Program-made: the position numbers and the translations under genes
Origin: Octopus sinensis
Taxonomy: Eukaryota
Assembly (NCBI RefSeq): GCF_006345805.1
Contig: NC_043023.1
Location: 5,518,001 to 5,582,000 of the forward strand
Length of the DNA stretch: 64,000 nucleotides
Reading direction: 5' to 3'
Part shown: positions 1-64,000 of the stretch, one piece after another
Position numbering within the stretch: the first letter of the stretch is position 1
Layout of the letters: each line of letters begins with the position of its first letter
The notes under the pieces: model-generated
The model's database searches: none
What the model was told of the DNA's origin: nothing
The model's input: the letters and a program-made list of their open reading frames with translations, nothing else

Positions 1-2154
1 ACTTCTCTGAAAATACAAGAAAAATAAAAAGGCCATGAGGAGATTTATGGGATGCCTAAACCAAAATTTTGCCTTTTCTTTATAGATTCTTGAAAGGATA
101 AAAAACAAAGTTGACCTTCACAGGATTTGAACTTGGCGTACTGAGGGAACCCACGTTCTACTATAGCCTCAGGCCGACCAAAGCCTTGTGAGTGGATTAG
201 GTAGACAGAAACTGAAAGAAGCCTGTCGTATATGTCTATATATATGTATGTGTGTGTATGTGTTTGTGTGTCTGTGTTTGTCTCTCTAGCGTTGCTTGAC
301 AACCGATGCTGGTGTGTTTACGTCCCCGTTACTTAGCGGTTCGGCAAAAGAGACCAATAGAATAAGTACTGGGCTTACAAAAGAATAAGTCCCGGGTCGA
401 TTTGCTCGACTAAAGGTGGTGTTCCAGCATGGCCTCAGTCAAATGACTGAAACAAGTAAAAGAGTAAAGAGTATATATATATATAGCAGCAACAACAACA
501 GCTATAATAGGCAGGACACCAATCCACGCATCCAAAGAAATACATTGGGTGCATGGGAACTTCCTTTAAGAAACATCTCTCCACCATAGATCCTCCTTCA
601 GAGGGTCATTTATTCACATTATTTTCAATTTGTCACCCATTTTAATAACAAATCCTGCATGACATTTTATTGGATCCAGATAATTTACCTCATTGTTTAT
701 CATTAAGGTAGGCCATGGTGGGATTTGAATTTGGAACATTAAAAAGAACTGCTGACTCTTATGCCACAACTTCCTCTCACTCTTTTCTCCCGCATCTTGC
801 AGCTCACCCGCGACAGACCGGTGTCCTGTCCAGGTGGGGAACCTATACGCCAAGAGACCGGAAAACCGGCCCTTATGAGCCAGGCATGGCTCGAGAAGGA
901 ACAAACATACATACTGGCCTCCCTTCTCCATGCCACTAATGTTATCCAAAGGAAAGGCAAAGGTCAATACAGCTTGGCGCCAGAGAAGTTGCATCTAATT
1001 TCTACAGCCGAGTGAACTGGAGCAATGTGAAATAAAGTGTCTTGCTCAACACAGCCCAGTCCAAGAATCGAACTCACTACCTCATGATTGCAAGCCTGAC
1101 ACTCTAACCACTGAGCCAAGCAATTTATTGCAGATAAATTTTAACAACACCTTATATGGACCTGGTTGAGAACCACTGAGTTAAGCAATAGGGTCCATAT
1201 AATTGATCTGCCCCCTTCCTGAAAATTTCAGGCCTCGTAACCAAAGTAGAAAAGATTATTTAGTTCTGCTTTTTAATGTTCCAAATTCAAATCCCTCCAT
1301 GGCCTACCTTAATGATAAACAATGAGGTAAATTATCTCGATCCAATAAAATGTCATGCAGGATTTGTTCCCTCAGTACGCCGAGTTCAAATCCTGCGAAG
1401 GTCAACTTTGTCTTTCATCCTTTCAAGAATCTATAAAGAAAAGGCAAAATTTTGGTTTAGGCATCCCATAAAACTCCTTATAGCTTTTTATTTTTCTTGT
1501 ATTTTCAGAGAAGTTTTTTACCAAGACCAAGTCTTCAGTTTGAGAGACACTTTCCCTCCCTTCTACCAATCTTGGAAACCTTATCTTTATATATAAAAGT
1601 GAAGTTGTGTGTCTGTCTCCTATGATTTAGATTCCTAACTACACCCACATTTTGCGGTGCAGTTTAACTAAAACTGGGTATCTTATAGTCGTGATTCATA
1701 TCGAGCCCTTCTGGGTATTAGTGCGTGTCTACGATTTTAAAAATAATTTACCATCAATTTTTCCCATTTTAATGCATTTTTTCGCTATTATATAAGGGAA
1801 GTAACTCTCTAAAAATGTCTACGACGAGTCAACGATATTTTAAAAAAATTTTCTTTTGCATAACTGTATGAATTCTTGTATGTAGAACACGAATTCATAA
1901 AAATTTTCTGAAAAACGTTAGAGGTTATATGGAGTGCTTAAACCAAAAATCTGCCTTTTTTTTGTGTTGACCCTCACCCAAAGAATGAATGGTAAAGTTG
2001 ACCTTGGCTGGATTTGAACACAAAGTATAGTGATTTGGACAAATACCGACCAGGATCTCATCCAATGCTCATCTCTAGTCATGGCCAAACTGCAGCCCAT
2101 GGGTCCTTCTGAATAGCACCCCTAATAAAAAATTACGTTCAATATATTAAATGT

Positions 2155-2445
2155 GGAGGCACAATGGCCCAGTTGTTAGGGCAGCGGACTCGCGGTCTGA
2201 GGATTGCGGTTTCGATTTCCAGACCGGGCGTTGTGTGTGTTTATTGAGCGAAAACACCTAAAAGTTCCACAAGACTCCGGCAGGGGGGGGGGGGGTGATT
2301 CCTGCTGTACTCTTTCACCACTCTTTCTTCTGTTGGCCTGCTCGCTTAGCCAGCTGGGTGGCGTCATTCGAAGGCTAAAGCAATGCGAACGCATTGTTAC
2401 CAGCGATGTGTAACAACATCTGATGGTCTAATCGGTCACGTGCTT
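2155..2445 (+). mobile_element. Third tRNA-headed SINE family (duplicate 29370-29655)
   Basis: ggaggcacaatggcccagttgttagggcagcggactcgcgg..ggtttcgatttcc: A/B boxes followed by a non-tRNA body. Confidence 0.65.
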
Positions 2446-2963
2446 ATGAAAAAAATCCTTGCCAACCATGACTAGCCTCACATTTTGAGGGAGGTGTTGG
2501 GGGTGGTCTTTTCTGTTTCACTTTCACTTTTCAATTCCAATGGTTTTGTTCTAGTTGATTTCAAATTGGTCTATTGATGTAATTTTGTATGCTAGTCATG
2601 GAAATGAAATCTATTTCTGCCTTAAATTAATAAAATGTAGGCATGTGTGGCTGTGTGGTAAGAAGCTTGCTTCCCAAACACATGGTTCCAGGTTCAGTTC
2701 CATTGTGTAGCACCTTGGGAAAGTGTCTCTACTATAGCCTCGGGCCAACTAAAGTCTTGTGAGTGGATTTGGTAGATGTAAACTGAAAGAATCCAGCTTG
2801 TATGTATGTATACACCACCTGTCTTCGTCTTTTGTTTTTTTCGTAAACTCTCCCTATATATATAAAAACGGTAAGATAATAAAAGAAAGAAAGAGACCTC
2901 GATATTATGTAAATAGAGGAATTCATCTGTAAATGTAATATGTGACAATTATTCAGTAGTCAA

Positions 2964-3024
2964 GATAAAACTCCAAGTTTCGGATGCCGAGGTGGAAATC
3001 CATGCCACTATCTCTTCAGTTATC
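2964..3024 (-). ncRNA. Minimal type I hammerhead ribozyme motif (Penelope pLTR type), core intact
   Basis: GATAA CTGAAGA [GATAGTGG..CCACCTCGGCATC-C] GAAA C TTGGA G TT TTATC: stem I GATAA/TTATC, CUGANGA and GAAA core, predicted cut after GUU. Confidence 0.65.
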
Positions 3025-3393
3025 CGGCCATCGGGAAAATGCTATGAAAAATGACCGTTACACAAAGGGAAATTACTGTGTTATTGACCGCTATTAAGAC
3101 AAAAGCACTATTCAAATGACTGCTAAATAAGGTTTGGGGATAAAAAGTTCATAGTATTCGCGTAAGCACACCCGTTTAGACCTACACATGTGCGCCCACA
3201 CACCCATGTCTGTATGCATACATTTATCCACCCTCACTAGAAAAACGTACTTCATCAAATGTATATGCATATACGTACAAACCCACACACACATGTGGTC
3301 ATTCGAATAGCACTTTTGTCTTAATAGCGGTCAATAACACAGTCATTTCCCTTTGTATAATGGTCATTTTTCATAGCGTTTTTTCGAAGGCCG

Positions 3394-3453
3394 GATAACT
3401 GAAGAGATGGTGGCATGGATTTCCACCTCGGCATCCGAAACTGGAGTTTTATC
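3394..3453 (+). ncRNA. Minimal hammerhead ribozyme motif, inverted partner of 2964-3024
   Basis: GATAA CTGAAGA GATGGTGG..CCACC..CATC C GAAA C TGGA G TT TTATC. Confidence 0.65.
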
Positions 3454-3846
3454 TCGGCTACCAAATAATTGTCACATATTACATTTACAGATATGTGGCT
3501 TTCTGCTGAAGGGCAACACCAGTCGTAAATAAATTTATTTTATTTACAAAAGATTGCCAAAACTATGCATAGTCCAGAAAGGAGAGGGTAAACGTTTTTA
3601 TTTCTCTTTCCATTTCAGAATTACAACTATTAGTGGTTTGGAGTTTAACTGCTCTTTCTAGTGAGTCGGATGTCCTATTATGGCCATCCCTTATATGTTT
3701 GAATATATATATATATATATATAGGGAAATGTGTTGTTGAAAATGCAGATAAATTCAAAAACACGTAATTGTTTAAAATACATTTATTTTCAACGATTAG
3801 AATTATTTACTTTAAAAAAATAAAATAATTTATTTAGAAAGGTTAA

Positions 3847-4066
3847 CCCTTTAGCGTTCGAATTAATATGTCATAAGTAATCCTTATTCATTTACATTTT
3901 AAAAAATTAATCTGGTATTATCTTGTAGCTTCAAGATTTGAAAGATGTAATTGTTTATTTTTAGAATGACATTGCAGGGTAAGTGTGAGATACTGGTTCC
4001 AGCCAGTTTGAGCATAAAATGAGTAGAATATTCGGGCCGGATATAGCCGGTTTAAACACTAAAGGG
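3847..4066. mobile_element. piggyBac-type MITE
   Basis: TTAA|CCCTTTAG...CTAAAGGG|TTAA. Confidence 0.75.
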
Positions 4067-4379
4067 TTAAACAACAATTTGGGAAGACAATAGTAGGATG
4101 GAATGTCGGAGTCGTGATCAGTGTGTAAGGACTGCTTCTTTGTTGATAGCCATTATGTTTACATGAAAGAACGATGGTTGAAGTGGTGAAGAAAACATTT
4201 ATCTACCGTTATGTTGAAAATTGGTTGGTGTTTTTTACGTGCCACCAGTACAGAAGCCAGCCAAGGTTGACTGTGGTACTGCTACGCCAGCCATTGGGTA
4301 TGACTCCATCATGAGCTACCTGGTTTACAATTTGGGTGACCAGACAATAGCCCACGCCACAAGATGTTTTAAGCATCTC

Positions 4380-4700
4380 AGCAGTGAATCCTGATGGCCT
4401 GATCTGATTTTTGATTTGTTAAAATACTAAATACTGGTGACTTTTTTCGGTGGTCAAGCTTGTCGTTCTGCTTGATTGGCTTCCCAGTGGAAGTTAAGCT
4501 AGTTTGACCTATGTAGTCCCCACCACATCCTCCACATTTGAGAACATAGATTAAGTTCTTCAAAGCACATTATGGTAAAAGTTTGACTTGACTTAAATTT
4601 GTATGTTGAGCCCTCAAAGAGTAAGATGCAAGTTCTACAGTTGGGGGCCGTTGTACTTTTTGACTTGTAATTTTTTTTCAAGTTCTTGGAGTCGCTTTTC
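4380..4700 (-). mobile_element. Penelope-like element GIY-YIG endonuclease fragment just downstream of the receptor stop codon (duplicate at about 31990-32300)
   Basis: PNCRTC..FKSSQTFTI..NLIYVLKCGGCGGDYIGQTS matches the PLE zinc motif and GIY-YIG signature; frameshifted. Confidence 0.75.
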
Positions 4701-4794
4701 TCAGGTTTTAGGGATTTGATGCCATCGTGCAAATTATGGGGCACAAAAGAAAAAGCACCAACCAATCCTTTCTTGCATGCTATACCAATTTTTT

Positions 4795-4937
4795 CTACAT
4801 TCTCCATAGGTTAATTGTGATGAGTGCAAAAAGGGTGAATCCAGCAAAGACGCCTATACAAAGGCTCTTTGCCACACGCTTGATATTGCTGTTACTTTCT
4901 GATGTCGCAACTTTAGAATCTTTTGTTGTTTCATTAT
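4795..4937 (-). CDS. Copy 1 stalk and transmembrane exon ending LWRM*
   Basis: DNETTKDSKVATSESNSNIKRVAKSLCIGVFAGFTLFALITINLWRM*; TAG where copy 2 has TCG. Confidence 0.75.
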
Positions 4938-5094
4938 CTGCAAAAAATGAACAGTAAAGCATATATTTTTTGCTTTTGATAAAAAAAAAATTGTAATATT
5001 TACCAGGATTTACTATTTTGCCACATACCGAAGTTTAGAAATAGCAGCCATAGAACCTTAGCTATTTCTTCTACTCTGGTATCGTTAGCTCGTC

Positions 5095-5560
5095 CATACA
5101 TTTGATTTTGCCTCTCTTCAAGACTAACACACCACATTTCCTCAGTCCGAACTCCATTCTGATATCAGCACTGAAGGTAAATACTGTATCAACAAGGGAA
5201 CTGACTTGGCTTCATAAAGTTTGAGGTCATCCATGAATAACAAATGGTTGACTTTTTGTTGGTGGCTTTCAAATACACACCCATCTTTTGCTTTCCTCAG
5301 AATCAGTGTTAGTGGTATCAAGCACAGTACAAAGATCAGTGGGGACAGACAGTCCATTTGGAAGATGCCCCTCCTGATATCTACTGTCTGTAAACTTCTT
5401 CCATATGCTATCAGGTTCGTCCTCCCATTTGCCATACTTTTTCCAAGCAATCGCTCAACATTTGATGCAACCCTTCTGCTCACATAGCAGGACTCCATTT
5501 TTTCTTTTCCAGATGTTTGTACATTGACTCTGCAAGTATTCCAGTCAATAATTTCCACAG

Positions 5561-5561
<1 letters not shown>
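5095..5561 (-). mobile_element. R4/Dong-clade LINE RT fragment next to (TAA)n (duplicate at about 32690-33146)
   Basis: LIAYGRSLQTVDIRRGIFQxDCLSPLIFVLCLIPL..NHLLFMDDLKLY..FSADIRMEFGLRKCGVLVLKRGK; abuts the TTA repeat at 5562-5606. Confidence 0.7.
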
Positions 5562-5607
<46 letters not shown>

Positions 5608-6008
5608 GGCGGTGAGCTGGTAGAATTGTTAGCACACTGGACAAGATGCATTTTGTCCATTGCTATGTTCCGAGTTCAAATTCTGCCGAGGTTAACTTTG
5701 CCTTTAATACTTTCAAGGTCAATAAAATAAGTACCAGTTGAACACTGGGGTCGATGTAATCAACTCATTCCTACCTCCCCTAAGCTGCTCTTGTGGAATA
5801 ATTTGAAATAAAAATACTAATTATAATCATTATTATTATGAACTTGAGGTTGTTTCCTGGCAGAATTGTTACTGCACCAGAAAATATATTCAATAGTACC
5901 AGCCAAATAGACTCAAATTGATGTAATCAAGGAACCTGAAACTGATGACCTTGTGCATGAATTAGAAAGAATTATTATTGTTATTATTAGCAGAAGTCAC
6001 TTCCTTAC

Positions 6009-6260
6009 CTTCTTTCCCAAGAGTAATAGTTGCATTACAGGAGTTCTTGTCATAGAATCTCCAAAACAAATCCCCTCTCGTTATATTCTCGATGTAGAGA
6101 GTAGAAGTTCTATGAATCTGCCTAACTACATATTTGCCACGATCGCAATATTTCTTATTGCACTCGATACTACGGACCCTATTTCTCCAGACCACAGGCC
6201 TTTCCATATAGGGCATATCTTTAACCTCAAGATCGATACTTTGTCCGAGCACAGGGTTTC
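6009..6260 (-). CDS. Copy 1 Ig-like domain 2 exon (252 nt, open)
   Basis: GNPVLGQSIDLEVKDMPYMERPVVWRNRVRSIECNKKYCDRGKYVVRQIHRTSTLYIENITRGDLFWRFYDKNSCNATITLGKE; AG/GT boundaries. Confidence 0.85.
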
Positions 6261-6575
6261 CTGCAATAAATATATGAATCATTATTATTGACTAGTTTCT
6301 CATATGAAAGATTTCAGGATTCATTTTTATCATCATCATTGTTTCAACACCTACTTTTACATATCTGGAATCAGAGTTTTCTTTATATAAAGATTTGAGA
6401 CACTTCCTCTCGTGATATCACAGGTGATTGTATAACAAAGAGCCAGGACATTAAATAATGACGGTCATGGTAGGTGAACTTCAAGTAAAATTGTATGAGT
6501 TAAGAGAAAAAAATAAAAAAACAGAACTGAAAAGATAGTGTCTAGTTTAAGATGAGAAAAAGGTACTCCACTTAC

Positions 6576-6617
6576 CTTTCAAAATACCTATTTTGTACTC
6601 TTTTTTACATTGCCAAC
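6576..6617 (-). CDS. Copy 1 42-nt micro-exon (WQCKKEYKIGILK)
   Basis: Identical to the copy 2 exon, AG/GT boundaries. Confidence 0.75.
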
Positions 6618-6885
6618 CTATTCAAATAGAAAACAAAAATATTTTCAGATTTTAAATTTTTGATTACTCTTTACTCTTTTACTTGTTTCAGTCATTTGAC
6701 TGCGGCCATGCTGGAGCACCGCCTTTATTCTTTGTAAGCCCAGTACTTATTCTATCGGTCTCTTTTGCCGAACCGCTAAGTAACGGGGACGTAAACACAC
6801 CAGCATCATGTGGTTGGTAAGCAAGCTACTTACCACACAGCCACTCCTGCGCCTATAACAAAGATTATTATTTTTTTTTACAAGA

Positions 6886-8215
6886 TCATCATCATCATTT
6901 AACATCTGCTTTTCATACAAGAATGGTTTGGAGGGATTGACCAGAGCTACCAAAGGGGGGAGCTGCACCAGGCCCCAATTGTCAGATTTAGCATGGTTTC
7001 TATAACTGGATGCCCTCCCTAACATAACCCCTTTACTGAGAGTGCTGGGTGCTTTCCTCTGGTGCCCAAACACATGGCATAGGCATGTGTGCTTTTTACA
7101 AGGTATCAGCACAGAACTCTTGCAGGCCAATCTTCTTCACCAGGGAGACTGCCATTAACACTTCTACTGTGGAGTATGAGGTCTTCTTAGGTCCATCGAT
7201 GGGCTAGGCATCTTGGTCTTACTGTCTGAAAGGTTCAGCATCCTGATGTAATCCTTCAGTACTTTGTTCCATGTCCTCCTGGCTATCCAACTTACATGTG
7301 TTCCACCTAATTTGAGAGATTGGCTCATCTTCATAGAGCTATCAGCATCCATCTGCATCACTTGCCCAAATCAGTGTTGTCTGCTTTCTTACACATTGCA
7401 TCTAATTCCTCTTATGCCTTACTTCTCTCTCAATACACTAGACTCTGTCAAACACGAACCCATACATTACACATCCAGCAGAGCATACTAGCCTCATACC
7501 TCTCTAACCTTCACATATCATCTGCATTAATGGACCACATCTCTTTACCATGTAGAATTGCTGTCCGTATACATGCATCATACAATCTTCCTTTCACTCA
7601 GAGAGAAAAACCAAGAGGTAACAGCTCCCTGAATTTCCTCAATCCTGTTCTTATTCTAGTTATTACACTCTCTCTGTATCCTCCCCCACAACTAATTTGG
7701 TCTCCTAGGTAGCAGAAATTATCCACTACCTCTAATGAGCCACTAGGGCATTTGAGAGAATCAATTTCCTGAGTCTCTCTAGTTTTTATGGATCTTTTAC
7801 ATCTTCCACATACAAACACTACTTTCAATGATTACCTGCCTATTATACCACTGCACTTCTTTTGCATCCATAGCAGACAGTGGGTACACCATATGGAGTT
7901 TCTGCCTACAAATTGGGCTGGGTCACCTACATGAAGAGTGTAGGGTCCTGTCTGTTTTCTTGCTTACTAAGCTCTTAGTCTTTGTTAAATTAACCTTAAG
8001 GTCCTTAGATTCTAGGCTTTGCATCCACATCTGGAATTTCTCTTCTAGCTCTGATATGGACTCTGCTACAGAGGCAAGATCATCAGCATATAATTTTTGT
8101 AGGGGTTGCTGGTCTTCAATTTCTCTGTTATGGCCTAGAGGACAATAACGAACCTTGATAAGCACCTACCTGTACACCAAATTCTTCACTGTACTCATGG
8201 TGAACTCATGTTGAC
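6886..8215 (-). mobile_element. 5'-truncated, decayed RTE-clade LINE (copy 1 intron only)
   Basis: LYADDL..LKVNLTKTK..VDNFCYLGDQISCGGG..RIRTGLRKFRELLPL; (GAT)n tail at 6886-6898. Confidence 0.8.
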
Positions 8216-9464
8216 AGAATTATCTGTTATATAAAATCCATTCTGTCTGTCTGTGTGTGTCTTCTTGGATCTCGGGCATCCTCCATCCGATTGCGCTCAA
8301 ATTTGATATGTAGATACCGACATAATCAGGGCTTCTATAAGTCTTGAAAATATTACAAAAATCGTTTCCAGGTGAGAATGCGATCGATAAAGCCATTTAT
8401 GTCCTGCTTTTCTTCCGTCAACCTGTACATAACTGCACCTTCAATTTTTTGTTGTTTTTGTACTGCTTAAAGGCACGTTTCTTTCCTGCCAAGCTTACTG
8501 TTTAAACCATGTTTGTGTTCTCCCAGTCAACAGCCTAATCATTACTGGTACTTTAAACTCTTCTGTTGCATATTTGTGTGAATAAAATCGCTTTTCTTTG
8601 GAATAGGAAAAAAAAGTCTATCTTTATTTCTTCTTTTGCTGGTGTCTCAAATTTAGGTTAAATCAGTGTTTCTCAAAGGGGAGGCCTATGGGACGGTCGG
8701 ACAAGTTGTTTTGAGAAAATTTGGTTTAAATGTTTGACAACTCAGCACCATCCATTGGACGGGGTGGGGGCGTTTTGCTTGTACATTATATAGTGACAGA
8801 AGGTATTGAAAATGTGATTATATGTTTGAACACTAAGACATCTGCTATTTTCATCATCATCATCATTCCAATACCCATTTAAATGGGTCATATAGAATAT
8901 GTTTAGGTGGACAATAACGAAAAGGGGTGGGCTGAGGACTGAGCCTTGTTGAGCACTTACCTGTACACCAGATTCTTAGTTATACCTGTGGGTAACTCAT
9001 GCAGACAGAGATATACATTAAATACAGTGACATAAGGCATTGAGGCTCTATGTTTAAACACCATTCTTTTACTTGTTTCAGTCATTTGACTGCGGCCATG
9101 CTGGAGCACCACCTTTAGTCGAACAAATCGACCCCAGGACTTATTCTTTGAAGCCTAGTACTTATTCTATCAGTCTCTTTTGCCGAACCGCTAAGTTACG
9201 AGGACATAAACACGCCAGCATCGGTTGCCAAGCGATGTTGTGGGGACAAACACAGACACACAAACACACACATACATATATACGACGGGATTCTTTCAGT
9301 TTCCATCCACCAAATCCATTCACAAGACTTTGGTCAGCCCAAAGCTATAGTAGAAGACACTTGCCCAAGGTGCCATGCAGTGGGACTGAACCTGGAACCA
9401 TGTGGTTTGTGCATGAATTAGAAAGAATTATTATTGTTATTATTAGCAGAAGTCATTTCCTTAC

Positions 9465-9713
9465 CTTCTTCCTTCAAAGAAACCCTTGCATAGCGATATT
9501 TCTTGTCGTGAAAGTCCAATCCACATCTGCCTGTGATATATTTTTTATCAAAATAGTGGATGTATTACCACTCTGCTGAACTTCTACTCTGCCAGATTTA
9601 TAACATGTTCTATCACATTGAAAGCTTTCATTCACATTTTTCCAGGTAACAGGTCGCTCCATGCTGGGTATTTCTTCAGTTTGAAGAGTCATTTCCTCCA
9701 AGTACAAAACTTC
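9465..9713 (-). pseudogene. Copy 1 Ig-like domain 1 exon, 249 nt, two frameshifting deletions
   Basis: GGAGGAAATGAC vs GGAGGAACCATGAC (-2) and TTTCACGAC vs TTTCCGCGAC (-1); the phase-1 reading gives GSFVLGGNDSSN*. Confidence 0.8.
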
Positions 9714-10057
9714 CTGAAATAAATATATATATATCAATATTACAGACTAGTTTCCCATATGAAAGATTTCAGGATTAACTTTTCATCATCATCATTCTCT
9801 CAACATCCATTTTTTCCATGCTTGGGATCAAAATTTTCTTTATATACAATTCAAAACTCTTCCTGACATAATATCTCTCTTTTACTCTTTACTCTTTTAC
9901 TTGTTTCAGTCATTTGACTGTGGCCATGCTGGAGCACCACCTTTAGTCATGCAAATCGACCCCAGGACTTATTCTTTGCCGAACCGCTAAGTTATGGGGA
10001 CGTAAACACACCAGCATCGGTTGTCAAGCGATGTTGGGGGGACAAACACAGACACAG

Positions 10058-10088
<31 letters not shown>

Positions 10089-10470
10089 CATATATACGAC
10101 AGGCTTCTTTCAGTTTCCGTCTACCAAATCCACTCACAAGGCTTTGGTCGGCCCAAGGCTGTACTAGAAGACACTTGCCCAAGGTGCCACGCAGTGGGAC
10201 TGAACCCGGAACCATGTGGTAGGTAAGCAAGCCACTTACCACACAGCCACTCCTGCGCCAGACTATTGTATCCCAGACTATTGTAGAACAAAGAGCCTGG
10301 AGATTAAATGATGATGGTTATGGTTGGATTTCAAATAAAATTGTTAAAAATTATGTTAATCAGGAAAATTTAAAAACAAAAACATGACTATAAACTGAGG
10401 GGAGAGAAAGAAATAAAAGAGAGAACTGAGAAGATAGTGTCCAGTTTAAAATGAGAAACAGGTTTCTTAC

Positions 10471-10509
10471 CTTTTTTAATGATTTTGTAGACTCTTTCAC
10501 ACTGCGAGC
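10471..10509 (-). CDS. Copy 1 39-nt micro-exon (SQCERVYKIIKK)
   Basis: AG/GT boundaries; one synonymous difference from copy 2. Confidence 0.75.
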
Positions 10510-11258
10510 CTAAAAGAGATGAAGACAAAAATATTTTCAAATTTTACATTTTTGAGTATTATTGTCGTCGTCATCGGCGTCATTTAATATCCGTTTTCCA
10601 TGCAGAAATGAGTTGGACAGTTTAACCAGAGTTGACAAGATGGAGAGCTGCACAAGGCTCCAGTGGGATTTAGCATGCTGGGTGCTTTTATTTGGCACCA
10701 CATGAGAGCCTGTTCATGGCACTGCCATGTGCTTTTTGTGTGGCAATGGCACAGAAATCTTGCAGGCCAATCTTCTTCAGCGGGGGAGTGACCTTAACAT
10801 ATCTGCTGTGGAGTACAGCTCTCTTGAGTACAGCAAGGCCCCAAGCATTTTGGTTGTTTGTCATCTTGTCTGAAAGGCAAGTGGGAGATGTAGGGTGTGG
10901 GACGTTGTCTCACAGTTGCTGACAGTAAACCTCATTTCTCCCTCTGACTAAGGTTCATGAAGTATTTATTTACCGTCACGTTACAATACCTTGCTTTGAC
11001 AGGCAGGTTATGATAAATCCAAAAGCATGCGAAGAAAAGTTTGTGTTCTCTTCATTGTTTAGTAGTAAATACAGAAAAAGATAGAATGATATTGTAAGAG
11101 AACAGAATTAGAGCTAGTGACAGTTGTAAGGTGTGGGATGTTGTCTCACAGTTGCTGACAGTAAACTTCATTTCTCCCTCTGACTAAGGTTCTAGCTGGT
11201 CAGCCAATACTGAAGGATTACCCACTAAAAAATAGAGCAAAAACAAATGAAAACTTAC

Positions 11259-11310
11259 CATAAAAAAATGTAAACAAGGCAAAGAAGAAGATGAATAGCT
11301 GACTGTCCAT
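11259..11310 (-). CDS. Copy 1 signal-peptide exon (MDSQLFIFFFALFTFFY-G)
   Basis: Same as copy 2 with one fewer TTC codon; donor G|GTAAGT. Confidence 0.8.
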
Positions 11311-11452
11311 AATCTGAAAAATAAATTTTAAAAAGAGTGAAAACTTGTTGTCTCAGTCCCATCAATGGGAGGAACTGATAATATTTTAGGTCTTATTTTA
11401 ACTCCTTTTATTTTCAGAATTTCAGTCCCAATGTCTTCTGATGTCACTTACT

Positions 11453-11520
11453 CTCTCCTCCATTTCCCAAAACACAAAATAACAAGAAACTATTCATGTC
11501 AGATGTCTACTTAACAATCA
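11453..11520 (-). other. Putative upstream (5' UTR) exon of copy 1; equivalent donor in copy 2 at 39946
   Basis: Donor AGA|GTAAGT at 11452 pairs with the acceptor tttttcag 3 nt before the ATG. Copy 1 alone has an in-frame upstream ATG (MEERI-MDSQ). The 5' boundary is unknown. Confidence 0.45.
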
Positions 11521-12110
11521 TGATGACATTGCTGTGGTATTTAACATTAGGTTATATATATAAAAGGCATCGTGTGTGTGTACGTGAATGTAATTTATGC
11601 ATGTCCACAAATTAGCAAGCATGTCGCTCTAATTTTAGGAGGACATTCGTCATGATCCTAGCTATATTTTCGTCAAATTATTTTACGTATATTTCTAAGT
11701 GTATCTCTACTGATTTCCTATAGAATTTCAGGTAAACAGTGAATCTTATGATGTTTCATATTCAAATATGTTTATGTAAATGATGTTATTAGAGACAGAA
11801 AAGATAGGTAATAGGTGTATGTACATATTTCGAGAGTTGTTGTCCTTTCATCAGCACCACATCCTACCCATCGACTATCCATGATGCCTAAAAGTGTTAC
11901 ACAGTGGGACTGAACCTGGAATCATGTGGTTGGGAAGCAAACTTGCTTGGTTTTAATAGTATTAAAATAGATTGTATTTGTATTTTATGGTCAGATCAAG
12001 GATCTCATCAAATGCTGATGAAACCTGCTGCTCGTATCATGTAAACAAGTGAAGAAAATATATAGTGCATGTGTTTATTTGGCAAAAAAAATTTAAATAA
12101 CCATCCTGAA

Positions 12111-12151
<41 letters not shown>

Positions 12152-12156
<5 letters not shown>

Positions 12157-12366
12157 GAAAAACCACTATTATGCAATTCAAACAATGATAGACATAAACC
12201 AAATCATAAATAAAAAATAAAATATAGTTTAAAACATAACTAGATCACATTCATTTTTGTACTTTTTGTGATCTAGTTATATGTTTTATAATATATTTTA
12301 TTTTTTATCTATGATTTGGTTTACGTCTATCATTGTTTGAAGTGCATAATAGTGGTTTTCCTCTAA
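12152..12366. repeat. Foldback/MITE with arms of about 100 bp and a 17-nt loop
   Basis: ttagagaaaaaaccactattatgca...ctagatcaca / tgtgatctag...tgcataatagtggttttcctctaa. Confidence 0.8.
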
Positions 12367-12453
12367 TTTATATATATTATATATTTATATTGTGAAATTT
12401 GATTTAATACCAAATTGAATTTTTCCTTGTAAGTTTGGAGTTTATACTAAGAT

Positions 12454-12485
<32 letters not shown>

Positions 12486-12574
12486 CCCAATAACTGATGA
12501 GCATGTCCATGTCTTATTTTTTTCCTTATGTTCCTTTCTCATCCTTCTGTGCATTTCTTACTCTTTCCTTCTCT

Positions 12575-14560
12575 CTCTTATCATTTAACATCTGTTCTCC
12601 ACGCTGGCATGGTTGGAATAGTTTGACAGAAGGTGACCAGCTGAAGAGCTGCCTGGGATCCATATTGTTTGTTTTGACATGGTTTTAGTGGCTGGATGCC
12701 CTTCCTAATGCCAACCATTTTACAGAGTATAATGTGTGCCTTTTGTGTGGCACCATCACCAGTGCTTTTCACAAGGTACCAGCAAGAATTTGAACGCTTT
12801 TCTTTTGTGGGACCATGGTTTTAGGATCTCAACTCTGTTGTGGTGGGGCAGCTCAGCTCAAGTATAGCAATGCACCAAATTTCTTCCTGTCATCTCTTTC
12901 ATCAGGTTCAATATTTAAAGATCGGTTTTAAAACATTGACACAAGTCTTCCTGGGTCTCCTTCTTCACACCAACACGCAGCAGATGCATCATATAATCTT
13001 CCTTTCACCCAACAGAGGGAACAGCTCTCGGAAACTTCTCCATCCTATTTTTATTCTAGCAATTACACTTTAAGTACAACCTCCTCCCCCCTACTAATCA
13101 GAACACCTAGGTAACAAAAACTATCTGCAACTTCTATAATCACAGGGACATTTAAGGAAATCAATTTCTCGTGTAGCTGTGGTCGTTATGTCTCCTGTAC
13201 ATCTTCACATACAAACACTAATTTCTCTGTTATCCTTCCAACTATTCCACTACACCTCTTGCCTGCTTATAGCTTGCACTGGGTACATTGAACGGAATTA
13301 CTGCCTACACCCTTCCTACATACTGAATAGGGACATTTAGCTGATGGGCGAAAGGTCCTGTTGGCTTTCTTGCTTATTACAACCTTGGTCTAAATTTACC
13401 TTAAGACCATCTAATTCCAGGTTCTGTTTCCACACCCAGAATTTCTTTTCTAATTCTGTTACATATTCTGCTATGAGGGCAAGGTCATTAGCATGTAGGA
13501 GTTCCTCTCGGCTTCCAGTCTTACATTGCTCTCTTATGGCCCAGAGGATGATGAAGAATAGTAGGGGGCTGGGAACCAACCCTTGGTGGACACCTACCTA
13601 TGCACTAAATTCATCAGTGTACACACGGCTAACTCTCACTTTACTAACAGTACCCCTTTACATGGCCTATACTACTTTCATGGGCCATTTGTCTATCTCT
13701 AGCTTCTTCAGGGACCACTCTATCTCACAGCAGGGATCTCTGTTGAAGGTTTTCTGCAGATCAACAAATGCCAAGTAAAACTGCTTGTTCTTAGCTAAAT
13801 ACTTCTTTTGACTATGAAAATAGCATCTGCAGTATTTCTATCTGGGACAAAATCAAATTGCATTTCAGCCAGCCTAATTCCGCTCCTAATTAATTGTGCT
13901 AAAATTCTCTCTACAACTTTCATCCCCTGTTCCAGCATCTAGATACCTCTATAATTACTTCTAAGGCATCTCACTTGCTCTTGTAGCACCTGACTTCATT
14001 GTCATTAGGGATTACATCTTGAATCACCCAATTCACTACATTGGCGAGACTGTATCCAACTACCAGATATCTTAAGCATTTCGACAGTGACTCCTGATGG
14101 GTCAGGGGCCATTCCTATTTTCATATCTTTAATTGCTTTATCTATCATGCTGGTGTCAACCAGGACAGCTGGTCCCTTTGTAGGGTTCACATAAGGAAGA
14201 TTCCCTTCCTCCCGTTCATTCTCCACATCTAATAGTCCCTTATAGTAGCTCTTCCAAATTTCTTTTTCTCCAGAATCACTAATAGCAAACATACCATTAT
14301 CTGTCCATACACACTTCTCTTCCACATGTTGATTCTCTAACACAAATGTCTGGCAACCCAGAACACCTCAAGTCTCTCATCTTCATATTGTAAACTCCTT
14401 CCTTTCTGCTTCTGCTCTGGCAAGATATACCTGACGTTTAGCTCCTCTTTTAGTTGTCTGATATGGTTGTTTGCTCCCCCAATTCTTCCTGTCATTCCAG
14501 GCTTGTCTTGTCTCTTCCATAGTCATGACTAGCTTGTTCCATCACCAGGACTCTCTTGGG
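12575..14560 (-). mobile_element. Decayed RTE-clade LINE fragment
   Basis: AIKDMKIGMAPDPSGVTVEMLK, PSPLLFFIIL..ELLHANDLALIAE..LKVNL; many stops and frameshifts. Confidence 0.75.
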
Positions 14561-15507
14561 CTGGTGGAGCACAATTGTGCAGCTATGCCAATGGTCTGTG
14601 TTTAACTCACACACGCACTCATACAATAATTCGTGAACAGAAGACAAAAGAAAATTGCAGCAAAGCTGTGGGATAGTGGTAACAGACGTGGGGCGAGATG
14701 CGTAGCCGTATTTCGAAGGCTGGCAGAGACGTTAGCACGCCGGGCGAAATGCGTAGCCGTATTTCGTCTGCCTTTACGTTCTGAGTTCAAATTCCGCCAA
14801 AGTCGACTTTGCCTTTCATTCTTTCGGGGTCGATAAATTAAGTACCAGTTACGCACTGGGGTCGATGTAATCGACTTAATCCATTTCTCTGTCCTTGTTT
14901 GTCCCCTCTATGTTTAGCCCCTTGTGGGTAATAAAGAAACAGACGTGGTGTGCAAGGCCACCATTTAACTTGACATTGCATTTTTATTCTTCTCCTCAGT
15001 TTCATTTTGACATATGCCTTGCGTTCTTATCCTTCTGTGTCACGAATTCAGTGTGCACATGGATATTGCGTATTCATCCTTCTTGCCTTGGTTCCTACTC
15101 AGAACTGCTTTGGGTTCATAACCATCTCACGAACTTCGATGGTTGTGGAATAACTGACGAGATTAGGAAATTATTGCAGTTTGATATCTAGGAGTGATCT
15201 CCCTTCTACGACTTCCTTGACCGAGCAACAAACGGCCACACCCATTAACTGTTGCCTAGGAAACTGATCAGGTCCTTGGTGATGTTCACCGCGGTACATA
15301 ATAACTCCTGATGCTTCATACATTCCACCCATTCCGGTGTTCCTTTTGATGTACGGACTATATTACCTGGATAGCACTACTGGATTATAAACCCTTTTGA
15401 ATTAGACCTGGTAATAATTTTGAGTCTTTGTAAATGACAGGGAAATGGAATATTCGGCGGAATTCTAGTTTAAACTTTCCATATAACTCGTCATAACCTT
15501 CTTCATT

Positions 15508-15932
15508 ATGGCTCCTGTACATCTTCACATACAAACACTAATTTCTCTGTTATCCTTCCAACTATTCCACTACACCTCTTGCCTGCTTATAGCTTGCACT
15601 GGGTACATTGAACGGAATTACTGCCTACACCCTTCCTACATACTGAATAGGGACATTTAGCTGATGGGCGAAAGGTCCTGTTGGGTTTCTTGGTCTTTGC
15701 TAAATTTACCTTAAGACCATCTAATTCCAGGTTCTGTTTCCACACCCAGAATTTCTTTTCTAATTTTGTTACATATTCTGCTATGAGGGCAAGGTCATTA
15801 GCATGTAGGAGTTCCTCTGGGCTTCCAGTCTTACATTGCTCTCTTATGGCCCAGAGGATGATGAAGAATAGTAGGGGGCTGGGAACCAACCCTTGGTAGA
15901 CACCTACCTATGCACTAAATTCATCAGTGTAC
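15508..15932 (-). repeat. Near-identical local copy of RTE fragment 13188-13620
   Basis: Direct sequence match over about 420 nt with one deletion of about 25 nt. Confidence 0.85.
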
Positions 15933-15949
15933 TGTTACTATTATTTATG

Positions 15950-17040
15950 ACAACCCTAACCCAAAAACCTTAAAGGTAAAACCAGTACAAACGCACGAAC
16001 GATGTCATAACAGTGACAAACGAAATATACACGGAAGATAGTTGCTGTTGATAAACAAAAGCAGTAATTTTATTCAGTTGAATACACATCACTGATTTGT
16101 TGAAGGTAAAGATTTCATATAACTCGTCGTAGCATTCTCCAGTTTCTCTGGGCATTCTTACACATGCATGACCCCCACCACAAAATTTGGGTAAAATTAC
16201 AGATTAACACCCGCACGATTTTCACTAAGAAAAAAAAAAGACTAGACTTTTTGCGTGGAATCAAGTACCTGACCTCCTAATATGCTGCAATCCCATATTT
16301 TGGTTCGGAATTGGTCCGGAGGGGCGGGGACCCTAATCTAAAACCTAACCCTAATTCTAAAACCTTAACCGAAAGCTAACGCACGACCGATGTCATAACT
16401 AACAGTGACAAACGAAATATAGTTGACGGCTGTAATTTTATTCAGCTGAATACACATCACTGATTTGTTGAAGGTAAAGATTCCATATAACTCGTCATAG
16501 CATTCTCCAGTTTCTTGGGCATTCTTACACATGCATGACCCCCACCACAGAATTTGGGTAAAATTACAGATCAACACCCGCACGATTTTCACTAAGTAAA
16601 AAAAAAACCGGGATTTTATGCGTGGAATCAAGTACCCTGACCTCCTAATATGCTGCAAATCCCATATTTTGGTTCGGAATTGGTCCGGAGGGGCGGGGAC
16701 CCTAATTCTAAAACTCTAACCCTAATTCTAAAACCTTAACCGTAAAGCTAAACGCACGACCGATGTCATAACTAACAGTGACAAACGAAAATAGTTGACT
16801 GTAATTCAGCTGAACATCATTGATGTTGAAGGTAAAGATTCCATATGACTCGTCATAGCATTCTCCAGTTTCATAACTAACAGTGACAAACGAAATATAG
16901 TTGACGGCTGTAATTTTATTCAGCTGAATACACATCATTGATTTGTTGAAGGTAAAGATTCCATATAACTCGTCATAGCATTCTCCAGTTTCTCTGGGTA
17001 TTCTTACACATGTATGACCCCCACCACAGAATTTGTTGAC
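15950..17040. repeat. Irregular tandem array (units of about 360-390 bp plus partial units) with CCCTAA-like tracts
   Basis: aaccttaaccg..cgcacgaccgatgtcataac..gacaaacgaaatat repeated three to four times. Confidence 0.75.
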
Positions 17041-20000
17041 TCGTAACTGTCAGAAAAAATGGATATTTTTTAACAAAAGTTTCCACAAATACACTTTAGG
17101 GATCTTTTCGCTTTGGACGGCAGTTTTTTCTAGCGGTGTCATATGAAATTGACACCCATAATTATAACCCTAGTATCGATCTATTGCATTTCAATCTCTT
17201 TTAGGGTTAGGGTTAGGGGTGGGGAGAAGGGTATCTATTTTCTTCAGAAATGTAAATAAACCCAATCTGTTTCTTAAACGAGGGACATATTCATACGGCA
17301 CAGACTGTTTTCACCTCAGATCCCACTTCAGATGGCATGGATGCCGATTACATCGGAATTTATTATATATTAAAAAAAATTCCGAGTGTGGGGTGAGGAG
17401 TTTTGGAAAATTCAAACGAAACAGTTTTCTTTATGGGTAACTTTAAGAAAAAAAAGCATCGTTTTTTAATGAAAACGAAAAATATCGATCTTCCGCAGAT
17501 GGTATACCAAAACTGGAACCATTTGGATGGTGATTTCCATAAAAATATGTGGTAATCTTGCATATATACACCCTCGCCGACTTTGTTGCCTAACTGCCAG
17601 AAAAGTAGATACTTTTCAATGAAATTTTCTACAAATCGCTTAGATTCTGTAGATTCAGAATATATAGGAATTTGTTGGAAAGAACTTTTCTGAAGAGGTG
17701 TGGAAAGTTTCTGAAAATTCATACGACCCGACTTTTTTTCCTCATAACTTTTAGTAATTTAACGAATTGCTTTTTCAAGCGGTTTTTTTTTTTGATATTT
17801 CTTTTTAAAAAAATCTAAAATAATTTCTCGTTTTGTGTTGTTCTTGATTGCTTTTCATTCATCTATTCAAGAAATAACATAGAGGTGGATAACAAGTGCA
17901 GACAAAGGGATTAGTGTTGCATCATCTTCGAAGAACACCACAATCGTGTGACAAGTCGCTCCTACAACGACTACCTATCCTATAACAAATGTTCATACAA
18001 TTTCGGTTGAAAGTTATTAAACAACGTAAAAGAAATTATTTATGTTGTTTAGAAAAAAAATTTATTTACTTAGTTTTAAAAAAATTATTTACTTTGTGTA
18101 AAAAGTTATTTATTTTGTTTAAAAAAACCCAAGTTATGATGAGGTACCAAAGGTACCAAATGATGAGGTACCAAAGGTTTATGTAATTATGATGAGGTAC
18201 CAAAGGTTTATGTAATTATGGGTATGATGGGGGTACTTGCCGTGTATTTAGGTTGTTTAGAAAAAATTATTTATTTATTTTGTTTTGGAAAAAAAACCCT
18301 ACATAACACACTCGCGCTAGGTAGTGGCTGTAGGATCGACTAGCAAGCGCTAGTACGCGAGTGCGCGCACCGGGACCACTCTTCTTAAATAGTACCAATA
18401 ATATTTCATAAAGCATGGATTAGATTCTGTAGGTTTAAAATTGGTTTTATGCAAGCAGGTATGTGTTTATCTATGCAGCCTGTGTATGGCTGTGGTGAGA
18501 GTTTTTCACCTCTTTTACTTTTTTCAGTAAAATACATATGCGAATGGTAAAAGAAAAACTATGGATCTTACATTCGACGGATATTCGTCCTCATCTTGTT
18601 TGTTGTTAAGAGTGGTTAAGAGCACGGGCTACTAACCCCAAGATTCCGAGTTCGATTCCAAGCAGTGACCTGAACACTAACAATAATAGCATCGAAAAAT
18701 ACCCTTAGGAATGAGAACCCACGTTCGATGGAGGCTGGGGGGTATATCAGCCGAGATGACAGGTATCCGTCGAATGTAAAATAATGTACATACTTTCTCA
18801 TCTCTTAAATATAGAACTGTAAAAAGCATTCAGTTTACGAACTTTCTGCTTAAATCCCAGTAACAGGCCATGAAATGTGTTTATGGGGAAAAAATATTGA
18901 AAAAAATCGATACATCGGAGAACAAATAAACGATGACGGTATGAGATTGTCGTGAGGGTGGGTGGGCACTGTCATGGTGCTAAAAGTTCCAGTCCTTAAA
19001 CTACACGCCAAAAAATGTTTTCTTTTGCTTTTTTTAACAACTTCATAGTTACAAATTGCAAGATAAAATAAGGGTTTCTTACCTTCCTTCACTTAGCAAA
19101 TAATTCCAGATCAATTCAGTCACTATTTGTGTACAAAAAATTGCAAGGGAACCGGTCTATCGTACGTAGTGGGCGAAAATATTAACTTGTCTATTTTACG
19201 AACTTTCGCAGCATCGAGCTCAAATTATTTCCTGCGCCTAAAAACTCACACCTCTTATTCATCCTTGTCTCTTCTGTCTTCTACATGTGCTAGAAACAAC
19301 AGCTATATCTCTTAAATCGATGAATTTCGTCGCCCAATAAAAATATTAGCGATATATTTTGAATATTTTTTTTTTTTTTTTACCGAAAAGGCTTCTCCCA
19401 TGGTTTTGAAGGGCCAGAAACAACAAAAACAAGACAATTATGTGCCTAAATCGGTCTCGAGTTTGCGCGTGGAGTCTGAGTAGTATTTTAAAAATTTGCT
19501 GTGATATAAATTGGGAAAAAAATCCTCGACACCAGTGTGTAATTGGTACTTAATTTATCGACCCCGAAACGATGAATCATTGACCCCACCCCTTCTGGTT
19601 TATTTACCTTTTGTGCAAATTTGTTGCGGCAAGTGGCAAAACACGAACGTGTATGTATGCTTGTGTGTGTATATATATGTCCGTTTGTATGTGTGTGTAC
19701 GCTTATATATTAATTACTATGTGCTTGTGCAAATGTATATGCATGTGTTTGAGAGAGAGAGTGCGTGTGTCGTGCGTCTGCTATATTTCTTTATCAATAT
19801 AGATAACGCAGCAATGCTGGGATTTCATTATTTAATATTCGAAGATGTTGGGATTTCATTGGTTGACATTTTCCCAATATACGAAGTTTCAAAGTAGAAA
19901 CTTCCGTCCATCAAACAGAAAAGATCCGTCTTCTGCTATAACTCCGGGCCGACCAATGCCTTGTGAGTGGATTTGGTAGACAGGAACTGAAAGAAGGCTG

Positions 20001-20424
20001 TCGTATATATATATGTATGTGTGTCTGTGTTTGTCCCCCTACCATTGCTTGACAACCGATGCTGGTGTGTTTACGTCCCCCGTCACATAGCGGTTCGGCA
20101 AAACAGGCGATAGAATAAGTACTGGGCTTACAAAGAATAATTCCCGGGGTCGATTTGCTCAACTAAAGGCGGTGCTCCAGCATGGCCGCAGTCAAATGAC
20201 TGAAACAAGTAAAAGAGAGTAAAGAGCATCGAATGGTAGGACAAGGTACAGGCAGTTTAATACTATTTAGCTAAAATCATTTGCTGCGTCTAAAACTGAG
20301 ACATCCTGTCACTGATCCTAACCCTAACTGAATCTTTTCCTTTTCAACGGCAGTTTTCAACACAATTTCTAGTTAACTAAACACTTTTAAACTTCGTATA
20401 CCGGGAGAATGTGTTAAAATAAAA

Positions 20425-21903
20425 CAATGAAATTTTCTACAAATCGCTTAGATTCTGTAGATTCAGAATATATAGGAATGTGTTGGAAAGAACTTTTCTG
20501 AAGAGGTGTGGAAAGTTTCTGAAAATTCATACGACCCGACTTTTTTTCCTCATAACTTTTAGTAATTTAACGAATTGCTTTTTCAAGCGGTTTTTTTTTT
20601 TTGGATATTTCTTTTTAAAAAAATCTAAAATAATTTCTCGTTTTGTGTTGTTCTTGATTGCTTTTCATTCATCTATTCAAGAAATAACATAGAGGGGGAT
20701 AACAAGTGCAGACAAACGGATCAATAATCGTGTGACAAGTCGCTCCTACAACGACTACCTATCCTATAACAAATGTTCATACAACGACTACCTATCCTAT
20801 AACAAATGTTCATACAATTTCGGTTGAAAGTTATTAAACAACGTAAAAGAAATTATTTATGTTGTTTAGAAAAAACCCAAGTTATGATGAGGTACCAAAG
20901 GTACCAAATGATGAGGTACCAAAGGTTTATGTAATTATGGGTATGATGGGGGTACTTGCCGTGTATTTAGGTTGTTTAGATAAAATTATTTATTTATTTT
21001 GTTTTGGAAAAAAACCCTACATAACACACTCGCGCTAGGTAGTGGTTGTAGGATCGACTAGCTAGCGCTAGTACGCGAGTGCGCGCACCGGGACCACTCT
21101 TCTTAAATAGTACCAATAATATTTCATAAAGCATGGATTAGATTCTGTAGGTTTAAAATTGGTTTTATGCAAGCAGGTATGTGGTTTATCTATGCAGCCT
21201 GTGTATGGCTGTGGTGAGAGTTTTTCACCTCTTTTACTTTTTTCAGTAAAATACATATGCGAATGGTAAAAGAAAAACTATGGATCTTACATTCGACGGA
21301 TATTCGTCCTCATCTTGTTTGTTGTTAAGAGTGGTTAAGAGCACGGGCTACGAACCCCAAGATTCCGAGTTCGATTCCAAGCAGTGACCTGAACACTAAT
21401 AACATCGAAAAATACCCTTAGGAATGAGAACCCACGTTCGATGGAGGCTGGGGGGTATATCAGCCGAAACCTTGTGTTAACAACAAACAAGATGACAGGT
21501 ATCCGTCGAATGTAAAATAACGTACATACTTTCTCATCTCTTAAATATAGAACTGTAAAAAGCATTCAGTTTACGAACTTTTTGCTTAAATCCCAGTAAC
21601 AGGCCATGAAATGTGTTTATGGGGAAAAAATATTGAAAAAAATCGATACATCGGAGAACAAATAAACGATGACGGTATGAGATTGTCGTGAGGGTGGGTG
21701 GGCACTGTCATGGTGCTAAAAGTTCCAGTCCTTAAACTACACGCCAAAAAATGTTTTCTTTTTCTTTTTTTAACAACTTCATAGTTACAAATTGCAAGAT
21801 AAAATAAGGGTTTCTTACCTTCCTTCACTTAGCAAATAATTCCAGTCACTATTTGTGTACAAAGAATTGCAAGGGAACCGGTCTATCGTACGTAATGGGC
21901 GAA
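20425..21903 (+). repeat. Local direct duplication of 17617-19175
   Basis: Co-linear near-identity with small indels, including the shared tRNA-like SINE head. Confidence 0.85.
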
Positions 21904-22605
21904 ATGAAAGTAGATGCAGCGATGGGTGCACCTGTAGCGGTATCTGATATCCTCACTCGAACACACAGACACAAACACGTGTTGCATGCACACATACACA
22001 ACACTTGCTAACACTCACAACTCTCTAACTTGTAAATAAAATCTTATCTTATCTCAAACAGTGGAACGGCTTGTCAACGTGCATTTATATTCTGTTGGCA
22101 CTACTTTGTATAAATAGTACCTATGGCTTATCTTATTTCGTTACGGATGCGATTGCGTGACTTACCTATGTCACCAACCTTTTCACATGCGGTCGTTTTT
22201 TAAAGACATAAAATGCGGTCGTTTTTTAAAAACATAACATGCGGTCGTTTTTCCTACACGCCTTTTGTCACTTTCCAGACTTGTCATAGCATGCCCGAAG
22301 TAGTATAATCTTTATATGTCGATGAGAGACGTCAACATGTGCCAATTTTTTCACACAATATCAAAACTTTATTTCGATTATTAATAAATCCATAAATATT
22401 AAGTTCTGTTTAGCTTTGATTACTTTAGGAGTCTAATCAAAGCAAGAAAAAAAAAACTATTGTGTAAATTTATTATATGAAATAATGCTTTATATTTGTA
22501 GTTAGAAAGTTCCTATTTTTAGCAGAAATATTTTTCTGCATTGAAAAACTGAATTATTAAATAATTCTCAACATCGAGGGGTAGGACAAGGCACAGGCAG
22601 TTTAA

Positions 22606-23681
22606 CCCTTTCGTTACTATATTTCTGACCAAATTACACCCCTTATGTGTTTCAATTAATTTCTAACATAATCATAAATTTAGTCTGGTTTCATTAAACA
22701 ACTATAACTTTTTTATTTATCAATATGTTAATCTGATTTTTGGAAGATAATTTAATGAAATGTTCTCAACCAATTCTATACTATAATTTTTGTCACAAGG
22801 TGACTCTAATTGCAGGTAGATACAGGTTAATTCAACAAAATATAAAATTATTAAATTTTTTTTCAAACATCGCTATAGAAAATGGGTTATTAGCTAATAT
22901 TCAATTGGGTATACAACAAAATTTTACGATAGAATTTGTTATTCTGGGTAACTTTCTGATACCCATAATAATATTTATGGCAAAATAGTCTGAATTTCAT
23001 TTAAGGTTGTGGGAAACCACTAACTATCCTTTCTTTCGCTTTGTTTACATTTAGCGTAACGATTCGTTTCCGCCGTAATGAGTTCAAATAGACTCATCGG
23101 AAAAAGTAAAAAAATAGTCTATCACTTTACTCTCCTGGGAAAGTCTGTGGCTTGGTCCAGTTTCTTCAGAAAAATCACCGAAAGAAACAGTTTTAAATTT
23201 TCACTCCATTCAGGTGCCAATTCATTTTCTTTATCGCTGTCGGAGCTCTCGGATTCACTGTTTTCACTTTCGGAAAATGAAACATCAGATTCATTATCAA
23301 ATACCACGTGCTTTTTTTTTTTCAGTCATAGAGTTAGATTTATGAAGGTCTTCAGTAGAAAATCCTTCGAATTCTGACTCGCTGCTTGATATAATGAAAT
23401 TCGTATCCATTTTTTGTCAGAATTACAAATTTTGAAAACACAATAGGAACAAATTTCGGAAAAAAATCTCCCAAAATTAACGTAATTAAAATTACACTTT
23501 GATCGTTGTACAAAACTGTAGATGGACTGTTTACGAAGTATTATCACTTGTTTTCACGAATGTACTAAAGAGATTTGCTCTGATATTCTCATTTAAATAT
23601 GAATAGGTAAATACGGGCGGGTTTGGTCACATTAACCAAAATTTCTTTCGGGCGGCTTTGGGCGGTTTGGTAACGAAAGGG
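22606..23681 (-). mobile_element. Non-autonomous piggyBac-like element
   Basis: TTAA|CCCTTTCGTTAC...GTAACGAAAGGG|TTTAA; acidic N-terminal remnant EFEGFSTEDL..SESESSDSD; an empty-site-like copy of the left flank at 20240-20265. Confidence 0.8.
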
Positions 23682-24383
23682 TTTAATACTAAAAATCTAG
23701 TAGAGATGATATCAAATTTAGGTTTAGACTACACCTAAAAATATATTTAACGATTTTATTTATTCCTTTCAGTATTTAATCCATTTTTTTTTATTGCGAA
23801 ATTTCATTTTTCCTACCTTATTGCATGATTTTTAATTTGAAAAGAGATTCTTATTTTCGGTTTTAACCTTGAAACAAACTCTTTTATGGATTTTAACTTT
23901 TTGACAAAAAATTGCTTTATTTATAACCCATTACCATTCATCTTTTACCTCCTTCAGTTTCTTTTGACCAAATCCACTGACAAGTCTTTTGTCAGCCGAA
24001 GGATGAACTAGAAAACACTTTGCCCAAGGTACTGCTGCAGTGGGACTGAACCCAGGACCATGTGGTTGGGAAGCAAACTTCTTCCCCCACAGCCACGCCT
24101 GTGGCTATCTAACCTGATGTGTTTCCAGGAAGGAGAAAATACAATATTCATATTTAATATTTTTGGCAAATAGCTGGGAGTTGTATTCTAGTAAAGCACT
24201 GATGCATTCACTGTTTTTAGGTTAGAAATAAGCATTACTGAAAATAGAACCACATGGTCTAAGGTTCAGTCCCACCATGTGGCACCTTGGGTAAATGTCA
24301 TCTACTATAGCATGGGTTGACCAAAACCTTGTGAAGGGATTTGGTAGGCAGAAACTGATAGAAACCTGTTGGATACACACACA

Positions 24384-25555
24384 GGACCTTTTCCTTTTGA
24401 ACGGTAGTTTTCAACACGATTTCTAGTTAACTAGACACTTTTAAACTTCGTATACTGGTAGAATGTGTCAAAATAAAACATGTTTTGGATCTTTTCCTTT
24501 TGAACGGCATACAATTTCTAGTTTTCTAGACACTTTTAAACTTCGTATACTGGTAGAATGTGTCAAAATAAAACATGTTTTGGATCTTTTCCTTTTGAAC
24601 GGCATACAATTTCTAGTTTTCTAGACACTTTTAAACTTCGTATACTGGTAGAATGTGTCAAAATAAAACATGTTTTGGATCTTTTCCTTTTGAACGGCAT
24701 ACAATTTCTAGTTTTCTAGACACTTTTAAACTTCGTATACTGGTAGAATGTGTCAAAATAAAACATGTTTTGGATCTTTTCCTTTTGAACGGCATACAAT
24801 TTCTAGTTTTCTAGACACTTTTAAACTTCGTATACTGGTAGAATGTGTTAAAATAAAACAATTTTTTCTCTTGGCTTTCTTGAAAAAATTGTAATTTGTA
24901 AGTTTAACGAAGTTTAATTTTTCGAATTTTAACTAATCCTACGGCCTCTAGTGAGCTACAATCATTTGCTGCACGTCTAAAACAGACAACATCCTGTCAC
25001 TAACCCTCACCCCAAATTTTAGCCTTTCGGTTTATTTTTTCTTGATTGTTAAATTAATTTAAGGATAACAATTAAGAAAAAAAAACGAAAGCAATGGAAA
25101 ATAATTTTAATTTAACAATTAAGAAAAAAAAACGAAAGCAAAAACTCAAAACAAAAACAAAACGAATAATTTTAGACACACGCGTAACAATTAAATTAAT
25201 TTAACAATTAAGAAAAAAAAACGAAAGGCTAAAATTTAGGGTTTGGGTTAGGGGTGGTGAGAAGGGTATCTTTTTTCTTCACAAATGTAAATAAACCCAA
25301 TCTGTTTCTTAAACGAGGGACATATTCATACGGCACAGACTGTTTTCACCTCAATAGACGTCATTGATTGGTTAAAATTGCAGAAATCGAAGAAGAAAAA
25401 AAAACAATAAATATCTTACAAACTATAGAATTCCCTCAATAAAGCCAAGAGAAAGAGATGTTTTATAAACACATTCTACCAGTATACGAAGTTTAAAAGT
25501 GTTTAGTTACGTGGAAATTATTTTTAAAAACTACCAGTCAAACCGAAAAGATCCC
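24384..25555. mobile_element. GGATCTTTTC-terminated MITE whose left arm is expanded to five tandem units of about 95 bp
   Basis: Units start at 24384, 24487, 24582, 24677, 24772; reverse-complement right arm at about 25430-25555. Confidence 0.8.
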
Positions 25556-25600
25556 ACTTCAGATGGCATGGATGCCGATTACATCGGAATTTATTATATA

Positions 25601-25986
25601 CTAGCAGTATTGCCCGGCGTTGCTCGGGTTTGTAAGGGAAATAACTATATAAGCATTTTTAGAGAGTTGTAGTCAAAAAATAGCAAAAAAATGCATTAAA
25701 ATTGGAAAAAAATGATGGTAATTTTTTTTTTAAATCGTTGACTCATCGTAGACATTTTTAGAGAGTTACCTCCCTTATATAATAGCGAAAAAATGCATTA
25801 AAATTGGAAAAATTGATGGTAAATTATTTTTTAAATCGTAGACACGCACTAATACCCAGAAGGGCTCGATATGAATCACGACTATAAGATACCCAGTTTT
25901 AGTTAAACTGCACCGCAAAATGTGGGTGTAGTTAGGAATCTAAATCGTAGGAGACAGACACACAACCTTACTTTTATATATAAAGA
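25601..25986 (-). mobile_element. Complete short Helitron, same family (3'-truncated plus-strand copies start at 1584 and 28800)
   Basis: Reverse complement shows a TC start, subterminal hairpin and CTAG end. Confidence 0.85.
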
Positions 25987-27292
25987 TAAGGTTTCCAAGA
26001 TTGGTAGAAGGGAGGGAAAGTGTCTCTCAAACTGAAGACTTGGTCTTGGTAAAAAAACTTCTCTGAAAATACAAGAAAAATAAAAAGGCTATAAGGAGTC
26101 GTATGGGATGCCTAAACCAAAATTTTGCCTTTTCTTTATAGATTCTTGAAAGGATGAAAGACAAAGTTGACCTTCGCAGGATTTGAACTCGGCATACTGA
26201 GGGAACAAATCCTGCATGACATTTTATTGGATCGAGATAATTTACCTCATTGTTTATCATTAAGGTAGGCCATGGAGGGATTTGAATTTGGAACATTAAA
26301 AAGCAGAACTAAATAATCTTTTCTACTTTGGTTACGAGGCCTGAAATTTTCAGGAAGGGGGCAGATCAATTATATGGACCCTATTGCTTAACTCAGTGGT
26401 TCTCAACCAGGGTCCATATAAGGTGTTGTTAAAATTTATCTGCAATAAATTGCTTGGCTCAGTGGTTAGAGTGTCAGGCTTGCAATCATGAGGTAGTGAT
26501 TTCGATTCTTGGACTGGGCTGTGTTGAGCAAGACACTTTATTTCACATTGCTCCAGTTCACTCGGCTGTAGAAATTAGATGCAACTTCTCTGGCGCCAAG
26601 CTGTATTGACCTTTGCCTTTCCTTTGGATAACATTAGTGGCATGTAGAAGGGAGGCTTGTATGTATGTTTGTTCCTTCTCGAGCCATGCCTGGCTCATAA
26701 GGGCCGGTTACCCGGTCTCTTGGCATATAGGTTCCCCACCTGGACAGGACACCGGTCTGTCGCAGGTGAGCTGCAAGATGCAGGAGAAAAGAGTGAGAGG
26801 AAGTTGTGGCATAAGAGTCAGCAGAATTTCGCCATTACCTTCTGCCGGAGCCTCGTGGAGCTTACGTGTTTCGATCATAAACACACACATCGCCTGGTCT
26901 GTGATTTTAACCCGCGATCCCTCGACCACGAGTTTGCTGCTCTACACACTAGACCATGTGCCTCCACCTAGTATGTATGAGCAACTGCTGGTCTTCCATA
27001 ACCAACCTTGCACAGACTTGTGCCTCAGAAAGGAACTTTCTAGGTGCCACCCCATGATCATACATGATTGAAGGAGGTCTTTACTCTTTACTTCTACAAT
27101 GCACAAAATATTAAAATTTTTTTTAAAATGCACAGGTGCGGCTGTGTGGTAAGAAGCTTGCTCCCTAACCACATGGTTCCAGGTTCAGTCCCATTGCATG
27201 GAATCTTGGGCAAATGTCTTCCACTATAGCTTCAGGCCAACCAAAGCCTTGTAGACAGAAACTGAAAGAAGCACATCATGTATATATATATC

Positions 27293-27680
27293 GCAGGAGT
27301 GGCTGTGTGGTAAGTAGCTTGTTTACCAACCACATGGTTCCGGGTTCAGTCCCACTGCGTGGCACCTTGGACAAGTGTCTTCTACTATAGCATCAGGCCA
27401 ACCAAAGCCTTGTGAGTGGATTTGGTAGACAGAAACTGAAAGAAGCCTGTCGTATATGTGTATATATATGTATGTGGGTGTATGTGTTTGTCCCTCTAGC
27501 ATTGCTTGACAACCGATGCTGGTGTGTTTACGTCCCCGTTACTTAGCGGTTCGGCAAAAGAGACCAATAAAATAAGTACTGGGCTTACAAAAGAATAAGT
27601 CCCGGGGTCGATTTGCTCGACTAAAGGCGGTGTTCCAGCATGGCCTCAGTCAAATGACTGAAACAAGTAAAAGAGTAAAG
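27293..27680 (+). mobile_element. Full-length copy of the dominant tRNA-derived octopus SINE
   Basis: ggagtggctgtgtggtaag (A box)..gggttcagtccc (B box)..ggcaccttggacaagtgtc..tail agtaaaagag. Other copies, often partial: 150-470(+), 2641-2810(+), 6668-6853(-), 9068-9410(-), 9880-10258(-), 19935-20225(+), 34240-34460(-), 36060-36400(-), 52555-52710(-), 61685-62135(-), 63150-63527(-). Subfamily name (OR/OK) not assigned. Confidence 0.85.
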
Positions 27681-30177
27681 AGTATATATATATATAGCAG
27701 CAACAACAACAGCTATAATAGGCAGGACACCAATTCCACGCATCCAAAGAAATACATTGGGTGCATGGGAACTTCCTTTAAGAAACATCTCTCCACCATA
27801 GATCCTCCTTCGGAGGGTCATTTATTCACATTATTTTTCAATTTGTCACCCATTTTAATAACAAATCCTGCATGACATTTTATTGGATCCAGATAATTTA
27901 CCTCATTGTTTATCATTAAGGTAGGCCATGGTGTGATTTGAACTTGGAACATTAAAAAGAACTGCTGACTCTTATGCCACAACTTGCTCTCTCTCTTTCC
28001 TCCTGCATCTTGCAGCTCACCCGCGACGGACTGGTGTCCCGTCCAGGTGGGGAACCTATACGCCAAGAGACCGGGAAACCGGCCCTTATGAGCCAGGCAT
28101 GGCTCGAGAAGGAACAAACATACATACAAGCCTCCCTTCTACATGCCACTAATGTTATCCAAAGGAAAGGCAAAGGTCAATACAGCTTGGCGCCAGAGAA
28201 GTTGCATCTAATTTCTACAGCCGAGTGAACTGGAGCAATGTGAAATAAAGTGTCTTGCTCAACACAGCCCAGTCCAAGAATCGAAATCACTACCTCATGA
28301 TTGCAAGCCTGACACTCTAACCACTGAGCAGAGCAATTTATTGCAGATAAATTTTAACAACACCTTATATGGACCCTGGTTGAGAACCACTGAGTTAAGC
28401 AATAGGGTCCATATAATTGATCTGCCCCCTTCCTGAAAATTTCAGGCCTCGTAACCAAAGTAGAAAAGATTATTTAGTTCTGCTTTTTAATGTTCCAAAT
28501 TCAAATCCCTCCATGGCCTACCTTAATGATAAACAATGAGGTAAATTATCTCGATCCAATAAAATGTCATGCAGGATTTGTTCCCTCAGTACGCCGAGTT
28601 CAAATCCTGCGAAGGTCAACTTTGTCTTTCATCCTTTCAAGAATCTATAAAGAAAAGGCAAAATTTTGGTTTAGGCATCCCATAAAACTCCTTATAGCCT
28701 TTTTATTTTTCTTGTATTTTCAGAGAAGTTTTTTTACCAAGACCAAGTCTTCAGTTTGAGAGACACTTTCCCTCCCTTCTACCAATCTTGGAAACCTTAT
28801 CTTTATATATAAAAGTGAAGTTGTGTGTCTGTCTCCTATGATTTAGATTCCTAACTACACCCACATTTTGCGGTGCAGTTTAACTAAAACTGGGTATCTT
28901 ATAGTCGTGATTCATATCGAGCCCTTCTGGGTATTAGTGCGTGTCTACGACTTTAAAAATAATTTACCATCAATTTTTCCCATTTTAATGCATTTTTTCG
29001 CTATTATATAAGGGAAGTAACTCTCTAAAAATGTCTACGACGAGTCAACGATATTTTAAAAAATTTTCTTTTTGCATAACTGTATGAATTCTTGTATGTA
29101 GAACACGAATTCATAAAAATTTTCTGAAAAAAGTTAGAGGTTATATGGAGCTTAAACCAAAAATCTGCCTTTTTTTTGTGTTGACCCTCACCCAAAGAAT
29201 GAATGGTAAAGTTGACCTTGGCTGGATTTGAACACAAAGTATAGTGATTTGGAACAAATACCGACCAGGGATCTCATCCAATGCTCATCTCTAGTCATGG
29301 CCAAACTGCAGCCCATGGGTCCTTCTGAATAGCACCCCTAATAAAAAATTACGTTCAATATATTAAATGTGGAGGCACAATGGCCCAGTTGTTAGGGCAG
29401 CGGACTCGCGGTCTGAGGATTGCGGTTTCGATTTCCAGACCGGGCGTTGTGTGTGTTTATTGAGCGAAAACACCTAAAAGTTCCACAAGACTCCGGCAGG
29501 GGGGGGTGATTCCTGCTGTACTCTTTCACCACTCTTTCTTCTGTTGGCCTGCTCGCTTAGCCAGCTGGGTGGCGTCATTCGAAGGCTAAAGCAATGTGAA
29601 CGCATTGTTACCAGCGATGTGTAACAACATCTGATGGTCTAATCGGTCACGTGCTTATGAAAAAAATCCTTGCCAACCATGACTAGCCTCACATTTTGAG
29701 GGAGGTGTTGGGGGGGTGGTCTTTTCTGTTTCACTTTCACTTTTCAATTCCAATGGTTTTGTTCTAGTTGATTTCAAATTGGTCTATTGATGTAATTTTG
29801 TATGCTAGTCATGGAAATGAAATCTATTTCTGCCTTAAATTAATAAATATAGGTGTAGGCATGGCTGTGTGGTAAGAAGCTTGCTTCCCAAACACATGGT
29901 TCCAGGTTCAGTTCCATTGTGTAGCACCTTGGGAAAGTGTCTCTACTATAGCCTCGGGCCAACTAAAGTCTTGTGAGTGGATTTGGTAGATGTAAACTGA
30001 AAGAATCCAGCTTGTATGTATGTATACACCACCTGTCTTCGTCTTTTGTTTTTTTCGTAAACTCTCCCTATATATATAAAAACGGTAAGATAATAAAAGA
30101 AAGAAAGAGACCTCGATATTATGTAAATAGAGGAATTTATCTGTAAATGTAATATGTGACAATTATTCGGTAGTCAA

Positions 30178-30238
30178 GATAAAACTCCAAGTTTCGGATG
30201 CCGAGGTGGAAATCCATGCCACTATCTCTTAAGTTATC
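30178..30238 (-). ncRNA. Hammerhead motif in copy 2 with core mutation CUUAAGA (G5 to U), predicted inactive
   Basis: Plus strand tctcttaagttatcc vs tctcttcagttatcc in copy 1 (position 30231). Confidence 0.55.
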
Positions 30239-30604
30239 CGGCCATCGGGAAAATGCTATGAAAAATGACCGTTACACAAAGGGAAATTACTGTCTTATTA
30301 ACCGCTATTAAGACAAAAGCACTATTCAAATGACTGCTAAATAAGGTTTGGGGATAAAAAGTTCATAGTATTCGCGTAAGCACACCCGTTTAGACCTACA
30401 CATGTGCGCCCACACACCCATGTCTGTATGCATACATTTATCCACCCTCACTAGAAAAACGTACACATCTTCACTTACATCCTTCATCAAATGTATATGC
30501 ATATAGGTACAAACCCACACACACATGTGGTCATTCGAATAGCACTTTTGTCTTAATAGCGGTCAATAACACAGTCATTTTTCATAGCGTTTTTTCGATG
30601 GCCG

Positions 30605-30665
30605 GATAACTGAAGAGATGGTGGCATGGATTTCCACCTCGGCATCTGAAACCTGGAGTTTTATC
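30605..30665 (+). ncRNA. Hammerhead motif, inverted arm of copy 2, core intact
   Basis: GATAA CTGAAGA ... CATCT GAAA C CTGGA G TT TTATC. Confidence 0.6.
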
Positions 30666-30911
30666 TTGGCTACCAAATAATTGTCACATATTACATTTAC
30701 AGATATGTGGCTTTCTGCTGAAGAGGCAACACCAGTCGTAAATAAATTTATTTTATTTACAAAAGATTGCCAAAACTATGCATAGTCCAGAAAGGAGAGT
30801 GTAAACGTTTTTATTTCTCTTTCCATTTCAGAATTACAACTATTAGTGGTTTGGAGTTTAACTGCTCTTTCTAGTGAGTCGGATGTCCTATTATGGCCAT
30901 CCCTTATATGT

Positions 30912-30965
<54 letters not shown>

Positions 30966-32382
30966 AAATGTGTTGTTGAAAAGGCACATAAATTCAAAAA
31001 CACGTAATTGTTTAAAATACATTTATTTTCAACGATTAGAATTATTTACTTTAATAAAATAAAATAATTTATTTCGAAAGGTTAACCCTTTAGCGTTCGA
31101 ATTAATATGTCATAAGTAATCCTTATTCATTTACATTTTAAAAAATTAATCTGGTATTATCTTGTAGCTTCAAGATTTGAAAGATGTAATTGTTTATTTT
31201 TAGAATGACATGAAAGTGGTAGGGTTGTGGGATGTTGTCTCACAGTTGCTGACATTAAATTTAATTTCTCTTCCTGACCATTGTCTTTAGTAGCTGCCAT
31301 GATTGGGATCATGGTTCTAGCGTTCCGCTCCCTAACTCATGGTAGCTGTCTCTGACTTGGTTGAGTTGTCACGAGCCAACTGACTAACTGTCTTTTTGCT
31401 TGAGGTTCTTGCTTTTATAACTATCCAGGATAGACCTATCGTTGAGAACAACGTGCTTTGTTGGTGGTACTGTGATATCTCTATTCTAGCTTTTGGTGAA
31501 GTAGAAGAGGTTAGAAAGGGTCAAGTGGTGAAGACATTATTTTGGCCTAGCTAAAGGCATCTGGAAAATGTAAAACTGCTGTCAGAGAGAAACCATTGTT
31601 CCATCATCATCATCACCATCATATAACGTCCGTTTTCCATGCTAGCATGGGTTGGACAGTTCAACCAGGGTCCAGGAAGCCAGGAGGCTGCACCAGGCTC
31701 CAGTCTGATCTGGCAGTGTTTCTACAGCTGGATGCCCTTCCTAACAACAACCACTCCGTGAGTGTAGTGGGTGTTTTTATGTGCCACTGGCACAGGGCCA
31801 AATGAGGCCGGCAACGGCCACAATTGGTTGGTGTTTTTTACGTGCCACCAGTACAGAAGCCAGTCAAGGATGACTGTGGTACTGCTACGCCAGCCATTGG
31901 GTATGACTCCATCATGAGCTACCTGGTTTACAATTTGGGTGACCAGACAATAGCCCACGCCACAAGATGTTTTAAGCATCTCAGCAGTGAATCCTGATGG
32001 CCTCATCTGATTTTTGATTTGTTAAAATACTAAATACTGGTGACTTTTTTTCGGTGGTCAAGCTTGTCGTTCTGCTTGATTGGCTTCCCTGTGGAAGTTA
32101 AGCTAGTTTGACCTATGTAGTCCCCACCACACCCTCCACATTTGAGAAAATAGATTAAGTTCTTCAAAGCACATTATGGTAAAAATTTGACTCAATTTAA
32201 ATTTGTATGTTGAGCCCTCAAAGGGTAAGATGCAAGTTCCACAGTTGGGGCCGTTGTACTTTTTGACTTGTAATTTTTTTTCAAGTTCTTGGAGTCGCTT
32301 TTCTCAGGTTTTAGGGATTTGATGCCATCGTGCAAATTATGGGGCACAAAAGAAAAAGCACCAACCAATCCTTTCTTGCATG

Positions 32383-32540
32383 CTATACCAATTTTTTCGA
32401 GATTTTCCATAGGCTAATTATGATGAGAGCAAAAAGCATGACTCCAGCAAAGAAGAATATGCAAAGGCTTATTGCTATACGCTCGCCATTGCTGAGTCCT
32501 TCTGATGTAGCAACTTTAAAATCTTTTGTTCTTTCATTAT
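32383..32540 (-). CDS. Copy 2 stalk, transmembrane and tail exon ending KISKKLV*
   Basis: ttttttgcag| acceptor in phase 1; hydrophobic run IAISLCIFFFAGVMLFALIIISLW followed by basic residues and a stop. Confidence 0.85.
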
Positions 32541-33146
32541 CTGCAAAAAATGAAATGTAAAGCATATATCTTTTGTTTTTGATAAAAAAAAAAATTGTAA
32601 TATTTAGCCACATACCGAAGTTTAGAAATAGCAGCCATAGAACCTTAGCTATTTCTTCTACTCTGGTATCCTTATCCCGTCCATACATTTGATTTTGCCT
32701 CTCTTCAAGACTAACAAACCACACTTCCTCAGTCCGAACTCCATTCTGATATCAGCACTGAAGGTAAATACTGTATCAACGAGGGAACTGACTTGGCTTC
32801 ATAAAGTTTGAGGTCATCCATGAATAACAAATGGTTGACTTTTTGTTGGTGGCTTTCGAATACACACCCAGCTTTTGCTTTCCTCAGAATCAGTGTTAGT
32901 GGTATCAAGCACAGTACAAAGATCAGTGGGGACAGACAGTCCGTTTGGAAGATGCCCCTCCTGATATCTACTGTCTGTAAACTTCTTCCATATGCTATCA
33001 GGTTCGTCCTCCCATTTGCCATACTTTTTCCAAGCAATCGCTCAACATTTGATGCAACGCTTCTGCTCACATGGCAGGACTCCATTTTTTCTTTTCCAGA
33101 TGTTTGTACATTGACTCTGCAAGTATTCCAGTCAATAATTTCCACA

Positions 33147-33179
<33 letters not shown>

Positions 33180-35096
33180 GGCGGTGAGCTGGTAGAATTG
33201 TTAGCACACTGCACAAGATGCATTTTGTTCATTGCTATGTTCCGAGTTCAAATTCTGCCGAGGTTGACTTTGCCTTTAATACTTTCAAGGTCAATAAAAT
33301 AAGTACCAGTTGAACACTGGGGTCGATGTAATCAACTCATTCCTACCTCCTCTAAGCTGCTCTTGTGGAATAATTTGAAATAAAAATACTAATTATAATC
33401 ATTATTATTATGAACTTGAGGTTGTTTCCTGGCAGAATTGTTACTGCACCAGAAAATATATTCAATAGTACCAGCCAAATAGACTCAAATTGATGTAATC
33501 AAGGAACCTGAAACTGATGACTGTGCATGAATTAGAAAGAATTATTATTGTTATTATTAGCAGAAGTCACTTCCTTACCTTCTTTCCCAAGAGTAATAGT
33601 TGCATTACAGGAGTTCTTGTCATAGAATCTCCAAAACAAATCCTCTCTCGTTATATTCTCGATGTAGAGAGTAGAAGTTCTATGAATCTGCCTAACTGCA
33701 TATGTGTCATTCTCGCAATATTCCTTATTGCACTCGATACTACGGACCTTATTTCTCCAGACCACAGGCCTTTCCATATAGGGCATATCTTTAACATAAA
33801 GAGAGATACTTTGTCCGAGCACAGGGTTTCCTGCAATAAATATATGAATCACTATTATTGACTAGTTTCCCGTATGAAAGATTTCAGGATTCATTTTTAT
33901 CATCATCATTGTTTCAACACCTACTTTTACATATCTGGAATCAGAGTTTTCTTTATATAAAGATTTGAGACACTTCCTCTCATGATATCACAGGTGATTG
34001 TATAACAAAGAGCCAGGACATTAAATAATGACGGTCATGGTAGGTGAACTTCAAGTAAAATTGTATGAGTTAAGAGAAAAAAATAAAAAAACAGAACTGA
34101 AAAGATAGTGTCTAGTTTAAGATGAGAAAAAGGTACTCCACTTACCTTTCAAAATACCTATTTTGTACTCTTTTTTACATTGCCAACCTATTCAAATAGA
34201 AAACAAAAATATTTTCAGATTTTAAATTTTTGATTACTCTTTACTCTTTTACTTGTTTCAGTCATTTGACTGCGGCCATGCTGGAGCACCGCATTTAGTC
34301 GAGCAAATCACCCCCGGGACTTATTCTTTGTAAGCCCAGTACTTATTCTATCGGTCTATTTTGCCAAACCGCTAATTAACGGGGACGTAAACACACCAGC
34401 ATCAGTTGTCAAGCAATGCTAGGGAGACAAACACAGACACACAAACATATACACACACATACATATATATATATAATATATATATACAAATTGAGATAGG
34501 GGTTGTAAATGAAACCCTCCATGTGATAACATATATCCAATATACTGCTAGTGAAGTACCCAACAAAGTTAATACATAAATGTTAAGAATTGCGATGCAA
34601 TTAATTCATTTACTGTATTATATGGGCAAAGGTAAAATGTTTTACCACAAATTAATAATACAAAATAAGAAAATGGAGAAATACATCCAAATCAATTATC
34701 AACTACCAGATAATACCCAATCACATACTTTATTAAACCACTACATAAGAACATTAAGGTCAAACATAATAATATAGAACAAAACAGTGTACATGAAGGA
34801 GTAATATGATACAATAAGTATAATATGTATAAGAGGATATAAATAAATATAAATATACACTGCATCTTACAGCTGTTTCGGCCATGCAGTTAATGGTGTC
34901 TCATTTTACTTATATTATCCATGTGTGATAGGTCAATATGTAGTTATAAATGAGACATTTACAAAAATATCCCAAGGCCTCTTCAGAAATTGTGAAATAC
35001 AAACCAAATTAAATCTACACCCATATAAGTGTGCGTACATACCCATAATATATCATGTACACATACATATGAGTGCATATACTCATACTCCTATAC

Positions 35097-35185
<89 letters not shown>

Positions 35186-38100
35186 ACATAGATATACATA
35201 ATAATATAAATAATATAAATCAATAAACATACATATGTTCCATATTCAATGTTACAGTTTTTCAACTTAATATTATGATATTACAATGTAGAAAACATAC
35301 ACATATTAATACCCAAATGCAGATATACAGAGTCAAGAGTACATTATATTAATTTATATTTATTTCCAAAATGTTATTAACGTTAACAATGTTAACATCA
35401 TTACCATTATCATTACCACTAATGCTACCAATATCATTATTCTTATTATTAATAACACTAATACTAGCAAAACAACATATAGATCACATTATTAGCAATA
35501 TAATAGCAAAACCAAGGACCACAATAGTATTACAGTACCATGCAAAGCATTAAATATCTGCATATACATACAAAATAAGAAATAAAAGCATATGGTTTAC
35601 ATGATATTAAGTTCCACAGGTGTACAAATGTACATATGACTGCAATTTATAACTTCAACTGTTACAGAAAAACAGTATTACGTTCAGAAATAGTTAAGAA
35701 TCGAACGCTAAAATATGATTGGCTTGTACATTTAAATTTAAATTACAATTGTCTTCTTTACGGTTGGTTTGTTAAGAAACATCCACACACGCATATTTGC
35801 AAACGTAAGCCTAAACGCACATACACAGACAAATCACAACACAAGAGATACCAGCTCACACACACACACATGCTTACATACAAATCTACACATATGTGTA
35901 GGTGGACAATAACGAAAAGGAGTGGGCTGAGGACTGAGCCTTGTTGAGCACTTACCTGTACACCAGATTCTTAGTTATACCTGTGGGTAACTCATGCAGA
36001 CAGAGATATACATTAAATACAGTGACATAAGGCATTGAGGCTCTATGTTTAAACACTATTCTTTTACTTGTTTCAGTCATTTGACTGCAGCCATGCTGGA
36101 GCACCACCTTTAGTCGAACAAATAGACCCCAGGACTTATTCTTTGTAAGCCTAGTACTTATTCTATCAGTCTCTTTTGCCGAACCACTAAGTTACGAGGA
36201 CATGCCAGCATCGGTTGCCAAGCGATGTTGTGGGGACAAACACAGACACACAAACACACACATACATATATACGATGGGATTCTTTCAGTTTCCATCCAC
36301 CAAATCCATTCACAAGACTGTGGTCAGCCCAAAGCTATAGTAGAAGACACTTGCCCAAGGTGCCATGCAGTGGGACTGAACCTGGAACCATGTGGTTTGT
36401 GCATGACTTTGTGCATGAATTAGAAAGAATTATCTCTTATTATAAAAGGCAGATTTTATCTGCCTCCCTTTGGGAGTTATACAAATCTACAATATAGGAT
36501 TTCTTCAATTACAATTTACCTTGCATTTTTGAGAGTACAATGCATCGCGTCATGCCAGGTCCAGTTTTTAAAATTTAAACTCCAATTAAGCAAAATTTAC
36601 AGAAAACTCACATTCTGGTGTGTGTGTCAAATGCTTTTCTTAGTCTGGTTTACAGCACACGCAAACGCACACACACAGTGGGCAACGAATAAAATGAAAG
36701 TAATTGACTTACTGTAGTGAGTGATTCTTTCACTCTGCCTCCCACTTCCTCTTTCAACACATAGACACGCAAATATATAAATAAAATTGTAAGCTAACGT
36801 GCGTGTGTGTGAGTGGGTGTGTGTGGGTGTGCGCGTGTGTGTGTGTGAGGGTGCGTGTGTGTGTGTGTGTGTGTGCGTGAGTGTGTGACAGGAAAGTTTT
36901 TTACGACGAATATAACACCTATATCCAAGTAGCAGAAAGATAAGACAGTAAGGTGTGATTTGAGGGAGATTTGGCTGCTATTTCTACCATGTCTAGCTGC
37001 CATGTAGGGGTCTCCCTCATAGGCTCATACATACATATATACATAGATAAGACAGTAAGGTGTGATTTGGGGGAGATTTGGCTGCTATTTCTACCAGGTC
37101 TAGCTGCCATGTAGGGGTCTCCCTCATAGGCTCATACATACATATATACATAGATAAGACAGTAAGGTGTGATTTGGGGGAAATTTGGCTGCTATTTCTT
37201 CCAGGTCTACCTGCCATGTAGGGGTCTCCCTCATAGGCTCATACATACATATATACATAGATAAGACAGTAAGGTGTGATTTGGGGGAAATTTGGCTGCT
37301 ATTTCTACCAGGTCTAGCTACCATGTAGAGGTCCCCCTCATTGGCTCATACATACATATATACATAGATAAGACAGTAAGGTGTGATTTGAGGGAGATTT
37401 GGCTGCTGTTTCTACCAGGTCTGTTAGGCCTTCTCATGTAAACTCAAGCTTTCTCATGCCTTGAACATAAGACCAAAGCAGAGAATGTATTCTTTTATTC
37501 TTCTGCTTTTTCCAGCCATTGGTCTGTGGCCATGCTGGGGCAATGCCTTGAAGAATTGTAGTTTAATGAATCAACTCGTTTTATTTTTGTAAGCATTGTA
37601 CTTATTCTATCTGTTTCCTTTGTCAAACCACTAGGTGACAGGGATGTAAACAAACCAACATTCGTTGTCAAGCAGTGGTGGAGGACAATCACAAGCACAG
37701 ACACGCACACACACACACATACATGCATACACATATACACACATACATACATACATACATATATATATATGTGTGTATATATATATTTTCGTCGCTTTGA
37801 GACCGCGACCTGTTCACTGACAAAAATATCGTGCTAACAGGTCGCGGTCTCAAAGCGATGAAAATATTTTGACAAATTAAATTTAAATGTTGAAGTGAAT
37901 CTAACGGTTTTTGTGTGTTTCTTAAATGGCTTATAAACACCTTCAACGCTGCAACTGTTTTCGTTCCAGCACACGGTCTCAGATCAAGTCACTTGCTATG
38001 CAAGTATATCTCTGTAACTATATATATATTTATATATATATATATATGTATATTGGTAAAAACAGTAAGATAACAAAAGAAAGAAAGAGACCTCAATATT

Positions 38101-39805
38101 ATGTAAATAGAGGAAATCTTTATATATAAAAGTGAGGTTGTGTGTCTGTCTCCTACGATTTAGATTCCTAACTACTCCCACATTTTGCGGTGCAGTTTAA
38201 CCAAAACCGGGTATCTTATAGTCGTGATTCATATCGAGACCGTCTGGGTATTAGCGCGCGTCTACGATGAGTCTACGATTTAAAAAAATTTACCATCAAT
38301 TTTTCCCATTTTTAATCCATTTTTGACATATATAAGGGAAGTAACTCTCTAAAATTTATTATTAAATCTCAGAACGTAAAAAGCTACAGTAACACCCCCC
38401 TTTGTGGTTAGCCATATTGAGATGGCTATTATACTTTACATCTCTAAAAATGCTTATATAATTATTTCCCTTACAAACCCGAGCAACGCCGGGCGATACT
38501 GCTAGTTGTTATTATTAGCAGAAGTCATTTCCTTACCTTCTTCCTTAAAAGAAACCCTTGCATAGCGATATTTCTTGTCGCGGAAAATCCAGTCCACATC
38601 TGCCTGTGATATATATTTTAACAAAATAGTGGATGTATTACCACTCTGCTGAACTTCTACTCTGCCAGATTTATAACATGTTCTATCACATTCAAAGCTT
38701 TTATTCACATTTTTCCAGGTAACAGGTCGCTCCATGCTGGGTATTTCTTCAGTTTGAAGAGTCATGGTTCCTCCAAGTACAAAACTTCCTGAAATATATA
38801 TATATATATCAATATTACAGACTAGTTTCCCATATGAAAGATTTCAGGATTAAATTTAAAAACAAAAACATGACTATAAACTGAGGGAAGAGAAAGAAAT
38901 AAAAGAGAGAACTGAGAAGATAGTGTCCAGTTTAAAATGAGAAACAGGTTTCTTACCTTTTTTAATGATTTTGTAGACTCTTTCACATTGCGAGCCTAAA
39001 AGAGATGAAGACAAAAATATTTTCAAATTTTACATTTTTGAGTATTATTGTCGTCGTCATCGGCGTCATTTAATATCCGTTTTCCATGCAGAAATGAGTT
39101 GGACAGTTTAACCAGAGTTGACAAGATGGAGAGCTGCACAAGGCTCCAGTGGGATTTAGCATGCTGGGTGCTTTTATTTGGCACCACATGAGAGCCTGTT
39201 CATGGCACTGCCATGTGCTTTTTGTGTGGCAATGGCACAGAAATCTTGCAGGCCAATCTTCTTCAGCGGGGGAGTGAACTTAACATATCTGCTGTGGAGT
39301 ACAGCTCTCTTGAGTACAGCAAGGCCCCAAGCATTTTGGTTGTTTGTCATCTTGTCTGAAAGGCAAGTGGGAGTTGTAGGGTGTGGGACGTTGTCTCACA
39401 GTTGCTGACAGTAAACCTCATTTCTCCCTCTGACTAAGGTTCATGAAGTATTTATTTACCGTCACGTTACAATACCTTGCTTTGACAGGCAGGTTATGAT
39501 AAATCCAAAAGCATGCGAAGAAAAGTTTGTGTTTGTGTTCTCTTCATTGTTTAGTAGTAAATACAGAAAGAGATAGAATGATATTGTAAGAGAACAGAAT
39601 TAGAGCTAGTGAGAGTTGTAGGGTGTGGGATGTTGTCTCACAGTTGCTGACAGTAAACTTCATTTCTCCCTCTGACTAAGGTTCTAGCTGGTCAGCCAAT
39701 ACTGAAGGATTACCCACTAAAAAATAGAGCAAAAACAAATGAAAACTTACCATAAAAAAATGTAAACAAGGCAAAGAAGAAGAAGATGAATAGCTGACTG
39801 TCCAT
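32383..39805 (-). CDS. Intact 6-coding-exon gene (copy 2) for a 265-aa type I membrane protein with two atypical Ig-like domains
   Basis: Exons 39805-39751, 38995-38957, 38788-38537, 34187-34146, 33830-33579, 32540-32383 (55+39+252+42+252+158=798 nt). All have AG/GT boundaries and phase-1 introns, and splice into one open frame: MDSQLFIFFFFALFTFFYGSQC-ERVYKIIKKGSFVLGGTMTLQTEEIPSMERPVTWK...KEEGWQCKKEYKIGILKGNPVLGQSISLYVKDMPYMERPVVWRN...GKEDNERTK...IAISLCIFFFAGVMLFALIIISLWKISKKLV*. Confidence 0.85.
33579..33830 (-). CDS. Copy 2 Ig-like domain 2 exon (252 nt)
   Basis: ttattgcag| acceptor, G|GTAAGG donor; GNPVLGQSISLYV...PVVW...ECNKEYC...TSTLYIENITREDLFWRF. Confidence 0.85.
34146..34187 (-). CDS. 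Copy 2 42-nt micro-exon (G-WQCKKEYKIGILK-G), start of domain 2
   Basis: tttgaatag| acceptor, G|GTAAGT donor, phase 1-1. Confidence 0.8.
36433..38505 (+). mobile_element. Composite Helitron insertion specific to copy 2 (inner short Helitron 38117-38505)
   Basis: A|TCTCTTATTATAAAAG start, hairpin + CTAG|T end; interrupts gaatta|ttgttattattag, which is contiguous in copy 1 (about 9425-9445). Confidence 0.75.
36939..37421. repeat. 107-bp minisatellite, about 4.5 copies, inside the composite Helitron
   Basis: gataagacagtaaggtgtgatttg... recurs at 36939, 37046, 37153, 37260, 37367. Confidence 0.9.
38537..38788 (-). CDS. Copy 2 Ig-like domain 1 exon (252 nt, intact)
   Basis: atttcag| acceptor, G|GTAAGG donor; GSFVLGGTMTLQ...PVTW...ECDRTC...TSTILLKYISQADVDWIF. 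Confidence 0.85.
38957..38995 (-). CDS. Copy 2 39-nt micro-exon (G-SQCERVYKIIKK-G): end of signal peptide and start of domain 1
   Basis: ctcttttag| acceptor, G|GTAAG donor, phase 1-1, homologous to the 42-nt micro-exon. Confidence 0.8.
39751..39805 (-). CDS. Copy 2 signal-peptide exon (MDSQLFIFFFFALFTFFY-G)
   Basis: ATG, hydrophobic run, donor G|GTAAGT; acceptor tttttcag 3 nt upstream of the ATG. Confidence 0.85.
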
Positions 39806-40194
39806 AATCTGAAAAATAATTTTTAAAAAGAGTGAAAACTTGTTGTCTCAGTCCCATCAATGGGAGGAACTGATAATATTTTAGGTCTTATTTTAACTCC
39901 TTTTATTTTCAGAATTTCAGTCCCAATGTCTTCTGATGTCACTTACTCTCTCCTCCCTTTCCCAAAACACAAAATAACAAAAAATATTCATGTCAGATGT
40001 CTACTTAACAATCATGATGACATTGCTGTGGTATTTAACATTAGGTTATATATACGTGTATATATATAAAAGGCATCGTGTGTGTGTGCGTACGTGAATG
40101 TAATTTATGCATGTCCACAAATTAGCAAGCATATCGCTCTAATTTTAGGAGGACATTCGTCATGATCCTAGCTATATTTTCGTCAAATTATTTT

Positions 40195-40336
40195 CCCCTG
40201 AGGCACCAGTAAATAGCGCTAAAATAAATTTTCGACCTTAACAATTTTCACAGCAGAGAAATCCACCATTGTTTATACAAACACGAGTCAAATCCCCTTC
40301 TAGCAACGGTGTAAAGAGAGAGAGAGAGAGAGAGAC

Positions 40337-40369
<33 letters not shown>

Positions 40370-40525
40370 TCACTGATTTTTAAAATTTCGTCTTTTTACT
40401 GAGTGATTGACAGGCAAAAACAGACAGAAAGGTGTTGTTATGTATGTATGTGTGAATGACTTCAGTCACACACATACACACGAACATGTATGCATACAAA
40501 GACACATGTATGTGTGTGTTGCCCG

Positions 40526-40559
<34 letters not shown>

Positions 40560-41134
40560 CATACACACACACAATATAAACGATATTCTCCGTTTCTCCA
40601 CAACTAATTTCCAAATTTGCTGAATCCGTTGCTCTACTCATAGCAATATATAGCTGTTCGTGCATGAACATGGGAAAGAGCAGGGGTTACCAGAGCAAAA
40701 GACCCACATGTTGACTGTAGACATGCTCCTTCGCAAACGATCGGCTAATATTTTGTAAACAATGTTTCAAAACTGTCCATGTTTTCGAAAGGAGAGATCT
40801 GACTCTTTTCAACAATAACGTATACCAATTTTGATGTATTTTGTTCAAACTTGATGCCAGGATTACTTAGGACTCATGGGATCTTTGAATGCTTTAAGTT
40901 CTCCAAAAACGAAAAAAAAAAAAAAACAATCGATGAGTGGAAAAAATCAAGAAAGCAATTCCTAATGGGATTTCCCAATCAAATTGTCTGCAAAATTTCA
41001 GCCAAAAGTTTACCAATTTCAATGGATTTCACTCAAATTTGACGTCGATGTTACTTAGTTTGCTTTGAAATAAAGAGCTTGATTAGCTTAATAATCCTAA
41101 CTTAATCCCGAGCAAAGCCAGGCTATACTGCTAG
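40195..41134. mobile_element. Helitron-derived insertion specific to copy 2
   Basis: Minus-strand Pif1-helicase C-terminal motif FMHEQLYIAMSRATDSANLEI..TENIVY (about 40580-40670); plus-strand hairpin + CTAG at 41107-41134. Confidence 0.65.
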
Positions 41135-41491
41135 AATACGTATATTTCTAAGTATATCTCTACTGATTTTCTATAGAATTTCAGGTAAACAGTGAATCTT
41201 ATGATGTTTCATATACAAATATGTTTATGTAAATGATGTTATTAGAGACAGAAAAGATAGGTAATAGGTGTATGTACATATTTCGAGAGTTGTTGTCCTT
41301 TCATCAGCACCACATCCTACCCATCGACTATCCATAATGCCTAAAAGTGTTACACAGTGGGACTGAACCTGGAATCATGTGGTTGGGAAGCAAACTTGCT
41401 TGGTTTTAATAGTATTAAAATAGATTGTATTTGTATTTTATGGTCAGATCAAGGATCTCATCAAAGGCTGATGAAACCTGCTGCTCGTATC

Positions 41492-42470
41492 AGCAGGTTT
41501 GATGATAATGTCAGTGCGCCGTTGGAGGGAACGAAGAGCCGAGAGCTCAGCTGGGGAGATGTTGACGCGGTGGTGGCGCCTGGAGAAGTTGAACCGCTCC
41601 AACGCACGCTGACAGGCACCCGCGAAAAGATCCACTGCTAGGAATTGGCCGGGGGGCAGGCGTCCACAGATATGGTCAGCGGCCCAGGTCAGTGAAGCAG
41701 TCCTCATCGTTGGATGCGGGTGGCATGTCGCGGAAAAACGCACCCAACCGGACGCGGCGCACAAAGCTGTGGACATCAGCACGCGTCTGGAATTCCTTAC
41801 AGGATGGAGTGAGGGGGATGAAACGCAGACCCCTTCTGAGGACGGAGCGTTCTGCCGCAGAGAGGGGAAGATCAGGGGGTATGGTAACAACAGATGGAAG
41901 TGGAGAAGGGGTGGGTGAAATAGAAGTGGATGGAATAGGAGTAGGAGGGGTGGTAGGGCTGGTGGAGTTCTGACGGGGAGGGATTGGGGAGGTGTGTGGG
42001 GGTTGTTAGGTGTGGGTGGGTGGAGCCTATCAGGAGGGGAGAAGGGTAGTGGCGTCGGGTGTGGTGGAATAGAGGACTGATTGGAGTTTATGAAGTTTGG
42101 TATTGGAAAGAAATTGATGGAAGAGGTGATTCAAATGGATAATGAAGCGCAGCGTGTTTTGAGCATGGAAAGGTGGCAGAGAGGAGAAAAAGATGGAAAA
42201 AGCAGGAGGGAGAAGGCAGTCGATGGTATGTAGTTTAGAGAGATTGGAGCGAATGGTGGAACGCATAAGGCGGTAAGATGTGGTGCGGAGTATGGGTAAG
42301 ATGGAAGAAACAGAGTGGAGAGCAGGGTGGAAATGGAGGCGGAAACCTTTAGGGATGAGGCGGTGATGTAGGCAGCGGCTTAGAAAAGAGAGGTGGCTAG
42401 AGAAGCGGGATTTTTTTAAAAAAGGAGCAGAGAGAGGTTAATGGACGGCTGAAAGCAGTTTGAAGGGAGT
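41492..42470 (-). mobile_element. Penelope-like element N-terminal/pre-RT fragment
   Basis: GC-rich segment encoding ..GLRFIPTP..FVRRVRLGAFF..NISPAELSALRSLQRRTDIIIKPAD, broken at the PLE IIIKPADKG motif; present only in unit 2. Confidence 0.75.
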
Positions 42471-43217
42471 AGGCATTTCTTCAGAAATGTAAATAAACCC
42501 AATCTGTTTCTTAAACGAGGGACATATTCATACGGCACAGACTGTTTTCACCTCAGATCCCACTTCAGATGGCATGGATGCCGATTACATCGGAATTTAT
42601 TATATATTAAAAAAAAATTCCGAGTGTGGGGTGAGAAGTTTCGGAAAATTCAAACGAAACGGTTTTCTTTATTGGTAACTTTAAAAAAAAAGCATCGTTT
42701 TTTAATGAAAACGAAAAATAACAATCTTCCGCAGATGGTATACCAAAACTGGAACCATTTGGATGGCGATTTCCATAAAAATATGTGGTAATCTTGCATA
42801 TATACACCCTCGCCGACTTTGTTGCCTAACTGCCAGAAAAGTAGATACTTTTCAATGAAATTTTCTACAAATCGCTTAGATTCTGTAGATTCAGAATATA
42901 TAGGAATGTGTTGGAAAGAACTTTTCTGAAGAGGTGTGGAAAGTTTCTGAAAATTCATACGACCCGACTTTTTTTCCTCATAACTTTTAGTAATTTAACG
43001 AATTGCTTTTTCAAGCGGTTTTTTTTTTTTTGATATTTCTTTTAAAAAAATCTAAAATAATTTCTCGTTTTGTGTTGTTCTTTATTGCTTTTCATTCATC
43101 TTAATTTATTCAGTGAATGTTTCATTCTTTTCCCTTGGCTCACCTGTCCTACTACAGGGTTTATCCTGTTGTATCACCATAACTAAGTTACCTGAGATAC
43201 ACCTGCATGTTAATTAA

Positions 43218-44332
43218 CCCTTTCGTTACCAAACCGCCCAAAGCCGCCCGAAAAAAGTTTTGTTAATGTAACCAAACCGCCCAAAGCCGTCCGAATTTAC
43301 CTATTCATATTTAAATGAGAATATCAGAGCAAATCTCTTTAGTACATTCGTGAAAATACGTGATTATGCTTCGTAAACAGTTCATCTACAGTTTTGTACA
43401 ACGATCGACGTGTAATTTTAATTCCCTGAATTTTGGGAGACTTTTTTTCCATATTTTTTACGGCATCGATTCTTCTTCAACTTTGAAAATAGATAGGAGT
43501 TTCATGTTATCAAGCATTGATTCCGAATTGGAAAATTTGTGAAACAAATACTGGGTACTGTTGTGGATTTGGTTTTTATACAGGGAAACTAATGTTAGTC
43601 AGCATGGCCTAGGGTATGATGTGGTCTGGAAGTTATTGTTTGAAGCGATCAATGCAGAAACAAACTTACGCAGAATGTAAACAAACACAAAATGGGGGTT
43701 CAAATTTCGGAAAATTTGTGAAGCAAATACTGGGTACTGCGTGGATTTAGTTTTTATACAAGGAAAATAATGTTAGTCAGCATGGCCTAGGGAACGATGT
43801 CTGGAATTTATCACTTCCATACCATAACCAGGGTCGTATATTATTTTTTGACCGATTTCTTTAGTTCGGTCAAACTTACGGTGGATTCCAATATTTCAGT
43901 TTATTCCACCTTTATGGTACACCTGTTGTGCATTAAATTCAATTGATGATATAGTGATGTGCACAATTCTTCTTTATCAAAATTTTGTTGCATACCTATT
44001 TGAATATTAGCTGATGATTCATTTTCTATGGTGATGTTTAAACAAAATTTTTATATTTTTATCTTTTGCTCATTTTAAAATTTTAATATTTTTACCTTTT
44101 GCTCAATTTACCTGGATTTACCTGTAATTAAAGTCACTTTGAGACAAAAGTTATGCAATAGAATTGATTAAGAACCCTTTCTTTAATTATGTTCCAAATA
44201 TCACATTAATATGTTAATAAGTAAAAAAAGTTACAGTTATTTAATGAAACAAGCCTAGATTCATGATTATTTTAGAATTTAATTGAAACTCATGAGGGGT
44301 GTATTTTGGTCAGAAATATAGTAACGAAAGGG
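43218..44332 (+). mobile_element. Related piggyBac-like non-autonomous element, opposite orientation
   Basis: TTAA|CCCTTTCGTTAC...GTAACGAAAGGG|TTAA, perfect TTAA duplication. Confidence 0.85.
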
Positions 44333-45425
44333 TTAAACAGAAATACGAAAAAAAGAAAAACTGACGCGACTGAGCTGGAAAATAATATTCAAGAAATAAC
44401 ATAGAGGGGCTAACAAGTGCAGACAAACGGATCAATAATCGTGTGACAAGTCGCTCCTACAACGACTACCTATCCTATAACAAATGTTCCTACAACGACT
44501 ACCTATCCTATAACAAATGTTCATACAATTTCGGTTGAAAGTTATTAAACAACGTAAAAAAAATTATTTATGTTGTTTAGAAAAAACCCATGTTATGATG
44601 AGGTACCAAAGGTTTATGTAATTATGAGTATGATGGGGGTACTTAGAAAAAATTATTTATTTTGTTTAGGAAAAAAACCTACATAGCACACTCGCGCCAG
44701 GGAGTGGTTGTAGGATCGACTAGCAAGTGGTGTGCGGGGGGGGGTATGTGTGTGTGTGTGTATATGTTGGTGCAGAAATGGAATAGTCCATTCCATCTTG
44801 ACTATTCCATTTCTGCACGCAAATTTTATTTTAATTTATTCCCATAATTACATAAACGTTTGGTTCCTCATCATAACTTTTATTGAACTGGAGTCCAACC
44901 TAGACAAGTTAATAGGAATCCTAAACAATAAGGAAATATGTTATGTTCAGTCAGTCGTGCTTTTATTTAGTCGAGTTTCGTTAATTTCATTTTTCCCTTA
45001 AAAATTTCATCTACATATTTGAATTCCATTTTTTTTTTGTTTTGCATTTCTGACTTTTTTGATGTCTAAGGATGGATATTGTTGTGTCTGAGTCTATTGA
45101 TAGATACAACCTTTGTATTGAAAAATATTGAAAAATTAGAAAGCATCAATTAATGTTTTTTTTTTAAATTTTCTTTGCTAAAAACCCGTGTTTTCAGATA
45201 TGGAGATTCCAGAAAATTGCTAAAAATCGGTATTTTGCAATTAAAAACAATTTTCTTTGCTAAAAACTCAGACAACATCCTGTTACTGTTTGCTTTCGCC
45301 GTTGGAAAGCGATTATATATACGCGATGTGTGTGTGTGCATGGTGAACCACTCCGAAGAGGATGGACGGATAGAGAGACAGACAGACAGACAGATAGATA
45401 GAAAGACAGATAGATAGATAGATAC

Positions 45426-45478
<53 letters not shown>

Positions 45479-45557
45479 GAGACAGACAGACAGATAGATA
45501 GAGAGACAGACAGACAGATAGATAGAGAGACAGATAGATAGATAGATAGATAGATAA

Positions 45558-45749
45558 GTTTCTTTATTGGCCACACAGGGCTGCACACAGATGGGACAAG
45601 TTACAAAGTAGAGCTTTTCTTTTGGGGGAGAAAAAAAAAGGTGGCGTAGGTTTTCGATCAAAAGGGATCGTAAAAGGGAAAAAAGAACAAAAAAAAGGAA
45701 CAGAAAAAAGGAAAAAGGGAATAGATAGATAGATAGATAGGTAGATAGG

Positions 45750-45815
<66 letters not shown>

Positions 45816-45972
45816 TGTTTCTTTATTAGCCACACAGGGCTGCACACAGATAGAACAAATTACAAGGTAGAGCTTTTCTTTTGAAGGTATTAAAAAAAAA
45901 TTAAAAAAATAGGAAGGGGGAGGTTCGATCAAAAGGGATCGTAAAAGGAGAGAAAGAGGACAAAAAAAAGGG

Positions 45973-46011
<39 letters not shown>

Positions 46012-48271
46012 ATCAATAGGGATCGTTATCACAGAAATGTCAATATGAAGTGTAAAGGGGAGGACAGGTGAGGTTTACCCGTGGAAAGAAAAGCCTACGG
46101 AAAAGACCACGGTAACCTCGGTCAATGAAGTCACATTTTATATTTCTTTTTTTTTTTTTTTTTTTTGCAAATAAGTAACTCTCTGTTTTCGATTTCTGGT
46201 TCATAGGACTATGCTCAAGGTGGCTTCGTCATTCATACGTGCCATTCTTGCAACATTCACCCATCTTTTTTTAAAACATTCGCTAGACAAAACTTGCCTC
46301 TCTACTCTCACTTTCCTTTTCAAGTGGTACTTGAAGAAGTTGATGAGAGATTGACCAGAGAGGAAAGTGTTTGTCTCCAATCCTTTCAGACGCGTCCACC
46401 AGATACATTCTTTCGCCATAGCCACAAGGATGATGAAAATAGCTCTTCCTTCCCGTTTGAAGGAAGGAGGCGTGACAATATTGACGATAGACTCAGCTGA
46501 TAAACCGACTCGTCCCACACGTGACAGCAGTTGTTCGACATAAGCCCACAGGTCGGAAATTGTTGGACACTGAACGAGTGCGTGCAGAACGGTTTCGTCG
46601 CTCTGACCGCATCTCGGGCAGGTCGGCCCCGTGTTTCTCGAGCCGTGTCTGTAGAGTTATCCCGAACGGGTAGCGCTTCTCGGTAGCACTGCCAGGCCAG
46701 GGATCTCTGGAAGTTGTCCATGGGCCCTGGCCCGAAAGTCGTCCCGAACAGGCGGGTCAGGTACTCCTCGTCGACGTCCAGGTTCGCCCCGAGCTCGTCG
46801 TCGTACCTCCCCTCCACTAAACCCCTATAGAATGCTTTGGTTGTGTTGAAGTCACTTAAGGTCGACCCAGGACGGCAGACTTGCTTGAGAGCAACGCGAC
46901 ACTCGCGGTGCCATTCGCCCTTCCTCGGCCTCTTTTTGATCCACGACTGCAGTTCGGTCATGGAGACGAGCTGCGGGAAAGCGTGCCTCACAAACGGCGA
47001 CCACACCTGTTCACCGTCGTCTACATAGAGCCAGAGATGTCGCAGTCTCAGCGCGTGTCTGCGCATCATCAACCACGGCATGCCCAGCCCTCCTTTTAAC
47101 GGGTGTTGACAGCAAATGGATCGCCTGACCATCGGGACGCATCCTTTCCACAAGAAGCGAAAGAGGATGCGTTGTAGTTTGGTGATGGTAGGGTCGGAAC
47201 AAGGTACGACGGTCAGGCGGTAGTAGATGACGGACGCGATGTACATGTTCGCCACCTCCGCTCGACCTTTTAGGGACAGTTTCCTCTCGGCCCATTGCCG
47301 GGCGAGAGTCACCACCCTACTCGTTATCTCGTTCCAGTTCTTCTCCACTTGGAGGTCCGGACCAAACCAGACCGAGCAACTCAACCGGGCCGTCGGTCCA
47401 GCGTCCCACGACGGAGGCGCTGGTGGACGGCATGGGCTTGCTTCTCCAGGTGCCTAGTCGCAAGCCCACTGACTTTTCCCGGTTGATTTTCGCTCCTGTC
47501 ACCGCTTCGTAGTTTTCAGTGTCTCGCCGACCAGCTCGATGTGCTCGTGGCTAGACACTATGACCGTGACGTCGTCCGCGTATGCAGACACGCTCGTCCC
47601 GCATCCCAATTCTCGCGGGATGCCCCTTAGAGTCGCCAGCTTCCGCAGTAGTGGCTCAAGAGTCAATACGTATAGAAGCGCCGAGAGGGGGCATCCCTGA
47701 CGGACCGAACGTGCAATGTCGAAAGGTCTCGATAGATGTCCATTTACGCGAATTACCGAACGGATGCCTCTGTACAAGGCAGCTATCCAGCCGCGGAAGA
47801 CGGGACCGAAACCAGCCGCTCTCAGGACTGCCTCCAAGTATCGATGGTCTACCCTATCAAAGGCTTTTGATTGATCCAAGTTGATCAGGGCCCCACCCAT
47901 GCCAGGTTCGTTAACTACCCTGTCTATGATGTAGCGCATCAGATGGAGGTTGTCATGGATGGTCCGGCCTGGCACGGCGCATGTTTGCGCCTTGTCGACC
48001 AGTTTCTCGATGACAAGCGCCAACCTCTTGGCTAGCACCTTGGCCAAAATTTTCAAGTCTGCATTAAGCAGAGTGATGGGCCTAAAGTTATCTATTACAT
48101 TTCCCTTGTTTAGATCTTTCTTCAGCAGTGTTACGGCTCCTCGGCTCACAAAACCAGGAATGCTCCCGTTTTGCTGCAGTTGCAGTACACCGCCGCCAAG
48201 AGATCTCCAAACAAGTCTGGCGATCTCTTGGCGGCGGTGTACTGCAACTGGCAGCAAAACGGGAGCATTCC
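45558..48271 (-). mobile_element. 5'-truncated L1/Tx1-clade LINE embedded in (GATA)n, plus a second related 3'-end fragment (45558-45721)
   Basis: RT motifs [36 protein letters not shown]; C-terminal knuckle CPRCGQSDETVLHALVQC; AATAAA followed by a (TATC)n tail; about three frameshifts. Confidence 0.9.
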
Positions 48272-49315
<1,044 letters not shown>

Positions 49316-50399
49316 TCTAAAGGAAAAGATCCTTTTTTTTTACTGCCCACAAGGGGCTAAACATAGAGGGGGCAAACAAGGACAGACAAACGGATTAGTG
49401 TTGCATCATCTTTGAAGAACACAGTTGAAATGACACAGGATGAACTCCATCCTACAATGTTTTACATCAACAGCTTAGACCTTGCCATTTGCCAGAAGAT
49501 CTTGTGATTCAGTTCTTTCGCCATGCTGAAGGAACTCAGGTTTTGAAACTGTTTATAAAATGTGTCTATCGGGCATGGATTTTATGTGACTGAGTAATTA
49601 AATTATCTAATAAATGTACTATATTAATGCAGAAATAAGGCAGATATTTATAACTGGTCTGCAGAATTTAATGAAAAATTCTGTCCCACAAACAAAAGAT
49701 GGATTCAGCACAAAAGGAAGAAAAAAACTACATGCAGCAGAATGCTGGTTCAAGCAACCCCACCCTGTCCATGTAGGAGAGAATTTCATTGATAGGCTTT
49801 TCGGAGTTACTTTAACAACTGCAACTCTAAAGTCAATGGACAAAATAAAGATCTTACCTTCACTTTGGAAATAACTTGAGATTAATTCAGTCACAAATTA
49901 CAATTTGTGTTGCAAATAATTCGGAAGACACTGTGCAGATTACGGATAAAACGATAAATGGGTGATCCTTCAATAAGGATTGGCTGAAACCTGTCATTGG
50001 GCGTAGCTAAGAAATTCCTATACCAGGTATGTAATCATGCGACAAAACCATTATTCCACTAAAATTATATCAAATTACAAGTCGTGACTGAATAAAGTAT
50101 TAATTTCAAACCTAAATTTTTGTCATTTTTGTCATTCCACTTCTCTTAACTCAACGTTTATAATAATAATAATAATAATGAAATTATTGTATACAGTGCT
50201 CAGGTGCACCACAACTTGTCAGAAAGTGCATATAAAGTACATGCAGTAATGTAGAAATGTCTGGAAAGCGAACAATGTATGATGCTACTAATATGCACAC
50301 AGTAGTTTCTAGATGCCTAATAATATAGCATTCAGTTTTTTAAGAAAATTTGATAGTGCAATGAACATTGATATAAAATGACGCTAGCGACTTACATTT

Positions 50400-53315
50400 A
50401 ATGCATTCAATTAGAACCATGTTATGAGAACAATCATAAAAGGTCAAATTTTGCAACATGATGTCATCAATTTCAAAAGAAAAAGGAAGTTTACCCAATC
50501 GTACAACCAAGACTACATACTCCTCGGTTTTGCACCATCATACAGCGATACAAATAAACCAGAATGCTTGGATTGTGGATTGGTGATGACGAATGATTCC
50601 ATGAAGAAATCGAAATTAATGTCCCATTAGCAACTGATACACTCTGGTTCTGTTGGAAGAAGTCTTGATTATTTTGAAAAGAAGTTGGAGATGCGGTGGA
50701 AAAAGGAATAATTGCCATTAGAAGTATTCATAAAGAAAGAAGAAAAAATCAATGTTGGGAAAAAGGCTCTGGGAGCAAGGTACGCAGTGAGTGAATTAGT
50801 TGCAAAGGTGAGTAAAGCTCACTCAATCGCTGAAATTCTTGTTAAACCAGTTATTTTGGTGTCATCATCATCATCATTATCATCATCATCGTTTAACGTC
50901 CGCTTTCCATGCTAGCATGGGTTGGATGGTTCAACTGGGGTCTGGGGAGCCAGAAGGCTGCACCAGGCCAGTCAGATCTGGTAGAGTTTCTACAGCTGGA
51001 TGCCCTTCCTAATGCCAACCACTCCGATAGTGTAGTGGGTGATTTTTATGTGCCACCGGATGGTGTTTTTTATGTGCCACCGACACAGGTGCCAGACGAG
51101 GCTGGCAGACGGCCACGCTCGGATGGTGTTTGTTACGTGCCCTCAGCACGGAGGCCAGTCGATGCGGTACTGGCTACGGTCACGTTCGGATGGTTTTCTT
51201 ATGTGCCACCAGCACTGGTACCACAAGGATACAAATTCCATTGATGTTCATCTATTTTGATTTGATTTTCACTTGCCTCAACAGGTCTTCACAAGTGTCA
51301 CAAGAAGGAAGGTATGCACAGGTGGACTGACTACGTCCCAGGTAGGGGCCACGGGTTATGGCCTCACTAGTCTTGCCGGGTCTTCTCACGCACAAAGAAA
51401 TACTTGGAGAAGAGGCTGCCACTGTTCTACAAAGAGTCCCTTTGTCCAATGACACTGTTAAAAGAAAGCAGGAAGAGATGGCTGAAAATCTGGACGAACG
51501 ATGGGTGGTCAAGCTTAAATTCTTTAAGTTTTCTCTACAAATTGATGAAACAACTCTTCATAACTGCTGCTTGCCTATGTTCGCTTTATCGAAGAGCTGA
51601 CTCTATGAGAAGAAATGCTCTTTATGAAAGCATTAACTGATACAAAAAGTGAGACAATACCTTGCTGCTTAATCACTCAATAGTTTAATGGAGAGTGCCC
51701 TCCAATTGGCAATTTCATCTGTCAATTTTGTCAAAGTTAATGCTCTCAACGAAAGGCTATTTTCACAATTCTGTGAAAATGAGGAGGACCAAATGCTTTT
51801 GTTACATACAGAAGTTCGATGGCTGTCAAAAGGCGGTTGTCTCACACGCCTTGTACAAATGTGGGATACGCTTCTGCATTTCCCCGAGAACATGCACCTT
51901 TAAGCAAGCCGACGGAAGCAAAAGGAAAAGACAAACTTCCTGCTTGAGGCTATGCATGATATTGACACAAAGACAAGAATTTTCTACCTTGCCGACATTT
52001 TCTCATAGGTCAATGCTTTAAATAAATTTATTCAAGTATGCAGCGCAACGACAGTGGACTGTACTGAGAAGACACGGTCATTCATAAACAAGCTTGGTTT
52101 ATGGGTAACTCAGCTCCAAAGGGGACATCTTGTGATAACAACCATCATCAGTTGTGTCAGCCATTTGAAGAGTATGGATGTGAGAAGACGCTTCCGGGAT
52201 ATATTCCACTTGAAGCCACTGAAGTGGTTTTTTGACCTTCATCACTATCATCATCATCATCATCATCATCGTTTAACGTCCGTTCTCCATGCTAGCATGG
52301 GTTAGACGGTTCGACCGGGGATCTGGGAAGCCGGAAGGCTGCACCAGGCTCCAGTCTTATCTGGCAATGTTTCTACAGCTGGATGCCCTTCCTAACACCA
52401 ACCACTCCGTGAGTGTAGTGGGTGCTTTTTACGTGCCACCTGTACAGGTGCCAGGCGAGGCTGGCAACGGCCACGGTCGGATTGGTGCATTTTACGTGCC
52501 ACCAGCACGGAAATGCATGTATATATATAAATACATACATATATTTATATATATACTCTTTTACTCTTTTACTTGTTTCAATCATTTGACTGCAGCCATG
52601 CTGGAGCACCGCCTTTAGTCGAGCAAATCGACCCCGGGACTTATTCTTTGTAAGCCCAGTACCCACTCCATCGGTCTCCCTTGCCGAACCGCCAAGTGAC
52701 GGGGACGCAAATCCCAAACGTCCAACCAATTTTTTTGATCTTAAGGAGAATGCAATCTTAATGATGAAATTGGATAGAGAAAACCTTCGTGGTTGGCTGC
52801 ATGTAAAGACATTTCCAACACTTTTTCATGAAGCAATCTCATTCCTCGTCTGTTTTCCAACATCCTGGTTAGTTGAAGCTGGATTTTCCACAGTGAGGGA
52901 CATTTTCACCCCCCCCCCCCCGCAATGTTCTTCAAATTGTGAAAAGAAGAGATTTGCGTCTCAAGTTGAACGAATCCTTTGAAGTTCAAATTGATAACCT
53001 AATTAAAAAACACCAGCTGCAATGTAGCCATTAATTAAATTGCTTCTTCATTTCTTGTAAATAAAAGTGTAAATATACTTTTCTTCCATTTTTAGATGTT
53101 TTTTTGTTTGTTTGCCGGTTCCATAAACAAGATGTTATAACACTGACGTAGTTTTTATTGCACCCGTACATGAAGCGGGCATGTGGAAACAGTCACTACT
53201 TTATGGGGTTTTATATTCCGGAAGAGGGTCGGATAACTGGTTTAAAGGTCAGTTGCCCTGGGATCTTTTGGTCATAAAAAGTGGGCCCGATGGTGAAAAT
53301 GGTTGAGAACAACAG
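50400..53315 (+). mobile_element. Decayed hAT transposon (Charlie/Buster, ZBED5-like), interrupted by SINEs
   Basis: YNQDYILLGF..PECLDCGLVMTNDSMKKSKL, KAHSIAE, VPLSNDTVKR, FSLQIDETT, LLLHTEVRWLSKG, FPTSWLVEAGFS; right terminus ggttgagaacaacag. Confidence 0.85.
52245..52512 (-). mobile_element. RTE-tail-related short element with (GAT)n tail
   Basis: catcatcatcgtttaacgtcc..ctggatgcccttcctaac. Other copies: 10570-10920, 31600-31870, 50870-51230, 58800-59030(+), 59245-59530, 60100-60500(+), 60845-60975(+), 63770-64000(+). Confidence 0.75.
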
Positions 53316-53350
53316 AGGTAAACCACATGAGAATATGGCACAGAGTTTCT

Positions 53351-54421
53351 GGATCTTTTCCGTTTGAACGGCAGTTTTCAACATGATTTCTAGTTAATTA
53401 AACACTTTTAAACTTCGTATACTGGTAGAATGTGTCAAAATAAAACATTTTTTCTCTTGGCTTTCTTGAGAAAATTGTAATTTGTAAGTTTAACGTAGTT
53501 TAATCTTTCGAATTTTAATCAATCGGTTGCTTCTATTTAGCTAAAATCATTTGCTGCGTCTAAAACTGAGACATCCTGTCACTGATCCTAACCCTAACCT
53601 TAACTGGATCTTTTCCTTTTGAACGACAGTTTTCAACACAATTTCTAGTTAACTAAACACTTTTAAACTTCGTATACTGGTAGAATGTGTCAAAATAAAA
53701 TATTTTTTCTCTTGGCTTTATTGAGAAAATTCTATGGTTTGTAAGATATTTCGTCTGAAATTTCGAGCATTTCGGCAATTTTAACCAATCGCTGACCTCC
53801 ATTTGGGGTGAAATCATTCCGTGCTGTATGAATATGTCCCTCGTTTAAGAAACAGATTGGGTTTATTTACATTTTGAAGAAAAAAAATACCCTTCTCCCA
53901 CCCCTAACCATAACTCTAACCCTAACCCTAAAATAGATTGAAATGCAATAGATCGATACTAGGGTTATAATTTCATTTGATACCGCTAGAAAAAAAATCC
54001 CATTTTGGGTAGTGGTGTTGTATGAAATTGTCACCCATAATTATAATCCTAGTATCGATCTATTGCATTTCAATCTATTTTAGGGTTAGGGTTAGAGTTA
54101 TGGTTAGGATTATGGTTAGGGTTAGGGTTAGGGTTAGGGCTAGGGGTGGGGGAAGGGTATCTTTTTTCTTCGCAAATGTAAATAAACCCAATCTGTTTCT
54201 TAAACGAGGGACATATTCATACAGTACGGAATGTTGCGATTGGTTAAAATTGCCGAAATGCTACAAATTAAAGTCGAAATATGTTACAAACTAGAGAATT
54301 TTCTCAATAAAGCCAAGAAAAAATGATATTTTATAAACACATTCTACCAGTATACGAAGTTTAAAAGTGTTTAGTTAACTAGAAATTGTGTTGACATGTG
54401 CCGTTCAAAAGGAAAAGATCC
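53351..54421. mobile_element. Foldback element of the same GGATCTTTTC family, arms of about 370 bp, with TTAGGG-like tracts
   Basis: 53606-53972 is the reverse complement of about 54040-54421; extra left arm at 53351-53605. Confidence 0.8.
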
Positions 54422-54811
54422 GAGTTTCTTACTCGGAAAAATATTAAAACGGTACATATTTTTTTTTGAGGTAAAATAAAGCACCGTTTAATCAACTTCC
54501 TGTTTCGCTTTTGCTAAATCTAAACTCTTGAATATATTTCTGTTATTGTGGAAATGTTAGAGCGACTGTATCAGTTAAACTGTCCCATTTCCTCTTTATT
54601 CTAAGTAACTCGTCGTCCCAATATCATCCCAAACGCATCTCTATTAATATATATATTCAAATGTATATATACACATATATATACATACATGCTGACAACA
54701 CGTGCTTTGAGAGATTATTATAAGGTGAGATGTTCTTTGTCTTTTCTATCTTTTACTTATTTCAGGCATTTGACTGCGGTCATGCTGGGGCATCACCTTG
54801 AAGAGTTTTAG

Positions 54812-55844
54812 GGTACTACCTGAGAACAGTGGTCCCGGTGCGCGCACTCGCACTAGCGTACTCGCGCATCCGCGCTAGCTAGTCATGACTAGTCGATCCT
54901 TACTTTGTGTTTTTGTTTTATTTACTTTGTGTAAAAAAATTATTTGGTTCTACTAGCGAACAGTGGTCCCGGTGCGCGCACTCGCGCTAGCTAGTCGTAA
55001 GTAGTCGATCCTACAACGACTTTTTAACCCTAACCCTAACCTCAGTTTGTTTATAAAAATTTGGGCAATGTTTCGTTTGTGTGTGTTTGATGGGGTGTGG
55101 GAGACGGACAGTATGTTGTGTAAGTGAAGTGCTTCTGTTAGTGTGTGTGAAGAGACAGAGAGAGTAATGTGTGAAAGAGAGAGATAACTGAAATTTTTTA
55201 CTCGATGTATGTGTATATGTATGTATGTGTGTGTGTGTATGTATCTATGTATGTGTGTGTGTGTGTATGTATGTATGTGTGTATGTATGTATGGCCGATT
55301 CAGTGTAATTTTTTACTCGGTGCATGTGTATATGTATGTCTGCTTGTATGTGTGTGTGTGTATGTATCTATGTATGTGTGTGTATGTATGTGTGTGTGTA
55401 TGTATGTGTGTATGTATGTATGTGTGTGTGTATGTATCTATGTATGTATGTGTGTGTGTGTGTATGTGTGTGTGTATGTATGTATGTGTGTATGTATCTA
55501 TGTATGTATGTGTGTATGTATGTGTGTATGTATGTATCTATGTATGAATGTATGTATGGCCGATTCAGTGTTTACATTTTTTACGGAAATCGACGGAAAC
55601 GTGTGCTACGACAAACGAAACATTGCCAATTTATGTATTCAGCCTTGAAATACAAACATACGTACAAGTCGTTTTGACTAGCTAGCGCGAGTGCGCGCAC
55701 CGGGACCACTGTTCGCTAGTGGTACCAATTATTTATTTTGTTTTGTTTACCTTGCTAGATAGTCGTTGTTGGATCGACTAGTCACGACTAGGTTGCGCGA
55801 GTACGCGAGTGCGCGCACTGGGACCACTGTTCTCAAGTAGTACC
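54812..55844. mobile_element. MULE-like MITE with nested inverted repeats, inserted into a SINE
   Basis: TIRs GGTACTACCTGAGAACAGTGGTCCC / GGGACCACTGTTCTCAAGTAGTACC; 9-bp TSD GAGTTTTAG at 54803-54811 and 55845-55853. Confidence 0.85.
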
Positions 55845-55992
55845 GAGTTTTAGTCGAACAAATCAACCCCTAGTACTTATTTTCTCAAGCCTAGTACTTA
55901 ATCTTCCTTTTGCCGAACCTCTACCTTACGCCAACATGAACATACCGGCACAGGTTGTCAAACGTAGTGGGGGACGAAGACACACACACACA

Positions 55993-56383
55993 TCTTTATA
56001 TATAAAAGTGAAGTTGTGTGTCTGTCTCCTACAATTTAGATTCCTAACTACACCCACATTTTGCGGTGCAGTTTAACCAAAAGTGGGTATCTTATAGTCA
56101 TGATTCATATCAAGCCCTTCTGGGTATTAGCGAGCGTCTACGATGAGTCTACGATTTAAAAAAAAATTTACCATTTTTTTCCATTTTAATGCATTTTTTC
56201 ACTATTATATAAGGGGAGTAACTCTCTAAAAATGTCTACGATGAGTCAACGATTTAAAAAAAAATTTATCATTTTTTTCCCATTTTTGATGCATTTTTTG
56301 GCTATTTTTTGGCTATAACTCTCTAAAAAGCTTATATAGTTATTTCCCTTACAAACCCGAGCAACGCCGGGCGATACTGCTAG
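55993..56383 (+). mobile_element. Complete short non-autonomous Helitron
   Basis: A|TCTTTATATATAAAAG...CCCGAGCAACGCCGGG hairpin...CTAG|T. Confidence 0.85.
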
Positions 56384-57796
56384 TATATATATATATATAT
56401 ATATATCATCATCATCATTTAACGTCCGTTTTCCTTGCACGCACACACTTTTATTTACGACCAGTTTCTTTCAGTTTCCGCCTACCAAAACTACTCACAA
56501 AGCTTTGGTCAACCCAGGGCTATAGTAGGAAACGCTTGCCCAAGGAACCCTGTGGTTGGGAAGCAAGCTACTTACCACACAGCCACTCCTACGCCTATCA
56601 TAGTGCATCTCTTCTTTGTTCCTGACTAAAATTAGACTAAAAAAAAGAACTTTATTCAGGTTTCTTTCGGTTTCCATCTACCAAATCCACTTACAAAGTT
56701 TTGGTCGGCCCGAATGACCCGTTTGTTTTTTTGTTCATCCCTTCGTGTATTTCACGTTATTTATTTATCTATGTATGTGTGTGTATATGTATGTGTGTAT
56801 GTATCTATGTATGTGTGTGTGTATGTAAGTATGTGTGTGTGTATGTATGTATGTATGGCCGATTCAGTGTAATTTTTTACTCGGTGTATGTGTATATGTA
56901 TGTCTGCATGTATGTGTGTGTGTGTATGTATCTATGTATGTGTGTGTATGTATGTGTGTGTGTATGTATGTGTGTATGTATGTATGTGTGTATGTATGTA
57001 TGTGTGTTTATTATATAAAGGTTTATTATATATTTCGCAGCGTACGTGCATAATAACTTCTTTATGTTTATCATTTCAAAACCCCTGCATGATGTCTTTA
57101 AACTATTTTCTTTCCTTCGATTCCTTCTCCCCCTCTCTCTCTCGGTCACTGTCCCCTCTCTCTCTTACCCCCTTCTCTCTCTTATCCTCTTGCAACTTGC
57201 TGCCTCGTTTCCATCGGCCGCTTGTTCAACATGTGTCTTATCACCGAAAAGGTACTTATTTTTCCACGCTTGCTGATATTGTTTTTGTGTCTCTCTGTTT
57301 GTCTCAAAGCTGTAGGGCGCCTGTGCCATCCATGTTTTAACCGTTACTGTCCCCAAAAAAGATTTTTCGTTTCATGTTCGTCTCTGTTGCGTTTCATTCT
57401 TTCCTTCTGTGGCTGGCTGATTCAGAGCGGATCTCAGAATTAAACAGCCGAAATCTGCGATGAGGGATCAGTTTCTGACTGAAGAATGAAGGCTTTGAAT
57501 GACCCGTTTGTTTTTTTGTTCGTCCCTTCGTGTATTTCACGTTATTTATTTATGTAAAGGTTTATTATAGTCGAAGATACTTGCCCAAGATGTCATGCAG
57601 TGGAACTGAACTGGAACCGTATGGTTGGGGAACAAGCTTCTTACCACACGACCACTCCTGGCCTTTTGAAAAATACTAAAGGATTAAACATTGATCTTTT
57701 CACTACCAAACTAACTTTTACTGATCTCTCTCTTTATAAAGGTCTGTGGAAGCAAAGGCCCCTCCCCGAAATCTGAAAACCCCCAAGGGCCCAACG

Positions 57797-57907
57797 ATGT
57801 TTGTGTTGGCTGAAATGAAAGACACTGTTCGCATTAAACCCCACATCTTTCACATCAATTTCACTGGGGCAACAGTTGAAACATTGAACAAGAAGTTTGC
57901 AAATAAG
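57797..57907 (+). CDS. POLR3H: RNA polymerase III subunit RPC8 (RPC25/C25), coding exon 1
   Basis: MFVLAEMKDTVRIKPHIFHINFTGATVETLNKKFANK matches the recalled RPC8 N-terminus (MFVLVEMVDTVRIPP...LNKKLANK); donor AAG|GTAAGG; candidate acceptor at 57740-57741. Confidence 0.95.
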
Positions 57908-58011
57908 GTAAGGACAACATTATTGAAATCCCACATAATATGAATGATCTAAGGACTTGCTCTGTAATTTTGCTGTTGGTATAGGTATTGATCTATAGGT
58001 ATTGATCTATA

Positions 58012-58580
58012 GGTGGCGAGCTGGCAGAATCGTTAGCATGCCGGGCGAAATGCGTAGCTGTATTTCGTCTGCCGTTACGTTATGAGTTCAAATTCTGCCG
58101 AGGTCGACTTTGCCTTTCATCCTTTCGGGGTCGATTAAATAAGTACCTGTTACGCATTGGGGTCGATATAATCGACTTAATCCATTTGTCCCCTCTGTGC
58201 CCCTTGTGGGCAGTAAAGAAATAGGTATTTCGTCTGCCGTTACATTCTGAGTTCAAATTCCACCGAGGTCAACTTTGCCTTTCATCCTTTCGGGGTCGAT
58301 TAAATAAGTACCTGTTACGCACTGGGGTCGATATAATCGACTTAATCCGTTTGTCCCCTCTGTGTTTAGCCCCTGTGGGCAGTAAAGAAATAGGTATTTC
58401 GTCTGCCGTTACATTCTGAGTTCAAATTCCACCGAGGTCGACTTTGCCTTTCATCCTTTCAGCGTAGATTAAATAAGTACCAGTTATGCACTGGGGTCGA
58501 TATAATCGACTTAATCCGTTTGTCTGTCCTTGTTTGTCCTGTCTGTGTTTAGCCCCTTGTGGGCTGTAAAGAAATAGGAA
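58012..58580 (+). mobile_element. tRNA-derived SINE (second family) with its body tandemly triplicated, in POLR3H intron 1
   Basis: One head, then the body tatttcgtctgccgttac..ggggtcgattaaataagtacc at 58061, 58226 and 58395; single copies at 5608-5800, 14720-14940, 33180-33370. Confidence 0.85.
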
Positions 58581-59695
58581 TAGGTATTGTCCTTCTGTAT
58601 AGAACTGATCTATATTGCTAGCTTTTCTTTCTTTCTTTTTTGTCATTCTTTCTGTTTGAGTGTCTGTCTGTCTGTCTATGTACTTGTCTGCCTGTCTATA
58701 TACATCAGTCTTTCTATCTATCTAAATCTCTATCGATGTCTGTCTGTCTGTCTATTTACATATCTATCTCTATGCCTGTTTATGTATGTATGTCTGTGTC
58801 GGTGACACGTAAAAGCACCAACTGTGGCCGTTTGCCAGCCTCCTCTGACCCCTGTGCTGGTGGCATGTAAAATGCACCCACTACAGTCACGGAGTGGTTG
58901 TTGTTAGGAAGGGCATCCAGCTGTTGAAACACTGCCAGATCAGACTGGAGCTTGGTGCAGCCTCCTGGCGTCCCAGACCCCAGTTGAACCATCCAACCCA
59001 TGCTAGCATGGAAAATGGACGTTAAATGATGATAATGTATCTTTGTGCCTAACTGCCCGTCAGTGTCCCTCTGTTTATCTTCTGTCTGACTCTCCCTATT
59101 TCTCTGTTGCATCTTCCCTTTCATCCTTCTTTCCTCCTCCTCTCATTCTTTTCTTTTCTCTCCTTTCATTTCATTTCTTATTGTTTTCAATGCAGACAAC
59201 AGTCAAATTAAATATCTGTGAATTTGGAAATTGCAATGCGTTAAATTACATCATCATCATCATCATCGTTTAACGTCCACTTTCCATGGGTTGGACGATT
59301 TGACTGAGGACTGGTGAACCAAATGGCTGCACCAGGCTCCAATCTTGATCTGGCAGAGTTTCTACAGCTGGATGCCCTTCCTAACGCCAACCACTCCGAG
59401 AGTGTAGTGGGTGGGTTCTTTTACGTGCCACCGGCACGAGGGCCAGTCAGGTGGTACTGGCAATGGTCAAGGAAAATCGTGTTTTTTTTTTTTATGTGCC
59501 ACCTACACACCGGCACAAGTGCCAGTAAGGCTTGCATTTAATCAGAGTCTACATTTTACTGACTCTGTCTACCCAATGGCTGCTTCTGACTGACTTCTTG
59601 GCTTGGCCTACAACTTACTCACCTATCTCTCTGTTTATTCATCAACTGACGACATGTCTGTATGTCTGTATATGTATTCTTACTTCTCCCTTTAG

Positions 59696-59792
59696 GTCGT
59701 ACACAATGTAGGTCTGTGCATTGCATTATGGGACCTGAAAGAGATCAAAGACAGCTTCCTGTTCCCAGGTGATGGGGCTTCACACACAGTTG
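59696..59792 (+). CDS. POLR3H: RPC8 coding exon 2
   Basis: tttag|[33 protein letters not shown]|gtaag; 97 nt; in frame with exon 1; conserved VGLCI and FPGDGASH motifs. Confidence 0.95.
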
Positions 59793-59799
59793 GTAAGAA

Positions 59800-61660
59800 A
59801 TATTTCTTCATTTATCAATAAAATTTCTATAGAATATTCCGCTTTCAGTAAACCCGTATCATCAGCGCAAATAGCTTTCAAAATAATTTCTACTGGATGC
59901 AGAATTTCATATACAACACCCAGAATTTCATCAGCTACGGCATCTGTGGAAAGTTCTGCTCGTAGAGCATTTGGAATGCAACTTTTCAATTTCAGAAATC
60001 TCTCAATCATGAATGCCTTTCCTCCCTTGGACACAAAGACCTGTTGAGGCAAGCGAAGTCGATATAGAACCTCATCCGACGACAGACACCCATGCCAACC
60101 CCCTTTGCTTGTGAGGACATGTTGGGGCAAGTGAAATCGAAATCGGATTGAACCAGCCAGGATCCCTGGTCTGGTGGTACGTAAAAAGCACTATCCGACT
60201 CATGGCCGATGCCAGCACCGCCTCGACTGGCTTCCGTGCCTGTGGCACATAAAATACACCAATCCGACCGTGGCTGTTGCCAGCCTCGCCTGGAACCTGT
60301 GCAGGTGGCACGTAAAAACCACCCACTACACTCACGGAGTGGTTGGCGTTAGGAAGGGCATCCAGCTGTAGAAACATTGCCAGATTAGACTGGAGCCTGG
60401 TGCAGCCTTCTGGCTTCCCAGAACCCCGGTCGAACCGTCCAACCCATGCTAGCATGGAGAACGGACGTTAAACGATGATGATGATGATGATGATGATGAT
60501 ATGGAATGTGCTATTCCACCAAGTTCTGCAATCCAGTATAAGTTTATATTCTCTGTTATCAAAGTTCGCTCGTACAAAATCTTGCAAAATTTCATTTTTT
60601 TTAGGAGATTTACGGAAAAGTTTTGAAATTTTTCTTACCTTATTTAAAACTTCGTTAAATTCAGGTTTTAGCTGGGGAAAACAAGCATTTTCATGAGCCA
60701 AATCTGTCTGAAAAAGTATGTCTTGTTGGCTTATGTCAGCTTCAAAATCACTATCGTCTGTTATAGTGATCTCTTCACTTCTTTTATCAGTCTCATCGGT
60801 TGAGGCAATATTTTCAATATCTTTTTGATAGAGAATGTCAATCACAGGCAGATATATGCACCCACTACACTCTCGGAGTGGTTGGCATGAGGAAGGGCAT
60901 CCAGTTGTAGAAACTCTGCCAGATCAAGATTGGAGCATGGTGCAGCCATCTGGTTCGCCAGTCCTCAGTCAAATGTTGGTGATTAGGTCTTATTTCTTTT
61001 CTGAATTTCACCACCATAGAAGCACCATCCGTCGTACAGCCAACAATGTGTATATCCAAATCCAATCCAAATTCACGAAGATGTCCTCTCACAAATTGCT
61101 CTCTTCTCCTGCTATTAAGGGAGCCATGGATCTCAATAAGACCCAACGACCAATGATTGTCTTTCCCATGAACATTTATGTTCATATATCGTTTATTTTG
61201 AATCCAATGTCAATGAGTAGCGAATCCCCAGCGCTACTTCTTTTTCGAAATAATGAATAAGTTCTTCTTTCTTGGTTATGTAATAATTCTTCACCATATT
61301 CCTGACTCCGTTTGCAGATGGTGGTTGTAATTTATCATATTTGCCTCTCTGACTATGAAGAATTCTCTGTATAAAATCGCTTTTCGCGATTGAATTGAAA
61401 GAAAATCCATCCATAGCAGCTAACTTTGAAACTTCTTCTTCCATTGATTTCTTCGTTAAAATGTGTTCCATTGTTGTTGTCATTTTCACAGGAGGCTGGT
61501 TTGCATCTTGATTTATGTCGATTTGATGAATTTTCTTCAAGTGCAAGATCAGAGACGTAGTAGATCCTCCAGAAGCCTTCGTGATCTTATCACACTTTAT
61601 TGCATTGAGCTTCATCTTTGTTTTTCCTATCGAAAAAATTCCAAACAGTTGATTCTCTTT
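59800..61660 (-). mobile_element. Decayed hAT (Ac/ZBED-like, BED finger) transposase in POLR3H intron 2, split by SINEs
   Basis: GGSTTSLILHLKKIH (BED finger), RYSLTLD, IVGCTTDGASM, KVRKISKLFRKSP, LILDCRTWWNST. Confidence 0.85.
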
Positions 61661-61895
61661 TCATCATGCTAGGGCTATTTACTATTTTACTTGTTTCAGT
61701 CATGGACTGTGGCCATGCTGGAGCACTACCTTTAGTCGAGCAAATCGACCACGGGACTTATTCTTTGTAAGCCCAGTACTTATTCTATCGGTCTCTTTTG
61801 CTGAACCGCTAAGTTACGGGGACATAAACACACCAGCATCGGTTGTCAAGCAATGCTAGGGGGACAAACACACATACACAAACACTCACATACAT

Positions 61896-61968
<73 letters not shown>

Positions 61969-62628
61969 TACGATGGGCTTCTTTCAGTTTCCGTCTACCA
62001 AATCCACTCACAAGGCTTTGGTCGGCCCGAGGCTACAGTAGAAGACACTTGCCCAAGGTGCCACGCTGTGGGACTGAACCCGGAACCATGTGGTTGGTAA
62101 GCAAGCTACTTACCACACAGCCACTCCTGCGCCTAATGAAAATAATTAAGAAAAAATTTAGTTAGTGTTACTTCCTTGAAATGAATCTGGAACTGGTTAT
62201 TACATATGCTCAACGGGAAAGATCACCTGACTGAAGACTAACAGCATCCCCTTTGCTTGCTATAAATAAACTCTGTTACCTAGCGAAGGAGATGACAAGG
62301 TGCTGATCTAAGGTTCAAGGGGAGAGAAGGTGAGAATTGATATGTTGCAATGAAACAGATAGCACTCTCAACTAAAGGCGACCGACAACAGCTCAGTTAG
62401 TTTAGTTTCAACAATATTTCTTCAAAAGAAAAAAAAATGGAGAAATGTTTTGTGAAAAAAAAAAAAAAGAAACAGCAAGCATTAAAATCGGTTTTGGCAA
62501 ATCTGTTTCGGTTTTACTGATCATAATATAAAACCGGTTTTGAGGCCTAGTCACAACACCCAGGCAACACCAGGGTGCATTGCTAGTGTGTGTATGTATG
62601 TATATATAATATATATATATTATATATA

Positions 62629-62667
<39 letters not shown>

Positions 62668-63575
62668 CACACACACACATACACACTGTATCTCACAGAA
62701 GTATGTACACTCAAAATTGCCATTACTCTGATAATATTAAAGGAAATCAAACGAAATTTATACTGAATAAAATATATTATACATGCAAACATTATACAAA
62801 TTTGGAACACAAAACAATAAACATTTTCAAAGATATGAATGAAATATTAATTTTACAAAAAAAAAATTGTCTGATTTCACTGAAATAGGTATTTAATTCT
62901 GAGCAAATAACTGGATGATAATGTTTGACTAAATCTTCCAGCATCACCAGTGATTAATACAAAAAAAAAAAATAATAATTGCAGCATTGAAGGTGTTTAT
63001 AAGCCATTTAAGAAACACAAAATCTGTTAGATTTACTTCAACATATAAATTTTATTTGTCAAAATATTTTCGTCGCTTTGAGACCGCGACCTGTTCACTT
63101 TTCCAAGTCCTTTGATTTTATTAACGATATTATTTTCTTTTCTTTTATCCTTTATCTTTTACTTGTTTCAGTCATTTGACTGCGGCCATGCTGGAGCACC
63201 GCCTTTAGTCGAGCAAATTGACCCCGGGACTTATTCTTTGTAAGCCCAGTACTTATTCTATCGGTCTATTTTGCCGAACCGCTAAGTGACGGGGACGTAT
63301 TCATACCAGCATCGGTTGTCAAGCAATGCTAGGGGGACAAACACAGACACACAAACACTCATATACATATATACGACAGGCTTCTTTCAGTTTCCGTCTA
63401 CCAAATCCACTCACAAGGCATAGGTCGGCCCGGGGCTATAGCAGAAGACACTTGCCCAAGATGCCACGCAGTGGGACTGAACCCGGAACCATGTGGTTGG
63501 TTAGCAAGCTACTTACCACACAGCCATGATATTTTTTCAAATACTGTTTGTTATTTTCTCTGTTTTTCTTTGCAG

Positions 63576-63662
63576 TCCATTTCCGATATGTTGTGTTCCG
63601 ACCTTACATGGATGAAATCCTCGTTGGGAAAATCAAAGGCAGCAGTAAAGACGGAGTGCAAG
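63576..63662 (+). CDS. POLR3H: RPC8 coding exon 3 (gene continues beyond the window)
   Basis: tttgcag|(V)[29 protein letters not shown]|gtaatg; 87 nt; start of the S1/OB domain. Confidence 0.95.
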
Positions 63663-64000
63663 GTAATGTCTGGTGTTCTTTCTGGGTTTTGGAATAAATT
63701 TAACCCTTTAGCATTCAGATTACTCTGCTCTCAAATATTGGCATCCGTGCTAGTGGAGCACTAAGAGCACCATCCAAGTGTGATTGTTACCAGCGTCGCT
63801 TTACTGGCACTTGTGCCGGTGTGCAGGTGGCACATGAAAAAAAAAAATTGGGGCTTGGCCGTTGCCAGTACCACCTGACTGGCCCTCGTGCCGGTGGTAC
63901 GTAAAAACACCCACTCCACTCTCGGAGTGGTTGGCATTAGGAAGGGCATCCAGCTGTAGAAACTCTGCCAGATCAAGATTGGAGCCTGGTACAGCCATCT

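Follow-up and report, generated by a model that had tools for sequence, protein, structure and literature searches.

The 64,000-nucleotide stretch of Octopus sinensis DNA analyzed here (the window; contig C27, 5.52-5.58 Mb) holds, in our judgment with a probability of about three in four, a six-exon gene that was recently duplicated in tandem and whose product carries two I-set-like immunoglobulin (Ig) domains and a transmembrane (TM) helix and belongs to a large family with a putative role in recognition or adhesion. The sequence features described in an initial annotation of the locus were confirmed, and the interpretation placed on them was supported in part.

An intact six-exon gene encodes a putative two-domain membrane glycoprotein

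The upstream copy ("copy 2"), like its downstream counterpart, lies on the - strand and consists of exons of 55, 39, 252, 42, 252, and 158 nt, giving a coding sequence of 798 nt for 265 amino acids and a stop codon. The splice sites are canonical AG/GT, with ag before and gtaag after the exon at each internal boundary, and all junctions are in phase 1. Exon 1 (39751-39805) begins with the ATG at 39805-39803, encodes the signal peptide MDSQLFIFFFFALFTFFY, and ends in phase 1 at a gtaagt donor; AlphaFold2 (AF2) places a helix over residues 3-19 of this signal-like segment, and copies of the exon with 98% identity occur at window positions ~11208-11365 and on the unplaced contig C11970. Exon 2 (38957-38995), mini-exon a, (G)SQCERVYKIIKK, contributes the A strand of domain 1, where the AF2 model has a strand at residues 28-31, together with Cys-22. 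Exon 3 (38537-38788), which a genome search with domain queries recovered at 100%, supplies the remainder of Ig-like domain 1 from strand B through strand G, including Trp-56, Cys-65-x3-Cys-69, Trp-98, and Phe-100. Exon 4 (34146-34187), mini-exon b, (G)WQCKKEYKIGILK, provides the A strand of domain 2, and exon 5 (33579-33830) provides the body of Ig-like domain 2, with Cys-163-x4-Cys-168 and Cys-204; exons 2 to 5 are all in phase 1-1. Exon 6 (32383-32540, stop codon at 32383-32385) encodes the stalk, the TM helix ISLCIFFFAGVMLFALIIISLW, and the tail KISKKLV; the hydropathy maximum lies in this TM stretch, at residues 235-258, and the AF2 model of the O. sinensis RefSeq protein of LOC115225395 has a C-terminal helix in the exon 6 region. 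The product reads, in order, the signal-like MDSQLFIFFFFALFTFFYG, mini-exon a, domain 1, mini-exon b, domain 2, the stalk, the hydrophobic ISLCIFFFAGVMLFALIIISLW, and KISKKLV, each domain of ~97 residues being assembled from a mini-exon of 13-14 residues and an exon of 84 residues.

This is the arrangement that the initial annotation had proposed (six phase-1 exons yielding a signal peptide, two ~97-residue domains, a TM helix, and a 7-residue tail). The product contains five N-glycosylation sequons, and we found no recognizable signaling motif in the 7-residue basic tail. An O. vulgaris prediction of the same protein is 88% identical; look-ups of the exact protein in public assemblies returned no match. 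We conclude that the whole upstream copy is intact, its predicted product being a type I membrane glycoprotein of 265 residues.

Models and profiles point to a divergent, I-set-like Ig domain

The full-length AF2 model (pLDDT 80) shows two β-domains flanked by an N-terminal and a C-terminal helix, and a single domain was modeled with a pLDDT of 90 and a pTM of 0.81 as eight strands (A B C C' D E F G) without a C'' strand. With the two-domain model, Foldseek returned 642 PDB matches at E ≤ 1e-3, and all of those listed were Ig tandems (Fab, titin Ig81-83, Dpr4, and NCAM2). With the single domain, the matches listed were again all Ig domains; the top match was obscurin Ig14 (2dm7; 25% identity), and titin M10/obscurin Ig1 (4uow) gave TM-scores of 0.60-0.63, the scores for this predicted structure spanning just 0.5-0.63. 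A profile built from 16 exon peptides and searched against 1.84 billion proteins matched 31 octopod proteins, then Haliotis proteins, and then obscurin and other Ig arrays, and Pfam confirmed these arrays as I-set. Alignment with obscurin-type I-set domains by hhalign (probability 91%, E = 1.1e-6) superimposed strand B (G-x-x-x-x-L), the strand-C Trp, and strand E (L-x-I-x-x-V), and treated the ECDRTC segment as an insertion. The domain itself scored 14.7 bits against Pfam I-set (cut-off, 23.7), none of 36 domain instances passed the Pfam thresholds, and PDB sequence searches gave no significant match. The Ig-like character first proposed from motifs therefore held in structure and profile searches, but the suggested likeness to V-type domains did not, because there is no C'' strand and the sequence affinity is to I-set (PF07679; obscurin/titin), with which the domain shares the predicted β-sandwich and its set of eight strands.

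The opposing view, that the exons are non-coding or the domain is not Ig, with chance open frames or repeat-derived sequence accounting for the pattern, could draw on the uniformly subthreshold Pfam matches and on the abundance of SINE and LINE fragments in the region. We regard it as effectively refuted, with a negligible residual probability, since all six exons show canonical splice sites and keep to one phase, the ~78 paralogous matches are nearly all open and the exons extracted from them have a common structure, the sequence is conserved in three Octopus species, Argonauta, and Haliotis, and the modeling, Foldseek, and hhalign results agree on an Ig domain. With orthologue and RefSeq predictions, nearly stop-free paralogous exons, and a pLDDT of 90, the six-exon gene is far beyond chance. 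The domain it encodes is, on the predicted structure, a divergent I-set-like Ig fold of eight strands.

The core lacks the canonical disulfide, and a C'-D insertion carries a Cys pair

The motifs named in the initial annotation are present (PVTW/PVVW, TSTILL/TSTLYI, ECDRTC, and ECNKEYC), and its statement that a central Cys pair replaces the B- and F-strand cysteines was borne out. The B-F disulfide is absent, with hydrophobic residues in its place (Thr/Ile in strand B and Phe in strand F), and the Tyr of the Tyr corner is a Trp. A six-residue C'-D insertion carries an invariant CxxxC, seen as ECDRTC in domain 1; domain 2 has ECNKEYC (CxxxxC). Disulfide pairing was deduced from Cys co-occurrence rather than from coordinates. 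Three family members contain no Cys outside the CxxxC, so its two cysteines probably bond with each other as a local staple. Accessory disulfides (58-95, 101-106, and 22-106) appear to vary by subfamily, and Cys-22 in domain 1 of the upstream gene is probably unpaired.

The gene lies in a segmental duplication with one intact copy

The window contains a segmental duplication of ~27 kb in which 156-12039 pairs with 27380-41492 (no strand assigned to either unit); the units are 94-98% identical in blocks separated by unit-specific repeats, and all six exons are repeated. The claim that the gene is present twice thus holds at the DNA level, where the units match at 94-97% identity and all six exons recur, but not at the protein level, where the downstream copy is frame-broken and has a 2-residue tail. 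Compared with the upstream copy, downstream exon 1 (signal peptide; 11259-11310) has a 3-bp in-frame deletion, exon 2 (mini-exon a; 10471-10509) has a single synonymous difference, and exon 4 (mini-exon b; 6576-6617) is identical. Exon 3 (domain 1; 9465-9713) is broken by deletions of 2 bp at 9693/9692 and 1 bp at 9511/9510 and reads, in the splice frame, SFVLGGNDSSN followed by a stop. Exon 5 (domain 2; 6009-6260) is intact and is the exon used by the RefSeq model; 6 of its 12 amino acid differences from the upstream copy fall within CNKKYCDRGKYV (C'-D loop). Exon 6 (4795-4937, stop at 4795-4797) encodes a stalk, a hydrophobic C terminus, and the tail RM, 2 residues compared with 7 upstream because the stop comes earlier; by our own count from the alignment, it diverges by ~17% between the copies, well above the flanks. 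As the downstream copy ends 2 residues past the hydrophobic stretch, a GPI anchor may be an alternative to TM anchoring. In this assembly, only the upstream copy is intact.

The locus is not wholly unrecognized, as had been supposed, since RefSeq already lists it as the uncharacterized O. sinensis gene LOC115225395 with the exact span 39805-4795; it does lack a named family. The RefSeq model joins upstream exons 1-4 to downstream exons 5-6 and so matches neither copy alone, residues 1-131 of its protein being identical to the upstream copy.

How the two units relate was weighed in three ways. That two haplotypes of a single gene were set in tandem by the assembly is improbable: the units are highly similar, and the 38.6-kb contig C11970 is colinear with window positions ~7.5-34.4 kb at 94-99% identity, so haplotype redundancy exists here, but C11970 itself crosses a unit boundary, taking in the 3' end of one unit, the intergenic region, and the 5' end of the unit that follows, and so reproduces the tandem arrangement; each unit carries its own repeat insertions; and a model in the independent O. 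vulgaris assembly likewise holds two different tandem copies. A considerably stronger proposal, although we put it somewhat below even odds, is that the upstream copy is the sole functional gene, the downstream copy a decaying pseudogene, and the RefSeq chimera an annotation artifact. The two frame-breaking deletions and in-frame stops in downstream domain 1, the earlier stop and excess divergence of exon 6, and an ω of 1.47 between the copies with 41 nonsynonymous differences speak for decay; against it, the downstream copy retains all 12 splice sites and five intact exons besides exon 3, its O. vulgaris counterpart has an intact domain 1, and C11970 carries an intact version of downstream exon 3 alongside identical signal-peptide and mini-exon a exons, which means that the indels may be specific to one allele or may be errors that assembly introduced in short runs.

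Because all exons are in phase 1, duplicated exon sets could also be mixed to diversify the receptor, and both units could form one transcription unit with the upstream start and a choice between upstream and downstream domain-2/TM exon sets. The RefSeq model has just this form, isoforms X8-X12 of the paralogue LOC115225115 combine domain exons scattered over ~270 kb, the exons are phase 1-1 throughout, and the intron flanks of domain exons are 86-90% conserved compared with 60% in the exons. We nonetheless consider this unlikely, as chimeras across near-identical tandem copies are common in gene prediction, the upstream copy has its own last exon with a stop, and conservation of the flanks can also stem from recent duplication or from normal splice signals. 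Tandem duplication of a six-exon gene is the reading that we prefer.

An outlying branch of a large, fast-evolving family

The genome search with domain queries found 76-78 paralogous exon matches, one with a stop, mostly on the same chromosome as the window locus. Among 67 places examined, 62 exons could be extracted (boundaries could not be set at the other 5), and all 62 are phase 1-1 with a common splice-site pattern. Family architectures comprise a signal peptide, one to four domains, and a TM segment. The proposed tandem family is therefore clustered and divergent as described, but the pair in the window is merely an outlying branch of ~78 domain exons. Nor is the family confined to cephalopods, since the domain subtype has expanded separately and in parallel in four abalone species (Haliotis). 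It is unnamed, all relatives being annotated as "uncharacterized" or "mucin-like."

The downstream and upstream copies differ by 7 synonymous changes alongside the nonsynonymous ones given above, and 22 branch-disjoint paralogue pairs show 89 synonymous and 341 nonsynonymous differences (ω = 0.96). Slow sites (≤2 nonsynonymous changes) number 33 versus a neutral expectation of 17.6, and fast sites (≥8) number 14 versus 6.3, a marginal excess (P ~0.06). Taken with the conserved core, a dN/dS of ~1 is in keeping with diversifying selection without proving it, and ω ~1 is also expected from relaxed constraint.

Comparison with known Ig systems

Relative to I-set domains, the octopus domain lacks the B-F disulfide, has Trp for the Tyr-corner Tyr, and carries the six-residue CxxxC insertion; its accessory disulfides vary by subfamily, it is split over two exons, and it falls below the Pfam gathering threshold. 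Unlike obscurin and titin, it is predicted to be extracellular and glycosylated, not cytoskeletal. The same domain subtype is seen in Haliotis membrane proteins (such as H. rufescens LOC124119024 and LOC124122840), in which CNPSC aligns with octopus ECDRTC, N-x-S/T-STLTI precedes strand E, DAGTW-x-I lies in strand F, and the canonical Cys pair is likewise absent. The architecture is also alike, in that a signal peptide precedes one to five domains, a stalk, and a TM segment, and so is the clustering of many paralogues on one contig. However, identity to the octopus domains is just ~16-25%, and the Haliotis proteins have long Ser/Thr-rich mucin stalks and an A-to-G strand Cys pair (TCPGG...VCQL) in place of the octopus accessory pairs; being themselves uncharacterized, they offer no functional lead.

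The vertebrate two-domain receptors of the CD2/CD58/SLAM and CEACAM groups are small type I or GPI-anchored glycoproteins whose membrane-distal Ig domain has no B-F disulfide; they are encoded in tandem gene clusters, evolve fast, and mediate adhesion or recognition through Ig-Ig contacts. They use V-set domains, which have C' and C'' strands but no CxxxC insertion, whereas the octopus domain has no C''; PDB sequence and profile searches found no relationship to CD2/CEACAM beyond the superfamily. The likeness is one of analogy, not membership. The Drosophila Dpr/DIP/Beat, Hydractinia Alr1/Alr2, and gastropod FREP proteins are likewise clustered, lineage-specific expansions of Ig surface proteins and are used in cell-cell or non-self recognition. 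Dpr4 Ig1-Ig2 (6eg0) is among the top Foldseek matches of the two-domain model, but Dpr/DIP proteins retain the canonical cysteines, FREPs have a fibrinogen domain that the octopus protein lacks, and the profile search against the 1.84 billion proteins found no cnidarian or arthropod member of the Dpr/DIP/Beat or Alr families. A functional parallel with these invertebrate recognition families is thus conjecture by analogy.

A possible role in recognition

For the immune, self/non-self, or gamete recognition suggested in the initial annotation, the sole hints are fast nonsynonymous evolution (ω ~1) and lineage-specific expansion. The protein would sit at the cell surface and bind a ligand, or its own kind homophilically, through its Ig domains. 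Because the tail has no motif, any signaling would pass through a partner protein. Change at exposed strand and loop positions would match or exceed the synonymous rate around a fixed core, a pattern that would fit a family of recognition or adhesion receptors under diversifying or frequently shifting selection. The task that these receptors perform in the octopus may be immune, neural, chemotactile, or gametic recognition.

Results

The upstream unit is a six-exon gene for a predicted two-domain membrane protein

Stop-to-stop open reading frames on the minus strand contained the domain-like peptides reported in the initial annotation, and by testing AG...GT boundaries around them we delimited six minus-strand exons of the upstream copy: exon 1 (39805-39751), exon 2 or mini-exon a (38995-38957), exon 3 encoding domain 1 (38788-38537), exon 4 or mini-exon b (34187-34146), exon 5 encoding domain 2 (33830-33579) and exon 6 encoding the stalk and transmembrane segment (32540-32383). 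The exons have polypyrimidine-AG acceptors and GTAAG donors and join in phase 1 at every junction, as had been claimed, into a coding sequence of 798 nt that specifies 265 amino acids. The second mini-exon, WQCKKEYKIGILK, was the sole phase-1 candidate kept in both units and is homologous to mini-exon a, SQCERVYKIIKK; each domain of ~97 amino acids thus consists of a mini-exon of 13-14 amino acids and an exon of 84 amino acids. A sequence-feature scan of the 265-aa product revealed a 14-residue hydrophobic N terminus, five N-x-S/T sequons, cysteines at positions 22, 65, 69, 119, 163, 168, 204, and 240, and a 22-residue hydrophobic segment (hydropathy 2.95) followed by the tail KISKKLV; both hydrophobic stretches are helices in the AlphaFold2 model described below. 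We put the probability that the locus holds a genuine gene for an Ig-like membrane protein at about 85-90%. An exact-protein look-up of this product and of P0003, the RefSeq protein of LOC115225395, in public assemblies for spliced transcripts and their tissues returned no record. Two relatives from Logan runs, P0026 and P0029, are short contigs, of which at least P0026 runs past the donor site into the intron, and they therefore provide no evidence of splicing.

The window has a GC content of ~38% and is rich in SINE, LINE, and microsatellite sequence. Copies of a SINE-like repeat of ~310 bp lie in introns and spacers (156-470, 9065-9410, 19930-20226, 27325-27680, 36057-36400, and 63150-63500). 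In a large subfamily of paralogue loci (L004, L009, L011, and L014-L021), the tail of a putative repeat of this kind directly abuts the acceptor of the domain exon (ggactgaacc...aagcaaacttcttacctgatttctttatttcag). Minus-strand fragments of putative reverse-transcriptase reading frames occur in the intron between domain 2 and the transmembrane exon of both copies (5142-5561 and 32729-33148) and in the spacer (13337-14367 and 15587-15907), and a longer, putative LINE-like reverse-transcriptase frame on the same strand (46386-48300) adjoins a 1-kb (TAGA)n array (48272-49307). Minus-strand reading frames at 60468-61660 were judged by eye to be putative BED-finger/hAT transposases. Two tandem repeats are young: one at 24419-24860 (95-bp unit, 4.7 copies, 99% identity) and one in the long intron of the upstream copy at 36938-37422 (107-bp unit, 4.5 copies, 96% identity). 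We also considered whether the exons themselves were derived from transposable elements or were chance reading frames and rejected this origin, as no search supported it.

The gene is duplicated in tandem, and the RefSeq model joins the two copies

Comparison of the window with itself by BLAST aligned 156-12039 with 27380-41492 at 94-98% identity, interrupted by repeats specific to one unit. The gene is present twice, as proposed, because all six upstream exons have minus-strand counterparts at the DNA level, located by their match to the upstream copy at 11310-11259, 10509-10471, 9713-9465, 6617-6576, 6260-6009, and 4937-4795 (exons 1-6, respectively). Two deletions, of 2 bp at 9693|9692 and of 1 bp at 9511|9510, interrupt the downstream domain-1 exon, so that it reads SFVLGGNDSSN* in the splice frame and the frame is restored only near the end of the exon; these frameshifts may be allele-specific or assembly errors. 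The downstream last exon has its stop five codons earlier, leaving a 2-aa tail. The stalk/transmembrane exons (4795-4937 versus 32383-32540) differ by ~17%, as counted from the alignment, compared with 3-6% in the flanks and surrounding intron, and both synonymous and nonsynonymous changes are over-represented in this excess. A gene-conversion donor for the divergent downstream exon 6 was sought in the assembly and none was found; for this subtype the assembly holds only three signal-peptide exons and three stalk/transmembrane exons; of both kinds, the window has two and the unplaced contig C11970 has one. In the C'-D loop of domain 2 (6110-6140 versus 33680-33710), the downstream copy reads CNKKYCDRGKYV, whereas the upstream copy and O. 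vulgaris read CNKEYCENDTYA, which amounts to six amino acid changes in nine codons at the CxxxxC motif.

C11970 (38.6 kb) is colinear with ~7.5-34.4 kb of the window at 94-99% identity and runs from the 3' end of one unit across the intergenic region into the 5' end of the following unit. Its downstream-type domain-1 exon is intact, and its signal-peptide and mini-a exons are identical to those of the downstream copy. The contig represents either the other haplotype or a third unit and, because it spans a unit junction, it reproduces the tandem arrangement in both cases. On this contig, the segment matching 22342-24867 of the window is inverted, and the 95-bp tandem repeat has more than 15 copies compared with 4.7 in the window. 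The O. vulgaris model P0002 (415 aa) fuses two different tandem copies, which indicates that the duplication is real and predates the split between O. sinensis and O. vulgaris.

The locus had been described as unrecognised. P0003 (260 aa), however, already spans exactly 39805..4795; it consists of upstream exons 1-4 and downstream exons 5-6, matching the window exons letter for letter, and this chimeric model is named only "uncharacterized." Thus, the gene is already modelled, and what stands of the description is that neither copy is modelled as such.

The domains are predicted to adopt an I-set-like Ig fold

Against Pfam, the whole protein matched only I-set (PF07679; E=0.033), at 14.7 bits and so below the gathering threshold of 23.7. 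None of 36 domain instances from the family exceeded threshold either; the sub-threshold matches were to I-set and Ig_3 (best E=0.0077), with a single V-set match among the 36 domains (E=0.055). Sequence searches of PDB chains with the whole protein and with an exon profile yielded nothing significant, and BLAST of the domain exon against a phage collection gave no match. We then used a profile of 16 exon peptides (A1) for an exhaustive search of 1.84 billion representative proteins, which gave 42 matches. The 31 strong matches are octopod where looked up (O. sinensis, O. bimaculoides, O. vulgaris, and Argonauta hians), two come from Logan runs, and none has a name. After the octopods came Haliotis rufescens LOC124119024 (E=3e-16), followed by Latimeria obscurin (8.5e-13), an "Ig-like domain-containing protein" of lamprey, and other giant proteins in which 7-14 stretches matched; the hmmsearch E-values for obscurin and Ig arrays, 8.5e-13 to 1e-5, are summed over repeats. 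The shorter array proteins that were scanned (P0035, P0038, and P0041) are I-set arrays by Pfam. Profile-profile alignment (hhalign) of A1 with 14 obscurin-type I-set domains cut from the A1 matches (A3) gave a probability of 91% (E=1.1e-6), pairing strand B G-x-x-x-T-L-x-[C/T], strand C V-x-W, and strand E L-x-I-x-x-V and leaving ECDRTC as a six-residue insertion. By hhalign and hmmsearch, the domain is thus significantly similar to established Ig domains.

Structure prediction agreed with the Ig-like assignment of the initial annotation. AlphaFold2 modelled P0003, with 16 paralogue rows, at pLDDT 80 as two all-beta domains with an N-terminal helix (residues 3-19), a disordered stalk, and a C-terminal helix; Foldseek returned 642 PDB matches at E<=1e-3, and among the matches listed all were Ig tandems, including Fab chains, titin Ig81-83, Dpr4 Ig1-Ig2, NCAM2, and titin Z1Z2. 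Domain 1 alone, with 35 family rows, was modelled at pLDDT 90 and pTM 0.81 as eight strands read as A B C C' D E F G, and the predicted model is a two-sheet Greek-key beta sandwich within the 7-9 strands of an Ig fold. Its best PDB match was obscurin Ig14 (2dm7; 25% identity), followed by antibody V domains and titin/obscurin I-set domains at TM 0.5-0.63; the single-domain matches listed were all Ig domains. The strand-C tryptophans (Trp-56 in domain 1 and Trp-154 in domain 2) are invariant in all aligned family members, and Trp-56 aligns with the I-set strand-C Trp in hhalign. The canonical B-F disulfide is missing, as had been noted, with no Cys column at either position in the 36 aligned domains. 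Thr-44 (Ile in most paralogues) lies opposite the I-set strand-B Cys in hhalign, and Trp-98-x-Phe-100 stands in place of the strand-F Y-x-C, the position of Phe-100 being assigned by motif spacing (Haliotis D-x-G-x-W-x-I) and not by alignment. The comparison with V-type domains such as the CD2 and CEACAM N-domains did not hold: by DSSP both models have strands A B C C' D E F G only, with no C'' strand. As judged from models and profiles, the domain is I-set-like and not V-type, and it has diverged so far that Pfam missed it in 36/36 instances.

Family domains share a central cysteine pair and lack the canonical cysteines

The pairing of cysteines was inferred from their co-occurrence across the 36 aligned domains. 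The central pair reported previously is present, as CxxxC in domain 1 and CxxxxC in domain 2: Cys-65 and Cys-69 are universal, the domain-2 type having Cys-70 for Cys-69. Because three family members have these as their only cysteines, Cys-65 and Cys-69 are most likely disulfide-bonded to each other. Other co-occurring pairs vary by subfamily (58+95 and 101+106); 22+106 marks the subfamily of the window gene and 29+114 marks Haliotis. Domain 2 carries the equivalent of the 22/106 pair (Cys-119 and Cys-204). Domain 1 has Cys-22 and an Arg at 106, which would leave an unpaired Cys near the N terminus; the O. bimaculoides relative P0019 has a Cys at 106. The reading of CxxxC as the mark of a known redox or metal-binding family was rejected, as it found support in no search.

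The locus belongs to a large octopod family with relatives in abalone

Searching the whole 2.72-Gb genome with two protein queries, we found 76-78 domain exons with each, only one of which contains a stop. The family is clustered and divergent and is far larger than the pair originally described. Approximately 45 domain exons lie on C27, the chromosome that holds the window (at 5518001-5582000), at 3.2, 11-12.3, 15.9-16.9, and 19 Mb, with the remainder on unplaced contigs, which are probably haplotigs, and a few on other chromosomes; the window pair forms an isolated and most divergent branch, with 34-46% identity to the rest. All 62 exons extracted are 246-252 nt long and phase 1-1, with tttatttcag acceptors and gtaagg donors. 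The family signature comprises CxxxC between C' and D, W-x-F/I in strand F, N-x-S/T-S-T-L at strand E, and a mini-exon followed by a 249-252-nt phase 1-1 exon, and it is found in both domains of both window copies, domain 2 having CxxxxC rather than CxxxC. The predicted family proteins have a signal peptide, one to four domains, a transmembrane segment, and short variable tails with no shared signalling motif visible; some also bear a second, Cys-rich domain type. At 16.11-16.62 Mb of C27, family exons of identical score form mirror-image pairs (16117255(+)/16617005(-), 16132919(+)/16601731(-), 16148566(+)/16585619(-), and 16218852(-)/16537642(+)), which suggests that the main cluster contains either an inverted duplication of ~500 kb or an assembly artefact.

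The domain subtype is not confined to cephalopods. A three-domain profile including Haliotis rows retrieved 36 proteins, ~30 of them further proteins from four Haliotis species that share the domain subtype, in a search constrained by shared words and length that is hence no proof of absence elsewhere in molluscs. Many of these Haliotis proteins sit on one contig, and they are labelled "uncharacterized" or, because of their Ser/Thr stalks, "mucin-like"; their strand-F motif is the near-canonical D-A-G-T-W-x-I. The exhaustive A1 search returned no protein from squid, cuttlefish, or Nautilus, proteomes whose coverage is uncertain, and no cnidarian match that would recall Hydractinia Alr. We found no paper mentioning the LOC identifiers, and no description of the family surfaced in the literature on octopus Ig-superfamily genes and gene family expansion, as represented mainly by titles and abstracts.

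Intron flanks are conserved and some models read through the domain-exon donor

We note that intronic sequence flanking the domain exons is better conserved than the exons themselves, in the window and also at paralogue loci L010, L024, and L029. Identity between the domain-1 and domain-2 exons of the downstream copy is 60%, compared with 86% for the upstream flanks (9714-9813 versus 6261-6360, 100 nt) and 90% for the downstream flanks (9385-9464 versus 5929-6008, 80 nt), and distant paralogues repeat the upstream motif cctgaaatctttcatatgg.aaactagtc...tttatttcag and the downstream motif gtaaggaaatgacttctgctaataataa. This conservation could reflect control of splicing or exons that outpace neutral sequence. 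The RefSeq proteins P0008, P0019, and P0052 and the Logan relative P0026/L035 are predicted to continue past the donor of the domain exon into the conserved beginning of the intron and to end in ...GKE[IVM]TSANNNNNNSF* with no transmembrane segment (corresponding window sites, 38490-38536 and 33530-33578); these could be real secreted isoforms or prediction artefacts. Isoforms X8-X12 of LOC115225115 (P0004 and P0045-P0047) vary in the domain exons and mini-exons included, with two mini-exons sometimes back to back, and draw on exons over ~270 kb (C27 16.33-16.60 Mb), reflecting either extensive cassette splicing or models that are chimeric like P0003.

The domain core is constrained and surface positions change quickly

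The two window copies differ by 7 synonymous and 41 nonsynonymous changes, with dS (0.047) in line with intron divergence and a dN/dS of 1.47 that is not significantly above 1. C11970 differs from the colinear window exons by 2 synonymous and 17 nonsynonymous changes, which may be allelic or paralogous. Across 22 branch-disjoint paralogue pairs drawn from 58 distinct exons, used in place of a SLAC-type count, 89 synonymous and 341 nonsynonymous differences gave an omega of 0.96, and the per-site nonsynonymous distribution over 83 sites was bimodal. Two or fewer nonsynonymous changes were seen at 33/83 sites (neutral expectation, 17.6), including Leu-42, Arg-52, Pro-53, Trp-56, Cys-65, Cys-69, Val-77, Ser-84, Asp-102, Ala-108, Val-110, and Phe-112; eight or more were seen at 14/83 (neutral expectation, 6.3; P about 0.06 once uncertainty in pS is allowed for). 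Fast sites occupy alternate positions of strands B (39, 41, and 43), F (99 and 101), and G (105, 107, 109, and 111), with others in the B-C, C-C', C'-D, D-E, and E-F turns. On these counts, the core is under purifying selection and surface positions change at or above the neutral rate, with nearly all exons open.

Discussion

Receptors of the Ig superfamily are known, as are domains that lack the canonical disulfide and lineage-specific expansions, and the predicted fold is an ordinary Ig fold; the novelty lies in this particular domain subtype and in its having expanded in parallel in octopods and abalone. The protein would enter the secretory pathway and be anchored in the membrane, in the upstream copy probably by a transmembrane helix; the downstream-type C terminus, with small residues, a short spacer, and a terminal hydrophobic stretch, would also be compatible with a GPI signal. 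N-glycosylation may occur at conserved sequons ahead of strand E and within the E-F loop, and a Cys-65-Cys-69 staple may partly make up for the stability lost with the B-F disulfide. The protein would act at the cell surface through Ig-mediated binding, with any signalling passing through partners.

As a functional class, a fast-evolving cell-surface receptor for recognition or adhesion is the likeliest role, at what we consider about even odds. The rate pattern fits diversifying selection on a recognition surface; a surface that is simply unconstrained may also account for it, as the overall omega is close to 1 and the excess of fast sites is marginal (P about 0.06). A stronger proposal is that the locus and the main cluster (C27 16.1-16.9 Mb) form a diversity-generating recognition system, as would, independently, the abalone genes. 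Symmetric phase-1 domain exons with conserved intronic flanks would be combined by alternative or long-range splicing, and/or the domain exons would be kept as highly divergent alleles. We regard this as unlikely; were it true, octopods would have a repertoire built on Ig domains to serve non-self, neuronal, or gamete recognition, and the same atypical domain would independently have given rise to such a repertoire in abalone.

The findings expose chimeric RefSeq models within tandem arrays. They also define a signature by which the domain can be recognised, namely CxxxC in the C'-D loop, W-x-F in strand F, and the lack of a B-F disulfide; with a profile of this signature, dozens of mollusc proteins now labelled "uncharacterized" or "mucin-like" could be annotated. 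In cephalopods, whose nervous systems are complex and whose immunity is innate only, the surface-receptor repertoires described so far are, to our knowledge, mainly protocadherins and GPCR-like chemoreceptors. The family adds a branch of the Ig superfamily that standard domain libraries miss, and the ~78 domain exons concentrated on one chromosome, together with a fixed core, surfaces that change at about the neutral rate, and the abalone expansion, make its members candidate recognition molecules for immune, neural, chemotactile, or reproductive tasks.

What the first reader, a model, noticed from the sequence alone, without database searches (positions are those of the whole stretch)
4795..32540. 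Transmembrane exon is the most diverged part of the duplication
27 nucleotide differences in about 143 comparable nt (16 amino-acid changes, one new stop, three synonymous codons), whereas the 190 nt just past the stop differ at about 3 sites. Copy 1 gains polar or charged residues in the helix (VAKSLCIGVFAGFTLFALITINLW) where copy 2 is uniformly hydrophobic (IAISLCIFFFAGVMLFALIIISLW). Established: vertebrate paired Ig receptors use a charged TM residue and a short tail to recruit signalling adaptors. Inference: the paralogues differ in membrane partner, or this exon was imported by gene conversion from a more distant family member.
Basis: partly seen in the sequence, partly recalled or inferred. 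Interest (0 to 1): 0.75.

Follow-up and report, generated by a model that had tools for sequence, protein, structure and literature searches.

The report
Odd membrane-anchor exon, octopus receptor duplicate
Two neighbouring copies of an uncharacterised, octopus-only immunoglobulin-like surface-receptor gene are nearly identical except in the exon for the membrane anchor, mostly because one copy picked up a dense 82-base patch of changes in one species, most likely pasted in by gene conversion rather than marking a vertebrate-style activating/inhibitory receptor pair.

Summary
The window is Octopus sinensis chromosome CM016885.1. It holds two tandem copies (S1 downstream, S2 upstream, minus strand) of a six-exon gene for a type I membrane protein with two Ig-like domains. 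The stalk/TM exons (4937-4795 and 32540-32383) differ at 27 of 143 sites. Non-coding background is 1.5%, and the next 190 nt differ at 3 sites.

The four-copy orthologous array in O. vulgaris and an O. bimaculoides outgroup let me polarise the 27 differences:
- 17 are unique to S1, derived, and packed into 82 nt (4916-4835).
- 8 are older variants shared with O. vulgaris copies V3/V4.
- 2 are unique to S2.

The "new stop" is not new: V1 and V2 have it too. Synonymous and nonsynonymous sites are equally elevated (ratio about 1.2-1.35), so the cause is not codon-wise positive selection, and uniform neutral decay cannot give an 85-fold local excess.

My best reading is a short non-allelic gene-conversion patch from an unsampled donor, in an array that demonstrably exchanges cassettes and evolves with dN above dS. 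No donor was found.

The paired-receptor reading is not supported. This is not a vertebrate, neither tail has a signalling motif, and the lysine sits at the helix edge. S1 also has a frameshifted Ig1 exon, and the NCBI gene model is an S2/S1 hybrid.

The parts
4795..4937 (-). S1 (copy 1) stalk + transmembrane exon, including stop TAG at 4797-4795. Encodes (D)NETTKDSKVATSESNSNIKRVAKSLCIGVFAGFTLFALITINLWRM*
   Evidence: It is the last exon of NCBI model LOC115225395 (P0001).
4835..4916 (-). S1-specific patch: 17 substitutions found in no other copy (15 where all five others agree). It changes F..RY..GERIAIS..IFFF..VI to S..SN..IKRVAKS..IGVF..FT. Two further S1-unique intron changes lie at 4973 and 4967.
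   Evidence: 15/82 here against 4/1864 elsewhere, P about 1e-24.
32383..32540 (-). S2 (copy 2) stalk + transmembrane exon. Encodes (D)NERTKDFKVATSEGLSNGERIAISLCIFFFAGVMLFALIIISLWKISKKLV*. It is not annotated.
   Evidence: It differs from O. vulgaris V1 at only 4/143 sites.
6009..6260 (-). S1 Ig-like domain 2 exon (phase 1/1)
33579..33830 (-). S2 Ig-like domain 2 exon. It differs from S1 by 13 nonsynonymous and 0 synonymous changes, which lie in cassettes shared mosaically with the O. vulgaris copies.
6576..6617 (-). S1 mini-exon 4 (WQCKKEYKIGILK, A-strand of Ig2). Identical to the S2 mini-exon at 34146-34187.
34146..34187 (-). S2 mini-exon 4
9465..9713 (-). S1 Ig-like domain 1 exon. It is disrupted by a 2-bp deletion (about 9693/9692) and a 1-bp deletion (about 9511) relative to S2 and V1-V4, giving a TGA after 8 codons.
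38537..38788 (-). S2 Ig-like domain 1 exon (intact). This is the Ig1 exon used in the NCBI model.
10471..10509 (-). S1 mini-exon 2 (SQCERVYKIIKK)
38957..38995 (-). S2 mini-exon 2
11259..11310 (-). S1 signal-peptide exon (ATG at 11310-11308), with an in-frame 3-bp deletion relative to S2
39751..39805 (-). S2 signal-peptide exon (ATG at 39805-39803), the start of the NCBI model

Best explanation
The window holds a two-copy tandem array in Octopus sinensis. The copies belong to an octopus-restricted, uncharacterised gene for a type I membrane protein: signal peptide, two divergent Ig-like domains (each split into a mini-exon plus a 252-nt exon), a stalk/TM exon, and a 2-7 residue tail.

The extreme S1-S2 divergence in the stalk/TM exon has two layers. 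About 8 differences are old variation between two copy lineages that predate the O. sinensis/O. vulgaris split: type A (S2, V1, V2) and type B (S1, V3, V4). 17 differences form a single dense, in-register, 82-nt patch (4916-4835) that arose only in S1 after that split.

I infer that one short non-allelic gene-conversion (templated repair) event wrote this patch from a diverged homologous exon that lies neither in the window nor in the orthologous array. This happened in an array whose copies otherwise keep their non-coding DNA about 98% alike, exchange cassettes, and show an excess of amino-acid replacements in all three large exons.

Shown: the coordinates, counts, polarity, clustering, equal elevation of silent and replacement sites, cassette mosaicism, Ig-like fold, and orthology. 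Inferred: that the patch was copied from a donor. Not shown: any functional consequence. The patch keeps a usable 21-residue hydrophobic anchor and turns the juxtamembrane 'GERIAIS' into 'IKRVAKS'.
For: Identity of the locus and gene structure. Top-ranked divergence window and P about 1e-21. Four O. vulgaris copies, with synteny showing S2~V1 and S1~V4.

Polarisation: 17 S1-unique, 8 shared, 2 S2-unique. At the 17 sites the O. bimaculoides outgroup agrees with the other five copies at 11, with S1 at 3, and with neither at 3.

S1-unique rate: 15/82 in the tract against 4/1864 elsewhere. The 3' flank differs by only 5-10 of 372 nt between any two of the six copies.

Silent sites are also elevated. 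For the whole exon dS = 0.185 and dN = 0.219. For the S1 lineage within the tract there are 3 synonymous changes in 18.8 sites and 14 nonsynonymous in 65.2, and the synonymous excess over background has P = 0.003. Two more S1-unique changes lie in the adjacent intron.

Conversion is active in the array: the Ig2 cassettes S.Y/x.E and DRGKYV/ENDTYA occur in all four combinations, and shared variants in the flanks are reticulate. The patch contains no indel, and other apparent clusters in the array are breakpoint artefacts.
Against: No donor was found. There is no third TM-type exon in the window. No k-mer of 14 nt or longer from the tract occurs elsewhere in the window, the L001 tail or the O. 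vulgaris array. No annotated family member has a stalk/TM segment more than 32% identical. The protein-database search for a donor was uninformative, because it failed even to retrieve P0001.

The rest of the O. sinensis genome could not be searched. The silent-site excess rests on only 2-3 synonymous and 2 intronic changes. S1 has a frameshifted Ig1 exon, so relaxed constraint could contribute, although it cannot explain the clustering. A clustered mutational event or a mis-polished assembly patch would look similar.
Confidence: 0.45

Rival explanations
1. Adaptive burst: strong positive selection on the stalk and membrane-anchor residues of S1 fixed many point substitutions one by one after the species split. 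This could reflect a changed membrane partner, with the charge reversal E to K plus I to K at the outer helix boundary.
For: The whole array shows more replacement than silent change. Nonsynonymous change is 0.11-0.15 per site, against 0.04-0.07 for synonymous sites and 0.045 for flanks, in Ig1, Ig2 and the TM exon even without S1. 14 of the 17 patch changes alter amino acids, the ORF stays open, and the segment remains hydrophobic. The exon is also fast-evolving relative to its adjacent intron when compared with O. bimaculoides.
Against: Silent sites in the patch are elevated about tenfold as well (3 of about 19, P = 0.003), and two adjacent intron sites are S1-unique. The implied dN relative to the neutral rate would be above 15 over a very short time. 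S1 carries a disrupted Ig1 exon. The changes stop abruptly within the exon, not at its ends.
Confidence: 0.2
2. Clustered mutation without a template: a single error-prone repair or synthesis event (multi-nucleotide mutation cluster) hit this 82-140 nt stretch in the S1 lineage. S1 is a decaying copy, so the damage was tolerated.
For: No donor was detectable. dN/dS is about 1 in the patch. S1 has a frameshifted Ig1 exon. The patch has sharp bounds and no indels.
Against: The 19 changes are a roughly even mix of transitions and transversions with no strand-coordinated signature (read). A density of 20% over 82 nt is very high for known repair-associated clusters (established knowledge, not tested here). 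The reading frame and hydrophobic character survived.
Confidence: 0.15
3. Assembly artefact: the patch is a consensus or polishing error, or it derives from a collapsed additional copy in the long-read assembly, so the true S1 exon is V4-like.
For: The region is a near-identical tandem duplication where read mis-mapping is likely. S1 also shows small indels in Ig1 that could be long-read errors. Exact ORFs of both exons are absent from independent assemblies in the protein collection.
Against: Errors in long-read assemblies are mostly indels, whereas the patch is 17 substitutions with none. Mis-polishing would import variants of existing copies, but these states occur in none of five other copies. 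There are no Ns or gaps in the window. The NCBI pipeline built its model through this exon.
Confidence: 0.1
4. Paired activating/inhibitory receptor pair: S1 gained a charged TM residue and a short tail to recruit a signalling adaptor, while S2 is the non-charged partner.
For: S1 has Lys residues at the N-terminal edge of the helix and a 2-residue tail. The ectodomains are Ig-like.
Against: There is no ITIM or long tail in S2 or in any of the six copies. The 2-residue tail with TAG is shared by V1 and V2, which have no Lys. The Lys lies outside the 21-residue uncharged run. The organism is a cephalopod, and no such adaptors are described there in the held literature. S1 has a broken Ig1 exon.
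Confidence: 0.05

Closest known systems
Vertebrate paired Ig-like receptor families (KIR, LILR/PIR, SIRP, CD300, TREM)
   Same: Tandemly duplicated type I membrane proteins with Ig-like ectodomains. Copies differ most in the TM/tail region. Gene conversion and diversifying selection act among the copies.
   Different: There is no inhibitory member with an ITIM tail. The basic residue sits at the helix edge. Short tails are common to all copies. The organism is an octopus, and no DAP12/FcR-gamma-type adaptor is known there. There is no detectable sequence relationship beyond the Ig fold.
Basigin (CD147) / embigin / neuroplastin
   Same: Two Ig-like domains, a single TM helix, and a short tail. 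Structures of this group are among the best structural matches to the modelled domain (7y1b, 7dce, 7xy8, 9l0c). More distant members of the octopus family carry a Glu in or near the helix, as basigin does.
   Different: Only 17-19% identity over the structural alignment. No sequence-level homology was detected. The six copies studied here have 'ER' before the helix rather than a mid-helix Glu. No evidence of a transporter partner.
Exon-versus-intron pattern of MHC class I/II genes (diverse exons in homogenised introns) and other conversion-shuffled immune multigene families such as mollusc FREPs
   Same: Non-coding DNA is kept about 98% alike across copies and species, while specific exon segments are 2-3 times more variable, mostly nonsynonymous, and are shuffled as cassettes.
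   Different: Here the most extreme segment encodes the stalk/TM anchor, not a ligand-binding surface. Its main component is one lineage-specific patch rather than long-maintained alleles. No immune function has been shown.

Membership tests
Immunoglobulin superfamily (Ig-like ectodomain) | Ig-type beta-sandwich fold of about 100 residues | tested here: met
   AlphaFold2 on a 17-sequence domain alignment gave mean pLDDT 87.4, pTM 0.82 and 9 strands. All top Foldseek PDB hits are Ig V/I-type domains at probability 1.00 and TM 0.5-0.59.
Immunoglobulin superfamily (Ig-like ectodomain) | Significant match to Ig profile HMMs | tested here: inconclusive
   The window's own domains do not match (best is I-set, E = 0.05). 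4 of 17 family domains match I-set (best E = 5.6e-5) and 2 match Ig_3. The best PDB profile hit is CD2 at E = 0.059.
Immunoglobulin superfamily (Ig-like ectodomain) | Canonical B-F strand disulfide (Cys...Trp...Cys) | tested here: not met
   The Trp is conserved, but in the six copies studied the B- and F-strand positions are Leu and Phe/Trp. Cysteines occur instead in an ECxxxC motif and in the mini-exon. More distant members have WKC...CLTW.
Paired activating/inhibitory Ig-like receptors | Inhibitory member with a long cytoplasmic tail carrying an ITIM | tested here: not met
   Tails are RM, RI, KISKKLV, RMKKNLV and RMKKKLV. There is no [SIVL]xYxx[IVL] motif outside the helix.
Paired activating/inhibitory Ig-like receptors | Activating member with a basic residue inside the TM helix plus a short tail | tested here: inconclusive
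   S1 has K at the position directly before its 21-residue uncharged run, and KR three residues earlier. The tail is 2 residues, but V1 and V2 have the same tail without the Lys.
Paired activating/inhibitory Ig-like receptors | Presence of an acidic-TM ITAM adaptor (DAP12, FcR-gamma, CD3-zeta type) in the same genome | not testable with these tools
   No tool searches the octopus genome. A literature search found no cephalopod paper that mentions these adaptors.
Non-allelic gene-conversion tract | Sharply bounded cluster of differences within otherwise near-identical paralogues, affecting silent and replacement sites alike | tested here: met
   17 S1-unique sites lie in 82 nt, against 1 in 372 nt of 3' flank. 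pS = 0.16 and pN = 0.215.
Non-allelic gene-conversion tract | An identifiable donor carrying the same states | tested here: not met
   None was found in the window, the L001 tail, the O. vulgaris array, O. bimaculoides or the annotated family proteins. The rest of the O. sinensis genome was not searchable, and one search was uninformative.
Non-allelic gene-conversion tract | Independent evidence that the array undergoes conversion or recombination | tested here: met
   Four-gamete violation between multi-nucleotide cassettes in the Ig2 exon, and reticulate sharing of flank variants.

The most novel reading that the evidence does not exclude
The tandem copies may not be independent genes. They could be parts of one complex transcription unit in which phase-1-compatible exons of neighbouring copies are combined. 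The O. sinensis model joins S2 Ig1 to S1 Ig2+TM. The O. vulgaris model leaves the V3 TM exon at an internal GT donor and enters exon 2 of V4. On this reading, alternative 3' cassettes would give one octopus-specific Ig-like receptor different membrane anchors, and the S1 patch (E to K and I to K at the outer helix boundary) would switch its membrane partner. That would be a cephalopod-invented, combinatorially diversified surface-receptor system.
Probability: 0.1. Interest if true: 0.7.

Novelty: new member of a known kind. Interest (0 to 1): 0.35.

Why it matters
The locus shows that an octopus-only family of Ig-like membrane proteins, entirely uncharacterised in the databases, evolves as tandem arrays with three features: copy-number change between sister species (2 versus 4), cassette exchange, and an excess of amino-acid replacements. 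That is the evolutionary style of recognition or immune-type receptors, about which very little is known in cephalopods.

The specific anomaly is a dense derived patch in the membrane-anchor exon of one copy. It is a clean natural case for asking whether short ectopic conversion can rewrite a TM segment. It also has a practical consequence: it flags mis-annotation. The reference model is a hybrid of two copies, an intact copy is left unannotated, and one copy has a broken Ig1 exon.

The locus gives no evidence for a vertebrate-like activating/inhibitory receptor system in an invertebrate, which would have been the exciting reading.

Tried and rejected
1. Pfam on individual exon translations gave nothing significant. 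The fold only became clear after building a family domain alignment.
2. Single-sequence AlphaFold2 of the NCBI protein gave pLDDT 42 and was unusable.
3. tblastn and blastn-short searches for a third TM-type exon in the window found none.
4. A k-mer search for a local template of the S1 tract found none of 14 nt or longer.
5. Comparing both TM peptides with 41 family proteins gave a best hit of 32% identity or less.
6. The last homologous-protein search, with the S1 TM ORF, returned 'no candidate'. It missed P0001, which contains the query, so I treat it as uninformative and not as a negative.
7. Exact look-ups of nine ORF and spliced variants in 15 billion proteins found none. This leaves no independent confirmation of either exon and no transcript-derived evidence.
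8. The idea that S1 keeps an ancient variant that escaped homogenisation is rejected. The O. bimaculoides outgroup carries the non-S1 state at 11 of the 17 sites and the S1 state at 3.
9. Apparent patches of unique sites in V1 (near exon 1) and V3 (near exon 4) are misalignments at deletion or duplication breakpoints.
10. My first frame settings for Ig1 and mini-exon 2 were wrong, and those two lines should be ignored. Correct translations are and correct counts.
11. A possible splice donor TTG|GTATAG after the S2 TM helix, leading to further cytoplasmic exons, has no supporting evidence. Both public models stop at the TAG.
Full report
**What is at the coordinates.** Both quoted peptides are encoded on the minus strand, at 4875-4804 and 32478-32407. 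A self-comparison shows that the window is repeat-rich eukaryotic DNA with a tandem segmental duplication of about 27.6 kb. Block 156-3972 matches 27380-31211, block 4219-6828 matches 31822-34421, and further blocks run up to about 12039/41492. The exon in question follows a TTTTTTGCAG acceptor and starts at 4937 in copy 1 (called S1 here) and 32540 in copy 2 (S2), in phase 1.

**Check of the observation.** Between 4928 and 4796 there are exactly 27 substitutions and no indel. The next 190 nt have two substitutions and one 1-bp indel. Across 9,538 aligned positions of the duplication the mean substitution divergence is 2.0%. The TM exon is the top 143-nt window with 27 differences. The runners-up are the Ig2 exon with 12 and the intron just upstream of the TM exon with 11. 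With a non-coding background of 129/8592 = 1.5%, the probability of 27 or more in 143 is about 1e-21.

**What the gene is.**
- A spliced translation of S2 retrieves a single protein, Octopus sinensis LOC115225395, annotated 'uncharacterized'.
- The genomic locus of that protein is 100% identical to the window over 49,805 nt. The window is therefore O. sinensis chromosome CM016885.1, and the model spans window 39805 to 4795 on the minus strand.
- Each copy has six exons, all with phase-1 junctions: signal peptide, a 39-nt mini-exon, a 252-nt domain exon, a 42-nt mini-exon, a second 252-nt domain exon, and the stalk/TM exon.
- The NCBI model is a hybrid. It takes the signal peptide, mini-exon and domain 1 from S2, and domain 2 and the TM exon from S1. 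The intact S2 domain-2 and TM exons are left unannotated.
- S1's own domain-1 exon carries a 2-bp and a 1-bp deletion relative to S2, which gives a TGA after eight codons. All four O. vulgaris copies are intact at this exon.

**The family and the fold.** An exhaustive HMMER search finds 26 clusters of relatives. All those looked up come from O. sinensis, O. vulgaris or O. bimaculoides, all are 'uncharacterized', and several lie on the same chromosome. They share a roughly 95-residue repeat followed by a stalk, one TM helix and a short tail. The window's own domains do not reach Pfam thresholds. However, 4 of 17 family domains hit I-set, with a best E of 5.6e-5. An AlphaFold2 model built on the domain alignment is confident (pLDDT 87.4, pTM 0.82), and its best PDB matches are exclusively Ig V/I-type domains, including basigin and embigin. 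The protein is thus a divergent two-Ig type I membrane protein. In these copies it lacks the canonical B-F disulfide.

**Codon statistics for S1 versus S2.**
- In the TM exon dN = 0.219 and dS = 0.185, a ratio of 1.18. But dS is itself about 12 times the non-coding background (5 synonymous differences in about 30 sites, P about 8e-5), so uniform neutral decay is not the explanation.
- The Ig2 exon behaves differently, with 13 nonsynonymous and 0 synonymous differences.

**Outgroups.** A family-profile search returned an O. vulgaris protein 85% identical to the model. Its 97.6-kb locus carries four complete tandem copies, V1-V4. Synteny shows two things. The DNA upstream of S2 matches that upstream of V1. 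The DNA downstream of S1 matches that downstream of V4, and a chromo-domain gene follows the array in both species. S2 is therefore the positional counterpart of V1, and S1 of V4. An indel near exon 4 and shared exon variants define two old lineages: type A (S2, V1, V2) and type B (S1, V3, V4). The O. bimaculoides locus supplies a deeper outgroup exon.

**Polarising the 27 differences**:
- 17 are unique to S1. At 15 of them all five other copies agree. All 17 lie between 4916 and 4835.
- 8 are variants that S1 shares with O. vulgaris copies, mostly V3 and V4.
- 2 are unique to S2.

Pairwise exon differences are 4 for S2-V1, 2 for V1-V2, 9 for V3-V4, 12-16 for type A versus type B, and 22-27 for S1 versus everything else. 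In 372 nt of 3' flank, any two of the six copies differ by only 5-10 sites. S1-unique changes occur at 4/1864 elsewhere and at 15/82 in the tract, an 85-fold excess with P about 1e-24. At the 17 sites, O. bimaculoides has the state of the other five copies at 11, the S1 state at 3, and neither at 3. The S1 states are therefore derived, not an old retained variant. The stop codon is not new either. TAG occurs at the same codon in V1 and V2, V3 and V4 have AAG, and S2 has TCG.

**Mechanism.** On the S1 lineage, the tract holds 3 synonymous changes in 18.8 sites and 14 nonsynonymous changes in 65.2 sites, a ratio of 1.35. The synonymous excess over background has P = 0.003. Two more S1-unique changes lie in the adjacent intron, at 4973 and 4967. 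The tract has no indels and sharp limits inside the exon. Other apparent clusters in the array are breakpoint misalignments. The array demonstrably exchanges sequence: the Ig2 cassettes S.Y/x.E and DRGKYV/ENDTYA occur in all four combinations among the six copies.

Across the array, replacement changes per site (0.11-0.15) exceed synonymous changes (0.04-0.07) and flank changes (0.045) in Ig1, Ig2 and the TM exon (Fisher P = 0.003 for Ig2 replacement sites versus introns).

Taken together, the simplest account of the S1 patch is a single short non-allelic conversion from a diverged homologue. I could not find the donor:
- It is not in the window.
- It is not in the orthologous array or anywhere else in the sequence I hold.
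- It is not among annotated family proteins, whose stalk/TM segments are 32% identical or less.
- The database search for it was uninformative.

For that reason I put the conversion reading at 0.45. The rivals are an adaptive burst (0.2), an untemplated mutation cluster (0.15) and an assembly artefact (0.1).

**The paired-receptor idea.** S1 keeps a 21-residue uncharged run (SLCIGVFAGFTLFALITINLW), and the Lys sits immediately before it. The other copies have a 24-residue run preceded by 'ER'. V4 has an Arg deeper in the helix, and all tails are 2 or 7 residues with no ITIM or ITAM. Charged residues at or in the helix are common in more distant family members. No paper in the held library links cephalopods with DAP12/ITAM adaptors. 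The defining features of paired activating/inhibitory receptors are therefore either not met or not testable, and I rate this reading at 0.05. What does remain is a real charge reversal at the outer boundary of the anchor, from GERIAIS to IKRVAKS. Its consequence is unknown.

**Comparison with what is known, and novelty.** The pattern combines near-identical non-coding DNA, diversified exon segments, cassette shuffling and copy-number change between sister species. This is the familiar behaviour of conversion-prone multigene families of surface receptors. The family itself is octopus-restricted and undescribed in the databases. The anomaly sits in the membrane-anchor exon rather than in a binding surface, which is unusual but does not make it a new kind of system.

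**Verdict.** This is a new member of a known kind, and I score interest at 0.35.

Noticed in passing
window 39805-4795 (-), with unannotated exons at 33579-33830 and 32383-32540: The NCBI model LOC115225395 is a hybrid of the two copies (S2 signal peptide + Ig1, S1 Ig2 + TM). It leaves the intact S2 Ig2 and TM exons inside a 28-kb 'intron'. S2 alone would encode a complete 265-aa protein, and that protein is absent from the protein collection.
   Followed up: partly
window 9465-9713 (-); deletions at about 9693/9692 and about 9511: S1's Ig1 exon has a 2-bp and a 1-bp deletion relative to S2 and all four O. vulgaris copies, producing an early TGA. Because all exons are phase 1, skipping this exon would keep the frame. 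This could be real decay or long-read indel errors.
   Followed up: partly
L002 about 60432/60433 (V3 TM exon); equivalent site at window 4884-4879 and 32487-32482: The O. vulgaris model P0044 leaves the V3 TM exon at an internal donor (AATG|GTGAGC, phase 1) and enters exon 2 of V4, giving a four-Ig run-on protein. The site reads GGTGAG in V3/V4, GGCGAG in S2/V1/V2, and ATCAAG in S1, where the patch destroyed it.
   Followed up: no
window 33576-33530 and 38534-38500 (-), and the same positions in S1: The introns after both Ig exons begin with a conserved stretch that reads through as GKE[V/I/M]TSANNNNNNSF-stop. The same ending appears in database 'proteins' from O. bimaculoides and from Logan contigs (P0003, P0006, P0008). 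These look like retained-intron or unspliced models, or possibly a secreted isoform.
   Followed up: no
window 6009-6260 and 33579-33830 (-); L002 16267, 36311, 56920, 79743: Ig2 exon variants behave as cassettes (S.Y versus D/F/Y.E, and DRGKYV versus ENDTYA) and are present in all four combinations across the six copies. S1 versus S2 shows 13 replacement and 0 silent differences here.
   Followed up: yes
L002 10154-87562 versus window 4795-39805: Array size differs between the sister species: four copies in O. vulgaris and two in O. sinensis. Two old copy lineages exist, type A (S2, V1, V2) and type B (S1, V3, V4), also marked by a 26-bp indel upstream of exon 4. V3 and V4 carry 2-6 kb insertions in the Ig2-TM intron about 83 nt upstream of the TM exon.
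   Followed up: partly
L003 34603-34800 (O. bimaculoides): The O. bimaculoides homologue's TM exon continues into a tail of at least 21 residues (YKSKGIQGNLTKRIVSFFHKK...). This tail is homologous to what is now 3' non-coding DNA in O. sinensis and O. vulgaris, so the tail was truncated to 2-7 residues in their common ancestor. No Ig2 exon was seen in that locus, which contains 10.3 kb of Ns.
   Followed up: no
window 46389-48280 (-), 45300-46000 and 48270-49320: A GC-rich (53%) retroelement ORF with a reverse-transcriptase-like YADD motif is flanked by long tetranucleotide arrays that translate as YLSIYLSI... Many SINE-like repeats of about 300 bp are scattered through the window.
   Followed up: no
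tool behaviour: the search for homologous proteins with the 55-aa S1 TM ORF reported that no candidate shares three words with the query, although P0001 contains 47 identical residues. Negatives from that tool for short queries should not be trusted.
   Followed up: no

What the first reader, a model, noticed from the sequence alone, without database searches (positions are those of the whole stretch)
6009..33830. Domain 2 exon: 13 substitutions between paralogues, none synonymous
Hand alignment of 6009-6260 with 33579-33830 gives 13 nucleotide differences, all within 10 altered codons (D/S, E/Y, R/K, K/E, D/E, R/N, G/D, K/T, V/A, G/E) and no purely synonymous change. About 400 nt of intron on each side differs at only about 4-5 sites. 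Six of the changes cluster in KKYCDRGKYVV vs KEYCENDTYAV, the predicted C'-C''-D surface. Inference: strong diversifying selection on a ligand-binding face.
Basis: partly seen in the sequence, partly recalled or inferred. Interest (0 to 1): 0.9.

Follow-up and report, generated by a model that had tools for sequence, protein, structure and literature searches.

The report
Fast-diverging duplicated octopus Ig-like gene
Two tandem copies of an uncharacterised, octopus-only membrane protein gene differ at 13 bases in one Ig-like domain exon, all of which change amino acids; this fits adaptive diversification of a surface protein, but the sample is too small and too clustered to prove it.

Summary
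Exons 6009-6260 and 33579-33830 (minus strand) differ at 13 bases in 10 codons, with no synonymous change, and each 400-nt flank has 4 mismatches.

The exons are domain 2 of two tandem copies of a six-exon gene in Octopus sinensis. The gene encodes a signal peptide, two Ig-like domains, a stalk and a transmembrane helix. The family is found only in octopods, has at least 77 domain exons, and is unannotated.

'Strong diversifying selection' is only partly supported.
- For: the omega=1 likelihood-ratio test gives p=0.0099. The exon diverges 5.2% against 1.4% in non-coding DNA (p=1e-4). Domain 1 and a third haplotype contig repeat the pattern.
- Against: the 13 changes fall in about 5 clusters. 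Counted as events, the excess is not significant (p=0.05-0.18).
- Copy A carries two frameshifts in domain 1 as assembled.
- The transmembrane exon 1 kb away is 18% divergent, synonymous sites included. This shows mosaic exchange rather than selection alone.
- No donor sequence exists elsewhere in the assembly.

The 'ligand-binding face' is untested. The patch does lie on the modelled C'-C''-D edge, and in copy B it creates a new N-glycosylation sequon. The RefSeq model for the locus is a chimera of both copies. Verdict: a real, moderately interesting lead.

The parts
6009..6260 (-). Copy A, exon 5: main exon of Ig-like domain 2 (strands B to G), phase 1-1, 252 nt
   Evidence: AG/GT sites, open frame. 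AF2 model pLDDT 91.4. It is 100% identical to residues 131-213 of RefSeq protein LOC115225395.
33579..33830 (-). Copy B, exon 5: domain 2. It differs from copy A at 13 nt, giving 10 amino-acid changes.
6128..6153 (-). Cluster of 7 of the 13 differences (K36E, D39E, R40N, G41D, K42T, V44A) on the C'-C''-D edge. The copy B/C11970 state ENDT creates an N-D-T glycosylation sequon.
   Evidence: The outgroup exon (Logan contig L044) shares D39, G41, K42 and V44 with copy A, so the copy B state is derived. Codon 40 changed on both lineages.
6226..6234 (-). Second cluster: 4 differences in 9 nt (D9S, E11Y), at alternate positions either side of near-invariant L10 on strand B, inferred to face outward
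   Evidence: L10 is nearly invariant in the family; positions 9 and 11 are variable.
6576..6617 (-). Copy A, exon 4: 42-nt mini-exon WQCKKEYKIGILK, which forms strand A of domain 2. It is identical in copy B (34146-34187) and in C11970.
   Evidence: (strand 125-129).
9465..9713 (-). Copy A, exon 3: domain 1. It has a 2-bp and a 1-bp deletion relative to copy B and C11970, which gives premature stops as assembled.
   Evidence: Frame-corrected comparison with B gives 7 N: 1 S.
38537..38788 (-). Copy B, exon 3: domain 1, intact, 252 nt
10471..10509 (-). Copy A, exon 2: mini-exon SQCERVYKIIKK, which forms strand A of domain 1. The copy B equivalent is 38957-38995 and differs by one synonymous change.
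11259..11310 (-). Copy A, exon 1 coding part: signal peptide, with a 3-bp in-frame deletion relative to copy B (39751-39805)
4795..4937 (-). Copy A, exon 6 coding part: stalk plus C-terminal TM helix, ending ...LWRM*
   Evidence: (helix 231-259).
32383..32540 (-). Copy B, exon 6 coding part: stalk plus TM, ending ...LWKISKKLV*. It has 26 nt differences from copy A in 141 nt (21 N : 5 S, dS 0.185).
4796..5090 (.). High-divergence tract between the copies: about 37 mismatches in about 295 bp. It has a sharp edge at the stop codon and extends about 150 bp into the intron.
   Evidence: C11970 is B-like over most of the tract but A-like at its last 3 variable sites.
156..18058 (.). Duplicated unit A of the tandem segmental duplication. 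It is interrupted by copy-specific insertions.
   Evidence: Non-coding mismatch to unit B is 1.41%.
27380..44586 (.). Duplicated unit B. It encodes an intact 265-aa protein.

Best explanation
The window holds a tandem segmental duplication in Octopus sinensis: about 17-18 kb of homologous sequence repeated at an offset of about 27.5 kb. The duplicated unit carries a small six-exon gene on the minus strand.

Each copy encodes a signal peptide and two highly divergent Ig-like domains. Each domain is built from a Cys-containing mini-exon (strand A) plus a 252-nt phase 1-1 exon (strands B-G). A disordered stalk and a C-terminal transmembrane helix with almost no cytoplasmic tail follow. The gene belongs to an unannotated family found only in octopods.

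Between the two copies, and between them and a third haplotype contig, the two Ig-domain exons accumulate amino-acid replacements about 3-5 times faster than the surrounding introns accumulate any change. The signal-peptide exon and the mini-exons stay essentially identical.

The most likely cause is positive or balancing (diversifying) selection on exposed positions of the Ig-like domains: outward-facing B-strand residues, the C'-C''-D edge, and gain or loss of N-glycan sites. This acts against a background of sequence exchange between copies and alleles that keeps the introns similar.

Shown: the gene structure, the fold, the counts and the mosaicism. Inferred: that selection rather than mutation pattern drives the excess, and that the surface is a recognition surface.
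For: - D2 A-B is 13 N: 0 S, A-C11970 is 11 N: 0 S, B-C11970 is 6 N: 0 S. D1 is 7:1, 9:1 and 15:2.
- GY94 LRT against omega = 1: D2 p = 0.0099; D1+D2 omega = 5.8, p = 0.028.
- Exon versus non-coding divergence: D2 5.16% against 1.41%, p = 1.1e-4; D1 A-B p = 0.03. D1 copy A versus C11970: 3.9% against 0.97%, p = 3.7e-4.
- The signal-peptide, exon-2 and linker exons carry 0-1 changes.
- If the exon were simply an older neutral tract, about 3 synonymous changes would be expected. None is seen.
- Variable sites fall on family-variable columns (p = 0.006) and on modelled strand-B positions 9 and 11 (either side of near-invariant L10, so inferred to face outward) and the C'-C''-D edge.
- With an outgroup, codon 40 changed on both lineages, and copy B gained an N-D-T sequon.
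- The copy B patch is identical in two independent contigs, and copy A's patch matches an independent outgroup at 4 of 6 residues. Neither is therefore a random assembly error.
- No donor for conversion exists elsewhere in the 2.7-Gb assembly.
- Copy B is intact, and copy A's D2 and TM exons are the ones used in the RefSeq protein.
Against: - The 13 changes form about 5 clusters. Treated as events, the exon excess is p = 0.05 (merge at 3 bp or less) to 0.18 (6 bp or less), and P(all non-synonymous) rises to 0.10-0.24 (0.10-0.14 computed for 7-8 events; 0.24 is my extrapolation to 5 events). Codon-model tests are known to give false positives with multi-nucleotide changes (my own knowledge of the literature).
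- With a local +/-1.5 kb control the excess is p = 0.08.
- Copy A has frameshifts in D1, so it may be decaying.
- The TM exon shows that whole tracts of old divergence, including synonymous and intronic sites, exist at this locus.
- Other close pairs in the family have exon divergence about equal to flank divergence, which fits omega near 1.
- Only three sequences are available. There are no population or expression data.
Confidence: 0.5

Rival explanations
1. Neutral or relaxed evolution combined with clustered mutation or micro-conversion. The Ig-like exons are under little constraint (omega near 1, as in the rest of the family, and copy A may be a pseudogene). The 13 differences would then arise from 4-5 multi-nucleotide events or short exchange tracts from a diverged allele or paralogue that is not in the assembly. 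Such events almost always change amino acids, so 13:0 would not indicate selection.
For: - Clusters of 7 nt in 26 bp and 4 nt in 9 bp, including three consecutive bases.
- The exon excess is lost when clusters are merged.
- A clear exchange tract lies 1 kb away in the TM exon, with dS = 0.185 and intron spill-over, and C11970 is a B/A mosaic there.
- Copy A's D1 exon is frameshifted.
- Family pairs have exon divergence about equal to flank divergence.
- Variable sites are those least conserved in the family.
Against: - No donor within 3 mismatches exists anywhere in the assembly for either patch, the whole exon or the TM exon. The single 2-mismatch 22-mer hit, on contig C19, is within chance expectation.
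- A tract from a diverged donor should bring synonymous differences, as in TM (21:5), yet D2 has 0 of 13 and D1+D2 across three haplotypes have 2 of about 32 (p = 0.007).
- Non-coding mismatches are far less clustered than the exon's (123 reduce to 101 events, against 13 to 5).
- The outgroup splits the 'triple' change between two lineages.
- D1 A-C11970 changes are more dispersed and still in excess.
Confidence: 0.33
2. Old duplication with concerted evolution. The copies are much older than 1.4% suggests. Inter-copy gene conversion keeps introns and most exons alike, and the divergent islands (TM tract, D1/D2 patches) are places that conversion has not erased. The reason would be either chance or selection against homogenisation, as with primate opsin or MHC exons.
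For: - The TM tract is 12-18% divergent inside about 1.4% flanks.
- C11970 is mosaic between A-type and B-type in TM.
- Non-coding divergence between the paralogues (1.4%) is about the same as between the putative haplotypes (1.0-1.2%).
- The internal D1/D2 module duplication is old, at 73% identity.
Against: D2 and D1 have dS of about 0-0.02, so at synonymous sites they look as young as the introns. Their replacements must then be either recent or individually protected by selection, which merges this rival into the main explanation. Chance alone does not explain why the islands coincide with the two domain exons and the TM exon.
Confidence: 0.12
3. Assembly artefact. The 'paralogues' are two haplotypes wrongly placed in tandem, or the differences are consensus errors.
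For: The assembly has 13,516 contigs and contains apparent haplotigs, for example C11970 and identical exon pairs on unplaced contigs. Indels that look like long-read errors are present: a 1-bp loss in an A-run in C11970 exon 2 and perhaps the copy A D1 frameshifts.
Against: - The window has no Ns between the copies.
- An independent contig, C11970, spans from copy A's domain 1 through the inter-copy region to copy B's domain 2.
- The differences are substitutions, are reproduced in C11970, and partly match an outgroup from an unrelated read set.
- About 9 kb of sequence lies between the units, with copy-specific insertions.
Confidence: 0.05

Closest known systems
Tandemly duplicated vertebrate Ig-domain receptor families under positive selection with inter-copy exchange (KIR/LILR, CEACAM/PSG, SIRP)
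   Same: Type I membrane proteins made of Ig-like domains encoded by phase-1 exons. They sit in tandem arrays, show an excess of replacements in extracellular domain exons and patchy exchange between copies, include pseudogenised members, and gain or lose glycan sites. CEACAM1 is among the Foldseek matches.
   Different: There is no detectable sequence homology: Pfam Ig models are below threshold. The canonical B-F disulfide is absent, and each domain is split into a mini-exon plus a main exon. The cytoplasmic tail is nearly absent, with no ITIM/ITAM-type signalling region in the sequence. No ligand, expression or immune role is known. The comparison with these families' evolution is from my own knowledge, not tested here.
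Two-Ig type I membrane proteins of the basigin/embigin/neuroplastin and Dpr/DIP kind
   Same: Same architecture: signal peptide, two Ig-like domains, a single TM helix and a short tail. Basigin, embigin and Dpr4 are structural matches.
   Different: Those families are conserved across phyla and evolve under purifying selection (my knowledge). This family is restricted to octopods and is only about 35-60% identical between closest relatives.
Exon-more-divergent-than-intron paralogues maintained against gene conversion (primate red/green opsin, MHC class I/II exons)
   Same: Introns of the duplicates are nearly identical while specific exons carry the differences. There is evidence of exchange between copies.
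   Different: In those cases function and selected sites are known and many sequences support the inference. Here there are only three sequences and no functional data. The analogy is recalled from the literature, not tested.
Molluscan diversified IgSF immune molecules (Biomphalaria FREPs)
   Same: Mollusc, IgSF domains, multigene family, high sequence diversity.
   Different: There is no fibrinogen domain. The protein is membrane-anchored rather than secreted. There is no evidence of somatic diversification and no sequence similarity was found. Profile hits outside octopods are marginal, for example one Haliotis protein.

Membership tests
Immunoglobulin superfamily (Ig-like domain) | Two-sheet Greek-key beta-sandwich of 7-9 strands | tested here: met
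   AF2 domain model: pLDDT 91.4, pTM 0.83, 8 strands. The full-length model has two 9-strand domains. All top Foldseek PDB matches are Ig domains: titin I-set, VL, shark NAR, basigin, Kirrel, NCAM2, Dpr4, CEACAM1. TM-scores are 0.5-0.7 for the single domain, and E-values are 3e-7 to 1e-5 for the tandem.
Immunoglobulin superfamily (Ig-like domain) | Invariant Trp in strand C and the conserved D-x-x-x-(Y/F/W) motif leading into strand F | tested here: met
   W24, W66 and F68 are invariant and D70 is nearly invariant in 21 family domains. W24 lies in modelled strand C (22-25).
Immunoglobulin superfamily (Ig-like domain) | Canonical intersheet disulfide between strand B and strand F cysteines | tested here: not met
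   Strand B (IDLEV) and strand F (FWRFY) of D2 have no cysteine. The cysteines lie at C33/C38 (C'-C''), at C74, and in the mini-exon. Many bona fide Ig-like domains (CD2, titin) also lack this bond (my knowledge).
Immunoglobulin superfamily (Ig-like domain) | Significant match to a curated Ig sequence model (Pfam I-set / V-set / Ig_2 / Ig_3) | tested here: not met
   The D2 exon and P0001 have no Ig hit. Relatives reach I-set at 23.6, 21.7, 16.7 and 14.1 bits against a cut-off of 23.7. The PDB profile search gives only titin at E = 0.25. Membership therefore rests on fold, not sequence.
Genes under diversifying (positive) selection | dN/dS significantly above 1 | tested here: inconclusive
   Pairwise GY94 LRT: p = 0.0099 for D2 and 0.028 for D1+D2. 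The result is not robust if clustered changes count as single events.
Genes under diversifying (positive) selection | Replacement rate exceeds the neutral (intron) rate | tested here: inconclusive
   D2 dN is 0.068 against non-coding 0.014 (p = 1.1e-4). D1 A-C11970 gives p = 3.7e-4. With the local control p = 0.08, and event-merged p = 0.05-0.18.
Genes under diversifying (positive) selection | Site-model or McDonald-Kreitman support from many paralogues, alleles and orthologues | not testable with these tools
   Only three sequences plus one 60%-identical outgroup could be found. No population data or O. vulgaris orthologue was reachable.
Interlocus gene-conversion mosaic | Discrete tract with sharply different divergence, including silent and intronic sites | tested here: met
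   This holds for the TM tract 4796-5090: 18% in the coding part (dS 0.185) and 11/152 in the adjacent intron, against 0/159 in the 3'UTR just beyond the stop codon. It does not hold for D2 (dS = 0).
Interlocus gene-conversion mosaic | Identifiable donor sequence | tested here: not met
   Whole-genome DNA and pattern searches find only copies A, B and C11970.
Pseudogene (copy A) | Disabling mutation in the coding sequence | tested here: inconclusive
   The -2 and -1 bp indels in the copy A D1 exon give premature stops. All other exons and splice sites are intact, and a transcript skipping D1 stays in frame. The putative allele on C11970 has an intact D1. Assembly indel error cannot be excluded.

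The most novel reading that the evidence does not exclude
The locus is one sampled corner of an undescribed receptor system restricted to octopods. This would be a family of small membrane proteins with divergent, cysteine-atypical Ig-like domains: at least 77 domain exons, large arrays on the same chromosome, and loci with a dozen annotated isoforms. Domain exons would be diversified by replacement-biased change, glycan-site turnover and patchwise exchange between tandem copies and alleles, possibly with splicing across neighbouring copies as in the RefSeq chimera. Such a system could serve as a polymorphic recognition repertoire (immune, self/non-self or cell-identity) in cephalopods.
Probability: 0.2. 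Interest if true: 0.75.

Novelty: new member of a known kind. Interest (0 to 1): 0.42.

Why it matters
Cephalopods have no described variable or polymorphic recognition receptors. The known large octopus gene expansions are protocadherins, C2H2 zinc fingers and GPCRs (my own knowledge).

A family of Ig-like surface proteins restricted to octopods, whose domain exons change amino acids faster than introns change at all, would be a concrete candidate for such a role. This holds both between fresh duplicates and between haplotypes. It is testable with data that already exist: raw reads, RNA-seq and the genomes of related octopus species.

If the excess instead proves to come from clustered mutation or exchange, the locus is still useful in two ways. 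It is a clear case of a false-positive-prone dN/dS signal, and it shows a RefSeq model stitched together from two paralogues.

Tried and rejected
- **Pfam on the D2 exon.** Only a spurious YafO hit at E = 0.037.
- **Donor search for gene conversion.** I searched the whole genome with the TM exon of A and of B, the whole D2 exon, both 33-nt patch variants (up to 3 mismatches) and a 22-mer (up to 2 mismatches). Nothing turned up beyond A, B, C11970 and one chance-level hit on C19.
- **More alleles or orthologues.** Word-indexed searches with the two-domain protein and with the D2 open frame returned only the RefSeq model and one Logan contig of unknown species at 60% identity. The nearest O. bimaculoides gene (LOC106872842) has a 58%-identical D1, a TM exon and no D2-type exon, so it gives no usable orthologue.
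- **Is exon divergence above intron divergence a family-wide rule?** It is not. Only L023-L029 shows it (p = 0.018), and the other close pairs have exon about equal to flank. My first global-alignment version of this test was spoiled by indels, so I redid it with local HSPs.
- **C11970 as an outgroup.** Rejected, because it is collinear with window 8899-34404. It is therefore most likely the other haplotype: allelic to copy A at D1 and to copy B at D2.
- **Long open frames in family loci.** These were microsatellite read-through, not multi-domain exons.
- **Literature.** No paper mentions the LOC identifiers or the SRR run, and general searches found nothing on this family.
- **Exon-precise conversion from spliced cDNA.** Rejected, because the TM tract ends at the stop codon inside the exon and runs into the intron.

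Full report
**1. The observation**

- The two stretches (6009-6260 and 33579-33830) are each 252 nt and align without gaps. They differ at 13 positions: 6074, 6128, 6134, 6137, 6140-6142, 6153, 6179, 6226, 6228, 6233 and 6234.
- Read on the minus strand with a phase-1 start, both are open and bounded by AG and GT.
Nei-Gojobori counting gives 13 non-synonymous and 0 synonymous differences, over 199.8 N and 49.2 S sites.
- The 400 nt on either side carry 4 mismatches each.

**2. What the sequence is**

- The window is C27:5518001-5582000 of a 2.72-Gb, 13,516-contig assembly.
- A protein search identified the locus as 'uncharacterized protein LOC115225395 [Octopus sinensis]', 260 aa.
- Self-comparison shows a tandem segmental duplication. 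Unit A is about 156-18058 and unit B about 27380-44586. They are interrupted by copy-specific insertions and have repeat elements at the edges.
- Each unit carries the same six-exon gene on the minus strand:

| Exon | Content | Copy A | Copy B |
|---|---|---|---|
| 1 | signal peptide | 11259-11310 | 39751-39805 |
| 2 | 39-nt mini-exon SQCERVYKIIKK | 10471-10509 | 38957-38995 |
| 3 | domain 1 | 9465-9713 | 38537-38788 |
| 4 | 42-nt mini-exon WQCKKEYKIGILK | 6576-6617 | 34146-34187 |
| 5 | domain 2 (the finding) | 6009-6260 | 33579-33830 |
| 6 | stalk + TM coding part | 4795-4937 | 32383-32540 |

- All internal introns are phase 1 with canonical splice sites.
- Copy B splices into an intact 265-aa protein.
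- Copy A, as assembled, has a 2-bp and a 1-bp deletion in domain 1 that create premature stops. Skipping that exon would keep the frame.
- The RefSeq protein equals B exons 1-4 joined to A exons 5-6, letter for letter. The public model is therefore a chimera of the two paralogues. Whether it reflects real cross-copy splicing cannot be decided here.

**3. Fold and family**

- Pfam finds nothing in the exon or the protein.
- A six-frame search of the genome finds at least 77 related domain exons. Most are on the same chromosome, in clusters at 3.2-3.3, 11-12.3, 15.9-16.9 and 19.0-19.1 Mb, plus unplaced contigs.
- A profile of 21 family domains, scored against 1.84 billion representative proteins, finds only 43 hits. 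The roughly 30 convincing ones that I looked up are all from octopods (O. sinensis, O. bimaculoides, O. vulgaris, Argonauta hians), and all are 'uncharacterized'.
- AlphaFold2 with that alignment gives a confident eight-strand sandwich for the exon (pLDDT 91.4).
- For the full protein (pLDDT 82.9) the model shows:
  - a signal helix;
  - two nine-strand domains whose first strand is encoded by the mini-exons;
  - a disordered stalk;
  - a C-terminal helix.
- Foldseek returns only Ig-type domains: titin I-set, antibody VL, shark NAR, basigin/embigin, Kirrel, NCAM2, Dpr4 and CEACAM1.
- Relatives reach just below the Pfam I-set cut-off, 23.6 against 23.7 bits.
- The canonical B-F disulfide is absent.
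- The protein is thus an Ig-like domain by fold and a new family by sequence.
Residues 35-45 span the modelled C' end, a short C'' strand and the start of D.

**4. Is the excess of replacements real evidence of selection?**

Evidence in favour:
- A GY94 pairwise likelihood-ratio test rejects omega = 1 for D2 (p = 0.0099) and for D1+D2 (omega = 5.8, p = 0.028).
- With the transition/transversion ratio measured in the non-coding part (68:55), the chance that 13 independent mutations all change the protein is 0.024.
- Aligned non-coding DNA of the duplication differs at 123/8710 = 1.41%. The exon's 5.16% is in excess (p = 1.1e-4), and domain 1 shows 3.15% (p = 0.03).
- A third sequence exists on unplaced contig C11970. 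It is collinear with window 8899-34404 apart from an inversion, and so is most likely the other haplotype.
  - Its D2 differs from copy B by 6 N : 0 S and from copy A by 11 N : 0 S.
  - Its D1 differs from copy A by 9 N: 1 S, at 3.9% against 0.97% in 6.9 kb of non-coding DNA (p = 3.7e-4).
- The signal-peptide exon and the mini-exons carry 0-1 changes.
- The variable positions are those that also vary most across the family (p = 0.006). They include positions 9 and 11 on strand B, either side of near-invariant L10 and therefore inferred to face outward.

**5. Reasons for caution**

- The 13 differences are strongly clustered: 7 in 26 bp and 4 in 9 bp, including three consecutive bases.
  - Merging mismatches within 3 bp leaves 7 events (exon excess p = 0.05). 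Merging within 6 bp leaves 5 events (p = 0.18).
  - With 5-8 events, 'all non-synonymous' is no longer unusual (p = 0.10-0.24; computes 0.10-0.14 for 7-8 events, and 0.24 is my extrapolation to 5 events).
  - From my own knowledge, codon-model tests are prone to false positives when multi-nucleotide changes occur.
- The result depends on the control. Within +/-1.5 kb, which includes the TM tract, p = 0.08.
- The partner copy A may be degenerating, given the D1 frameshifts.
- The last exon tells a different story.
  - Its coding part differs at 26 of 141 nt (21 N : 5 S; dS 0.185, dN 0.219, omega 1.28, not significant).
  - The adjacent 150 bp of intron is also elevated (11/152).
  - The 159 bp of 3'UTR just past the stop codon are identical.
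  - That is a tract of much older divergence embedded in young flanks, so it is a mosaic. C11970 is B-type over most of the tract and A-type at its end. Exchange between sequence types therefore happens at this locus.
- Other close pairs in the family show far more replacement than synonymous changes (for example 10:0, 15:1, 9:1, 7:3). Usually, though, exon divergence is similar to flank divergence, which suggests omega near 1. Only one further pair shows an exon excess.

**6. Arguments against the neutral, patch-exchange rival**

- No donor for either D2 patch, the whole exon or either TM version exists elsewhere in the assembly.
- A tract imported from a diverged relative should carry synonymous differences, as the TM tract does. 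D2 has none, and D1+D2 over the three sequences have about 2 in 32 (p = 0.007).
- Non-coding mismatches are far less clustered than the exon's.
- An outgroup exon from an unrelated read set (Logan contig of SRR11869388, 60% identical, same mini-exon plus D2-type exon layout) informs polarity.
  - It shares D39, G41, K42 and V44 with copy A, so the ENDT.A state of copy B and C11970 is derived.
  - The derived state creates an N-D-T glycosylation sequon.
  - Codon 40 appears to have changed on both lineages (H to R and H to N), which splits the 'triple' change into separate events.
  - This polarisation rests on a distant outgroup and is tentative.

**7. Artefact**

- The window contains no Ns.
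- C11970 independently spans the junction between the units.
- The copy B patch is identical in two contigs.
- The differences are substitutions rather than the indels typical of long-read errors.
- A false duplication or consensus error is therefore unlikely, though only read mapping can exclude it.

**8. Verdict**

- The finding is real and is more than a chance pattern under standard tests. 'Strong diversifying selection on a ligand-binding face' overstates what three sequences with clustered changes can show.
- My best reading, at about 0.5, is diversifying selection on exposed parts of both Ig-like domains, acting on copies and alleles that also exchange sequence.
- The main rival, at about 0.33, is unconstrained evolution with clustered mutations or short exchange tracts.
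- The phenomenon belongs to a well-known kind: fast-evolving tandem Ig-like receptor genes.
- The family itself is undescribed and restricted to octopods, which gives the locus moderate interest as a lead.

Noticed in passing
window 4795-39805 (minus strand); RefSeq protein LOC115225395: The only annotated protein for this locus is a chimera. It takes exons 1-4 (signal peptide, mini-exon, domain 1, linker) from copy B and exons 5-6 (domain 2, TM) from copy A, which implies a splice that skips roughly 27 kb, including B's own D2/TM and A's first four exons. This is either an annotation artefact forced by the frameshift in copy A's domain 1, or real cross-copy splicing.
   Followed up: partly
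window 9465-9713 (minus strand): Copy A's domain-1 exon lacks 2 bp (GGAGGAA--ATG) and 1 bp (CTTT-CAC) relative to copy B and C11970. The net loss is 3 bp, but about 185 nt are read out of frame with six stops. It is either a polymorphic null allele or residual assembly indels.
   Followed up: partly
window 4796-5090 versus 32399-32690: The TM/stalk exon and about 150 bp of upstream intron are 12-18% divergent between copies whose flanks differ by about 1.4%. There is a razor-sharp boundary at the stop codon. Copy A and C11970 have a premature TAG (ending ...LWRM*) where copy B reads on to ...LWKISKKLV*, which resembles the O. bimaculoides relative (FWYKSK...).
   Followed up: partly
G000 contig C11970 (loci L034-L037) versus window 8899-34404: This unplaced 38.6-kb contig is collinear with the region from A-D1 to B-D2 at 97-99% identity. 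It carries window segment 22342-26033 in inverted orientation, and an expanded array of the 95-bp tandem repeat found at window 24419-24860. It is probably the alternative haplotype with a structural polymorphism. The inverted segment is flanked by inverted copies of a 1.1-kb repeat (749-1851, 25720-26824, 27962-29063).
   Followed up: partly
window 5951-6408 versus 9407-9864: The domain-1 and domain-2 exons with their immediate flanks are 73% identical at the DNA level, and each is preceded by a Cys-containing mini-exon. The two-domain gene therefore arose by internal duplication of a two-exon module.
   Followed up: no
D1 residue 57 (A: NIS, B and C11970: YIS); D2 residues 40-42 (A: RGK, B and C11970: NDT); D2 residues 61-63: Several differences create or destroy N-glycosylation sequons. 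Copy A has an extra N-I-S in domain 1, and copy B and C11970 have an extra N-D-T in domain 2. Copy A and C11970 carry an R-G-D tripeptide in the E-F turn of domain 2 where copy B has R-E-D.
   Followed up: no
G000 C27:16.1-16.9 Mb (for example loci L010, L012, L016-L018, L023, L025, L029): This is the largest array of the same Ig-like exon family. One locus there (LOC115225115) has at least 12 annotated isoforms with four domains. Two of its adjacent domain exons (L023/L029) differ by 9 N : 1 S while 1,459 bp upstream differ at 6 sites.
   Followed up: partly
window 5142-5561 (-), 7598-8165 (-), 13337-13597 and 15587-15907 (-), 46386-48100 (-), 60468-61660 (-): These are open frames that resemble reverse transcriptase and transposase genes, so they are likely retrotransposon and DNA-transposon fragments. 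I judged this by eye from the translations and ran no domain search on them. The fragment in the D2-TM intron is present in both copies, so it predates the duplication. SINE-like elements are frequent (for example 156-469, 9065-9416, 27300-27680, 63150-63526) and mark the duplication edge.
   Followed up: no
window 48272-49307 and 45369-45556: There is a long (TAGA)n/(GATA)n microsatellite of about 260 units. It abuts the reverse-transcriptase-like frame and produces spurious long open frames.
   Followed up: no
locus L043 (O. bimaculoides CM046629.1:9467593-9507635): The closest O. bimaculoides gene (LOC106872842) has the same signal-peptide, SQCEKVYKIFVK mini-exon and D1 layout, and a TM exon, but no D2-type exon. 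Its D1 is only 58% identical, so there has been either very fast divergence or gene turnover between Octopus species.
   Followed up: partly
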